Shown here: in pieces, positions 1 through 64,000 of the stretch
Layout of the letters: the number at the start of each line of letters is the position of its first letter
How positions within the stretch are numbered: position 1 is the first letter of the stretch
Source: Ginglymostoma cirratum
Taxonomy: Eukaryota
NCBI GenBank assembly: GCA_024137785.1
Contig: JAHRHZ010000111.1
Span: 31,689,547-31,753,546 of the forward strand
Length of the DNA: 64,000 bases
Direction: 5' to 3'
Position numbers and translations under genes: made by a program
Notes under the pieces: model-generated
Database searches by the model: none
Told to the model about the DNA's origin: nothing
Seen by the model: the letters and a program-made list of their open reading frames with translations, nothing else

Positions 1-60
1 GGATATACAATAAATGCTGGCCCAGCCAACGAAGCCCACATTATTTGAATGAATAAAATA
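1..60 (+). mobile_element. 3' tail of the SINE/LINE family seen at 37067-37420 and 5913-7082
   Basis: caataaatgctggcccagccaacgaagcccacatt..gaatgaataaaa matches the 3' ends of those copies. Confidence 0.75.
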
Positions 61-1320
61 GAAGATCTTTATACCTCATGTCACATTCTATGATGCAATA
101 TGACCTTGTCTTGTACCTGCATACTAACTGAGAGAGTTAGAGTTGTGATTTGAATGAACTTGAATAAGCTAACTTGCTAAATGAATCATCACAATTTAAT
201 GATTAGCAAATTGACTGGCTTATCTGTTGTCTTTTGCAAATTCAGATCGCAACATAGCATTTCAAGAAAATTTGTTAATTATTACTGGGGTTCAATCGTA
301 CTGCATTTCAATTTCTAATGACTGCAGTGAACTTGAAAAATGATCAATGTCAAGCAAGTTTGAGGGCAAATCCCATTTATTTTTAAAGGACCAAGATACT
401 TATAGAACTAATTTACTAAGTGCCCTCATCATTTATTGACATGTAAACAAAACAGTTGCATAAATATTTTAGAAACACGTAAGACACAACCAATGCAGCA
501 TGATTTTAAATCATTTACATAATTCAGATAGAGCGTACAACATAGGAAACACCAAGTCAGAGGAGAGGGGTAGATTTGTAAGACAGAGGTCATTGCATGT
601 TTGGAATACCAGCACCCGTAACTGAAGGATTGTTGGTACTCATTTACTGAAGAAATTGTCACTCGTGAGAGCTAAACTAAAAGAGAAAAACAATTTTGTC
701 CTTTGTCCTTCCAAACAGGTGCACAGGAACTAAGTTTAGTTCAAGTGTATCAGTCAGAAAATGGGACTTACCCTCTCGTGAAGTCACTGGGATGATTAAA
801 TCTTGTTCTAGGCTCATTGGATACAGAATAAGACTGGTCAAGGCAACACCCAAAACCACATGAGAACAACTGTGCATTGTCTTGCTGTTGGCCTCAACAT
901 GTCCAGTGCGGCTCTGCAGTGATGAAAGTATCTTCTAGCTTGTCTCTTGCTGGCTTCCAAAAAGAACCTTGACAATTATTTCTTATGAAGACGGTGTTCT
1001 TTGATTATAGGTTGTCTGAGAAAAATGGGGAGAGGCTGCTGCCTCTAACATTAGAAGTTCACAGTGTAATTACAGGCACAGCTCCACACGTTAGTAAATC
1101 ATCACAGGATTTATCAGAGCAATGTCCCTTTTTAGCTACCATTCATCAGAATTGGGAGAATGGGCCAAATTATGTGCTCACATATCACAATCAAATGAAT
1201 TCATCTATACTCCACCACAGAATTAGGGGCTTTGTAAGGAAAACTGGCATGTTTATTTTCTTTTAGCAATACTGATAGATCATATGTACTTGAAAACTAT
1301 TGCATATGGAGCTGTTCCAT

Positions 1321-1890
1321 TTTTTTTAAAATTTAAAAAATATATTTCATTCATAAAAATATCTTTATATACACACATAGCCACTGAAGCAGTTTGGTTC
1401 TGTACAGTACTGTATGGTAAAACAAACAAACATTGGAGTTTGACTCTATCCAGCAAAGAAACCACAGGCCTTTCTTATTCGTGCAAGACTATATTTACAT
1501 ATATTTGAGGCACCAGGGGCATAGGTCTGATAACTGAAAGGACGCTTATTTAAGTTGGGCAGAAAGACCTTAGATAGTGGTCTTTCCCCACTGTGCCTTG
1601 GCAGCAGATGCCTCGAGCTGTAATGGGTACTCATCATGTAGTGCTGGACGTTAGAATGGGCCAGTCTGCAACACATGGCCAATGTCAATGCCTTGCTCTG
1701 GAAGGCCAACAAGTTTTGGGCAGACCAAAGACAGAGTTGATGGTCCTCCAAGCACATTTGATGTTTGTCTTGGTGTGCACCCCAGGGTACAGACTGTAGA
1801 GCACAGAGTTCCGCGTCACAGAGCTGCTTGGGATGAACCTCAACAAAAACCATGGCATCTGTCTCCAGACTTCCTTTGCAAAGCAAAACG
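1321..1890 (-). mobile_element. 5'-truncated Tx1/L1-type LINE (ORF2 C-terminus, 3'UTR, polyA) with 16-bp TSD
   Basis: Minus-strand peptides FAKEVWRQMPWFLLRFIPSSSVT..CAWRTINSV and LWSAQNLLAFQSK..CCRLAHS resemble a Tx1 ORF2 end; T-run at 1321; exact duplication tatggagctgttccat at 1305-1320 and 1891-1906. Confidence 0.85.
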
Positions 1891-2749
1891 TATGGAGCTG
1901 TTCCATCGAAAGATCCATTGGTACCTCCTTACATCATGGCACAATCCTTTTCTCAGCAGCTTGTATAATGTGAAAACTACCTGGAGTGAAATATTTGAAT
2001 CTCAATTGCAATTGTGCCAATGGGTAATCAAGAAACATCTAAAATGATGCAATTAGGTTCTGCAACCCATCAATAAAGACAATGGATATGATTCATTCCA
2101 TTTGTTGCTAATTCTCCTGAAATTTCTGCAGAAGACATACCTCAGGTGAGTAATGTTGTCTTTCCAGGAATTCCACCAATTATGTCCAGCACCAATGTCT
2201 TAGGGCTGTTATTTAAGGACAATAAATGGCAGCCTTTAGGGATAAAGATAATTTTTATTTTTAAAGGGGTCTTTTTGAAGTTTTCTCAAGGGCTTTGTTT
2301 GAGTTTTTGGGGCTACTTTTTCATTTGCACTAACTCTTTTATTAGCTAATGCTGTCATATGGTAGCCATCCCTTGTGTATTGTGTTGACATATGGACTCA
2401 CAGAGAAGCGGAATTAGAATGTTTCATCAATATCTTCAATAATTATCAAATTTCCATTAAATGTAAAACCACTATATACAAGGGAAACATTAGTATTTAA
2501 ATAGGCACAGATATACAGGTGTAAATTAACAAAAGATTATTCTTCAAAATAACTGATACACGTTTCTACACATGAAAGGCTATCAATACACTTTCGACAG
2601 TCTTAAGTCACAGTCAATGCATTTACAATGCTATTTACTGTTTTCAGATCTTAATCTCAGATTTAAAGTTAACAATTGACAACAATCAATGCAATAGGAT
2701 AAAAGGGCATGCAGCGTCTGAAATTATGCAGAGCTACACAGCTTTGCCA

Positions 2750-3760
2750 GAAATGCTCACATCCCAAAAACAAAAACTTCCTGTGAAAATTGGGAAACTC
2801 CCCCCATGGAAATTCACAGCAAGTGCATCTTTCAATTGTAAACTATAGACCAGATATTTCGAATAGGGTTGAAATGTTATTTGAGTCCCTGATCAGATAA
2901 AATGTACCCACTTAACATTAGATGTCTTTTTGGAGATTTTAGACAGGAGTCTCCTGTTACAAAATTTTCCAGGAATCCAAGTATCCAGCCACAATGAATG
3001 TCAGGATGGAAACAGCACCTCCTCTTGAGTCAGTCAGTTGCCATGTTCTGTGCAATAACTGTCCAACAGCATAGTGAGCTGCTTCCAAAGTATGAGTCAA
3101 AGGGTAAGAATGTAAAGTAATTGTGGGGTTAGGGTGCCAGGGTGATAGGATGCCAGATGGGTAGAGTGCCAGGCAAATGATGGAGAGCTTGGGGTAAGTC
3201 ATGGTCAGGAGAGTACTGCATGGGGGAAGAGGTGTCAGGCTGGTGGTGAATGTGTTGTGTCCAGAGAAGTGGAAGGCTGTCAGGCTGGTGGCAGGGGTGT
3301 CCAACCTGTAAGGTTGGGAGTTTGCCAGATCTGGGAGGACATATGAGGTGTGGAAGGGTCAAGCCAGCACTGGGGGTTATTAAACCTGGGAAAGTTGTGG
3401 TCAGCTTAGTGGCTGGATTAGCAGGGCCCAAATGGAGGAAAGAAAGCATGTTGGTTGGTCAGGGTAGTGGGCGGGGCGAGAAGTTTGCTGGGTAAGATGT
3501 TGGTTGTCAGAAGTCTGGGTATTGTATAAGGGGTCAGGGATCATGTAATTAGGGAGGTGTCAGGGTGGTTTTGTGGGGAGTGGGGGGGGGGTTCAATGTA
3601 ATAGATTTCCAGGAGTCAGTGTATTTTTAATCCTCTAGCTTTTCCTGGGTATCTATTAGCTCAAATCAATTTGAACTCTTCTAGTTCTCCTATATTATGA
3701 CCTCTTTCTGAGGGTGCCTGTAGGAAAATCCATTTTCCTGGGAAATTCCCACAAGACTTT
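2750..3760. repeat. Old unclassified repeat-like segment with G-rich, strand-skewed core
   Basis: 3100-3600 is strongly G-rich on + with recurring gtcagg/ggtgg words and a G-run near 3582-3591; no credible ORF. Confidence 0.3.
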
Positions 3761-4709
3761 TCACATGCATTAGTCTAGTCTGCACTGCTCCAAGGCCATT
3801 GGAATAATTGAGTCAATGTTTGCATCCAGCACTCACAAACTGGATACTGGAGGAGTCACATGCAGAGCATGATTCTGTCTGCTACCCCAACAATATGTCC
3901 TCTGCATCTGAGTCATTTTTCCTTGCTTGATACATGTTGTCTGAGTGAGGTTGCCAACTCACTTACAATTAGATCCAAATTATGGTCAATTTTTGTACTG
4001 TGGGCTTGTATCCAACAGAAACTGGGTGGAAACTGTCAGAGTTAATTACACTTAGAACACTGACAGCTGACAATCGGAGTTGTAAAATGATAATATTTTA
4101 ACTTGCTTGAGGGCTCAAGTAATCCACATGGATGTAAGAGCTAAGCATATAATTTTAAAGCACACTGTAAATTGAATTAGATTCTGATGGATTAATTAAG
4201 ACGGCACAATATTTTTGACTACAAGATCCAAGTTTAAGTTACAGGGATAAATTGTAACCCTCCCTGATCTTTGGAAACCAGACAGATAATAAAAGCAAGT
4301 AGATTATATGCTCAGAACTCTGCCCTTTCCTACTGTCTCTAATGCGAACCTGTTGGGGTTGCAGACAGATGAGATATTGAACAAAAGCAGACAGGTGCCT
4401 CATACATTTATGCAAATTGGGGTCAGTTGTAACCGGTGATGAAGCATTGCCTTTCTATCTCAGGCTGAAACAAGTCACTCAGCAGGTGATAGGAAAGACA
4501 AAGAGGTTCTTCAAGTCAAAATTTTTCCTTGTGGGATTGCAGGAGGGATAGGAGTGTTCTTTCGGACCACAAGAAAATCAATGACCCCAGATACCACCAC
4601 ATAGAACACCTTGAATCCTTTCTCTGTTGAAACCATCTTGAAATCTTCTCCTTGCTACTGATTGAAGAGGCAATCAAAAGTCACTCAATTTTCTTCTGCA
4701 GGCGGCTGC

Positions 4710-5012
4710 TTGATATCCTCTTGCTATTATCTGGAACAACAGGGCACAGTTTCAAAATAAAGGGCACCCATTTAAAACTGAGCTAGGGAGAATTTTATCA
4801 GAGATAATAGGTATTTTTTTCTGGTAGGGTTGTTAGTCTGTCTAATTTTATTCCCCATAGATCTGTGAGGGCCAGGTCATTCGATATGTTCGAGGCTGAG
4901 TTAGATTTTTGATTGACAAAAAAGTCAAGTATTATGAGGGGGTTGGGAGGAGAGTGGAGTTGAAACCACAGTCAGATGAGCCATGATCTTATTAAATGGC
5001 AGTATAGGCTTG
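4710..5012 (+). mobile_element. Degraded CR1 LINE 3' fragment
   Basis: agggcacagtttcaaaataaagggc..ccatttaaaactgag..ttcgaggctgagttagatt..gccatgatcttattaaatggc, similar to other CR1 3' ends in the window. Confidence 0.7.
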
Positions 5013-5064
5013 TTAGAGTTTTATGAGGATATTACTTGTACCAAAGGAACAATGGATATGGTGT

Positions 5065-5283
5065 AACAAGCATGGGGCTGGATGAACACAGCAGGTCAAG
5101 CAGCATCATAGGAGCAGGAAAACTTGACGTTTCAGGCCTAGACCCTTCATCAGAAATGATGAAGGGTCTAGGCCCGAAATGTCAAGTTTTCCTGCTCCTA
5201 TGATGCTGCTTGACCTGCTGTGTTCATCCAGCCCCATGCTTGTTATCTCAGATTCTCCAGCATCTGCAGTACCTTTTATCTCT
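5065..5283. mobile_element. Palindromic Penelope-like pseudo-LTR element (family A) with hammerhead motifs and 14-bp TSD
   Basis: Inverted arms 5065-5152 and 5157-5244 plus a ~39-nt tail; aatggatatggtgt duplicated at 5051-5064 and 5284-5297; arms match the 3' end of the GIY-YIG element at 21550-21637. Confidence 0.9.
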
Positions 5284-5433
5284 AATGGATATGGTGTGTC
5301 TGGATTTTCAAAAGAGTTATGATAAGGTCCCACCAAAATGGATTAGTAAACAAATTAAAGAGATTTGAATGGAGGGTGGATTGTTTAACAGCCAGAATGT
5401 GGACATTCGGAATAAAGGGATTATTTTCTGGAT

Positions 5434-5556
5434 GGGATAGTAAGAACTGCCGATGCTGGAGTCAGAGATAACACAGTGTGGAGCTGGAGGAACACAGCAG
5501 GCCAGGCAGCTTCAGACGTGCAGGAAAGCTGTTGTTTCAGGTCAGGGCCCTTCCTC
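5434..5556 (-). mobile_element. Diverged solo Penelope-like pLTR (family A-related) inserted in CR1
   Basis: gatgctggagtcagagataacacagtgtggagctggaggaacacagcaggcc..cccttcctcag. Confidence 0.8.
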
Positions 5557-5912
5557 AGGCTGGCAGGTTGTTACTAATGGGGTACTGAAAGGATGAATGC
5601 CAAGCCCAATGCATTCATTTAAATGATTTAAATGAGGTGGCCAATTGTAATATTTCCACATTTGCCGATGGCTCAAAATCAAGTGGGAATGAGATGGATG
5701 AAATGATGCTTCAAGGGGACATAGATAAGCAGAGTAAATGGGCTAAAACATGGCAGATGGAATGTAATGTGAAAAAGTGTGAAGTCATCTACTTTGGGAG
5801 AAAATAAAAACCCAGAAAAGCAGAATATTTCTTAAATGGTGAGAAGTTGGGAAGGGCTTGTGTCCAATGTGACCTGGATTTGCTTAGATGTTATTGAAAG
5901 CTAGCAGGCAAG

Positions 5913-7082
5913 TTTTTTTTTATTCATTTGTGGGATGTGGGCGTTGCTGGCTGGCTAGCATTACCTGCCCTTCCCTAGTTGCCCTTGAGAAGATGGTGAT
6001 GAGCTGCTTTCTTGAACTGCTACAGTCGTCCTGCCATGGGTTGGCCCACAATGCTATTAGAGAGGGAATTCCAGGGTTTTGGCCCAGCGACAGTGAAGGA
6101 ACAGTGATATATTTCCAAGTCAGGATGGTGAGTGACTTGGAGGGGAACATGGAGGTGGTGGTGTTCCCATATATCTGCTGTTCTTGTCCTTCTAGATGGA
6201 AATGTTTGTGGGTTTGGAAGGTGCTATCTGAGGATCTTTGGTGAATTTCTGCAGTGCATCTTGTAGATAGTACACACTGCTCCTACAGAGCGTCGGTGGT
6301 GGAGGGAGTGAATGCTTGTTGATGTAGTGCCAATCAAGTGGGCTGCTTGATCTTGGATGGTGTCAAGCTTCTTGAGTGTTGATGGGGCTGCACTCATCCA
6401 GTCAAGTGGGGAGTATTCCATCACAGTCCTGACTTGTGCCTTGTAGCTGGTGGACAGGCTTTGAGGAGTCAGGAAGTGAGTTACTCTCCGCAGTTTTCAC
6501 AGCTCCTGGCCTGGTCTTGTAGCCAATCTGTTTATGCGTTGAGTCCAGTTGAGTTTCTGGTAAATGGTAACCCCCAGAATGTTGATAGTGGGGGATTCAG
6601 TGATGGTAACACCTTTGAACGTCAGGGCGTGGTGGTTAGATTGTCTCTTATTGGTGATGGTCATAGCTTGGCATTTGTGTGGCATGAATGTCACTTGCCA
6701 CTTGTCAGCCCAAGCCTGGATATTGTTCAGATCTTGTTGCATGTGAACATGGACTGCCTCAGTATCTGAGGAGTCACGAATGGTGCTGAGCATTGTGCAA
6801 TCATTGGTGAACATACTCACTGCTGACCTTATGATGGCCGGAAGGTCATTGATGAAGCAACTGAAGCTAGTTGGGCCAAAGACACTACCCTTAGGAACTC
6901 CTGCAGACATGTCCTGGAGTTGAGATGATTGACCTCCTACGACCACGACCATCTTCCTATGTGTCAGGTTTGACTCCAACCACTGGAGCGTTTGCCCCAT
7001 GATACCCATTGATTTCAGTTTTGCCAGGTCTCCTTGATGCCACACTCGGTCGAATGCAGCCTTGATATCAAGGGCTGTCATG
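5913..7082 (-). mobile_element. 5'-truncated CR1/L2-group LINE with RT domain and intact 3' tail
   Basis: ORF 6497-7096: ALDIKAAFDRVWHQG..GVPKGSVFGP..FTNDCT (decayed YADD)..WADKWQVTF; polyA appears as the T-run at 5913. Confidence 0.9.
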
Positions 7083-7087
7083 AGTAC

Positions 7088-7685
7088 GGCAAGCAATTAC
7101 TGTGTTAGCCTTTTCTGCAAGGGGATTCAAGTCCAGAAGTAAAGATGTCTCGCTGCAATTGTATACAAACTTGGTAAGACATCATTTGGAATATTGGTCT
7201 TCTTATTCATAGAAGAATACACTTGCAGTAGAGAGAGTGTGATATAGACTGGCCAACCTAATCCTTGGCTTGGTGGAGCTGCCTTATAAGGAGAGAATGA
7301 GAAAACTGTACCTGCAATCTTTAAATTTTGAAGAATGAAAGATGATCCATTGAATTTTACAAAATTCTTCCAGGGTATGACAACATAAATGTAGAAATGA
7401 TATTTCTACTGGCTGGTGAGCGTAGGATTTGGGACATAATATTACAATAAGAGAGAGATAGGATATTTAAGACTGAAGTGAGGAGGAACTTCTTCACTTA
7501 GAGGGTGGTGAATCATTGGAATTCTCTACTCCAGAGGACTGTGGAAGCTCAATCATCTAATATGTTCAAGGCTGAGATCAATAGACTAAAGAAATCAAGG
7601 GATATGAAAGTAGTGTGGGAAAGGTGCATTGACGTATGGTCAAAAAAGCTTAGACTAGCCTATTTATGTTCTCATATTCCTATGC
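7088..7685 (+). mobile_element. CR1 LINE 3' part (continuation of 5030-5912)
   Basis: LQLYTNLVRHHLEY-like motif; RRNFFT-RVVNHWNSLLQRTVEAQS; tail ttctcatattcctatg. Confidence 0.8.
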
Positions 7686-8394
7686 TTGACAGGAAAAAAA
7701 AAGTCTACTTCCGCCCCTATTTCTAGTGAAATCTTCTAAGTCAGCCAGGCACGGTCTTCTGTCGTCGTGGGAAGCAATGAAATTCTGACTAAGAAATAAT
7801 TCTGACACCATTCCAGTCAGTCATCCATTCTACCATCAAAGGAGGTGTCCACAGGCTGGATTTTGTAGCATCATTATTAAGTGCAATGAAGATTTTCATA
7901 ATTGAACCGAAATTGTTGACAGAAATCCAAATATTGATATGAGAACAACTAGAATGGTCTAAGCAGCAAACTCATCTCTTGTAGCATATAAGATATCGAA
8001 GTACAAAGTCTAAAATTAAAGTACTATTTAAATTCAGGTACTATTTAAACTAGCTTTCAATTATTAGAATCCTGATGAAAATCCCACAGGGGACAATGAT
8101 ACAATGTTTGACAATGTGTAGTGCTACTGCACAATAGAATTTTGTATTTTCAGAATCTGAGGCTTAATGCTAATAGAAAGTGCTGCACAATTATTGCCTT
8201 AGGCATTTTAGTTTATTTTATATATTTCAGTCAGGGATGTCCTTATAATGTATATCGAGCTCTGGTCAGAGGCCATATAAAATGCGCATACAATCCCCAA
8301 TCTTAGCAGCTGAGTCTTTGTAATGGTTCTGCTTTTTAATTGCAATTTTCCATATTTCTGTGCAACTGATGGAGCTAAATTCCTTTTGTTGTGA

Positions 8395-8680
8395 GATCGT
8401 AAGAACTTAAGGTATGAGAATGTAAGCCTTATGACCTTTCGAGCCTGCTCTGCTGTGAGTAAGACTGTGGCTGATCTGATCCTGGCCACAACTCCACTCT
8501 CCAACATGCTTCCCGCGACCCCTTGGCTCACCTATAGTTTAAGAACCTATCTTAGCTTTGAACATGCTCCATGATTCAGCTTCCACCATTTTCTGGGGTA
8601 AAGAACTCATGAATCACTGAGAGAAGAAATTCCTCATAATCTCCATTTTAAACAGGTCACCTCTTATTCTGAAACTGCAG
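8395..8680 (-). mobile_element. CR1 LINE 3' end fragment
   Basis: Reverse complement of the CR1 tail (agagaagaaattcctcataatctccattttaaacagg..cttattctgaaactg). Confidence 0.7.
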
Positions 8681-9779
8681 TTGGTATCTTCCAAAAGTGA
8701 GGAAGATTGGAAGAGACAAATCCATGACTAGCGCCGATGTGAAAGCTCAGCAGGTTTCCTCGCAATCGGATACCTCATTGCCGGATTGTGGGCTTTTAAC
8801 TGGAATTAGGACTCAGAAGGAGGAAGTCCCAGCTGCCAAGAGCAACTGGCCATTCAGAGGCTGGCAGCTCCAGAACTGGGTAATGCCACAGAAGAGACTG
8901 TAACTCCTGCAGGTTCAACAACCCTAGACTTCCAGATTGGAACGGCAAACACAGAGAACCTAATTGCTGTTTAGGGGACAGGTTCACAGAGTGGTCATCA
9001 TAGGGAAAGAGTGCCATAAGGGTCAGAAACAAGAACAGAAGGTGGTATTTCAGGCCACACTCCTGCTTTTGAGCAATTCCTCAACCATGAACAGGTCATT
9101 GCAGATCGAGCGATCTCTCCCCTCAGCTGACACTCTGCCCGTACTGCTTACGAGGTCAAATAGGCCAACCCTTTCTCATCCAGCCTGGAGCTGAAATGAC
9201 TGTGACCTCCCAGGAATTGCCCCTTAAAAGGATATTAATAGATTACTTAATGACTTCAGTTGGAGGCAGGGAAAAAAGGTGGAATTTGAACTTTGCCACC
9301 CAAAACCCGACGCAGGTGGAGGTGGGATAATGGCAGGGTCCTGGTATGGAACAATCCCGTCTAGTTAAGTTCTCCTTCTCTCTTCTATCCTATGCCCCCT
9401 AGCTACAGACTAAAATCCTCTCAAAATCGACCCTGTCAAGCAGCCCCCCAAGTATAACCTGTTATTTTTCTAAATTTTAATGAATGTAGGTCAAAACTGC
9501 TTAAACATTTCTCATAAAACAATCTTTTCAGCTCAAGAATCAATAAATATTCTCCGAACTGCCCATAGTGCAAGTATATGCATGTGTGTTAGGAATCATG
9601 GTGAAACACATTGACAGATCTGAATGACTGAACTACATCTGTTACTCTTGTCTGTTCTCCAGGCGACAGCCATGAAGTGTTATTTTGAGAAGAACTAAGA
9701 GCAACTCATTGGACATACTGTCTCCTTGCAGATTGTGGAGAAGGCATGCCAGGAAAGTCCATGTGAATCTCATGAGATT

Positions 9780-9910
9780 TTAACAACCTGGCATTTTGTC
9801 ATCAGCAATATTTACAGCAAGACATATTAGACAAAATCTGTGTGCAGAAGCCACAAGCTTCCCCAAGGAGGTCATCACATAAGCCTATACATGCTTGCAG
9901 CCAGATACTT
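9780..9910 (+). pseudogene. Possible Harbinger/HARBI1-like transposase N-terminal relic
   Basis: Translates to SFPKEVIT*AYTCLQPD, resembling RFxKExxxELCxLLxPDL. Confidence 0.3.
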
Positions 9911-10029
9911 ATTTAGCTAGTTAGCAGGCATGAGAGCTATCAGGGCAGTCAAGAAGCCTTCAATGTTTGGAATTGATCTGAGTGATAGTGAGAGATGTCT
10001 GCTGAGTTACCAAATTTCATTGCATATTT

Positions 10030-10212
10030 GCTTTATTTGGTCTGATAAGTGGCAATTAACATTTGCACCACCTTGTACAAGGCTATAGCCATTTCCACAA
10101 AAGAGAATCTATCCACTTTTCCTTGACATTCATTGGTATCCCCATTGCTGAACTCCCCACCATCATTTTCTGGGAATACCATTGACCAGAAACTTACCTG
10201 GACCAACCATAT
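10030..10212 (+). mobile_element. Fragment of the LINE family at 5913-7082
   Basis: gataagtggcaattaacatttg..actcccccaccatc..accattgaccagaaacttacctggacc matches the reverse complement of ~6530-6715. Confidence 0.7.
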
Positions 10213-11454
10213 TTTGGAGATTCCTGTTTTTCGGACTGGAGGAACGATACAGTTACGTTCTCCAGGGGTTAATGTTAGAAACCCTGCCTTTGCTGATATG
10301 TTTTATCATCTGGACCTGGCCAGGGCACCGTTTGGAAATAATGTATGCTATAAAACAGCTCTGACAACTTTAGTCTATTTAAAAATTTTGCATTTCTTTC
10401 ACAAATTTATCAAAGGAGCCACTATAGTGCTGAAATCCAGAAGAAAGTTTCAATAAAGTCAGACTCTTGTCATCATATGTCAGAATTTCACGGTTTGTCT
10501 TCAGCACAGGGAAATCCAAGGTAGCCCTCATTTTTCCTCTTTAGGTGCCATTTGGCTTTGGTCCACAGTATGACCCAAATAAGTCTCTTCTGCTTTGTCA
10601 AATGCACTTTTATGTATACTTATGGCCAAATTGGCACTTAGTGATTGATCAAATTGTTCAATTAAGTAGTACAAATATTCTTCCTAGGTTTGGCTAAATC
10701 CAACCAAGTTGATGGTGTAGATTATGCAGTTACATAGTTCTTTAATTATTTTGGTCAATCATTGGAAAGTTGCTGATGCATTTTTCATTCCAAATTGCAT
10801 GACTTTACAATTATGAAATCCATCCAGTGTTAATAAAGTTTCTCTCAACCTGTTAGTCAATGTAACTTGTCTATATGCTTTTAACAAGTCAATTTTAGTC
10901 ATATTCATACAATTCTTTCAATACAGTATTCTACTTGTGGGATCAGATAGGAATCCTTCTTCATTTAATTCTAAATGCTGGGTGATTACTTTAAGCGTCT
11001 TATCCTTGAGAGGCTCGACTGGTATTTCTACTTTCAATTTATCTGCTAAGTCTCTCAGTTTAGTCCTCATCAAATTTTTTCAAATATTCCACTGTTATGT
11101 CTTCTATTCCTAGAAATGTCTTGGCAATACTCAAAGCCATTTTGAGATTTCAATCAGCTTAATAAACTTTACAACAATTCTCCTGTTTCATGTTCTCCAC
11201 ATGCTCTTTTTTGAAAAGACACAAAAGCTCCACTGAAGTTCAATTCATTTCAATCCCAAAACAACACCAATTTGATATAATTGCATCTGATATTAATACT
11301 ACGCATCAGATCCCAGATTGAAACTTGGTTTGATAGATAATCTGTTTAAGATTTTGACTGGTTACCATGGCAGCTGGACACTGAAACATATTCATTAGAG
11401 GCTGCACATGTTCATAAATTCAGTACACAAGAAAAGCTAAATATATATCTACAC

Positions 11455-12200
11455 GGGCTTCTAAATGGCAGATAAAATTTGCTGCAGAGAAGTGTTAAGC
11501 GATTAATTTTGACAGGGAAAATGATGATAACTAGTATAAACTAAAGGTTACAATTCTAAAGAGGATGCAGGGGGATATGGGACTATATGTGAATAAATCA
11601 CTGATGCTGGTAGAGCAGGTTGAGAATGCCTTAATAAATCAAATGGGACCCTGGGCTTTAAAAGTAGAAGCATTGAGTACAAGTGCAGAGAACTTAAGAT
11701 AGACCTGTATAAATCACTGGGTCAGCTGCAATTAGAACATTGTGTCATTAAAGAAAAAGAGGAGTAGACAGGATGCAGTAAAGATTCATGGAAATGGTTC
11801 CTGTGATAGGGAACTTCAGTAATCTGGATAGATTAGAGAAGCTGGTGCTGTTTATCTTGGAAGAGACAGATTAACAAGAGATTTTATGGAAGTGTTCAAA
11901 ATAATGAGAACATAGTAGACAGGGAAGAACTGCTTCCATTAGCACAGGGGTGAAAAGCAGAATGTACTCATTCGAGGAAACTAACAAAACAGTCAATAGC
12001 AACAGGAGGAAAAGATGTTTTTACAGAGTGAGTGGTTAGAATCCACAAAATATTGTTGAGAATGTGGTGAAGGTCACTTCAGTCGTGGCTTTCCAAGGAG
12101 AATTGGACAATTTCTAAAGAGAAAATATATGCATGGCTAACGGAAATGACAGGGTGTTGGGATGAGATGAGTTGCCCTGCAGTGATCTTCTCAAGTGCAA
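11455..12200 (+). mobile_element. Old CR1 LINE 3' region
   Basis: aaatggcagataaaattt..gagaagtgt; LYKSLGQLQLEHCV motif; gattagagaagctggtgctgtttatcttgga. Confidence 0.75.
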
Positions 12201-12402
12201 GTTGGGGCTGGTAACAAATGCTGTCAGAGCACGCAATGTTCTTATCACAGCAACAGGTTGTAAAAAATAAATCTCAGGACAAGAGCAGAAAATATAGTGG
12301 TGAAATACATAAAGTGAAATACTGCAAAGGCTGGAAATCTGGAAAAAAAAACAGAAAATACCCTATACTGGAAATACTCAGTCTAGCAGGACCTATGGAC
12401 AC

Positions 12403-12424
12403 AGAGAGAGAGAGAGAGAGAGAG
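12403..12424. repeat. (AG)11 microsatellite at the end of an old pLTR-like remnant (12310-12424)
   Basis: Direct read. Confidence 0.9.
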
Positions 12425-12757
12425 CTGAAAGGCAGGATCTTTGGGCCACACTGAGGTTGGGAACAGAATTGGATGGGGCTTGAAAATCAGTTGCTTGCCA
12501 ATCTCCCAACTCCAATCTCCAAGAAAAGGTTCTTTTGACCAAGGCTGAATTGGAATAGGCATGGCTGCCCACCCCTATTAGACAGCTAACCAGTTAAACT
12601 GATTACAACCTTTGTTTCTTCAGGATTTTCCATTCGTGCTCCAGTCTTCTGATGTGATAGGGACAGATCAATGCCTGCAGACAGGCACCAAGCATCAGGT
12701 CTGGGTACTAGTACCCCAGTCAAACTCACAGACCATCATCCCTGCCTGTTGTTAAGC

Positions 12758-13168
12758 AAGGAGCAGCACCTCATTCTGCCTCGGGAGACTACAACCCAAT
12801 GGTCTCAATGTGGACTTCACTAGTTTCAAAATCTACCCACCCCTGGCCTCGTCCCATGTCCAACCCTCCCTCTCATCCCAGCTCCCTTGACCTGTCTGTC
12901 TTCTCTCCCACCTATCTGCTCCTCCCACTTCACTGACCAATCCTGCATACCTGCCCTCACCTAGCACCAGCCCACCTACCTTCCCCAGCCCCACCTCTCC
13001 TCTCTCTATTTATTTCAGAGATCCCTTCGCCCTCCCCCATTTCTGAAGAAGGGTCCCGACCCAAAACATCAGCTTTCCTGCTCCTCTGATGCTGCCTGGC
13101 CTGCTGTGTTCCTCCAGCCCCACACTGTGTTGTCTCTGACTCCAGCATTGGCAGTTCTTACTATCTCT
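12758..13168 (+). mobile_element. Penelope-like element 3' fragment (GIY-YIG C-terminus, pyrimidine-rich UTR, pLTR with decayed hammerhead)
   Basis: EQHLI..GRLQPNGLNVDFTSFKI; ctgaagaagggtcccgacccaaaacatc at 13043-13070. Confidence 0.85.
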
Positions 13169-13226
13169 GATGTTAAAGGCTGCCTTCCAGAAGGGTTCTC
13201 CTTCCACCTCACAGTGGTGGCCAGTC

Positions 13227-13560
13227 TTTTTTTTTATTCATTAACGGGATGTGGACATCGCTGGCTAGACAGCACTAATTGCCCACTCCTAATTGCCTAG
13301 AGGGCAGTTCAGATGCAACCACATTTCTGTGGGTCTGGAGTCACATATAGGCCAGAGCAGGTAAGGATGGCAGTTTCCTTCCCTAAACGACATTAGTGAA
13401 CCAGATGGGTTTTTCCCAACAATTGACCGTGGATTCATGCTCATCATTAGATTCTTAATTCCAGGTAATTTATTGAATTCCAATTCCACCATCTACCATA
13501 GTGGGATTCGAACCGGGTGCCTAGAATGTTATCCGGGCCTCTGGTTTAACAATCTCGGCC
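13227..13560 (-). mobile_element. tRNA-derived SINE (same family as 37067-37420)
   Basis: Reverse-complement match over ~330 bp including the B box gggattcgaacc and the polyA. Confidence 0.9.
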
Positions 13561-16247
13561 ACTGCTTCCCCCTGTCTCCTATGTCTGTCTCTTATTCAGC
13601 ATTTCAAAAGAGTAGCTGCAATGTTCAATTTCTTGTTGCAACAACATCTCAGTTATTAACTATTTACTGGAGCTGAGTAGTTCTCTGAAGCTTGAAAGTC
13701 TCTGATTGACTTAAAGAGCCCACCTACCTCACTTCACTGGACAGTGAAATTGTCTCATGCCAATTGATCACAATTTTGATAAATCACTGTTTTCTCCTAA
13801 AGTTGAGCTTGGGGACTGGAAACTGTCCTAGCTCCTCTATCCCACTCCCAAGGCGAGAGCTCCACTCAGGATTTCAGAAGTGACCTTTCTTCAGAACTTT
13901 CATCAGTTGCAATGAGAGGACTTTGACATAAAATATTAAATTTATTTCTCTTTTCCAATACGGCCAGAGCTGTTCTTTCTGCTTTCATGATAAGATACAT
14001 GCTGCATGTTTGAGGTCTCAAACAACCACCTGCAGGATGTTTAAAGTGATCAACTGAGTGCTAAAGTACAGCCCTGCAAAGATGTACAAATAACGGTGGC
14101 TGTAGCGTTTTACACGTTTTCACTTTGTAAAGGGGATTTACCAAGGAGCAGAGCACTCTCATCAATCAATTGCAGAAGATGTCTCTTACAGGAGGGAGAC
14201 CAAATAATTGGCAAATCAAACAAAGTGTCTTAATATAACCACAAGAATTGCCAAAGGAAGAGTTTTGACATAACAATATTATTTTTTCCTTATTGTCAGG
14301 CCATTTTACTGAAATTTTATATGCCCCTTGGCCATGAAGACAGCAAATGGAGAAAATATTTATTAAATCCTAAATGTTAATAAAACTGCAGTTTTATATA
14401 GTACTCAATAGCTTAGTTGAATAAAGTTGAACCTAGTATGACCACAGCAGCATCTCCAAATAATGAAAACTCTTTAAAACTCATAACAAATAGATCTGCT
14501 AAAGCATTAGCTCAGTTTGATTGATACCAGTTTGTATTCACCCAAAATACATGTGTTTTGTCACAACACCTTTAAATGTCTTTGTGGGGGTCTGTGATGC
14601 AGTGTGTAACACAGCAAAGGCTGTGTGGTCTTTCCCAGGATGTTGTACGGCCACAGGCAATAAAGTTTAGTAGGAAAATAGTATTCAAATCAGTATAAAA
14701 CTGCAGCCAAAAAGTATGATGGAAGGTGTGCCAGAAGCCACAGTCACTGACACAGGGTCTCTTTCTGATTGCATGGTGCCCTGTTACGGCTGTTCTGTCT
14801 ACTGTGATCAACAACCTGGCCAGGCTGTGTGCAGCATTAGACAGTAGCAGGTTGTGGACGTCTCCCTGCTGTACAGACTAGTTAGCACACTCTGAAAATC
14901 AGCAGCGAAACTACATTTAAAGGAACTTCCTACCCTTGGGCCTCAGATGCAGCTGGACATCTTTGGATGGACCTTGTAATTTCAGCAACACGGGTTCTTT
15001 CTCAATTGAATTGCGTGTTTCACCAAATGTTCTGTCCGACAACTCAGCGGAATATGTTCTCGTTTGTGGTTAAGAATCGAGCAGTCTGTGCTACAGGTTA
15101 CTGTGTGAAGTTAGGTTAAAATTGATTGCTGAGCTCTGACATTTCCACTCAAAGGGTAAAACAGGATTAGAGCATATGGTATATGCCAGGAACAAAGACA
15201 GCGGTGATACAGTGCATGAAAAAAAAGAACCTATAACGAAAAGGAAAAGGATAATGCCAGTACTAGTAAAGAGAGTTTGCATTATTTCCTCATTGCCCCA
15301 GATTTCCAGGGCTCTGTTGTCAAATGTAGATCCCTTTCTGACTAGAACTGCGTGCTGTCTTCTTTCTTGTCACTGTTACTCTCTGCCTTTGTAAAAGCAG
15401 GAACAAGCAGCTTTGTGAAATAGGAATGCAAAAGATGTATTATGACCTAAACGCCTAGCAACCACCTTATATGATGGTGTGAATATAAAGCACGTATTTT
15501 TTTTCTTTGCGAAATTTCATACGCCACGTGGCAAATTCTATCACAGACCAACTCAGAGGATCCTGTTAAAATTCAGGCATGCCTGTGCATTTGGGAAGTG
15601 GCGAACAATTGCTGCAGAGCTGTGCATCATTTTACCTTGCTGCTGCATTGTGCCCTACCTGAATTTTATATTAAAAGCTTTTTCACTGATTGTGAGCATA
15701 TTTAGTGAAGGTAGTTGGCAAATCTGAGGCTATGCGATATCCTTAAATGGTGAGTTGTGAATGCACCGCCCGAAATGGAAACATATATAATAGTAATATT
15801 CAAAAAGTGTATTAGACAAATACTTGAAGAGAAAATACGTAAACATCTACGTGGGATGTTTTTAAATTGCACAGCATGACAAATAATGTTAGATCCAGCT
15901 AGGGTCAGAGTGACTAAATGCTAAGGGAGTGAATAAGTAGCCCAGAGATGTAGCCTGGTCCAGTCCATGAGCCCAAAGTGACCTTGCTGCACTATTACAA
16001 TGAGAGTTGTCAGTGCAGCCCAAGGTACAGTATTGAAACTTAGAAGTGTGCTGCAAGTGGATCAGAGGTGTCTCACCATGGTTCCTGGAGGGTGGCATAC
16101 ATTGGATGCCAATGTCCGAGAATGTGGGGTACATGTAGTTGCTTTCACGGAGCACGCCCTGAGATGTTGATGTCAAACATGTAGGTCCTTCGGAGCAAAT
16201 GGTTAGCTGATGTCACCATGTACCCGTGCTTTCTTCCATCTTGAGAA

Positions 16248-16905
16248 TTCATAAGAAAATAGGAACTTGGAGCTGGGAGTAGGCGGTTCAGTCCCTCAGG
16301 CCCACTCTGCTATTTGCTACAATCAAAGCTGATCTCATCTCGGCCTCAAATCTACTTTCCTGCCCACTGTCCATAACCCTTCAACCCACTATTACAAATC
16401 TCTCCATCTCCTCCTTAAATTAAGTCAATGCCCCAGCATCCACTGTACTCCGAGGTCGTGAATTGCAAAGATTGATGATCCTTTGAGAGCAGTAATTTCT
16501 TCTCATCTCTGTTTTAAATTTGCTACCCCCTTATCCTAAAATTGTAACCGCTTGCTCCAGATTGACCCACATGAGGAAATATCCTTTCCATGACTACTTT
16601 CTCAATCCCTTTAGAATCTTAAATATCTCAATTAGATATCGTCTCATTCTTCTAACTCCAAAGAGTATCGACCGAAACTGCTTAACCTCTCTCCACATGA
16701 GAAATCCCTCATTGCTGAAATCAATCCAATGAACTTCTCTGAACTGCCTCCAATGCAACTACATTCCTCCTCAAGTAATTGCATACAATACTCCAGCTGG
16801 GGTTTCACTAATGTCTTGTACGGTTGCAGCAGCTCTTCCTTACTTTTATACTCTATTCCTTTAACAATAAATGACAAAATTCCACTTGTCCTCTTTATTG
16901 TCAAT
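16248..16905 (-). mobile_element. CR1 LINE 3' region
   Basis: ORF 16644-16904 GILSFIVKGIEYKSKEELLQPYKTLVKPQLEYCMQ; (ttcttat) tail. Confidence 0.85.
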
Positions 16906-17399
16906 GCTCAACATCTAGCTTGTTCAGTGCTTTTGGTAAGATAGGAAGCTGAATATCAATGAGGCAAGTTCGGCTGGTATTAAGACATTTGACAAGTTAT
17001 AATCGCCCTAGTAAGAAACTTGCCTCATTGCTCCACATAAAAGATGGTGCAGGAGTTCCCAACATCTAGATGGGTTTCGCTGAAGAATTCATTCAATTCT
17101 GTCACAAATATTGCCGTAGCCCATATTGCTCAGAACTCTGTAAGACTCCATCCACCATTTTTTTTCTGCCCCTCATTCTACCTATAGTTTCCTTTTGAGG
17201 GCCTGCAGTCCCCTGAAAGCTTACATCTGGTTTATGTGCTTGGTCAATGTGTCATGAGCTAAATGCTGGGATTGTAAATCTCCATGTAAAAGAGCAGCTT
17301 TATTACATGATGATCAGCTTGGTGTAATGGAGTTCCAGAGCCCATAGGGTAGGCATTCAGTATGCTACTCCAGATCACAATATCACACAATTATTAGGT

Positions 17400-18030
17400 C
17401 CATGACTGGCAGGACTCCAAGTAGCTCGGAGAAAAAGAGGAATCATGGGGTGCTTGTCCATAGATCCCTAAAGTCACAGGGCAGTTCAACAGTGTGGCTA
17501 AGAAGGCGTATGGGACGCTTACCATTATCAGTCATAGATAATAGAGGCAGGGAAATTCTGTTAGACCTGTACAAAACTTTGGTTAGGAGTACAGTATGCA
17601 GCTTTGCTCACCACACATTGGAAGGATTGATAACATTGGATTCACCAAGACGGTGCCTGAGTTGGAGCAGTTTAGCTTTGAAGAGAGGCTGGATGGATTT
17701 GGGATGTTTTCTTCTGAGTATTGAAGGCTGAGAGGACACTTGATTGAAATTATAAGATTATGTGGGACATGGGCAGTGGGGATACGAACAAGCTGTTCCC
17801 ATTTGTTGATGGGTCATTAATGGGGGCATACCTTTAAGGTGAAGGGCAGGAGGATTAGAGGGAATTTGAGAAAAATGTTTTTGCCCAGAGGGTGTTAGGA
17901 ATCTGGAATGAACGGTTTGGAAGGGCAGTAGAGGCAGGAAAGTTGACAACATTTAAAAGTATGTGGACGAGCATTTGAAACAGCATAACATTCCGGGCTA
18001 TTGTCAAGGGCTGGAAAGTGGGATTAGCAG
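17400..18030 (+). mobile_element. CR1 LINE 3' region
   Basis: GVLVHRSLK; REILLDLYKTLVR; GHTFKVKGRRIRGNLRKMFLPRG-like motifs. Confidence 0.85.
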
Positions 18031-18839
18031 AGATTTCTGGTCTGTAAGGTTCTATCAGATTCTTTATTTTTGAACATACATATTAAAAACCAACCTGCTG
18101 AGAGGTTATTTTGCACACCTTTGGTGGAGTGGGCTTGAACCTAGGCCTCCTGGTTCAGAAGTAGGGGCCATTACCACTGTGCCGCAGGTTCTCTTATTGG
18201 AGTCTTTGTATATGTCATTGTCAATTCACAAACATGCCTCCCTAGTTAATCATTCATTGAGCCAGTTACATTTATCAGAAAAGCATTATTTTCAGATGAC
18301 TAAGTGGAAAGTTCAAAGTTGAGGAAAACAGATCTTGCAGCCTAAACTGTACTACTTCTTTACAGTGATTCCTATCTCATCTCCAAGCATTGTGAAACAA
18401 AGGGTACAAATCAATGACATAATGAAATAAGGAAGCTGCTTGCAACAAGTGAGAGAAAAATTTGAATACAACTGGGCTGACATTTATTACTGTTGGTTCA
18501 ATAAAATATTAGTCAAGGCCAATTGTGCATGTTATTACAACAAAGCCTGTCACCCCTTTGACTCAAGACACCTTTTAATGATATAGATTAAAGGCTTTTG
18601 TTTCCGAGTCCCTAGACACAGGTCAATACAGAATTTTATCATTGCCTGTGGAGATAATCGAACAGGTGAATAACCTGCAGCTGGGATCAGGTTAGGCAGC
18701 TGGGTATTGTCATCTGAATTCCCTGATTTCAAACAACGGCCATGTTTGTGAGGCTAGCCAGGCCATATTATTGTGCTGTTAAAAAGGCAATTGAAACTGG
18801 ACAAAAATCAACATTAATGTTTTAAGTCTATTAGTTTTT

Positions 18840-19480
18840 TAAAAATTTTCAAAATATGTTGTAACTGGCTAGACCAGCACTTATTGTCTATTGTTAATTG
18901 CCCTTGATAGGGTGGTGGTAAACCTCCTTTTTGAACTACAGCTACCCAAGGGGAACAGCTATAACCACAGTGCTGTTAGGAAAGGAGTTCCAGGCTTTTG
19001 ACACAAATCAACAGTATAATTCCATGTCAAGATATTGTGTGGTTTGGAGGGTAAATTACAGGTGGTGTTCTTTCCATGCACCTGTGACCATTATTCTTCT
19101 AGATTGTAGATGTTGCATGTTTATGAGATCAGGGGTCAAAGAAGATTTCATGAGTTGCTGTAATGCATCTTGTAGATGGTTCACGTTGATGCTACTGTGC
19201 ATCAGTGATGGAGTAAATAAATTTTGAATGTGGAGATTGGGGTGCTAATCTAGCAGGCTACTTTGTCCTGGACAGTTACATACTTTGAGTGTTATCGAGT
19301 TGCATTCAACTGGGCAAGTGGGGAGTATTCCATCACACTCCTGACTTGTTGCATTGAGATGATAGACAATGTCTGGGGAGTCAGTGGGTGGGTTATTTAC
19401 CGAAGCTCTGATCTGCTCTTGTAGCCATGTTATTTATTTGGCTAATCTTGTTCAGTTTCTAGTCAGTGGTGACCCCTACA
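18840..19480 (-). mobile_element. Older copy of the LINE family at 5913-7082 (3' region)
   Basis: Colinear with 5920-6570, e.g. caagtggggagtattccatcacactcctgacttgt. Confidence 0.8.
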
Positions 19481-20019
19481 TTGTTGACAGTTACTTGCAT
19501 ATGGGGGTGCAGACATGCACAAGCAATGCAACGAGCAACTGAATCCACGAAGAGGAAATATGTGCATTATTAGAGTTGAAATTAAAGATAATACTTGAAC
19601 AGTTAGGTGTTCAATCACTGAACTGTGCTGTTCGACCCCTAAAACAACATTTCCTGGCAAGAAACAAAACGTACTCAGTACATTCAAACAATTCTTTAAC
19701 TCCCCTGTATATGCAAAAACACAAGTGCAATGCAGTGTAAAGACATTGTCTGAAGATAACTTACCCACACAAGATGACCAACTTTTGTCTGCACATGGTA
19801 AATGGATGGATTGTGGGTGTAGCAGCCACGGCAATCACCTGAGTGTCCCACATTGGACCACTCATTTTTCTTGGCCAGCCTTCATTATACTACAGTTTGT
19901 GAACATTTAGCACTGAATTAAACCCCTTTCTTCTTCAGTAGTTCTTTGATTTGGACAGGTGGGTTTGGACACTTTTTCCACTTGTCAGGATCGAAGGAAG
20001 CAGCTTAAAGGAACAGGGA

Positions 20020-20318
20020 TCACAGAACCTCTACAGTGTGGAATCAGGCCATTAAGCCCATCGAGTCGACACCGCCCGTCCAAAGAACATCCCAATCCAC
20101 TACCCTGTCCCTGTAATCCACCTAGCTTGCATACCCCTGGACACTATGGGCAATTTAACATGGCCAATTCACCCAGCCTGCACATCTTTGGACTGTGGAA
20201 GGAAGCCCCATTAGACACAAGGAGAATGTGCAAACTCCACATAGTTGGTTGCCCAAGGCTAGAATCACACTTGGGACTCAGGTGCTATGAAGGCAGCAAT
20301 TCTAACCACTGAGCCACC
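20020..20318 (-). mobile_element. HE1-like V-SINE
   Basis: gggcaatttaacatggccaattcacccagcctgcacatctttggactgtgg..gagaatgtgcaaactccaca is the reverse complement of the copy at 22241. Confidence 0.85.
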
Positions 20319-20650
20319 CCACAGCAACATGGAAGCAGCTCACTTTGGACCAGCAGTTAACATGGGTATGGTAGCAACTTCATAATGTTTCAGAACCATC
20401 CAAGGTGGAGGGGAGATGTGAAAATTTAAAAATTACAGCCAGACATATGCCCCATAAGTATGACAGAAGCTGAGGATTCCTTTAATTATTGTTCCAAATA
20501 ACTGCCTCCCAACTGGTATAGCAATGGGTATAAGCAGCATAAACAGGAATAGTCTATAATCAGGCAGGAAGAGCTAAATATGGTGTTGAATCTGAATTGA
20601 ATCATCATTGGCTGCCCCTTGCTTCAAGAATGATGATTATTCAGGGTTGC

Positions 20651-21280
20651 GAATTCCAACGCATCATCCTCCAACACTTCCACCATCTGCAATCCGACAC
20701 CACCACCAAAGACATTTTTCCCTCCCCATCCTTATCTGCTTTCCGGAGGGACGACTCCCTCCGCTACTCCCTTGTCCGCTCCACACTCCCCTCCAGCCCC
20801 ACCACACCCGGCACTTTTCCCTGCAACCGCAGGAAGTGCTACACCTGCCCCCACACCTCCTTCCTCACCCCAATCCCAGGCCCCAAGAAGTCTTTCCACA
20901 TCAGGCAGATGTTCACCTGCACATCTGCCAATGTGGTATACTGCATCCGCTGTACCCGTTGTGGCCTCCTCTACATCGGGGAAACCAAGCGGAGGCTTTT
21001 GGACCGCTTTGCAGAACACCTGCGCTCAGTTCGCAACAAACAACTGCACCTCCCAGTCGCGAACCATTTCAACTCCCCCTCCCATTCCTCAGACGACATG
21101 TCCATCCTGGGCCTCCTGCAATGCCACAATGATGCCACCCGAAGGCTGCAGGAACAGCGAATCATATTCAGCCTGGGAACCCTGCAGCCCAATGGTATCG
21201 ATGTGGATTTCACAAGCTTCAAAATCTCCCCTCCCCCAACCGCATCCCAAAACCAGCCCAGCTCGTCCCTGCCTCCCTAA
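20651..21280 (+). CDS. Penelope-like element C-terminal region: Cys linker plus GIY-YIG endonuclease (5'-truncated, frame open)
   Basis: ORF 20597-21280: FPCNRRKCYTC..NVVYCIRCTRCGLLYIGETKRRLLDRFAEH..VANHFN..RRLQEQRIIFSLGTLQPNG. Confidence 0.85.
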   Translation, partial: EFQRIILQHFHHLQSDTTTKDIFPSPSLSAFRRDDSLRYSLVRSTLPSSPTTPGTFPCNRRKCYTCPHTSFLTPIPGPKKSFHIRQMFTCTSANVVYCIRCTRCGLLYIGETKRRLLDRFAEHLRSVRNKQLHLPVANHFNSPSHSSDDMSILGLLQCHNDATRRLQEQRIIFSLGTLQPNGIDVDFTSFKISPPPTASQNQPSSSLPP

Positions 21281-21548
21281 CCTGTTTTTCCTCTCACCTA
21301 TCCCCTCCTCCCACCTCAAGCCCCACCCCTATCTCCTATCTACTAACATCATCCCACCCCCTTGACCTGTCCGTCCTCCCTGGACTGACCTATCTCCTCC
21401 CTACCCCCCTACCTACACTCACCTTTACTGGCTCCATCCCCGCCTCTTTGACTTGTCTGTCTCCTCTCCACCTATCCTCTCCTCTATCCATCTTCTATCC
21501 GCCTCCCCCTCTCTCCCTATTTATTTCAGAACCCTCTTCCCCTCCCCC

Positions 21549-21584
21549 ATTTCTGATGAAGGGTCTAGGCCCGAAACGTCAAGC
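21549..21584 (+). ncRNA. Minimal type I hammerhead ribozyme motif
   Basis: CUGAUGA-A-GGGU(CUAG)GCCC-GAAA-CG-UC; helix III reduced to palindromic ACGU; predicted cleavage after 21580. Confidence 0.75.
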
Positions 21585-22240
21585 TTTCCTATGATGTTGC
21601 TTGGCCTGCTGTGTTCATCCAGCTCCACACGTTATCGCTGTACATGATCAACAGGTTGATTCCCAATGCAGGCAGGACACTGTCCCAAGTGGCAGTGGTG
21701 TTGGATTGCTGCATTTGCTTCGTTTTCTTCCTTTCTCTGCTGCAGGGCCTGCTCCATCATTAAGGATCTTCAACTAGAGTCAATCACTTAACCTCTATTT
21801 GTGTCAATGTTTGATGTTGCTGTCCATTTGCTGCCAGAACTTGGCAAACAGCAGGTCCTCACAAAGCTTAGAAAACAGTCTTGATACAACAAAAAAAAGC
21901 AGCAACATGCTACCATTTCCATGACACATTTACTTTGTCACAGGCATATATTTAGCACAGTGCAAAAAGGTCACAACTTAATGTTTTCACTGACAAAACA
22001 AAGGATGTTCCAAACAGCACATTAGCTAACATTGCATTTCAAATGCAGGCACCACTTAGATGCCAGACAGGAAGTAGCTCCATTACAATACACTTCAAGG
22101 ACACCCACAAATATTCTAATTGGATTGCTTATAGTTCAGCACCTTAGTTGCATTCCTACAGATCATTAGCATGAAAGTGTGCCCTTGGTGTCTTAATATC
22201 ACACAGATCAACCAACTTCTCAGTTATTCATAGTGAAAAC

Positions 22241-22535
22241 AGTGGGTGGCATGGTGGCTCACAGCACCAGGGTCCCAGGTTCACTTCCAGCCCCAGGTGA
22301 CTGTGTGTGGAGTTTGCATATTCTCCTTGTGTCTGTGTGGGCTTCCTCCGGGTGCTCCGGTTTCATCCCACAATCCAAAGATGTGCAGGCTAGGTGGATT
22401 GGCCATGCTAAATTGCCCATTGTGTTCAGGGGTGTGCGGGTTATAGGGGGATGGGTCTGGGTGGGATGTTCCAAGGGTCAGTGTGGACTTGTTGGGCCAA
22501 AGGGCCTGTTTCCACACTGTAGGGATTCTAATTCT
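22241..22535 (+). mobile_element. HE1-like V-SINE, near full length
   Basis: tRNA-like head, V-domain gtgtggagtttgcatattctcc..gggtgctccggtttc..ccaaagatgtgcagg, CR1-like tail ttgggccaaagggcctgtttccacactgta. Confidence 0.9.
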
Positions 22536-23296
22536 AAACACAATTATTGGACAAAGTGAGAAGAGACAGGGTATTTGTGGATCAGAGTCTCTTTATCAGT
22601 GGTTGTGAAGATCACAACATCTCTTAATTTTTCATAGCCAGACAATTTTAATCCATCTGGAAGGAGGTACCTTGTGAAGCAAGACAACCATGTCCACAAG
22701 AATTCAGCACACAACCAAAGGGGAGGTATTCCAGGGACATCACAGAACCATTCATTTTACAGAGGTGCAGAGCAACAGTAATAGAGAAAATAGCAATTTA
22801 TGCCATGAAATATAAATAATTTCATAGCTGTTTTTAAACCAAGGTTTTGGTTAGTATGGAATAACAGGGTCAAGTTTCACTTGTTAAACCTGATGTGAAG
22901 AGAATGGTAATAGTCTCAAATAGATCAATAGATCAATAGCATTACTGTCTGTTATGAGAGTGCAAACAACACGATTTTGAAAGGACCTAAACACCAGTTT
23001 ATCGCTGTAGGCTTCTTTAAGCATATGGACCACTACTCTATCACCTCCCCCCCAACCAACCATCCCCACAAACAAATGTTCATTACGACATGATTCTTCA
23101 GCTCAATCCGACATTTGAATCACAATTGTCTTTGATGCTTTGCATCTTGTGGCTTGATGTAATTAAGATCTGAACCTAAAGATCATCAACTCCATCTTTT
23201 CCACAGGTGTGCCCAAAAGTCAAAATGGACTCCCGATACACCCGTCAAATCATTATGAAGAACACGCATATGTTCAAAATACTAAGTGTAGTGTTA

Positions 23297-23500
23297 TAAC
23301 AAGGTGTAGAGCTGGATGAACACGGCAGGAAATCTTGACGTTTCGGGCCTAGACCCCTCATCAGAATTTTCTGATGAAGGGTCTAGGCCCAAAACGTCAA
23401 CATTTCCTGATCCTATGATGCTGCTTGGCCTGCTGTGTTCATCCAGCTCTACACCTTGTTATCTTGGATTCTCCAGCATCTGCAGTACCTTTTATCTCTG
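23297..23500. mobile_element. Palindromic pLTR element (family A)
   Basis: Arms meet at catcagaa-t-tttctgatg; intact hammerhead core on - (23337-23364), G12>A on +; tgtagtgttat at 23287-23297 and 23508-23518. Confidence 0.88.
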
Positions 23501-23561
23501 ATACAATTGTAGTGTTATGATCCCTGACATGGTCTGCCAAACTCATGTTCAGTCTGGCTAG

Positions 23562-25378
23562 TGAAATAATTTCACAGAGGCTGGTATGCCATCACCAAGT
23601 CACCCTTTATTTACATGTGGAGAGTCCTTGACACTGATCCAGCTCCCTCGGAGGCAGCTCTCAGAATGAACAGGATGTCTGACACTCTGCTTCTTATCTG
23701 TCAGCCAGGGCTCCCTGATTGGACCAGATTAACAACCCCGATCAGGGAACTCCTATTCAATGAGACCCATCTGGCTGACATAATTACAGTCACTACATTT
23801 CGCCCCCTCTCACCCTGAGGACATAAGCCAGCTCTTCATTTTGTAGCTTTTCCTGAGGCTTTTTAGCATGCAGGTCAGGTTCCTCCAACTCTGCCTCTGA
23901 TACAGATGCTGTGTAACTCACAGTAACTCGCCTCTTGCACCCAGAGCATCTCGGAAAAATTCATTCTCCTCTTCAGGTGGCAAAATTGTCGAAGCTGCAA
24001 CATTCACCATGTACATCACGGATTCTAAGGTTTCTTCAACCGTTAATGGTAAGGGAGGACATGCGGGTCCCAGAACAGTCGGAGAAGCATTCAAGGAGCC
24101 GGGCACATTTTGCTCCTGCACCGTTTGCAAGTTTGCAGCTTTCATTTGGTCTATGTGCTTGTTCAGGGCCGCTGGACCTACCCAAGCCTTTTACATTACT
24201 GGGCTTGACCTCATGTTGACCTTTCCTCTTACCATGCAGGGCCATTCCCATGGCTTTGTGAAGGACAGCCCTCCTATCAACTATGTGTATAAATCCTTTA
24301 TGCAAGGAATTGCGTATTTATCCAGCTGCAAAACGTGGTTTACTGTTTGTTTAAAATCCCCACAAAGGTGAACCGACCCATCAGTCCTCACAATCAGTAC
24401 AATCGGTGCTGCCCATTCTGCAAACTGCACTGGTTTGATGATTCCTTCACATTCCAACCTCCTGATTTCTGTCTCTACTTTTATGCATAAGGCAAATGGT
24501 AATAGGTGGGTCTTGCAGAATCGTGGAATTGCTTCTTGGTCAACATGCAAGGTGGCCTTGTCTCCTTTGACAGTCCCTAGACCTTCCTGAAAAACGTTTG
24601 GGGTGAGAATTAGAGCTTAACTCAGGTAGCCATTTTCTGATCAAAAAATAATGAGCCAACCTAGGTGAATCTTCTCAACGAATTTCGTCCCAACAAGCTT
24701 GGGTCCAAGTCTTTTACTACAATCAGTGGTAACTGAATGAGCTGCTTCTCATAAGAGATTGGAACCAAAGTTGGACACTGAATCTGTAAAGGTTTCCCGA
24801 TATAGGTTTCACATGAGATTACATGTACAGACTTGAGGCCAGGGTGAATTTTGTTAAAGACTGGTTCTGTGATCACTGAAACAGCTGTGCTGGTATCAAA
24901 CTCCATTAGAAACAGGTGGCCATTTAACCAGACATTTATTTTGATCGAAGGTGTAGAGCTGGATGAACACAGCAGGCCAAGCAGCATCAGAGGAGCAGGA
25001 AGGCTGACGTTTCGGGCCTAGGCCCTTCTGAAGAAGGTTTTCGTAAATGTTGCCTCAGCGAATGTTAGGCTCCTAATAACGGAAAAAGCTGTGGGTCCAC
25101 AAGCTGTCAGGAAAATTACTCAGAGATAAAAGGTACTGCAGATGCTGGAGAATCCGAGATAACAAGCATGGGGCTGGATGAACACAGCAGGTAAAGCAGC
25201 ATCATAGGAGCAGGAAAACTTGACGTTTCGGGAGCCAGCTCTCACAGTGAACAGAACGTCTGAAACTTTTGCTTATATCTGTCAGCCAGGGGTCCCTGAT
25301 TGGATCAGATTAACAGCCCCAATCAGGGAGCTCATATTCCATGAGGTCCACCTGGTTAAACTCATTACAATCACTACA
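23562..25378 (-). mobile_element. Internally deleted Ty3/Gypsy LTR retrotransposon with 5-bp TSD
   Basis: 3' LTR 23562-23797 (TG..CA), PPT 23798-23815, partial 5' LTR 25232-25378; protease relic MEFDTSTAVSVI; RT start GIIKPVQFAEWAAPIV..LCGDFKQTVN; GCTAG at 23557-23561 and 25379-25383. Confidence 0.9.
24948..25231 (-). mobile_element. Two same-orientation family A pLTR fragments (24948-25030, 25122-25231) inside the Gypsy element
   Basis: Both match gctggatgaacacagcagg..gcagcatca..gagcagga..gacgtttcggg. Confidence 0.85.
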
Positions 25379-25800
25379 GCTAGAGATCAATAACTGTTTT
25401 TTCTTTAAAGTAGACAGAGTGTGAGATCCCAGGAACTCAATAAGGTAATAAAACCATGAGATTCCATAGTTATGAATAAATAAAACAAATTTTTCTTTTC
25501 AAAGTTACATCAGTAAAATAGCCTATAAGATATGCACAACTTATAGACTTATGTCTAGAATGTGGTAAGTATATGTAACAGAAAAACTTGTCGACTACCC
25601 CTCAGATGCAAATCAAATAGAAAATGTGGTCAAGACAAATCCCATGGATGTTTCAGTAACACCAAGATGATAATGACACTGTGGCTCATTAACTCATTAA
25701 AACTCTGTCTCTTTTACAAGGGTTTCCAATTTTTCACCTTCAAAGAACTCCCTTGAAAGCTGCCTTTTCGTGGACTGCCTCAAGGAGTGCATGTGCTCAA

Positions 25801-26034
25801 GTCATAGAATCTCTACAGAATTCCTGCAGGCCATTCGACCCATAGAGTACACACTGATCCTCCAGAGAGCATCCCACCCAGACCCACACCCTCTCCTATC
25901 CCTGTAATCTTGCATATCCCATGGTTAATTCTCAAAACCTACACATCCCTGGACACTATGGGCAATTTAGCATGGCTAATCCACCTAACCTGCGCATCTT
26001 TGGACTGTGGAAGGAAACCAGAGCACCCGGAGGA
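25801..26034 (-). mobile_element. 5'-truncated HE1-like V-SINE
   Basis: gggcaatttagcatggctaatccacctaacctgcgcatctttggactgtgg..gagcacccggaggaaa. Confidence 0.85.
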
Positions 26035-26049
26035 AATGGCCTAACTTAC

Positions 26050-26345
26050 CTGGAGTGTAGATGCAATGCTATTCATGCCTCAACAATGACTGTGATGGGG
26101 CTGATTGTAGGGCTGCTAAAGCCGTGGTTCTGTTGCTTGGAGTGATCTGTAGGGATGGTGGGCTGTGATTGCACAGTGTGCTGCCTTGTGCTTTGCTCAG
26201 CACAGTTGGAGCAGACAATAAGAGGGACCAGGCTTTGATGATGAGGCTAAGGACACTGGAGAGAAGGAAGCTCTCCTGTGCATTGGGCTGCTTTGGGTGC
26301 TCCAAGCTGGGCAGGACCTCATTGACACTCGCTTTCAAGAGATGG
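26050..26345 (+). pseudogene. PIF/Harbinger (HARBI1-like, DDE_Tnp_4) transposase C-terminal relic
   Basis: ECRCNAIHASTMTVMGLIVGLLKPWFCCLE*S resembles ERRYNxAHxSTRxVIERTIGLLKxRFRCLDRS. Confidence 0.65.
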
Positions 26346-26694
26346 GAAATGGTTGGGTGCAACAGACCATCATGGACTGGAAACTAGTCATTGGTTGTAA
26401 TGCCAGCATTTGGTTGATATTGTGAGGGGTGAGCTACAGTCTCCCTTGGTTTTGTCGGTGTTCACTTTTTCCCACTGCAAATAAAAGCTCATGTTTGGAA
26501 TTATCCAATTGCTTGTCTCTATGTCATGTTTCCACTGCTGGACAATGACAAGCTGCAGGTCTCCAGTAGCCATTGGGAGTAGAGGAGCAGTGACTTCGAG
26601 AGTTGTACAGACAGAATGTAGCTATATTCAGGTAAAGTGCATTTCCTATTGGCTAAGCAGAGTATCTGCAAAGGACTGACAGCTATGCTGACTA

Positions 26695-26857
26695 AGATAA
26701 CAAGGTGCAGAGCTGGATGAACACAGCAGGCCAAGCAGCATCAGAGGAGCAGGAAAGCTGACGTTTCAGGCCTAGACCCTTCTTCAGCTTGGCCTGCTGT
26801 GTTCATCCAGCTCTACGCCTTGTTATCTCAGATTCTCCAGCATCTGCAGTTCCTGCT
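26695..26857. mobile_element. Palindromic pLTR element (family A); right arm lacks the hammerhead
   Basis: Left arm ends at cttcttcag, right arm starts at cttggcctgctg; agctatgctg(a/g)cta at 26681-26694 and 26858-26871. Confidence 0.88.
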
Positions 26858-27389
26858 AGCTATGCTGGCTACGTGCCTTTGGGACTGCTGTGCCATGATG
26901 TTGCTGGTCAGGGGCAATGCTAATGATCGTCCAGGTGCACAGCAGCCTCTCAAAATGGCTTGGATGCAATGGATGTGACCAATTCTGAATATCTGGTGAG
27001 TAATTCCAGGGATGCTGCTTGATAAGACCATGGGATGGGAGGGTAGACAGTTAATAAGGTGCATCAGCTAAAGTACGATGAGAAATCTTGCTTGGCCTTG
27101 AGGTGAAAATCCCTCCTAAAGAACCTCAATGCAGTTCACACATTGCCAACAAAATGTATTATTCTGCCTAGATATTTATCTGGCAAGTCATTACGAGCAA
27201 TGCCAGAGGAGATATGTTCAATGGTTTAGACACATACACATATATATACATATACATCAAAATTTCACTTCAAATTTTTACCAATGTGAATTTAGTTTAA
27301 AAATATAAAAATAGTCATTCACTGTACCTTTCGACTTTGGGAATGAATCATTAAAACAATAACTCAGTTGTTATCGAGAGAGAACCTAC

Positions 27390-27930
27390 TCCTGCACCAG
27401 CAATTAGTCTCTAATTGATCTGTAGATTTGCCTAACCATAATTACCATCTAATGGAGCTGAGCAGGGCTTGTGGTCTTAAAGGGATATACCTATTACACA
27501 CCCCATCAGTGTAACGGCTAAATAATCTGTTACGGATATGATAGTCCTGTTTTTAGAAAATGTTGTATCCTCTGGTTAATAACGGCAGTGTTACAGCAGA
27601 CCTGCCAGTGAGGTTAAATGACCTTGACTCATATCTCAGTGATTAAGATGCAATATCTCATCAAAGGAAGAATCTGCATAACCAATAGTTCCCTTGTGGT
27701 TAATAATAGATGGAACTTCCTCTTGTTTTGAGGCAGCTGGCAGAACTTTTTCATATCAGGCCATTCAATTAACTGGTAAATACGTAATTGCATGTTATTA
27801 AGAAAGGGCAATCATTTCTGATCAGTTTCTGTTCAGTTTCTGTCTCCCAAATGATGCACACGCAGAATAAGTAATGTCAGTAAATATAATGAATGGTGTT
27901 AAACTTCAGCGCATCTTAATTTGTCTCCTT
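27390..27930. promoter_or_regulatory. Candidate conserved non-coding element/enhancer
   Basis: No recognisable repeat; palindrome CAATTAGtctCTAATTG 27401-27417, AGGTTAaaTGACCT 27611-27624, TGACCTTGA 27619-27627, TGACTCA 27625-27631, ATCAAAG 27660-27666, many TAAT. Confidence 0.35.
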
Positions 27931-29149
27931 ACAACCAACTTTTTTGTCCATGCTTTTGTTCACATTGGGTATGGCATTGAAAGGCCTAGCAGGCCTTACC
28001 TTACACTGTTATCCTGCTTGCATGGTGTTTTCTAGAGCAATGAACAGACATAGTTACCCTTGTTGTGTGTGTGATCGTGTTGTATTCGCGCTGTACCCGA
28101 CATCACACAGCTCATCTGGCTGATGTAATTCTAGGATTTTAAATTTAGACAACACAAGACCTGCCAAAGTCTATGTTATTTGTTTTTTAAATAAAAGCGA
28201 AAATCAGCAACGTGGGGTCGATGGTATATTATTTAAAGAATCAAGCCAATTATAGGTAAGGCATTTTCTACTCGTGCTTGAAACTACTTGAAGCTCCTGG
28301 GTCAATTTCTGCACTTACTAGGGAATGTTCCCTCATCACCACAGCGATGGCACACAGATAGTTAACTTGTCCAAACACATGTTTCAACATGAATGGAGGC
28401 TGCTGGATCTGCAGCATGGTTGTGTAGCACAATTGTATACAATGATACTTTGGGACTATGCCATTATTGATGTCATAATGTTTTCTGAATGAGATGGAAC
28501 TGGGATCAGAGCATGTAAGGTCTTGGAGAAATTCTCTCTCCTATCCTCTCAATGTGTGTAATGTCACACTGAATCAGGCTGGTTTGTGTTACTTACCTGA
28601 GTGCTCATGCAATGTGTAGTATTTCAGACCATATACTAGCTGTTCCAGTCCCAAATGGCTCTTATTCAAGATCCAAGTCTTTATCCTCCTAAAAATGTGT
28701 CTAACAAATTAGAAATCTCATGGCATATGTCATAAGGTGACAGCTCCTCCTGCTATGCATACACATATAATTGCAGATGGATTAAAGGTATACCACCATT
28801 GCTGCTTTCTACTTATACCCAGTTGCATTTTATAATGATTCATTTCCCATCAAAATGTTTCATTGCAATTCTCAAAACAAAATGTTGTTACACCCATCTG
28901 CTTATTTATTCACTCTAATGATTTATCTAATGATTTCATTTTTCTCAAAGATTAAAGTTCTGTTAGCTTACTTTGTACACCAGCATGGAGCTTCTGACTT
29001 TACAGAGTAGAGTTTGTTCTCCCTGCATCAAGTTGATAATGTATACAATGAAACGTGTTCAAGCAGTATTCAGGTTCTGGTCAAATTTGAAAAATATAGC
29101 TACGCTGAAATGAAATGTTGACAAAACATAAAAGGTGTGACTAACATTT

Positions 29150-29550
29150 GTAAGGATGATAACAGAATTGAGAGAATATACTTATCATGAAAGTTTATTC
29201 GGGACCTTTAAAATTATGAGTAGTTTGATGAGGTAGATATAGATATTTCTAATTGTGGATGAGACCTGGACATAGCGTTACAAATATAATATTGCTGTGA
29301 ATAAATAAATACGTAAGGAATTCAGGAGAAATCTTTTTATTTAAAGAGTGGTTGGGATACTGGAACTTACTACCACATGGAGTGTTGGCAGAATATAGAA
29401 TTGGTACATTTAAAGAAAAAGCAAGAAAGTACATGAAGGAGAGAGAATAGGAAATGTTGGTATGATGGAATGGGGTGAAGTAGGGTGAACATAATCACTA
29501 GGGTAGACCTGTTGGGCTCAATGGTCTGCTTTATTCTGTGAGTTCTACAT
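29150..29550 (+). mobile_element. Old CR1 3' fragment
   Basis: ggaattcaggagaaatcttttt..agagtggttggga..ctaccacatggagtg..ctgttgggctcaatggtctg. Confidence 0.7.
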
Positions 29551-29999
29551 TGCGAATACAACAAAATCTCACAACTTATCTTCCAACCTACATTTTAGTA
29601 ATCAGATAGCTTTAAATTAAGTTCTTGCTGTCACGTCTCTCAGTGCCTAGTGAACTCAATATGAACAGCTGAGCAGCAAAGGAAGACTGGAGAAGGGAAA
29701 TTGATGGAAATTCACAGCAGCTCAATAGACACCTGAAAGACAATAATTCATATTTTTGGTGAAACGTTTTATGAGAACTAATGTGCCAAAGAATAATTTA
29801 ATGCCCGTTATACTTTCAGTATAGTGTATTTCTTTGGCTTGATAACTGAATAATCTCAGTAAGTTCATGTGCCTGTACTGTCAATGGCTATCACAGGAAC
29901 TGACATTAGTGAACTTCTTGAAAGATAAAGCATAGCATCCTTTAGGAATAACTCTTTTATGCCGGGTTATCAAAACATTCAATTTTAATGATATCCATT

Positions 30000-31230
30000 A
30001 TTATTGGCTATCATCAAGACTGCCTTCTCCTACATCTGTATAATATTGCCTCAGCTTCAGCCCTTTTGATACGTAAACCTTTTCCCATGCCTTCATTGCC
30101 TTTGGACTGGACCAACTCAATGCTGCCTGGCTGGTCTCCAATCATCTACTCTTCATCCACATGAACAAAACCCAAATCCTGCCACTTGCACACTAACTAA
30201 CACAAATTAGCACAAACATCCAGGCATGGTTGGGCCTGAAGTGGGGAGAGAATTTGATTGCGTAGCATGGTGGTGGATAAGAGCCCTGCCAATCAATGGT
30301 CACTTAATGGCCTCATCTCACCTGCCCTGCAATGGCTCCAGGTGAGACAAGAAAGAGTTGGTCGAGCTGACCGGTTAACCAGAGTTGACAAGCTGTCAGT
30401 TTGGGGTCAGTGCCTTGATCTGCACTAATCCGTCAATGATTCAAGGGATTAGACCCAGGCTTAAGGAGTGGCTGGTGAGAGTGTTTGTTTCTGGCCATTC
30501 ATACAACCCTGTCCCCATGACCTCATTCAGTGAGATCCTTCCAAACAACACTACCTTCCCACCGGCTCTTTGTCCTTGCAGCCTGGGGCCTGTTGTCCTT
30601 GCAGCAGCCACAGTCTCCATGATGGCACTGGGCAGTTTGGGAACTGACGGCAGCAGATTGACTAGGAGCTCTTGTAGGCTGGGAGTCCTGTTCTGAGTTC
30701 AGAATTCCAGGAGAAAACCAACTGGCTGTCAAACAACTGCCTGATACCCAGAAGATCAGGTGAGGTTTGCCATCCTTGTAGGCCATCAGTTTCTCTCCTG
30801 GAAACTCTCCGACATTTGGACTTAGTTTGAAAATAAGAAGTTTCAGGCCATAGCCTTGTTTACCCATCAACTTCATGTTTCTTCCATTGAAAATATTTGT
30901 GCTTTCAAATTCTTTCACTGGCCTCAATCCTTCCTATCTCTATAATATTAGAATCTGAGATCCCATAATTCCTTTAAGTCTGGTCTCTTGTGTGTCCTCA
31001 AATTTGTTTACCATTAACAGTCAGACTTCCAACACTTATGGGCCCTGAATTCAGTAATACATGCTCTAAACCACATCAACTCTCTTTCCTCTTTTAAGGA
31101 CCTCCTTCAGACATTCTACTCTGACCAAATGTTTGGCCAGCTGCCTAATGTCTCTTTAGTTTCAATGTCAATTTTGATCTGGTTGCACTCCATTAACCTC
31201 CTTGGAAAGTTTTTCGACATTACTATCATC
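30000..31230 (+). mobile_element. Old L2 LINE 3' region interrupted by an unclassified insert (~30220-30860)
   Basis: Decayed ETLxHAFxxxxLDxxNAxLAGL motif near 30070-30140; KIFVLSNSFTGLNPSYL near 30890-30940. Confidence 0.55.
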
Positions 31231-31269
31231 AAGATCATCACAGGAGTTAGTGCTGAAGAGACAGAAGGT

Positions 31270-31945
31270 TCAGCGCCAAATTTGTTGAAGACACAAAGGT
31301 AGGTAGGAGAGTAAGTTGTGAAAAGGACTTAAGGAGGCTTCAAAAAGATATAGATAGGTAAAGTGACTAGGTGGACGAAGTATAATGTGGGAATATGTGA
31401 AATTGTCTATTTTGGTAGGAAGAATAAAGGAGGCGCATATTGTCTAAATGGTGAGAGATTTCAGAGATCTGAGATACAAAGGGATGTGGGTGTCCTTGTG
31501 CATGGGGCTTACCATACTAATACATTGATTGGGCTGGTTGTCTTATGAGGAAAGGTTAGACAGGCTGGGCTTATATCCCCTGAAGTTTGCATGAGTGTAC
31601 GGTGACTTGGTTGATACACACAATATCCTGAGGGTTCATGACAGGTTGGATGTGGAGAGCATGTTTCCTTGCATAGAGGAGTCAAGAAATTGACCTCACT
31701 CTTTTAAACTCAGGAGTCCTCCAAACATTGCAGTGTTTTGGAACTCCATTCTTGATAAGGTAGTGGAAGCAGAAGCACTGAATATTGTTAAGAAGAGTTG
31801 TGATAAGCAAGAGTCTTCATGGTTATTTTTGGCAGCTGAGAATGTGGATTTCAAGTTACAGTTAGATCAGCTGCAATCATATCAATTGGGCAAGTAAACT
31901 CAAGGGCTGAATGGCCTGCTGACTCTCCTTAATTGTATGCTTGTT
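31270..31945 (+). mobile_element. Degraded CR1 RT-to-3' fragment
   Basis: KFVEDTKVG; YNVGICEIVYFGRKNK..LNGERFQRSEIQRDVGVLVH. Confidence 0.8.
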
Positions 31946-32183
31946 TCAGAGTCTTGTACATGTTACGAAATCATCACAAAGATAGGGGGTTTTGATATCG
32001 AGTCAGCTCCAAGTTTCCTAAAAATACCATTAAAAAAAAAGAAATAAAAATGTACCAGCTGGGAAATTTCATCAAAAGTTATTACGAAACCTTTTAATGT
32101 TAGCAAAATCTGTCTCATTAGCTCTTTATTATGATTGAAAAAAGTAAGCTTCACGAAGGCACCAGTGAACAGGGTTTTGGGCA

Positions 32184-32851
32184 GAGATAATAGGAACTGC
32201 AGATGCTGGAAAATCCGAGATAACAAGGTGTGGAGCTGGATGAACACAGCAGGCCAAGCAGCATCATAGGAGCAGGAAAGCTTGATGTTTCGGGCCTAGA
32301 CCCTTCATCAGAAATGATGAAGGGTCTAGGCCCGNNNNNNNNNNNNNNNNNNNNNNNNNNNNNNNNNNNNNNNNNNNNNNNNNNNNNNNNNNNNNNNNNN
32401 NNNNNNNNNNNNNNNNNNNNNNNNNNNNNNNNNNNNNNNNNNNNNNNNNNNNNNNNNNNNNNNNNNNNNNNNNNNNNNNNNNNNNNNNNNNNNNNNNNNN
32501 NNNNNNNNNNNNNNNNNNNNNNNNNNNNNNNNNNNNNNNNNNNNNNNNNNNNNNNNNNNNNNNNNNNNNNNNNNNNNNNNNNNNNNNNNNNNNNNNNNNN
32601 NNNNNNNNNNNNNNNNNNNNNNNNNNNNNNNNNNNNNNNNNNNNNNNNNNNNNNNNNNNNNNNNNNNNNNNNNNNNNNNNNNNNNNNNNNNNNNNNNNNN
32701 NNNNNNNNNNNNNNNNNNNNNNNNNNNNNNNNNNCGGGCCTAGACCCTTCATCATTTCTGATGAAGGGTCTAGGCCCGAAACATCAAGCTTTCCTGCTCC
32801 TATGATGCTGCTTGGCCTGCTGTGTTCATCCAGCTCCACACCTTGTTATCT
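32184..32851. mobile_element. Palindromic pLTR element (family A) spanning an assembly gap
   Basis: 32218-32334 is the exact reverse complement of 32735-32851; 34-nt tail 32184-32217; agggttttgggca at 32171-32183 and 32852-32864. Confidence 0.88.
32335..32734. other. Assembly gap (400 N)
   Basis: Direct read. Confidence 1.
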
Positions 32852-34859
32852 AGGGTTTTGGGCATGTGTGCCTACATTTTATTCGTTTTGGTTGGTGAAA
32901 GGTGTGGAATTCTAATATAACTTAACAACAGTCTAGCCTACAGGCTTCAGACTGAAACTTATGCCTGTAGGGTAACAATAGCAGGACAGAGCTTACAAAT
33001 GTATGTTAATGCAATTGACATATTGGCTCAAAATTTTCTCTTAGCTGTAAAGCATAAGCAATAACTTATCCCTCATACATTTTCATATTTACATAGAACA
33101 TAATTTTACTCAATTAGACTACTTTCATGAACACAATAATCATCAAAATGCATGCGTCTGGACAAAGGGTAAAGATCAGATATGATGGCCCAGTCATTAA
33201 ATGTCCTATCAACCCCTACTTCATTCACACAATAAGGGTTGCCACTTCAGATGATTTTAATGGCAGGCTTTGTTACCATACAGTTGGAATACAACACCCT
33301 CAGTTCAGGAGAGGTAGGGAAGGGAAAACAAGGCATATTTGGGTATGAAAAAAGTGAAAATTCATCCCAAACTCAACATCTCATTATAATTCCTTATGTG
33401 GTCATACTCAATTGGCGCAATAGAGAGGAGGTACAGACCTTTTGACATTTAACTGTCAAATTTTCAGATTTGCTGTTAACAATTACTCCCAGAACAGAAA
33501 TGTTTTCGATACAATTGAAACGGAAGAAAGTCGAAACAATCAACTGACCCTCAGTATCTGAAGCAAAGGAAAAAGAATTTAGGCTGTTCATCAGAAGTTA
33601 AGAATACTTCCAAATCTTATTTACAAGATTTTAAGCTATCTTCTTTCTATAAAGGTTACGGTGAGCATAAATTAAAACAAGAACACCCTTGCACAAAATC
33701 TCAGTGGTGTACCTTTCATGGTGTAAAATGATTCTGACACAATTCTCTGAGGCAACAGAAAAGAAGTGAGATAGCATGTTAAAAAGCCAACACCACAATT
33801 AACTGTGCACTTTTTTTTCCCCTTCACTAAATGTCAAGCTAGCAGCAAGGGTTATTTTCAAACTGTGAACATTTCTTCCCCTCCCCTACAGTGTACAATA
33901 AAGAGCTTCACTTTTCTGATCCCTGTTTCCTCAGGTGAAGTATCGACTGGAAAACCTGGAAAGCTGAGTTTTCTGAGGCAGTGCTTGAAAGAAGTCAGAA
34001 ATACAAATGTAAGCTGCTGATTACCTGAGTGATCAAGGAATGGGAGGTGCCTCGAGTTTGGAACAGACAGGGCAGGGAGATGTAAAGAAAATATAAAAAA
34101 AAGGATTATCACTCACCATCATACACTAATGACAAATCTTGGTGCTACTAATAGATTTCTATAGGAAGACAGGAAGAAAATTAATCAGATTACCACTTTA
34201 TACTGCTCTCTTACGGTTCCTCAAACTCAGTTTCACAGCTCCACTTGTGTAGTGGCAGCAGGTTGCATGCTCTACTATCTTGGCTAGAAAAGTAGCCTTG
34301 AAGTCTCCATAGAATTCTTTATACCTTCACTCTGCTGCTGGGTCAAAGTTCTTGGCTCCCTCCCAATAACACTATGGGTGGCCATACATTCCAGGGACTG
34401 CATCAGTTGACAGAGGTAGCTCACTAATTAGAGGGTATTAGAGATAGCCATAAAGCCTATATCAAGGACCCAGCTGTACCTTCAGCCTCTAAATCTGTTG
34501 GTGGAGGAGGGAATGCCCAGAAAGCTTACAACTGATTGTTCTCCGTGCTGTGAATTCTCTAAAAGGCTTCATGCGTTGCCAACAATGGTACCTGCCCGTT
34601 GTCCATTGGAATCCAATTGTTAAAATTCACCACATTTGGGTTGTTGCAGCAGAAAGCAAAAAATGATCATTGTTGCCTAGTTTGAACATATGTGCCTCTT
34701 GGTGCATTCACAGGCTGTCATCCTTTCCCGTGGAAAATAGTACAGGTTTTAGACTTGTCGGATACTCTGTGGTATATGTCTCTGTTCCATTCTCCCACCC
34801 TATCTGATCCTTACTGTTGTCAATGGAGTAAGATTCTGCCAGATACTGTGCGAGGCAAA

Positions 34860-35420
34860 AGCAAAACTTTTGTAGATGTGGCTTTTGAAGTAGTGGACCA
34901 GAGAATGTCAATGGATGTTATTTATATGGGATTTCAGAAGGCATTTACAAAATTCCTTCATAAATTAGCTGAAATTGAAGCGCATGGAATCGAAAACAAA
35001 TTATTTGACAGTTAGACAGTTGCCTCAATGGTAAGGGGCAGAGAGTGGGATAATGGGCAGTATTCTATTTTGCAGGATGTGACTAGTTCTGTGAAGGAGT
35101 CTCAACTATTTTCTTATTAATTACTTATTGAGATCATGTAATAAAAAGCCACATACACAAATCTGCTGATGACACAAAAATATTGACAGCATGGTAATCA
35201 CTCCAGATGCAAGCATAAAATGACAAAAGAAAGACTGAATAGATTAAGTGAATGGGATGCTGTGGCAAGCTGACTTCAAAATAGCAAGTGCAAGGTCATC
35301 CATTTTGAACCTGATAGAACCAGAGTAATTTCTAAATGGTGAAAAGCTAGAAACTGTGGAGGTCCAATTACATTGGTTATTAAAGGATCACAAAGTGGCA
35401 CAGAAAATATTCAAAAATGT
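34860..35420 (+). mobile_element. Degraded CR1 RT fragment
   Basis: MDVIYMGFQKAFTKFLHKL..IEAHGIE; SADDTKI. Confidence 0.8.
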
Positions 35421-37066
35421 GGAAGGGGTATCCTCCATTGTGGCAAAGATCTGGTCCTTGATCTCTGGTTACAGTGTTATCAGAAGGGGCTCATTGACAA
35501 GTGCTAACAAAAAAGGCTTATATTGAGGGAGGAGTATCTGGAAGCTAGGGGAAGTTGGTACGAAAAGAGATAAATAGACTAAACAAAGGGTATAATAAAA
35601 TGAAGAGTTCAGAATGCAAATAGAGATATTTATTTTGTACAGCAGTTATCAAAGTACAACAGCTCACTGAAGGTGTTGCTGTTTTAATGACTGTCACTGA
35701 AAATTTGAGAATAGCTCTTGCACAACTACAGACTAATGGAGGCAGTTTTATAAGAATATCTACTCAGAGAGTAATTGAACATTATGAGTGTTCAGGCAAT
35801 ACATGTCAGCAGCAGTCCAGGCTCCTGCTAAGCAAATATTTTCAACCAGCTGCTGCCAGCTGATACAATACCAGCTCATCAGGAACTGGTACAAAACAAG
35901 ATTTCCATATATAGGTATGCTCCATTAGTTCAGAAGGGAAGCCCTGAGTGGGGCATGCGTTTGTCAGATATTCTTGGCACAACTCATCACCGTATTCTGA
36001 GCTGCAAGTTTAAGCAAACACACATTTCTAGCTATTACTACAGATAGGCATTGTTTGATCATTGTGTTTACAGAGTGGACATGAACTGGGGTTACTAATT
36101 ATAATGAAACATTTATGAATAGATATTTCCATATATGAATGCTGATAAATTTAAACAGTTATTGATGGCCAGCGAGGCTGTACTGGCATGATATCACACA
36201 CTGCCACACATTACAGCTCACATATCAATAATATTAAGCTTCAGCACTGCATCAATGATAGTAGATTCAATAAAAAGGAAGATTGTGCAAACTGAGTGAT
36301 GCAAACACACCCATTCAGACCATTCACATGTAGGATCAATGAAAGCCTGTGGCTCTACAATACCAACCGCTGAGATAAGGTTTAATTATTCTCCCTTAGA
36401 TATGCAGAAACTAATGAAGGCTTTAAAACTAAATTCCCCCAGACCCAGAGTTATACAGACACCGACACTCATTCAGCAAAGTTCAACAGACAGAACAGAT
36501 GGCTTATATACTTTCACTCTCACCTGTTGCCATTTGCTCATTGGTTCTTGCCATTTATGTCCTTCGGACTTGAAGGAAGGTCACATCAACCACATTCCTG
36601 TAAAACCTGTAATATCATCACCAGCGAGACACTGAGCAGAAAGTTTCCAACAACCACGCACCACAAATCAACATCAATCAGGAAGCATGAACATTCAAAA
36701 TTTTAAAAAGTTATTAACTTTAATTGCAATGCCAGTAGCTCACCAACACAAACCAGGGAAGCAGGATTTGACACAGATCTATTTAAGTGTTATGTTTTCA
36801 TTTAAGCTTTCCCTCTAGAACTGATATTTGAAATTTAATTTAAAGTATACTGGAGGAAGAATTGTTCTTATCCCTCTGAGCAAAGTCAGCAGAGTGACTC
36901 TTCCTCTGTTTATCAAATCTATTTTCTGAATAACCTGGACAAAGCGACATTTATCATCTTAATTCAAATGGCTATGCAGAGGCAGAGCTGTGCCTTCTCC
37001 TTATACCCTGGAAGTGCCCACAATAATGCCCCTTTGGCAATGGTGCTGGCTAGGAATAGCTGAGAG

Positions 37067-37420
37067 GCTAGTGGTATTATCACTGGACTGTTAATCCAGA
37101 GAGCCAGACAATGTTCTGGGGACCCAGGTTCGAATCCCACCATGGCAGATGGTGGAATTGGAATTCAATAAAATATCTGGAATTAAGAATCTAATGATGA
37201 CCGTGAATCTGTTGTTGATTGTTGGGAAAAACCCATCTGGTTCTCTAATGTCCTTTAGGGAAGGAAACTGCCATCCTTACCTGGTCAGGCCTACGTGTGA
37301 CTCCAGACCCACAGCAAATGTGGTTGACTCTTAGCTGCCCTCTGGGCAATTAGGAATGGGCAATAAATGCTGCCTAACCAGTGACATCCTCATCCTGTTA
37401 ATGAATAAAGGAAAAAAAAA
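37067..37420 (+). mobile_element. tRNA-derived SINE with LINE-derived 3' tail
   Basis: A-box-like tagtggtatt, B box ggttcgaatccc (~37127-37138), tail gggcaataaatgctg..gaataaaggaaaaaaaaa. Confidence 0.9.
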
Positions 37421-37984
37421 TCCTGATCCAGCAGTGATGGAAGAACACTGATTGATTTCTAAGGCACGACATTGTGCAACTGAGAGGTGACAGTGTCCCT
37501 GCAGCGTTGATACTTTTGACTTTTTTTTGTGGTAGAGGTCACTTCACTGGCAGGTGCTTTCGAAGTAAATTTGGCAGGTTGCTGCAATGAATCCTATAAC
37601 AAATGCTGCAGGCACAGGGCATCGATAATTGAATGGATGATAATCAGAATAAACTGCTCTGTCCTCAATTACATTTTTTTTTTGCCATTGCACCCAGCCA
37701 GGCGTTTATTCCATCACTTCTTGATTTGTAATCTATCAAGCTAAGTTGAAGTGTAATGGAAACAATTATTTTGAACCTATACATCCCGGGATTGATAAGG
37801 GATCCTTGTAAAATTAAATCTCCACTTTAACTTATGTGTTTCAGTTGATTAGTCATGTATTAACTGGTCTTAATGATCCTGTAGTCATTCCCAATGCAGT
37901 AATACAGTTGCATATTACATAAGTTTTTTTCTTGAGACAATATAATCTGTAAGTAATAATTTTTAATGCAGTATGTTGAACTAA

Positions 37985-38194
37985 GGTCAGAATTCACAAG
38001 ACACCAGGTTATAGTCCAACAGGTTTATTTGAAATCACAAGCTTTCGTAGCACTGCCCCTTTGTCTGGTCTTCACTTGACCAGGGGGCATCGTTCAGAAA
38101 GCTTGTGATTTCAAAAAAACCTATTGGACTGTAATCTGGTGTCATGTGACTTCTGACCTTGTCCACTCCAATCCAACATTGGCAACTCCACATC
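37985..38194. mobile_element. Palindromic pLTR-like element, family C, with decayed hammerhead motifs and 14-bp TSD
   Basis: Arms ~37983-38069 and ~38074-38160 plus a 34-nt tail; gaaagcttgtga on both strands; atgttgaactaagg at 37973-37986 and 38195-38208. Confidence 0.8.
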
Positions 38195-38715
38195 ATGTTG
38201 AACTAAGGCTACAAAGGTTCCCTTTGTACAGGTTGCCGCCAGGGTTACAATCTGTGTCGGACACAAATAAATGTGCACTGGATCATCAACTAACCCAATT
38301 ACTCTAGACATTATATTCATTTCAGAAAACTTGATTAAGGACTGCTGGCATGGAAACAGTATCCTCTTGCTAAAACCAAAATTGTCCAGACATGACAGAC
38401 TGCAGTTTGACCCCTGCAAGCTATTGTATTATATAACAGATAGGAAATATAAGTTTGAATCTTCCCCAAGCTTTAATTACAAGAAAAAATTGAACAGCGG
38501 AAATCTTAAGTGAGCAGGAAATGAACTTTGGGTCAACTAGCATCTGAAAATGGCCCTTTGTTTTACATTCTGAATAGCTTGCAAAATTTTCTGATTTTAT
38601 TGAAATATGCAATGTAACTGCACATAGCAGTCAATTAAATTAGCAGCAAGTGATCATTTTTGGTTAAAAGTAACTGAGAAAAGTAACTTCTGCTGTTTGT
38701 GAGTTTTATTTTGCC

Positions 38716-39622
38716 TGTGACCCAGGTAAGACTGGATGTTTTATTCTGTTGCAGTGACAAACACGGGCAGGTGAGTTGAAAGTGGGAAAGTGCATCAGTG
38801 GGGAGGAAAACTAACAATGTAAGAAACATGGATCTCATGCTTGAATTAACCTGAGACCTCATCAGCAGCTTTTCATTCTGTTCCCAAGTTGTCAGTTTGA
38901 AGGTTAATGGAAGGCACCTATGGGTGGGAAGCATTGGTGCCACACCTTGATGATGGGGAAAAAAGATCATAGGTTGAAAAGGAAAGAACTGCATTAGCAA
39001 TTGGGATGGCAGGAAAGATAATTTGGATAGTTCTTCAGAAATCTTGTTTGAACTTGGATGTGTAAATTAGTTGCTCCTGAGAAAGTGTGGTAGTTTAAGA
39101 CTGTTAAGGAAGAGGTTACCTCAGTATAATGAGGTTAGTTTAACATTTCCAGACCAGAAGTGTTTGGTTAAATCCCTGAGGGATTATATGAAGCTGAGAA
39201 AGTCTAGATTCAGTCAGATGATGAACAAGGAAGAGGTTGTTGGATTCTCATGTTTGGGTATTGAAGCCACACTTTAGTCAGACCCTTTGTATGACAAAGA
39301 AGGGAATTCTCTCTGTTGTTTGAGTACTCTAATGGGACGCTGTTCAGATGGTGGGGTTCTGGTTTTACTATTGTCTTTGAAAGTTTTAAATGGTACATGC
39401 AAATTGTTTGGATTCTTATATTTTGTCTTAATTTCTTGTGTACAATAAACTTCTGTTTTATTGTTAAACCCAAATCTGTAACATTGTTTATTTGTGTTTC
39501 AATAAAGGGCCACCTTTTTAAAAGTAAAGAGGAAAAACAGCATATGATCTATCAATCCAGATCTTAGTCTAAGATCTAACTTATCCAGCAATAACATCAG
39601 CTGATCCGCTGGGATCATAACA
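38716..39622 (+). mobile_element. Probable solo LTR (left boundary uncertain)
   Basis: aataaa signals, ends ..gggatcataaca; same terminus occurs inverted at 23513. Confidence 0.45.
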
Positions 39623-39969
39623 CTCGTAAACAAAGATGGTGGCTTACATGATTATTCAGCGATTTAACATTTCAAATCCCCTGACTGACTTGCTCCTGCC
39701 TGTCTTTGATTGGTCAATATAAAAATGGAGAAGGTGCAAAACTTGGATTTGTTTTGGAGTGTCAGTCAGGTCTGGCATCTGGGGTGGGGGTTGGTCAAAA
39801 CCTACAAAACGATGATGCAGAATGATCCAATTAACAAATGGGAGACATGCAAAATATACGCAGGATAACCTAATCAAGAAATGGTAAAGCCACTGTCACA
39901 TTGTCTGATGGTCCCAAACCGCAACAATTCATCCCCATACAACTTTGGTGTGGAATGCACACACATTCT

Positions 39970-40593
39970 TGTGATGATGCTGTGACTTTAAGAGGTTATT
40001 TTGTCCTTTGTTCAAAAGAGAGATTGAACAAGAAGTGAAAAGCAGTCTGTAAGAATGTAAACAACTTTTGAGGCCTTAGTTTTTTTTAAAAGGTGGAAAA
40101 ATAGAAGCGGCCTGAGTAGGTGTGATCGAGCTCCTACAGAACCAAGGATTTTAGGTTTAGTTTTCAGTAGTTGCTGATGGGATCTTGAAGAAGAAAAAGC
40201 TATTCTTTCCCTCTCTTAATTATAGTCAAAAGTTGGGAGTTCTCTGCCGGCTACAGGAGCTTCTTGTGAGACAACCTGTTCTGAATTTGCCTTTTACCAA
40301 GAGAGCACCCATGGGATGTTACTATATTGGAACTGTTAATTTGTAATAGTTATTGTATCTATTATTCTGTCAAGCTTTCTAATATAATTAAGTTATTCCA
40401 TTTCCTTCATTCTTTTGTTGTATTTTAATTATAGTGTTTCAATAAATTGTGTTTTGCTTATGGTCAAATAGTTTGACCAAACAAATTGGATCTGGAACAC
40501 AGCACCTCACATTTACCTTTAAAATAAGAAAAATGTTAGGGTCTAGGCTACCTTCTTGATATATTTTGAGGGGGTCTGTTGTGGTCCATATCA
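39970..40593 (+). mobile_element. Probable solo LTR
   Basis: TG..CA termini (tgtgatga..ccatatca), aataaa at 40441 followed by a GT-rich tract. Confidence 0.45.
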
Positions 40594-42574
40594 TTCCTTA
40601 CTGTCTCTGGAAGGACAATACCAAGTGTCTGCATGGTAATTACTGTACAGTATCACATTATCAGCCTGCTAGAGGACATTGAGTTGTGGTCTTTGCCTAG
40701 TTGATATCTTTAAGTTGTAATGAGGCCATACACGAACTGTGCTCATTTAAACTTGGTGGAGAAGCTCCTGGACTGTCAAGCGTTGGTTCCTTGCATACCA
40801 TAGAAAGATGTCACTTAACTATTGCAACTGAAGTCTTAAGTATTGAAATTTTATAACAGCATATTTCTCGGACCTTTCCAACCTATTGTTTTAGAAATAT
40901 GATTCTTTTTCATTCATTTTACATTTTTGCATTTCTCTTCAATAATTGGTTAAAATTATTCAGGATAATTTGCCATAAAACTAAAGTAGATTAAGTAATA
41001 GACACGAGAGACTCCTGTATAAAGTTACATTATCTAAAAAGTATGCAATTATCAACTCCAGTTCAATAAAATGATTTTGCTTCAATGTTACATAAAAAGC
41101 CAAACATGCTTGCTTCTAATATGCAATTCTTCTTCTTAACTTTAACAATGGCTCAGTGCATTTACTGAAAAGATGTCAAAAGTTTGTAGTTTCAAAATGA
41201 GGACAGGAAGTAATTGCTGCAAGGCCATAGTTAAGTATTGATGGAAGGTCAACACAATGCTATGAACTCAATGTTATTTGCGTCAGCAATTCTAATAGCA
41301 TAAAGCAGCTCCGTATGACATAGGACAAAAAAATCATTTTTTTATGTGATAACGCTGAGCTAAGGGTCATGTCACTCATTAATATTAATAACTTAATTTA
41401 CATGCTTTAGACCTGAAGCCAGAACTCTGGCTGAATAGTGGGAATAAATAGCCTGGTATGACTCCTTAAACTTAAAGGGACTTTTCCTGTTCAAACACAG
41501 AACAAGCCCAAAGAAAAAGATAGGAAACCCAGGATGTGAGTCTGAATTTGTTTTGTTTTTAATTTATATTTGGTTTCAGTGGCAATACCACTGACAAGCC
41601 TCTGGTTCAGTGACATGAGAGGACACAGTTTAGGCTGATACATCAGCGCAACTGATTTTCAATTATGTTGCTATTGATGGTTTCTTGATCTCCTTTTTCT
41701 AGGTTGAATGAGTTCTGCTTGAGTTTACAGTCTGAATCTCCTCACTCTTATTTCTTGACACAGTCAGATATCTGTTAACCAATGGATCTATACCTCAATT
41801 CCATTTAGCTGACCCACACCTTGATATCCTTATCTGAAATCTACCAAGTACAATCATTAAGTCTCGTCTGTTCGGAAATATTGGACCTAGGTGATTCAGT
41901 CATGATTATATTTTAATGCTGTTCACAATCTCTTTTGTTCACACTTGCTCTTCAGTCGAAAAATATTCCTCCCCATTGTTCGTTCCTTCAGGTTTTCAGC
42001 AACCACAGAATTGCAGAAGAAATCTTTCAATCGTTCATTGACTAAAACAAAAGTATCTGGTTGCTTTCTTAGCTGGATTTTGCATCAAGGTCACCTTTTT
42101 ATTCAAATAACTTGAATTATAAATTCATTTCATAACCTCAGGATGTTCCAAAGTGCTTTCTTGCCAATGTCACACTTCAGTGGTAGAGTCACGATAGCAA
42201 TGGGCTTGTTACTAATCCTTTTAGGAAAGTAGTTAGTGTTTGTGCATTGAAACAGACTGCTTAGCAATTTTCTATTAATATTGCTGGTTTTGTTTACAAA
42301 GAAAAAGATTATCTTCAGTTGCTGTAGGGTGAGCGGACTGGGTGATGTCCTACTTTGGCACTGAGTACCAGAGTGTGAATAAACTGCACGCCAATGCAAT
42401 GGACCAATTCTCCATTGTAATGAAAATCTGTCCTTCTATCTTTCTATAATACTGTGCTGCAGAATCCCTGCACTGCACCTGAACTGGGAATCAGGTTCCA
42501 CCTGATTGCTAGGCTAACTTACAGCATAAATGCTATTTAGCAACAGTAAAACATAAATAAATTTATATAATATG

Positions 42575-42740
42575 CATACAAAATAGTGAAAATATCCAAC
42601 AGGTCAGACAGCAGTGCAGAGAGAATAATCTAATAAAAAGTCATAAACTTAAAACAATACCCAGTTTCTCTCCTCACAGATGCTGCCAAACCTGCAATTT
42701 CCATGATTTTCTGTCTTTTATTTCAGATTTTCAGCATCTT
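42575..42740. mobile_element. Old, decayed inverted pLTR pair (family B-related)
   Basis: caacaggtcagacagcag..gagaga versus tctctcctcacagatgctgccaaacctg..ttcagattttcagcatct. Confidence 0.55.
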
Positions 42741-43060
42741 TGTATGTGAGTTTTTACTAATAACATTTAGTACAGTCTGGTTTTGAATATAACCTTTGTG
42801 GTTTCCTTCTACACGTAAAACAGCTTTGATATTTTTCTTTAATTGCCACTTCCCACAGGAGGGGCCCCACACAGCTGATAGCTAAATAAAGATGAACTTT
42901 GAAGATTTTCTAATGACTAACAGTCCAGGAGATACTTTTTCTCACCAGGGCTTCCCAACTGTGACAGTCTTCATGGAGCCTGAATACACAATGGAAACGG
43001 GGGTTGGAGGGGGTCATTTTAACAAAAATCACCAACCAGAAAACAATGGAATTTGGTACA

Positions 43061-43265
43061 AGAGATAAAAGGTACTGCAGATGCTGGAGAATCCGAGATA
43101 ACAAGCATGGGGCTGGATGAACACAGCAGGTCAAGCAGCATCATAGGAGCAGGAAAACTTGACGTTTCGGGCCTAAACCCTTCATCAGAAATGGGGGAGG
43201 GGAAGAGGGTTCTGAAATAAATAGGGAGAGAGGGGGAGGCGGATAGAGGATGGATAGAGGAGAGG
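43061..43265 (-). mobile_element. Family A PLE 3' end with tail and intact hammerhead motif (43161-43188)
   Basis: Reverse complement of 21470-21637; CUGAUGA-A-GGGU(UUAG)GCCC-GAAACGUC. Confidence 0.9.
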
Positions 43266-44644
43266 CTGTTTACAGCCACTTATTTTATTGCTCTCCTCTG
43301 ACCACTAGAGAGTAAAATAGGACAAAAATATACTCATATTTACTCTAGTAAAACAATCATAGCCAGTTACTCCTGGTAGCTATGAGATAAGGTGCTGTTT
43401 AGGTTAGCTGGCCCATGGGAAGACACATTTTTTTCAGCACTTGCCCCTGAGTCACCTTATGAAGGATGTTGAGGGAAGAAGAATTTATGCTTTGTTTTTG
43501 TTTCTTTCAATAAATTTGCAGATCAGCTGAGTGGGAAGTGCAGCCTGTGTCAATACAAGCTTCAGGGAAACACAGGCACCTCCTATCAGCTCACTGCATT
43601 GCAGTCCACCTTCACAAAGCATAACAAAGACCGCAGAACTTGAATTCAAAGGTGGCCAGGTAATCAGAGGCTTACAGAATAGATTGCATTCAACACCTTG
43701 ATGTTTGATATGAAATATAGCTAAACTAATACTTTTTTTTGGAAATGAATTATGTTCCTTTTATTGATTATCAATACTGAAAGACTCATTTTTAGGAAAA
43801 AAAGTAACTTTCCAAAATACTGTTAGTTAGAGGAAACAATCAAGCTGCTGATGTGAGATTGCCTAGGGAGTAGAACTGGGTGGTAATTGTGCTTCTGAAC
43901 AATTAGTAGTCAATCAGGAGGTGGCATAGAATGATAGGACTGCTTGGAGAGGAGAAGTAAATAAATAGATTGGAAAATAAAGGAGTACTATTGTGCGCTG
44001 ACCCAAATAAAATTTTAAAACTCAATATTTGGAATCACCAATTTTTTTTTCCCCAGCTGCGGAAATCTTCACCACAAAATAATTCTTTTATTCTATTTCT
44101 ACCAAACTTTCTCTTGAATGGGTACAGTTCCACAAGGGAGTAGGAACTTTATTGATCACACACAGCGAGTGTTGACAGTTATTCTACATGGGAGATAACG
44201 TGTAGAATGTGACATTGGCCTCATTAATCCCACAATGTGGAGTTTCCGAGCTAAGGTCTACAGACAACCATCAGGAAACTGGAAGTTTTCTCTGGCTAAT
44301 ATTATTCTGGAGTATGAAGTAATTAAATCTGGAGGTTTGGCCTTAAATAATCCATTAACATATCATTAATTTTACATTTCCATATTAATTACAAGTCATT
44401 TTATTTTTTGGAACAATATGTTTATCTACCTAAGCCTATGACTACCATTGACTTGTCACATTTTAATGTATGTTCTATAGTCTTGATATGTATTGCTTAG
44501 AATATTTGTATCTTGTACAGAGGCATCAATGCCAGTTCTGATGCCCTTTTTCGCCTGACTGAGTTCAGATAATAAATTTTCCAAGGAGCATTGCAATTTC
44601 TTCGAAGTTCAATTTAGCACATTTCCAGTGACAATTCCAGCTAC

Positions 44645-44952
44645 TTTTTTCTTCATTTATGGGATGTGGACGTCTCAGGCTGGACCAGCATTTATTGCCC
44701 ATTCCTAATTGCCAGAAGGCAGTTAGGAGTCAGCCACATTGCCGTGGGTCTGGAGTCACATGTAGGCCTGACCAGGTATGGGTAGCTGATTTCCTTCCCT
44801 AGTGACATGGCCATCATTCATTAGATTCTTAATTCCAGATTTTTATTAAATTCAAATTCCACCACCAGCCATGGTGGGATTTGAACCCATGCGTTCAGAA
44901 CATTACCTGGATCTTTGGAGAGTCTGGTGATAATACCATTGGGCTATCACCA
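44645..44952 (-). mobile_element. tRNA-derived SINE (family of 37067), internally deleted
   Basis: Reverse-complement match including B box and tail. Confidence 0.85.
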
Positions 44953-45149
44953 TTCCCTAGGACTAGTGCACATTGTCTATGGGGAAGGGAAATGTGAAAA
45001 GTACTATGTGAGTAAATATGTCACGACATCCCAAATAGAGTCATATCTCATGAATTTTCTTCTGATGTGCAGTGTAATACAGACTAGTACAGATCTCACC
45101 TTGTTCAAAGAATGATCCCACCAGCAGAATTGAGTTAAATTACTGGTTA

Positions 45150-45300
45150 ATCTTTTTGTGGGTGTTTGTTAATGGATGGCTGTTGGTCAAAACACTGGGA
45201 GAACACCCTGCTTTTCCACACATAGACCTTTGGAATATTTTAAGATTACCAGAACAGACAGCAGTGTCCCCGGTTACACAGATGCCTCCAACAGCAATGA
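45150..45300 (-). mobile_element. Very old DeuSINE-like fragment
   Basis: tgttggtcaaaacactggagaacaccctgctttt..ggaatatttt resembles the Deu-domain as I recall it; weak. Confidence 0.3.
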
Positions 45301-46069
45301 TGAGGGAACATGTCAAGCAGGGAAGTCTGATCATTTGTGTTGAGACGTTCATGAGCAGGTGGCAATGGTGAAGGAGAGCAGCTGAAACAGTTGATCATAT
45401 GTGCACTGAGAGAAAGGGTGTGTTTGGGAGAAGGAGGACGAAAGGCTCCTCAACCAAATGGAAACCACAAGCTCCAATCAATGTAAATACAGTGAGCCTG
45501 CTTTAATCTTAATTTCCCTTCATGTCCGTCAGGAAATTCATGAGATGTGACTCTATTTGGGATGTCTTGAGGTATTCATTCACCTAGTATCTTTGAAATT
45601 TCCCTTCCTCAGAGACAGTATGCACTATTTCTAGTTCGGATTATCACTTGGAATGTGCTAAATTGAACTTCTAACAAACTGCAGTGCAGCAGCACAGTGT
45701 TATTTGGAAAATTTATTATCTGTACTCAGTCAGGCTGACAAGGAGCACCACAACTGGCTCTAATGACTCTGTGCTGGGCACAAGCAATACATAATCAAGA
45801 CTATAGAATGTACATTAAAATGTGGCAAGTCAATGATTGTCAAGGGCTTTCATGAATGAAGAATCCCTGCTTTATGATCTTCGGGGCCTTCGGTGTGTTG
45901 AAATCTCATGCTCACTCAGTCTAATAAAACATCATTCAGATGAAGCCTACAATAGTGCAGCACATGAGTCTAGTTGCAAGGTCAAAACCCTCACGGATTG
46001 CAAACTATCGACACTTGGAACATACAGATATTAATACTACCAAGTAAACCAAACTAACACAGGTACATA

Positions 46070-46165
46070 AACAGAAGTTGCCGGAAAAGCTCAGCAGGTC
46101 TGGCAGTGTCTGTGAAGAAAAATCAGAGTTGACATTTCGGGTCCGGTGACCCTTCCTCAGAACTC
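46070..46165 (-). mobile_element. Solo family B pLTR with hammerhead motif
   Basis: Minus strand GAGUU-CUGAGGA-A-GGGUC(ACCG)GACCC-GAAA-UG-UC-AACUC (46126-46165); cag(g/a)tacat on both flanks. Confidence 0.85.
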
Positions 46166-46739
46166 CTCAGATACATGTTTGTTTTTTTCCTATGTGGACA
46201 TTTTTATGCAAATACAAAAAAAAAGTTTATTTTCCACGCTAGCTGAGGTTTTCATGTTTGAAGATGAAGAGAGTTAAAGAAGGTATGCTGAAGAGATCAG
46301 TTGACATGAGAGCCTGGACAACATCAACCATCGAGCCACTAATTTCACCTGCAGTTTTTTACGTGCAAAATAGTAGTGAGTTGCCTCTGCAGATTTTGGA
46401 TTATCACTGAGACAGCTACAAACCTGTGCCATTTACAGATAACAGCAACATGCATAAGAAAATAAGAAATCAGAGCAGGATTAGGCCATCTGGTCTATTG
46501 AACCTGCTCTGCCATTTCGTGGACTCAGCTCCACTTACCCGCCCGCTCAATGCAGACAATCTCCATCGCTGGCACAGTAGTGTTAATTTCACTCAAAGTC
46601 ATCACTTCTCTCAAATATTATGTTTTGTTCTCTTTAGGGGTCATATTCAACCCAAAGCAACCTGCTGTCTGATGTAATATTAAACATTGGGACCAAAGCA
46701 AAATAAAAACTGTTAGAACCACGGATGTTGTACATCAGG

Positions 46740-47665
46740 AACAAAAACAGAAATTGCTGGAAAAGCTCAGCACATCAGGTGACATCCGTGAAGAAAAATC
46801 AGAGCTAACGTTTCGGGTCCGGTGACCCTTCCTCAGAACTGAGGGTAGCTGCGAAAATGTTACTTTATACGTGGAAAGTAGGGTGGGGAGCAGGGGTATG
46901 AAGTAAATGGTAGGTGGCGTACAGCCCAAAGAGAGAAAAAAGCAGTTGGATGGATAAAGGAGTTGATATCGACCTGGCTTGGAAGGTGAATGGCTGTTAA
47001 CGGGGACTGTTAGTGACTAACAATAGGTAGTGTGAATGGCAGGCTATGTGATAACAAAACCTGGTGAGTAGGATAGGGGGCTAGGGCACGGGAAAGTTTA
47101 GGGTCTTAAATTATTGAACTCGATATTGAGTCCAGAGGGCTGTAGGGTCCCCAAGGGGAAAATGAGGTGCTGTTCTTCCAGCTTGCGTTGAGCTTCACTG
47201 GAACCCTGCAGCAAGCCAGAGACAGAGATGTTGGCCAGGGAACAGGTTGGTGTGTTAAAGTGGCAGGCAATGGATAGCTCAGGGTCTTTTTTGCGAGCAG
47301 AATGTAGGTGTCCTGAGAAGCAGTCACCCAGTCTTTGCTTTGTTTCCCCAATGTAGAGGAGACCACACTGTGAGCTGCGAATGCAGTAGACTAGATTCTG
47401 GGAAGTGCGAGTAAACTGTTGCTTCACCTGGAAGGTATGTTTGGGCCCTTGGACACTGAGGAGGGAGGAGGTAAATGGGCAGGTGTTACACATTCAGTGG
47501 TTGCGGGGAGGGTGCTGTGAGTCTGTGGGGATATTACTGGGAGTGAAGAAGTGTGGACCAGGGTGTCCGGGAGGGAACGGTCCCTTTGGAAGGCGGACAA
47601 GGGAGGGGAGGAGAATATGTGTCTGGTGGTGGCATCTCGCTGGAGGTGGCAGAAATGGCGTCTGA
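46740..47665 (-). mobile_element. 5'-truncated Penelope-like element, family B (GIY-YIG plus pLTR)
   Basis: ORF 47098-47493 CNTC..NLVYCIRSSQCGLLYIGETKQRLGD..ACHFN..RKLEEQHLIFPLGTLQPSGLNIEF. Confidence 0.9.
46803..46840 (-). ncRNA. Minimal hammerhead ribozyme motif (family B)
   Basis: AGUU-CUGAGGA-A-GGGUC(ACCG)GACCC-GAAA-CG-UU-AGCU. Confidence 0.7.
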
Positions 47666-47971
47666 AGTGACTAATGCATTTCTGTCTCACATCGCAAAAC
47701 TTTAGGATCATTTCAGTTGGAAGGGATATAGAAGGATCTGTAAATAAAGAAGAAGTTGTGTGGAGACTTAGGACATACACTCCTCTTCCAAGTGATCATT
47801 GAAGAGTCAAACTGTCTACATTTGAAATATTTGAATAGCACTAGTTTACTACATAACTACATATACTGGCACCATGATACTTCAAGTGTTTAGATGCGAA
47901 GATAGCTCCAGAAGATACAGGGGAGAGTTAAACTGCAGTATTTTGGGTGGATCTATCAATGAAAAGAGATA

Positions 47972-48049
47972 GAGCTGGATTAACACAGCAGGCCAAACAG
48001 CATCAGAGGAGCAGGAAGGCTGACGTTTCGGGCCTAGGCCCTTCTTCAG
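47972..48049 (-). mobile_element. Short family A pLTR with intact hammerhead motif (48022-48049)
   Basis: CUGAAGA-A-GGGCCUAGGCCC-GAAACGUC; gaaaagagata at 47961-47971 and 48049-48059. Confidence 0.85.
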
Positions 48050-48120
48050 AAAAGAGATATCCAGGTTTGATGAGATCCAGCAGCGACTGTTTGAAAAGAT
48101 TCCAACTTGCAAAGTCACAA

Positions 48121-48270
48121 CCCTCTTCCGCTCCCCCATTTCTGATGAAGGGTCTAGGCCCGAAACGTCAAATTTTCCTGCTCCTATGATGCTGGTTGGC
48201 CTGCTGTGTTCATCCAGCCCCACGCCTTGTTATCTCGGATTCTCCAGCATCTGCAGTACCTTTTATCTCT
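48121..48270 (+). mobile_element. Family A pLTR with tail and intact hammerhead motif (48138-48173)
   Basis: AUUU-CUGAUGA-A-GGGUCUAGGCCC-GAAACGUC-AAAU; gtcacaa at 48114-48120 and 48271-48277. Confidence 0.9.
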
Positions 48271-49329
48271 GTCACAAATGCTATTTTCTTGATAAGGAGT
48301 CCATTAGCAGTGTAACTTCCATATTCTGGCATGTAGTGTGTGTGAATTTCCAATATGTGTTCAGATTTCTGATATTTGCTTTAGCTGGACAAGACTTCAA
48401 AACAAGACCACTCTGAAACCCACATCAAATAAGGCTAAACCTCAGCTCAACCTAGATTGCTACGGCTTCTAATTCCTGTCAATGAAGGGTGGACTGGTAG
48501 ACAGAATGTGCTTCATGTGAACAAAGGATAAGAGATTGTAGTATCAATTGTCACAACTTTTAGAAGGGAAAATGTCGAGGTTTTGTACATCAAAAATATA
48601 TTTCTTTTATCTTTGCTTATGCAGCAAACTAGTTCTATTCTAGAAATAAAAAGAGAATGGAACGATAAATGATGGCTATTTTCTAATAGCTATCAAATCT
48701 TCAAGTGACGACACAATGTGAAACAAAGTCATACTTTAGGTTTAAAAGGATTATGGTCTTGACAAACTCACGCAAAGAGTGAAGGCTCACTTACTTTGAA
48801 GCTTGCAGTTGTTTATGATATTCTCAGAGTTTTAATTTTATTCCTCATTTTAACATTGACCTCATCCAGAAACCTTTTAAAGAATTTGCCATTAAGAGTT
48901 AAAAATTCAATTTAAACAAAGCTTGCAAAGGTAGAAGAGTTTTATGGCTGTTGTGCAGTCATATTACTCAATCCACATTTCAACTGTTTTTTAGGTTAAC
49001 ATTCGTAAAATCTTGTACCCAATCTTATGAATGAATGCATGTAAACATGCCTCTAGCATGGTTGCAATATGCATAGTGTTTTTTGTTACTTGTTAAAATT
49101 AGAAGAAAATAGTTTTAATATTAAGAGTTGAGGAAATACATCAATCAAATGAAAGGTATACATAAAGAGCAGAATTCAAACAGAGTAAGTTTGGTGATAG
49201 GTGAATTATGTGAAGGGAGGATGAAGAGCTCTTTGTATCTCCCCTTTTTCTATCTACTTTCTCCACTGTCAGTATTTGATTCCTACTTTGATGTAGAAGA
49301 AGGAGCTATTTTGTGATTAATTGGTAAGC

Positions 49330-51300
49330 TATTTTACTTGCAATGAAATGGTCAACACAATTAAGGTATGGTAGGTCAGCTCAGCCAAGTGGAATGTATA
49401 GGTGATGGAATGTAACCGGTCAGGGATTACCCTTGCGTCCCAGGCAAAAAATATTGGTGGGATGCGTCACTGGATTTGGAACTGAGACAAGGCTGCAGTC
49501 ACTGTTGCGCATTTATAAGCCAGTGAACTTTATTTGTAGCATCCTGAGTGAGATGGTCACACCACAGCCCAGGGATGTGCATACAGGTAAGGAATGGGTG
49601 ACTGTGGGTCAGTCCAAGAGACCAAGTCAGGTACTGCAGCTGCCAGATGAGACAATCTTCTTGCAGTTCTGCTTTAGATGCTTGTGAGGGTGATGATTTC
49701 TCAGGGGAACAGAGCCAAAGCCAAGACAGTGGCACCACAGGCAGCTCAGCTGTTATGACCTTTTGAGGTCATAAACGAAAACTCCATTATGGTATGTTGC
49801 TTCTCTGATGCTGGGGTCAAGAATGTTAAAGAGTTAGTTGTAGGACATTCTTCGAGTGGATAGCCAAAGATTGTGAACATAAGAACATAAGAAATAGGAG
49901 CAGGAATAGACCATCTGTCCCGTCGAGCTCGCTCCACCATTCCTTAAGATCATGGCTGATTATTTTGTGCACTCAGCTCCACTTACCTGCCTGCTCACCA
50001 TAATCTTTAATTCCTTTACTATCTATCTTTGCCTTAAAAACATTCAACAAAGCAACCTCAGCTGCTTCACTGGGCGCGGAATTTCACAGAATCACAATCA
50101 ATTGGGTGAAGAAGTTCCTTCTCAATACTGTCCTAAGTCTGCTTCTCCTTATTTTGAGGCTATGCCCTTAGTTCAAGTTTAACCTGACAGTAGAAACAAC
50201 CTCCATGTTTCTATCTTATCTATTCCCTTCATAATTTTATATATTTCTATAGGCTCCCCCCTCATTCTTCTAAATTCCAATGATATAGTCCCAATCTACT
50301 CAACTGTCCTCATTAGCCAACCCTCTCAACTGTGGAATCAACCTACAAAACCTCCTTTGCACACACCCTCTCCTCCACACCAGCACCAGTACATCTTTTC
50401 TCAAGTAAGGAGACCAAGACTGTACACAGTAATCTAGGTGTGGCCCCACCAGCACCCTATACAGCTGCAGCATAACCTCACTATTTTCTGGTGGCAATGG
50501 TTTAGGTAGTAAGGGGATGGGGTCCTGAAAGCAAATTTCAGGTTGCTTGGAAGGAGGTTGGAGAGAAGGAGTTTGGAGAAAAGCTGGACTTCCACATCAG
50601 TTACCCCAAGACCAATTGCAGTCCTTTGTGTCAGCGAGTGTAGAAATAAGGGAATTGAGTGCGTGAGTATGTAATTGGAAAAGTGGTATAGGAGGGAAGG
50701 TATCAGAATGCAAAAGCATTCGGACCGTTTGTGGAACAGTTATGATCTGTACATAATGGATGAACTGCATCTTAGGGGGATTGGAATCTAAACATGAGCT
50801 CAGGTTCAAGGGAAGCAAAACATGTTGAAAGAAATAGAGTAGTAAGCAAAAAAAAAAGGTGAACTTCTAGCAGGAGTGAAATAGGATCAACATGAAGAAT
50901 AATATTAAAAAGGCAGGATTAAAAGCGTTCTGTCAGACTACACATTGCATCTGCAAAACATTTGATGATTTAATGATAAAAATTGAGGTAAAATGTATAC
51001 AATTTAATTGCCATTGCAGAGATGTATCTACAGGGTGACTGAGAGATTGTGAATGGAATATCAAAGGATAGAACAGATAGGCAAAAAGGAAGTGGCAGTG
51101 CAGTAGCACTTCTAATAAGGGATTAAATCAATCTATTCTTATGAAATCATCTTAGATTGAAGCATTAAGCCATTATCGCAGGATTTTTTGTATGCCTTTA
51201 AACTCCAGTGCTGATGTTGGGCATACTGTAAATCAGGACATTAAAGCAATATATGACATGGGTAATGCAAATAGGTGACTCCATTTTACATATAGGTTGA
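49330..51300 (+). mobile_element. Old CR1 LINE 5' region (ORF1 esterase-like domain and ORF2 endonuclease start), interrupted at 49876-50485
   Basis: VTPQ..EWVTV; CFSDAGVKNV; DLYIMDELHL; LIAIAEMYLQGD remnants. Confidence 0.7.
49876..50485 (-). mobile_element. CR1 LINE 3' region with (ttcttatg)n tail
   Basis: ORF 50300-50497 EVMLQLYRVLVGPHLDYCVQSWSPYLRKDV; aacataagaacataagaa at 49876. Confidence 0.9.
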
Positions 51301-51739
51301 ATCAACCACATTTAACAAAAGAAGCTAAAAATGCTTTTGATTATTGTAGACCTTTTGATTATGGTCAGGGTGCAGGTTGGGGTATTGTCTATTTTAATGC
51401 ATTTCAAGACACCCAACACATCTCCTTCATTATGTTGACTTGTCCGACAGTATTCACACACCTTTCCCTAACCTCAACATGTCTCATTTCTCTCACTTTG
51501 GTGAATACCAACGTAAAGTACGTCTTAAAGGTCTCACCCACTTCTTCTGGCTCCACACATGACTTCCCTCATTGTGTGGGCCTACTCTTTCCCTGGCTAC
51601 CTTCTTGCTCCTAACGTATGCATAACATGCCTTGGGATTCTCCTTAACCCTGCTGGCCCAGGACATTTCCTCCTAACTCCTCATTTGATTCAGATATGAA
51701 GAGAGACTAGACAGTCTGTCATTGTTTTCCTTATTGTGA

Positions 51740-52195
51740 ACAAGACTGAGGGGGTCCTGAAGGAAGTCGACAAAGTTATGATGATGATTTATTGTCACTA
51801 AGGACATGAGTTTAGATCCTTAATTGAAATCAAAATCATTATGAAGGGCACAAATTATAAGGGGCATAGATAGGGTAGATTGGGTGAAACTGTTCCCTTT
51901 GGCAGAGGAATCAATAACCAGTGGGGGCGTTGGGGGCACAGTTTTAAGGTAAAAAGTAGGAGGTTTAGAGGGGATTCGAGGAAAAATGCTTTCACCCAGA
52001 GTGTGATGGGAATCTGGAACTCACTGCCTAAAAGGTAGAGAGAGGCAAGAGCCATCAAGACATTTAAAAAGTATTCAGATAAGCATTTGAAACGCCATGC
52101 AAGGCAATTGGATTAGAACAGATAGATGCTTGCTGTCTGGTGAGGATATGATGGGCCAAAGGGCCTTTTTCAGTGCTGTCAAAACTCTGTGACTT
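51740..52195 (+). mobile_element. CR1 LINE 3' end
   Basis: GHSFKVKSRRFRGDSRKNAFTQSVMGIWNSLP; tail atgggccaaagggccttttt shared with HE1-like SINEs. Confidence 0.85.
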
Positions 52196-53263
52196 TAATA
52201 AGAGACCAAAATTGCACACAGTATCTCGGGTGTGGCCTAAACAAACATCTATACCATTAAAGCAAGACTACATTATTCCCATACACAACTCATTTTGTGA
52301 TAAATGCTGACATTCTATTAGCCTTCCCAATAGCTTTCTGTACCTGCATATTAGACTTCAGTCACCTATTGACAAGGTCCCTTTGTACATTTACACTTTC
52401 CAATCTCTCAACATTTACTAAATACTCTCTACATCCGTCCTTCTTTAAAGGCAGATAACCTCATATTTTTCCACATTATATTCCATCTGCCATATTTTTG
52501 TCCATCTACTAAGCCTGTGTAAATCCTCCTGAAAACGTTACATTTTTCTCACAACATGTGAACAGCTCAGGCCCGACTGCTGATCTTTAAGGCACAGCAC
52601 TAGTCACAGACTGCAAGCACAAGAATGACCTTTTTATTTCCACTCTCTGTTTTCTGGTTGTTAGCCAATTATTCAGCCAGTACTATGGGCTTTAAATATT
52701 CTAACCAACCTCCTGTGGGGGACACTGTCAAAAATCTTCTGAAAATCTAAATAATACTATATTCATCAATCCCCCTTATCACATCCTCAAAAAACTGTGA
52801 CGCATTTGTCAAATATTCCATTTGCAAATCAATGCTGACTATGCTTAATCAAATCATTTTAATTTAAGTGTCCATTTGACATCATCTTTGATAGATTCTA
52901 GCATTTTCCCTATTACTGAAGTAAGGCTAACTGGTCCATTGTTCCTGGTTTTTGCCCTTGATCTTTCCTCAAATAGTAGGATGACATTTACAAGCATTCA
53001 ATCGACAGGCATCTTTCCAGAATAAACAGAATTTTGGAAAATTATTAACAATGCATCAACTATCTCTATAGACACATCTTCATCCACACTTTGGAATGTA
53101 GACTATCAGGTTCCAATTTTCAACCCCATTAATTTCTCCAGTACAGTCTTCCTGTTAATACTAATTTCCTTCAACTTCCCCTTCACATTCGTCACTCAGT
53201 CTATTTCTGAGAGATTTCTTGAGTCTTTCTTCGTGAAAATAGACAGAAAGTAATTGCTAAGCT

Positions 53264-53395
53264 TTTGAAGAAGGGTCCCTGGGTAAAAACGCCAACTCTG
53301 TTTTCTGCCCACAGATGCTGCTGTACCTGCTGAGTTTCTCCAACAATTTCTGTTTTTGTTTCGCGTCTTCGACATCCACAGTTCTTTGTTTTATT
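53264..53395 (+). mobile_element. Decayed family B-related pLTR
   Basis: ttgaagaagggtc..aactctgttttc..cagatgctgc..cctgctgagtttctccaacaatttctgtttttg. Confidence 0.7.
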
Positions 53396-53449
53396 TGTAT
53401 CATTTAACTTCTCTGCCATTTCTCTATTCCTCATGATAAAATCAACTGA

Positions 53450-53820
53450 TAACAGCAAAATACTGTAAATTCTGGAAATCTAAAACAAACATAGAGAATG
53501 TTAGAGAAACACAACAGGTCTGGTAGCATCTGTGGAGACAGAAACAGAGTTAATGTTTCAAGTTCAGTAGGACTCATCCTTCCCTTTCACACATTAATTT
53601 ATACCCATTTTATATCTCTTTTTCCCTTTCACCACTGTTACCAACATCTCTTTCCCCTAGTCCCCTCTTCCAACTTTGGCAAAAGTATATATGAAAAAGA
53701 AATCATTTTCTGCCATCTTTCAGTTCTGGGGAACAGTCAGACTGGACTCAAAACGTGAACTCTGTTTCTCTCTCTACGGATGCTGCCAGCCCACTGAGAT
53801 TCTCCAACATATTCTATATT
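53450..53820. mobile_element. Old inverted pLTR pair (family B-related) with ~140-bp spacer
   Basis: gcatctgtggagacagaaacagagtt (53527-53552) versus aactctgtttctctctctacggatgc (53758-53783). Confidence 0.65.
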
Positions 53821-54361
53821 TGTTATAATATCTTCTGACTTTTAACAGAACTGTTTTCATCACAATCACTTCTTTTTTATGAACCTTTAGAAACTTTTAC
53901 AGTTTATTTCTTATGTCTTTTTTTGCTGGAGTGCATTCAGTTCTTTTCTTCCTTTCCTTATTATTTTCATGGTCCGCCTCTTCCATATCCTAAAAACTTG
54001 CTAATTCTGGCCACTTTATAATTTATTTGTTTTAAGCTTTAATAATCCTTAACTTTCTTTCTCAATTAAAGTTGGGTTTTTATGCCTTGAAGGAATACAT
54101 AGTTGTTCTAAGCCATGTAATGATTCGTAGAAGACTGTTGATTTCCTATGTACTGATAGGCCTTTGAATGTATTTTCCCAAACCAGTTCAGCTAACTTGT
54201 GCCTCATGCTTTCATAACAACCCTTACTCAAAAATGTCACACCCCTGCTCCAAACTGAATTACCACACCTTCAAACGTAATATAAGATTCTATCATGCAA
54301 TTGCCATGTATCCCTAAATACTCTTTAACATCAAGGCTTTTAATTAGCCCCTTCTCATTAC

Positions 54362-55143
54362 TTATTTATTTGATTTATTATAGTCACATGTAGCTAAGTA
54401 CGGTGAAAAGTTTTGTATTGCATGCTGTACAGGCAGATCATAAAATGTAAGGACATACAGATCGTAGGATGATTGAACATAACGAGGCATACAAAGTTAC
54501 GGCTGCACAGGAGGTGCACAAAAACAAGATCAACATCAGATTTGAAATTAGAAAGGACCGTTCAGCATTTAATAACAGCAGGGAACAAGCTGTTCTTGAA
54601 CCTGTTGGTGTGTGTGTTTAAGCTTCTGTGTCTTCTGCCTGACAGAAGAGGTTGGAAGAGATTATAACTGGGATGGCAGGGGTCTTTGATAATGTTGGCT
54701 GCCTTTCTACAGCAATGAGAAGTGTAGATGGAGTCAACAGATGGGAGGTTGGCTTGCGTGATTGCCTGGGACGTGTACACATCTTTCTATAGCTTTTAAC
54801 AATCCTGGGCAGAGCCGTTCCCATATCAAGCCGTGATGCATCTAAGCAGAATACTTTCTATGGTGCATCTTTAAAAGTTGGTGATGGTCCTTATGGACAT
54901 GCTGCACTTCCTTAGCCTCCTGAGGAAGAAGAGGCGTTGTTGTGCTTTCTTGACCATTGCATCTACACGCGATGACCAGGACAGCTTGTTGGTGAACGTC
55001 ACTCCTAGGAACTTGACGCTTTTGACCATCTCCATTGTTGTAGATAGGGGTGAGTCCTCCTCCTTGCTTCCTGAACTTGATGATCAGCTCTTTAGTTTTG
55101 CTGACATTGAGGGAGATGTTTTATCTTTGGACCACATCGCCGA
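54362..55143 (-). mobile_element. Rex1/Babar LINE 3' fragment
   Basis: KAQQRLFFLRRLRK; IYTSHCCRKAANIIKDPCHPSYNLFQPLLSGRRHRSLNTHTNRFKNSLFPAVI; possible TSD tcattac 54355-54361 and 55144-55150. Confidence 0.85.
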
Positions 55144-56604
55144 TCATTACATGATGCTACATCCAAAATTACCTGTTGCTCTGTCAGCTCTTCAACGCGT
55201 AGCTCTAGAAAACCATTCCATAGGCAATCCAGAAGCCTGTCCTCCATAGCTTTAATACTCAGTTGGCTTACTCAGTCTACATTCAGGTTGAAGTCACATG
55301 TGATCTCTTGTGTTGCACATGCTACAAGCTTCTTTCATCTCCTGATTTATAGCATGCTCCACACCTACACAACTATTTGGTAACCTATAAATATCTCCAA
55401 CCAATGTCTACCACCCCTGTCTGTTTTGCAGTCCTACCCAGGTTCTGCATTTTGATCTTCCAATATGAGATCTTCCCTTACTAATGTAATGGTCCCATCT
55501 CATACTGTCAGTACAACTCTATCTTCTTCTCCTTCGACTTGTCTGACAAAAATGTTGGAAATCGTTGAATTTTCAGTTTCCAGCCCTGGTTACCATGCAG
55601 CCATGTTTCTGTAATGGCAATTATATTATAACCATTTGGCTCTATTTTGCTTTTAGATCATCTACCTTATTGTGAACACTGTGAGTAATCAGTTTGAATG
55701 TCATTAACTTTGCCTTTACGACATCATTCCACTTTTGTGGTATATTTGATGCTTAGCGTTGTTTCTCCTGTCTTCTAATCTCCCTCAGCTTTTTTTAACT
55801 TCCGGTCACCAGTTTAACTGCCTTTCAATTTGAAGTATCCCTTAGGTTCCCAATGTTCTGACTAGCTGGTTTAAACTGACCGCAACTGAACCAATGAATG
55901 TCCCTGGGAGAATATCGATCCCAGTTCTGTTAAGATGTCAAGTCCCCTAAGAATCTTACAATTTTCAAAAATATCAGCTTTCATTCTTCCAAACTCCAAT
56001 TCTCTTTGTAAGAAAAACCTACATGTGGAATCAACCTAATGAACCTTCTCTGGACAGTTTTCAATGCCAGTATTCCCCTCCTTAGTTAAAGGGACCAAAC
56101 TGTTCACTGTTCCAGGTGTGGTCTGACTATTACCTTGTATAATTTAGCAAGACTTCCCTATTTTTATACTCCACTGCTTGATTTTATACTCTGTCATGGG
56201 CTGTCTTGCCTGGACGCTCATCTCTACAATTTTCTCTTTAAAGTTTTGAACCTTTTCACTGCTATGTCCTTGTATAACATTGTCCTTAACGCCCATCTCT
56301 TTAGTCATTTGTACAAACTGTCCTAATATCCGCTTTCATGAATTGTCACATTTTGTTTGGGTCATGTCACCTTCTTAAAAAGCCTATAGAAATGCATATT
56401 GTCGTTTTTACCTAAGCAGTAGTTCCACTGACCAGTAAAATGTTCCATTCTGAACTTTGAACTTGTTCCAACATTATCTTAGAGCTGTATCTTCAAAGAA
56501 AGTTGAGAAGTCACATAATGCTCATAATCCTCTACAACAGTAATTTCATCCAGAGTGAACAAAGGGAGCAGTCATTGAAGATGAGTATTATCTATTTGCC
56601 AAAA

Positions 56605-57670
56605 AGAGGGAATTATGAATGCATACTGACACCAGTGTTTAGCACTGGTTGCTCCTTTTGCTTGTGTGTTGACTTAATTGGAAAGCAAGTATAGTGATTG
56701 GAACGAGCGCCAGGTAGATCTCATTGGCTATGAGTTCCTTGATTGGGGTTATTAGCCTGGCCCAATCAGGTAGCCCTGGATAACAGATATAAACAGGAAT
56801 CAGAGATTCTCCCTACTGTAGGAATTGGCTCTGAGCTAGCTGGTCAGAGTCCATGTACCTGTGCATGTGTCAATAAAGGATGACTTGCTGCCGGAACACC
56901 AGGCCTCTGTTGAGTTATTTCAGAAAGGGCACAGGTTCCTCGGGTGACCTAGCCCATTTTCTGGGGCTAGCTAAGTTTTCCCCCAAAGTCTGATTGCAAG
57001 CATAGCAACAGTGGCCAGAAATTGAAACCATGCCTCGCGAGAGGAAGTTCCTGTCAAGTCTGGCAGGAAGTTTTGTAGTAAACTTCCTGTTCCTTCCTCA
57101 GTTGTGAACAGCATGTGGCATTGACAGCCTAGTTCTAATTAGCAAAGTAACTAATCATGAGCAGAGAGGGAGAGAAAGAGGATAATTTCATGTCATAATG
57201 AATTTGGTGAGGTGCAATAACACAATGACCATTATAAAAGGTCCTTTAGTTTTTTTTTTGATCATTAATTGCTATAACATCTGTTTTGCTGATCAAGAGA
57301 ATGAACAGCTGCAATATTCACCCCAGGCAATGTTCCAATGGAAATTAAATCCATTCAGTAGCAACCAACATTGTATCATTTTACTGCAGTTATTATGAGA
57401 TTATAGAAAACACATTGATATTCTACAGTCTGATACTTCACAGGAACTTCCTCTCACGAGGCATGGTTTCAATTTCTGGGCGCTGTTGCTAGGCCTGCAA
57501 ACAGACTTTGGGGAAAGCTCAGACAGACCCTGAAAATGGGCAAGGTCACCATGACGCAAAAAAAAGCCGTGCCATTTCCTTTCAACTAAGTCGGCACGCA
57601 AATAGGATCAGCAGCCAGCGTTAAACATGCGGTTTGAGTTCCTGTGCGCTTCTGCAGGCTGAAATTCCTG
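56605..57670. mobile_element. Foldback/MITE-like element with ~220-bp imperfect inverted repeats
   Basis: 56923-57060 is the reverse complement of ~57430-57580 (e.g. ccagaaattgaaaccatgcctcg.gagaggaagttcctgt); similarity continues left of the LTR insert. Confidence 0.75.
56690..56922 (+). mobile_element. Solo LTR of the Gypsy family at 23562-25378
   Basis: tatagtgattg..ccaatcagg..cagatataa..aataaagg..ttatttca; flanks gcaag and gaaag. Confidence 0.85.
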
Positions 57671-57999
57671 TAAGAATAGCACCACTTGAGTTCAGCTTGC
57701 ACTAAAAGTCAGCCAGTACCTCTTACAGGGGAATGGGACTTCTGTCTCTGTAGCAGATACTAGAAATAGCTAAGGAAGTCATTCTGAGTTGGAAGTAACC
57801 GAGTGGTTATGGAAAAAGTCAAAAAGCATTTTCTGGAGTTCTTTAATTGTTGCAGCATCAGAAGACAGGAGGAAGGTGCCCTATCTGTACAGAATCAGGA
57901 GAGGTCTAATGTGCCTACATAACAGTCAAGGTCAGAGAATTCATCTTTACATGTCATATCCTTCCAATTTTGCAACTAGCCTCAGACATTTCTCAATTT

Positions 58000-58607
58000 A
58001 AGCAGGCGAGAATGCAAGAGCAGAAATATTCTGCTGAGGCTTTACAAGACTCTGGTCAGACTGCATTTGGAATATTGGGAGCAGTTTTAGCCTCCATAAC
58101 TACAGAAGGATGTGCTGGCCTTGGAAGGGATCCAGATGAGGATTATAAGAATGATCCTGAGAATGAAGAGCTTGTCGTATGAGAAACGGTCAAGGACTGT
58201 GGGTCTGTACTCGATGGAGTTTAGAATGACAAGGGGGAATGTGATTGAGGCGTTCACAATGCTGAGAGGCTGAGATAGAGTGGAAAAAGATGTTTCCACT
58301 TGTAGGACAGACAAGCAGCCAGGGGCACAGCTTCGGGGTGAAGAGACGACCCTTTAGAACTGAGATGAGGAGGAATTTCTTCAGCCAAAGAGAGATTAAT
58401 CTGTGGAACTCATGGCCAAAGAGGGCTCTGGAGTCAAGTCATTGAGTGTATTTAAGACAGAGTTTGATAGTTTCTTGATTAATGAGGGGATCAAGGGAAA
58501 AGGCAGGAGAATGGGTTTGAGAAACATATCAGCTATGATTGAACGGCAGAGCAGAATTGATGGACCAGGGGTCAAATATTGCTCCTATATCTTATGGTCT
58601 TATGGTC
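58000..58607 (+). mobile_element. CR1 LINE 3' region
   Basis: LRLYKTLVRLHLEY; FRTEMRRNFFSQR; tail tcttatggtcttatgg. Confidence 0.88.
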
Positions 58608-59059
58608 TCCAGCCCATTCACCAATCTCCATCAATCACAATTTATACCTCACATTTATAACCGCACCTCACTCTCATACAGTTATCACTGTTTCGAGCAT
58701 CACATCCACATCTCACAGCTTGCATAATATCAGCCAAAACCAATGCACCAGGTTCATTGATTGACCTGCCCATGTCTTTCAGGCCAAGTTCATTCATAAG
58801 CAGAGGCAAAACCCTCCAACCCAAACGACACAAGTTCTTGTTATTGTATTTTTGCAGTACCAGCCACTAGCGGCTTGTTAGCAGGAGTGTAACACTGCAC
58901 CAACGTTCATTTCAAATATTTTAAAATAAAGCCATTAACCAGATGGAACAAAAAAAATTAGTACCAGTAGCATTTGAAGGGCACCCTAACTAAAGACAGA
59001 AAATGTCAAAACAAACTTTCAAATTCAAATGAAAATGTCACTTTGGGAGGAGATGATGA

Positions 59060-60030
59060 CCCATTAGTCACAGAGTCACCAGCAGACACACTGTTCTCTC
59101 ACTCCAAGGACATCCCAATGTGAACATAAGCTTGAGAGAAAGGCAGGAAGTCAGGTGCAACATCCGTCTACCAGGCTTACTGCCTAGGCCTGTTAACGAC
59201 CACCTTAACCAGGCCCTGGAGCAAACTTGTGAGAAGCTCCTCTGATCTACCTGCCCCTCTCTATACTGGCCTGCCCAATCTTCTGGAGCATGGGGCTGAA
59301 GTGCAATCAGAAATTTAGAAGCAACCACTATAAATAATTAAAGGGGGCTGGAATGTTATTGCAATTTCTATATGCGTGGGCCTTGGAACGTTCAAGACTG
59401 CAGAAATTACAAGAGGCCTGGCAATCCCTGAACCTACTTATGATTACACAGGACCGCTGCGTGCAACACCCTTCAACTCAGAATCCTGACGATAAGGAGG
59501 TGTACTTCCACATTAAAAGACTTGGAGCCTCTTCCAACAATGGACACTAAAATGGAAGGCCAGGGCATGTTCACTTGGTGGATGAAAGTAAGGAAATGAA
59601 GGGTACACTGTAGCAGCCTGCAAAGGAAGCAGGTCTGTGCTGATCAGAAGCTCATGGAGGTAATTTCCATAATGCAGCTCAAATTGTGGTCCACAGGTCC
59701 CTGTGAGAGGTTTCAGCCCAGAGCCAATGTGTAATTCTGTACGGACAGGGATGCATTCAAATGGATGTCCACCACATTCTTGATCTACCTTGACCCCATG
59801 TGTGTCCTCAGGGCCCAGCATCACAGTATTAAGGCAATGGATGGTATTGGCTGTGAACTGCACATTAATCAACACATGCGTAGCAAGTTCCTGCAGTGTC
59901 ATCCAGCCTATTCCTCTGCAATCCCACACGTCCCCAAGTCTTCTCAACCCATGAGCACAAGTTGGCTCCTCCACCAGCCAGTGAAAACCAATGTTCACAA
60001 GCAGAGGCCCCCTAACACCAACTGATACTC
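59060..60030 (-). mobile_element. Degraded Tx1/L1-type ORF2 C-terminal region
   Basis: RGPLLVN..GLRRLGDVWD..GWMT; LLTSLLQGLVKVVVNRPRQ resembling LLxGLLLGLAKxAIxRSR. Confidence 0.6.
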
Positions 60031-60044
60031 TTGACATTGATGGA

Positions 60045-60232
60045 GAGGATGGCCTGGTGGTATGATGACTGGGCTATTAATCCAAGTACTGTTCAAGGGA
60101 CCAAGGTTCAAATCCTGTCATGGCAGATGGTGGAATTTGAATTCAATAAAAATAATCTGGGATTAAGACTCCAATGAGGACCATGAAACTGTTGCTGATG
60201 ACTGGGGAAAAACCCAGTTGGTTCATTAATAT
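60045..60232 (+). mobile_element. 5' half of tRNA-derived SINE (family of 37067)
   Basis: ggttcaaatcctgtcatggcagatggtggaatttgaattcaataaaa. Confidence 0.85.
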
Positions 60233-60244
60233 CAACTCCTCAGT

Positions 60245-60520
60245 GTATCAAAATCTATCTGCCTTCTCTTTAAATACATTCAGTGATTTAACCTCCACAA
60301 CTTTCTGAGGTAGAGAATTCCAGACATTTACTACCCTCTGAAAGAAGATTATCCTTTGCATCATGACTGTTCCCTTATTCTGTCATCATATTCTCTAATT
60401 AGAAATTTCTCCACTTGTGGAAACATCTTCTCAACATTCACCTTATCAAGCTCCTTCTGAATCTTGTATGGTTCAATAGTTCACATTTCATTATTTTAAA
60501 TTTTAATGAATAAAGGTCTA
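60245..60520 (-). mobile_element. Old CR1 3' fragment
   Basis: ggtagagaattccagacatttactaccctctg..ggaaacatcttctcaacattcaccttatcaag. Confidence 0.7.
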
Positions 60521-60699
60521 AACTGCTTTGCTATTCTTGCTTTGCAACCCTGGAGTGTCTTTCCTTGAATCAATTTTTCCATGATTAATCTTCACTGTTG
60601 TTCTTCATTGTCAGCCCAGGTAGAAAGGGGCTGTCCAGGCTTCTTTGTCTCTGACTTCTTGCCTTTCATCCCCTTCCTCATGTTGTGTTCCTGAGCCTG

Positions 60700-61130
60700 T
60701 CATCCTGGTTGTTGTATCACAATGGTGTGTTCATACGCAGTAGAGCAAAGCAGATCCTAGCACCCACTTTACCATATACTGCAGGGCTCCTACCCTGCAT
60801 TACAGACGGTGAACATTTTGGTCTAGTGTACCAACAACTTGCTCTATTGCACCTACGTGCTGATAACTATAAGCATTTTATGGACATGCATGTGGACTGC
60901 ACATGAGTCTTCATCCCTCATCAGCAAATAGACCTTGTCATTCATTAGGCCCCCTCTATTTACCTTTGTCAGATGGCACATCAAATTGCCACAACATGAA
61001 GGAACAATGCCTGCTACCAGGATAACAGGTATCAGTCTTTGTTACGCCAATGGCTGCATGCTCCAGTTAATCATTGAAATGCAATGTTCAATTCCACTTC
61101 TGTTCTGACTTCAGTCTTTGTTTATCCAAT
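60700..61130 (-). pseudogene. PIF/Harbinger (HARBI1-like) transposase catalytic-domain relic
   Basis: YPGSRHCSFML, GLMNDKVYLL and AIEQVVGTLDQNVHRL*CRVGALQY match PGSxHD, LLGDxGY and IExxxGxLKxRFRCL..GALQY in the correct order. Confidence 0.7.
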
Positions 61131-61299
61131 TAAGCTTAAAATGATTGAGGAACAGTATCTCAGCTTTCAGTTTGGCATTTAATAGATTTTCCGATGTAGC
61201 CTTGAATTCAACAATGCCAGACCATGATCACGGCTCCCCATTGTTTTGCCTTTGATTTTGTTTTCTTTTGGTTTTTGAATGGAAATGCTTGATTATGAA

Positions 61300-61612
61300 T
61301 CTGCTTTACCCAATTCTACCTCCTTTAGACCCTGTTGTTAATTTACTTTTCCAATTAGCATCCATTTTTGCATTGAGCCATCACCTGTTTTCATCATGTG
61401 ATTTCTCACCCTGTCACAGGCCTTCACTGTTGTGTATTCCCTTTGCCACCCCTTTCTGTGTTCCTGTTAACTTAAAACTTGTTGCACAGCTCAATTTATT
61501 CCAGTTCTAATGAATGATCATTGGCTAATATTATTAACCCTTCTCCACAGATTCTGCCAGATCTGCGGAGCACTTTTTGCTTATATTTCAGGCTTCCAGC
61601 TCCTGCAATACC
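61300..61612 (+). mobile_element. Very old PLE 3'UTR/pLTR remnant
   Basis: ccagttctaatgaa..ctccacagattctgccagatctgcggag..tttcaggcttccagctcctgca. Confidence 0.45.
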
Positions 61613-63194
61613 TTGCAAACAACTTCAGAGGCACACACGTGAGCAATTAACATGAAAATCCGGAAGTTGCTGTTAGTGTTTCCGCATTTTCCTAAAGAGT
61701 TTAAAGTCTACTGAGAGAATCAAATATAAATCATTGAATCAAAAAGAGAACTCACATCTTTCCAGTATTTGACTCACTGTAAAAACATACTAGTGTGTAG
61801 TGTTCATAATTACATCTGAGAAACTTCTTTCGAATTGGAAAACTAATTTTATATCACTGAAATATGAATTGAGTCCATTAACGTAAAGACGAATCTATGC
61901 ATTTCCAAAAAAAGCTTGTTTACAATATTTTAGCTTCCACTTTAATCTTATATATCCTACAATGATTTATTTTGGTCTTAGTAAAATGTCATTAAAAGTG
62001 AAAGACAACCAGTGTATTTTACTGCCTGATTTACTGACTGTGAGCATAATTGGCTGATTAATCTGGTCGATGATAACCTGGCTAAACGTTTGGAGATCCT
62101 TTAGACTTGGTGCTGAATTCAAGCTGATGTCTGATAAGGGGAAAACTAAACCAAAAAGATTGCTGTAAGTTTGTGGGCAGCTTTCTTCAGGATCAATTGC
62201 ATTATTTCACAGTTGACCACAAAACTTGGGGTTGATCATTACGTGTCCCAGAGTATCGAAGAGGTATGACAAACTAAGACTGTACAGATTCCCAGCACAG
62301 GGTATCTTTAAGCTTCCCACTACTTGGGAAGCTGGGACGAACCTGCTTGTAACTCATTGGCTTGTAGATTTATCTGGAACTGATTGACTCCTTGATGCCA
62401 ACAGCAAGTCTGCCTCTGCCACATTCCCTGCCAACACCTGCAGGTTCTATCAATGAGCCAGGCTGGCTGATTAACCATCAACTGTGCCAAGGAGTACTGC
62501 AGACCACAGGTTGCTTGCCAACAGCAGATTAATCTGGACTCTCATGTGAAAAGATTTGGCAATGAGATGTGCCGACTGTGAAGCTGACTCATTTTTAGAA
62601 CAACACTTAAAGGACAACTTTCCAGAAGTACAATCAAGAATTCTGACACACGCTGTTCACAATTTTCATACTTGCCAAACGAATGGTCAGAAAACGATGG
62701 TGGAAAATATGGAGTATATACAATATATATGTTGTCGGCAGGCAGGGTTCTTTAAATGATCATACAAAGTCTGAAAAACAGTAGAGGCAAATGTTTAAAT
62801 CTTATCCAAGACGATGAATGCATTCCAGCGAGTGATCCTGTTCAGTGTGAAATATATATGGCAGGATATGCATTCCCATTTTCTTCATGGACATAGAATG
62901 TCAGCCTACTTAATTAGTTGCATAACTAATTGAAATAATATTTATTTGCAATGAGTCATGCACAGCTTATTTTTTGAACCTTTAAATGCTGTGCACAAAG
63001 CAGCAACACCTGTGAACTGAAAAACTGATGAGCAATTACGCAGGGTTCCATAATCATAGAAGGAGCAGCTATTTATGCATTGGTCTTACATATTATTTTG
63101 ACAGTCTCAAGAGATAATTTTATGCTGGTGAAAACAATCCAGAAAATAAAGCAACAGTTGAAAGTGGAACTGCATCGCTAAAATTACAGTAGCA

Positions 63195-63578
63195 ACTTGT
63201 CTGCTTCTACCATCTCCTCTGGCAGTGTGTTCCAGGTACCTACCATTCAGCTTAAAAAACTTTCATCACACATTTCCTTTCAAATTTTTCTAAGTCACCT
63301 TAAACCTTTGCCTCCTAGTAGTTGACATTTCCGCCCTGCAAAAAAGACTCTAACTTTCCACCCTAGCTATGCCTCTCATAATTTTATATACCTCTGTCAA
63401 GTTATCCGTCAGCCACCAGTGATCCAGTAAAAATGATCTAAGTTTATCCAATCATTCCTTATAGCTAATACATTCCAATCAAGGCAACATCCTAGTAAAC
63501 CTCTTTTTCACCCTCTCCAAAGCCTACAGATCCTTCTTATAGTGTGGCTAACAAATCTGCACACGCCACTCCAAACGT
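63195..63578 (-). mobile_element. CR1 3' region
   Basis: LEWRVQIC*PHYKKDL*ALERVKKRFTRMLP. Confidence 0.85.
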
Positions 63579-64000
63579 AAAACCTTTGACAAGGTTCTGC
63601 ATAGTAGACTAATTAATAAAGTTAGATCTCATGGGATTCAGGGCAAGCTTGCTAATTGGATACATAACTTAATGGCAGGAGACAGAGAGTAATGGTGGAG
63701 GGTTGCTTTTCGGACTGGAGGCCTGTGACCAGTTGTGTTCCACAGGGATCAGTTGCGGGTTCTCTTTTGTTTGTTATTTATGTAAATGATTTGGATGAAA
63801 ATATAGAAGGCACGATTAGTAAGTTTGTGGACGACACTAAAATTGGTGGCATAGCAGACAGAGAAGAAGGTTTTCAAAGATTACAGAGGGATCCTGATCA
63901 AATGGGCCAATGGGCTGAAAATTGGCAGATGGAGTTATATCTGAAAAAATGTAAGGTATTGCATTTGGTACAACAAAAGTAGGGCTTATACAACTAATGG
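63579..64000 (+). mobile_element. CR1 RT core (runs off the window)
   Basis: KTFDKVLH; ORF 63692-63982 VPQGSVAGSLLFVIYVNDLD..SKFVDDTKIGG. Confidence 0.92.

Follow-up and report, generated by a model that had tools for sequence, protein, structure and literature searches.

Palindromic pLTR insertions in Ginglymostoma cirratum as probable minimal products of a Penelope-like element

The short palindromes found in a 64-kb window of Ginglymostoma cirratum (the window being the whole stretch of DNA analysed) most likely represent minimal products left repeatedly by the insertion of an ordinary shark Penelope-like element (PLE), and not a new self-copying ribozyme element. In the preferred reading, which is given a probability of roughly 0.7, an autonomous shark PLE of the Neptune/Nematis type gave rise to every palindrome separately, through a priming mechanism with two start sites; each would be a minimal insertion, dead on arrival, of the customary PLE layout (inverted copy, sense copy, tail and TSD) with both copies cut to the pLTR. 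All counts come from this single window, which holds five palindromes (E1 to E5). As a class of element the finding is ordinary, and the inverted pLTR, the tail and the TSD are already published PLE features. The regular shape of the palindromes hints at how PLEs integrate, and the cDNA stop hotspot and the rule of one arm per start site were not found in the published PLE literature.

Architecture and family membership

The five inverted elements of the preliminary description were recovered at, or a few bases off, the positions proposed for them (Table 1). Each consists of one tailed and one tailless arm joined head-to-head, a layout in which, on each strand, the ribozyme sits downstream of its own complement. 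The one-sided tail that had been reported is present in 5/5, always on a single arm and about 26-39 nt long, that of E3 being shorter than the others (26-29 nt). The flanking direct repeats, described as 13-14 bp in four cases and 11 bp in one, correspond to TSDs of 11-14 bp in E1 to E5, and a TSD score of at least 11 was reached by 5/5 palindromes versus 2/394 random position pairs in the same search. Those solos that have a TSD carry 6-11 bp.

Table 1. Features of the window, with positions counted from its first letter.
Feature	Position	Strand	Remarks
E1 left TSD, 14 bp	5051..5064	+	exact match to 5284-5297
E1 palindrome, family A	5065..5283	+	
E1 right TSD	5284..5297	+	14/14 match
Solo tailed copy, older	5441..5558	-	start exactly at C3
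Tailed family-A copy, older, longer	12773..13168	+	5'-truncated
PLE, family A, 5'-truncated	20640..21636	+	GIY-YIG remnant and Zn-finger linker 20642-21280; no tail
E2 palindrome	23284..23518	+	TSDs 11-14 bp
Tailless family-A copy ending at +5/+6	24947..25038	-	ambiguous
Solo tailed copy, E1 subfamily	25122..25232	-	start +18
E3 palindrome, different subfamily	26681..26871	+	14-bp TSD, 1 mismatch (26681-26694 / 26858-26871)
E4 palindrome, tail at left	32171..32864	-	13/13 TSD (32171-32183 / 32852-32864)
E5 palindrome, separate older family	37973..38208	+	14/14 TSD (37973-37986 / 38195-38208)
Solo tailed copy, E1 subfamily	43061..43265	-	start -77
Family-B solo	46060..46176	-	start -4; 9-bp TSD, 1 mismatch
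Family-B PLE, 5'-truncated, GIY-YIG decayed	46736..47660	-	about 66% identity to family-A long copy over 519 bp
Solo tailless family-A arm	47961..48059	-	ends at core (+2 to -3); own 11-bp TSD
Solo tailed copy, independent	48114..48277	+	from near -27; 7-bp TSD; subfamily unlike its neighbour's
Family-B-like solo, decayed	53255..53400	+	start near core (about -7, from alignment)
Probable sixth inverted element, older, asymmetric, family B	53436..53838	-	overlooked in the preliminary description

In E1, the tailless inverted arm runs from +89 to -3/-5 and holds an intact core on the minus strand (5130-5153), and the tailed arm runs from +2/+4 to +128 without C3; the junction shows a microhomology of 2 nt and a loop of 4 nt. 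The element inserted into an old LINE RT remnant, and a single RT-like frame runs on across both flanks with the TSD codons duplicated. As a proxy for empty sites, flanks were mapped to further copies of the repeats within the window, with no usable pair found. The long hairpin that had been proposed is borne out by the predicted fold of E1 (about 87 bp, -182.6 kcal/mol, z=-24.9). The variants said to be common to both E1 arms are indeed present in both (3 differences in 87 columns), but they also occur in the plain solos 43061 and 25122 and therefore mark the subfamily, not the identity of the palindrome.

Regarding E2, the TSD is exact over 11 bp (23287-23297 / 23508-23518) or extends to 14 bp with one mismatch, both arms reach -2/-3 with a near-perfect centre, about 23 nt are deleted inside the inverted arm, and the core of the tailed arm has changed from GAAA to AAAA. 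The inverted arm of E3 spans +93 to +1, and its tailed arm starts from +54, without hammerhead or core. The extent formerly given for E4 (32184-32851) does not hold, as it includes 400 N (32335-32734) with one collapsed sequence on both sides: the start of the right contig matches the end of the left one base for base in reverse complement (117/117 bases), and the junction is present twice in opposite orientations. E4 is thus an assembly collapse with a real length of probably about 224 bp, which makes its junction orientation and arm identity unreliable. E5 had been included in a single design with the others; none of the other copies in the window matches it, and it forms a separate family, with an arm identity of about 76-81%, both cores decayed and the junction at most about 3 nt from the core position. 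The probable sixth element, at 53 kb, has a tailed arm from near +4 and a tailless arm that extends at least about 50 nt further upstream; its candidate 14-bp TSD was read by eye (11/14 match; null 8/3000). Most of its spacer gave no significant homology, and 53580-53715, compared with other PLE 3' UTRs, did not score above shuffles.

The pLTR of E1 to E4 is continuous with a GIY-YIG remnant at 20642-21280 (PF01541, E 1.4e-5), whose relatives carry an RT upstream; this ORF link covers E1 to E4, an ORF-bearing relative of E5 being absent from the window. The ORF at 20543-21280 contains C-x4-C-x2-C, which fits the CX2-5CxxC linker upstream of GIY-YIG. The Neptune/Nematis-type label is based on the linker, the GIY-YIG domain and the pLTR features, in a window with neither a PLE RT or intact RT ORF nor a full-length PLE. 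Concerning other coding matter, 0/39 scanned ORFs matched a host family above the cut-off. A chance 46-aa translation across the junction gave, outside the window, no candidates near its length and nine longer ones with no hits, and only three weak, unrelated matches among 1.84 billion representatives. A motif scan for stray copies in prokaryotic genome contigs gave 0 matches.

Relationship with ordinary copies and position of the ends

The preliminary description had left two options: stereotyped truncation or inversion products of PLEs, or a retrozyme-like family, non-autonomous and with one ribozyme per strand. The first is supported, since ordinary truncated PLE copies of the Neptune/Nematis type are scattered among the palindrome arms. 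The second is not supported: the AU test rejects a single palindrome clade (p=3e-5), no element is doubly intact, and no ends lie at the cleavage site. The AU test also rejects the grouping of E1 with E4 (p=0.0013). On the tree (129 columns, 1/12 branches starred) the palindrome label changes 5 times, as against 5.3 on average after shuffling, and the palindromes group together in 0% of the bootstrap trees. Moreover, the E1 arms differ from solo 43061 at 2-3/87 positions and from those arms that retain a core in the other palindromes at 7-12/87, and 0/10 palindrome pairs share both subfamily and junction. Random junctions together with interleaved arms had been named as the mark of ordinary inversion products; the arms are interleaved, but the junctions are clustered.

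This clustering is also seen outside the palindromes. The inner end falls at -5 to +6 nt of the hammerhead C3 in 7/12 family-A insertions, 3/8 non-palindromic ones included. Among the 10 insertions ending between +60 and -100, this hotspot has P=7e-7 (scan-corrected 2e-5) under a uniform null, which is crude, and the hotspot calls at 24948 and 53263 are uncertain by several bases. The solos alone give 3/8, or 3/6 within +60 to -100 (P=0.007), and the same position recurs in 3/4 family-B insertions and in E5. Since the clustering is common to solos, it is a property of the PLE insertion reaction and not of a palindrome family. The outer ends form two classes, both of which also occur in solos, and each palindrome has one arm per class (5/5, P=0.03 at p=0.5; 6/6, P=0.016, with the 53-kb element). 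The junctions of E1 and E2, the latter assuming one central substitution, are among the 28/376 possible junctions with a microhomology of at least 2 nt. The copy at 24947 either carries a 12-nt micro-inverted arm, as in twin priming, or has a 6-bp TSD with 4 extra bases.

By a pattern scan of the sequence, the pLTR is predicted to hold a type I hammerhead of the minimal kind, with core, stem II and a minimal stem III, which is intact in the 3' pLTR of the long family-A copy (21553-21576); an Rfam search did not detect a hammerhead. The claim of a ribozyme motif on each strand was not sustained, as two intact cores are found in 0/4 assessable palindromes (E1, E2, E3, E5). Near the cleavage site (+27/+28) lie the inner ends of 0 of 15 aligned family-A arms, and ribozyme cleavage was dismissed as the cause of the stop because the ends lie about 25 nt upstream of that site. 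A splice acceptor as the cause was not supported, with one family-A end only (about -27) near a candidate AG and none at the hotspot. A stable snap-back hairpin of the cDNA proved thermodynamically unremarkable (z about 0). The hammerheads are proposed to be passengers in the insertion reaction.

Proposed insertion mechanism and rival explanations

The GIY-YIG endonuclease, probably as a dimer by analogy with Poseidon_Ac (PAc) from Anolis, would cut both strands with a stagger of 13-14 nt, as the observed TSDs suggest. Both 3'-OH ends would prime RT on pLTR RNA of one subfamily, as extrapolated from PAc in vitro. A distal start (+128) would yield the tailed arm and a proximal one (+89 to +93) the tailless arm; the end positions are observed and the start sites are assigned by analogy. 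Synthesis of cDNA would tend to stop where the observed ends lie, at the hammerhead core's 5' edge (-5 to +6). The likeliest cause, at somewhat under even odds, may be that the template RNA starts there, so that 5'-proximal start sites would give short run-off cDNA; alternatively, a protein or a fold could impose the stop. The two cDNA ends would be joined through the observed microhomologies of 1-4 nt, or else the tailless cDNA could snap back and be completed with the tail-primed strand. If only one cDNA were kept, a solo arm would result, with a TSD shorter or absent.

Some points weigh against this model, among them the single window, the small tree, the crude null for the end positions, the unremarkable snap-back hairpin and a window with no intact RT ORF or full-length element. 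E1 and E4 have the same junction, as inheritance would also give, yet E4 is collapsed and belongs to another subfamily. The 14/14 TSD of E5, with arms diverged by about 20%, could reflect a re-mobilised diverged palindrome (chance about 5-17%, hand estimate). Furthermore, the PAc RT gave products in vitro that depended on template length, and the available sections of that paper report no hammerhead stop (PMC11167929).

The junction could instead be inherited, the mini-elements copying the 5' end of a full-length master with an inverted pLTR by internal initiation at 5'-proximal start sites. Full-length PLEs with an inverted pLTR and 5' palindromes of 18-38 bp have been described (PMC3846280), RT initiation can take place inside the template, close to the ORF's 5' end (PMC11167929), and the junction common to E1 and E4 would be accounted for. 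We consider this unlikely, given at least four distinct junctions among the five elements, solos (5441, 47961, 46060) that end at this position too but show no sign of an inverted arm, and the need to reproduce exactly the outer end of that arm.

It is improbable that palindromic RNA from several masters in different subfamilies is retrotransposed in trans by PLE proteins as a self-propagating non-autonomous family. The stereotyped size and junction, the junction common to E1 and E4 and the perfect TSD of E5 despite its diverged arms would fit such a family; rotifer pLTRs suffice in trans (PMC3846280), vertebrate pLTR-derived retrozymes include one from a chondrichthyan (bioRxiv 10.64898/2026.07.22.740005), and the AU test rules out one origin, not several masters. 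Against it stand the lack of pairs alike in subfamily and junction, the hotspot in solos, the lack of doubly intact cores in the four assessable elements, the missing cleavage-site ends, and outer ends of the inverted arms that resemble RT start-type ends and not variable 5' truncations. The duplex of about 87 bp is also predicted from its energy to bury the bulk of the start region together with the ribozyme. Stem II pairing probabilities (at most 0.001 in palindromes; 0.005 and 0.038 in two solo controls) do not separate palindromes from solos, so the argument of a buried ribozyme is left to the duplex energy.

Comparably improbable is an origin with no second target-primed RT event, by self-priming on an antisense transcript (Arkhipova 2013) or by post-insertion fold-back repair of DNA. 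The self-priming model is published, and its attribution of head-to-head palindromes to an antisense template counts against the two-start-site reading (PMC3846280). Partial information on L1 describes inverted duplications formed through 2-bp microhomology hairpins (bioRxiv 10.1101/2024.12.14.628481), and the tailless arm extends further 5' in the asymmetric E1, E3 and 53-kb elements, as snap-back predicts. Nevertheless, the centre of E2 allows a loop of only 0-2 nt, a tail is not obtainable by copying the tailless strand, and the full-length TSDs of palindromes versus the shorter ones of solos are left unexplained. An assembly artefact or chance adjacency of two solos is hardly credible: E4 is mis-assembled, and the 47972/48115 pair, rejected as a sixth palindrome for its separate TSDs and different subfamilies, is a chance head-to-head neighbourhood, but E1, E2, E3 and E5 each have arms that differ from one another, one TSD around the pair and no N.

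Comparison with known systems and meaning

Known miRNA precursor families were rejected, since 6/6 Rfam hits were generic hairpin matches far under the gathering score. MITEs and other DNA-transposon derivatives have terminal inverted repeats that are symmetric, with a short TSD of fixed length. The palindromes are not of that kind, having asymmetric ends (tail), TSDs of 11-14 bp and arms made of a retroelement pLTR. As in L1 twin priming, the second target strand would prime RT and the inverted piece be joined by microhomology with the TSD kept; in the L1 case, as far as the accounts available describe it, the inverted piece comes from another region of the RNA, further upstream, whereas in the shark elements one pLTR segment is copied into both arms, from two fixed starts.

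The inverted copy, one-end tail and TSD that typify EN+ PLE insertions are present in 5/5 palindromes. Such insertions have an inverted 5' copy, a 30-40 bp tail on one side, a TSD around the whole unit and palindromic junctions, together with a minimal hammerhead in the pLTR and a cognate GIY-YIG with the CX2-5CxxC linker (PMC8557442, PMC3846280). Unlike them, the palindromes are ORF-less, both arms are cut to the pLTR and the junctions cluster at the hammerhead core; their TSDs are 13-14 bp versus 8-10 bp in the rotifer PLE examples available. The likeness to PAc in vitro concerns two RT start sites, which bound the tail, cutting and extension of both strands, a predicted dimer, and hammerhead cleavage that is not required; in its available sections that study does not deal with inverted products, with how junctions are joined or with a stop hotspot (PMC11167929). 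PAc belongs to a different clade, Penelope/Poseidon without the Zn-finger linker. In Schistosoma, PLE hammerheads also lie in close pairs on opposite strands, and most of the motifs are related to truncated PLEs; in the part of that work available the pairs are 100-700 bp apart and not dissected, whereas the shark cores abut and one is usually clipped (PMC4209133). Non-LTR retrozymes are likewise short, ORF-less, hammerhead-bearing and pLTR-related, with larger TSDs (PMC7229834; bioRxiv 10.64898/2026.07.22.740005). However, they are arranged as head-to-tail tandems, from which ribozymes on the same strand release monomers and circles. Membership was rejected because the palindromes are head-to-head single units, their boundaries are not set by cleavage (a criterion derived from the retrozyme model), and a sequence family of their own is rejected by the AU test in this one window.

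How PLEs assemble inverted, tailed insertions is called unresolved in PMC8557442 and PMC11167929. Minimal insertions turn this question into a countable one, with three predictions: an arm for each RT start site, full TSDs of 13-14 bp in two-armed copies only, and cDNA ends concentrated at the hammerhead. Palindromes also disrupt short-read assemblies, as at E4. Near-perfect hairpins of about 90 bp could supply siRNA silencing; inverted Penelope copies feed such silencing in Drosophila, according to the portion of PMC3681739 available. Finally, a doubtful but possible idea is that the template is a discrete non-coding RNA of about 130 nt, or the PLE transcript's 5' end, reaching from core to tail, which a dimeric PLE protein would copy from both starts into one staggered cut. 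If true, this would be the Penelope counterpart of strong-stop DNA. If the short RNA were also made from solo pLTRs, sharks would harbour a pLTR mini-element of SINE-like character that is mobilised in trans and inserts either as a solo or as a palindrome; dsRNA directed at the parent element could then be seeded by the palindromes throughout the genome.

Five palindromes and their surroundings

The five head-to-head pLTR palindromes (E1-E5) of the preliminary description were all found (5/5) in the window, whose DNA is repeat-rich throughout. They are real and of a known kind, being extreme truncations of inverted insertions of Penelope-like elements (PLE). The flanking direct repeats were also confirmed as target-site duplications (TSD), with scores of at least 11 in all five versus 2/394 random pairs, and the tail lies on one side only, each palindrome having one tailed and one tailless arm.

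Other claims had to be revised. The E4 span is not a single intact unit, with 400 N inside. Its contig ends are reverse complements over 117/117 bases and the junction appears twice, so the identity of the E4 arms is not independent evidence; the true unit is probably ~224 bp. The ribozyme motif proposed for each strand fails in the 4/4 assessable elements (E1, E2, E3 and E5), and E5 is a separate family.

No intact PLE is present within the 64-kb window. The GIY-YIG remnant shares 91% identity with a Rhincodon typus protein and 81% with a Stegostoma protein, and it carries a C-x4-C-x2-C linker, the type that marks Neptune/Nematis PLEs in the available sections of PMC8557442. A BLAST census with references taken from the window gave 12 insertions of pLTR family A (E1-E4 and eight non-palindromic copies); four of family B and E5 bring the total to 17. 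The visible TSDs of solo (single-arm) copies measure 11, 9, 7 and 6 bp. The head-to-head pair at 47972/48115 was ruled out as a palindrome, as it consists of two separate insertions with their own TSDs. A plus-strand A starts all six 13-14 bp TSDs (5051, 23284, 26681, 32171, 37973, 53436) whatever the element orientation, in a small sample.

Palindromes and associated features of the window
Positions	Feature	TSD (bp)	Observations
5065-5283	E1	14	Tailed arm without C3
23284-23518	E2	11-14	Tailed arm has lost G12
26681-26871	E3	14	Tailed arm without core
32171-32864	E4	13
37973-38208	E5	14	Both hammerhead cores decayed; TSD perfect despite arms ~20% diverged, differences concentrated near core
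4900-5720	Old LINE RT remnant, presumably CR1-like		Shared by E1 and older solo 5441-5558, ~160 bp apart
20642-21280	GIY-YIG remnant		PF01541 match
23298-23345	E2 inverted arm		Microhomology deletion: ~23 nt lost, with a short direct repeat on either side
24947-25038	Family-A arm in Gypsy-like protease remnant (PF13975, score below cut-off)		Inner end: possible 12-nt inverted arm, priming site overlapping 6-bp TSD; miniature twin-priming-like
47961-48277	Two family-A solos of different subfamilies		Head-to-head, ~65 bp apart; chance or local re-targeting
53436-53838	Family-B insertion	Candidate, 11/14 matching	Probably an older, asymmetric inverted element
21500-21552, 46836-46860, 53715-53730	Pyrimidine tract plus AG		3' splice acceptor-like
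46830-46846 (minus strand)	Small natural hairpin in long family-B copy		Overlaps 5' edge of hammerhead core
23562-23797, 25233-25378, 56692-56922	Dispersed ~235-bp repeat, possibly LTR of Gypsy-like element		Adjoins solo 25122; another copy just right of E2
56943-57550	Unrelated long inverted-repeat pair (117 bp, 87%)		Probably DNA-transposon remnant
44432-45849	Unrelated long inverted-repeat pair (227 bp, 74%)		Probably DNA-transposon remnant

Ends of the arms

Positions are counted from C3 of the CUGANGA core (+1), with predicted cleavage after +27/+28. The random junctions considered in the preliminary description were not observed, since the inner ends, on the core side, cluster at -5..+6. 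This holds for 7/12 family-A insertions (P=7e-7 among the 10 ending between +60 and -100; 2e-5 after scan correction, uniform null). Non-palindromic family-A copies alone gave 3/8, and 3/6 in the +60..-100 range (P=0.007). The remaining family-A inner ends are at +54, +18, -27, -77 and, in two cases, far upstream; none of the 12 insertions has one at the cleavage site. In family B, 3/4 insertions end near the core (-4, about -7 and +4), and E5, read by eye, joins at most ~3 nt from its core.

The acceptor-like AG lies upstream of the core, by 27 nt in family A and 2-13 nt in family B; in Drosophila Penelope, an intron is described as ending at hammerhead helix I (part of PMC4209133). The small family-B hairpin recalls the palindromes that rotifer PLEs are described as having in their 5' pLTRs.

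Concerning the outer ends, palindromes and solos have two classes in common, tailless at ~+77..+93 and tailed at +115..+128, and every palindrome has one of each (5/5, P=0.03). Junction microhomology amounts to 2 nt for E1 and, with one substitution tolerated, also for E2; by eye, E3 shows 1 nt and a possible micro-inversion at 24948 shows 4 nt. Just 28/376 possible junctions near the core offer at least 2 nt, so identical junctions in two different subfamilies are unsurprising.

A probable origin in PLE integration

According to sections of PMC8557442, PLEs typically have a 5' copy in inverted orientation and a tail of 30-40 bp, and cause difficulties in assembly; their general structure is likewise treated in PMC8969392. 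PMC3846280 describes palindromes at head-to-head junctions, together with TSDs, and puts forward a model of self-priming. Hammerhead pairs on opposite strands 100-700 bp apart appear in PMC4209133, and siRNA from inverted Penelope copies in PMC3681739. According to the available text of Frangieh et al. (PMC11167929), a PLE protein, a predicted dimer, cuts and extends both target strands in vitro, reverse transcription begins at two internal sites whose spacing equals the tail, and hammerhead cleavage is dispensable.

The shark palindromes are best read as the shortest two-ended product of this cut-and-extend reaction. Each start site would yield one cDNA, both cDNAs would stop near the core, and they would be joined via microhomology, or the tailless strand would snap back. 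The tailless arm extends further 5' in the asymmetric cases (E1, E3 and the 53-kb element), which fits either route; the loopless centre of E2 fits joining better than snap-back. As for the stop, the leading explanation is that transcripts may have their 5' end at the core, favoured because products of PAc (Poseidon_Ac of Anolis) became shorter as the template 5' end was truncated (PMC11167929, in part). A stop imposed by protein or structure is the alternative.

Kinship of palindromes and solo copies

The palindromes of this window do not group as a family. The E1 arms differ from each other at 3/87 sites and from solo 43061 at 2-3/87, versus 7-12/87 from core-containing arms of other palindromes. 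On a 15-row tree of family A (129 columns, 1/12 branches starred), in which E4 has a single row and neither E5 nor family B is included, the palindrome label needs 5 changes versus a shuffled mean of 5.3. The AU test, run after inspection of an initial tree, rejected a single palindrome clade (p=3e-5) and an E1+E4 clade (p=0.0013); it leaves a small probability of several independent masters.

Hence, PLE truncation or inversion products stand as the better of the two readings first proposed, and a self-propagating, retrozyme-like family is unlikely. Retrozymes are described as head-to-tail tandems (parts of PMC7229834; bioRxiv 10.64898/2026.07.22.740005). Furthermore, a transcript through a palindrome meets its complement first, and the predicted hairpin (-182.6 kcal/mol in E1) argues against ribozyme function; stem II pairing probability did not separate palindromes from solos.

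In the literature searched, which covered few subscription papers, no description of ORF-less two-pLTR shark palindromes was found, nor any report that 5' ends cluster at the hammerhead or that each start site supplies one arm. The lasting value of these regularities, seen in one window, is for understanding how PLEs integrate.
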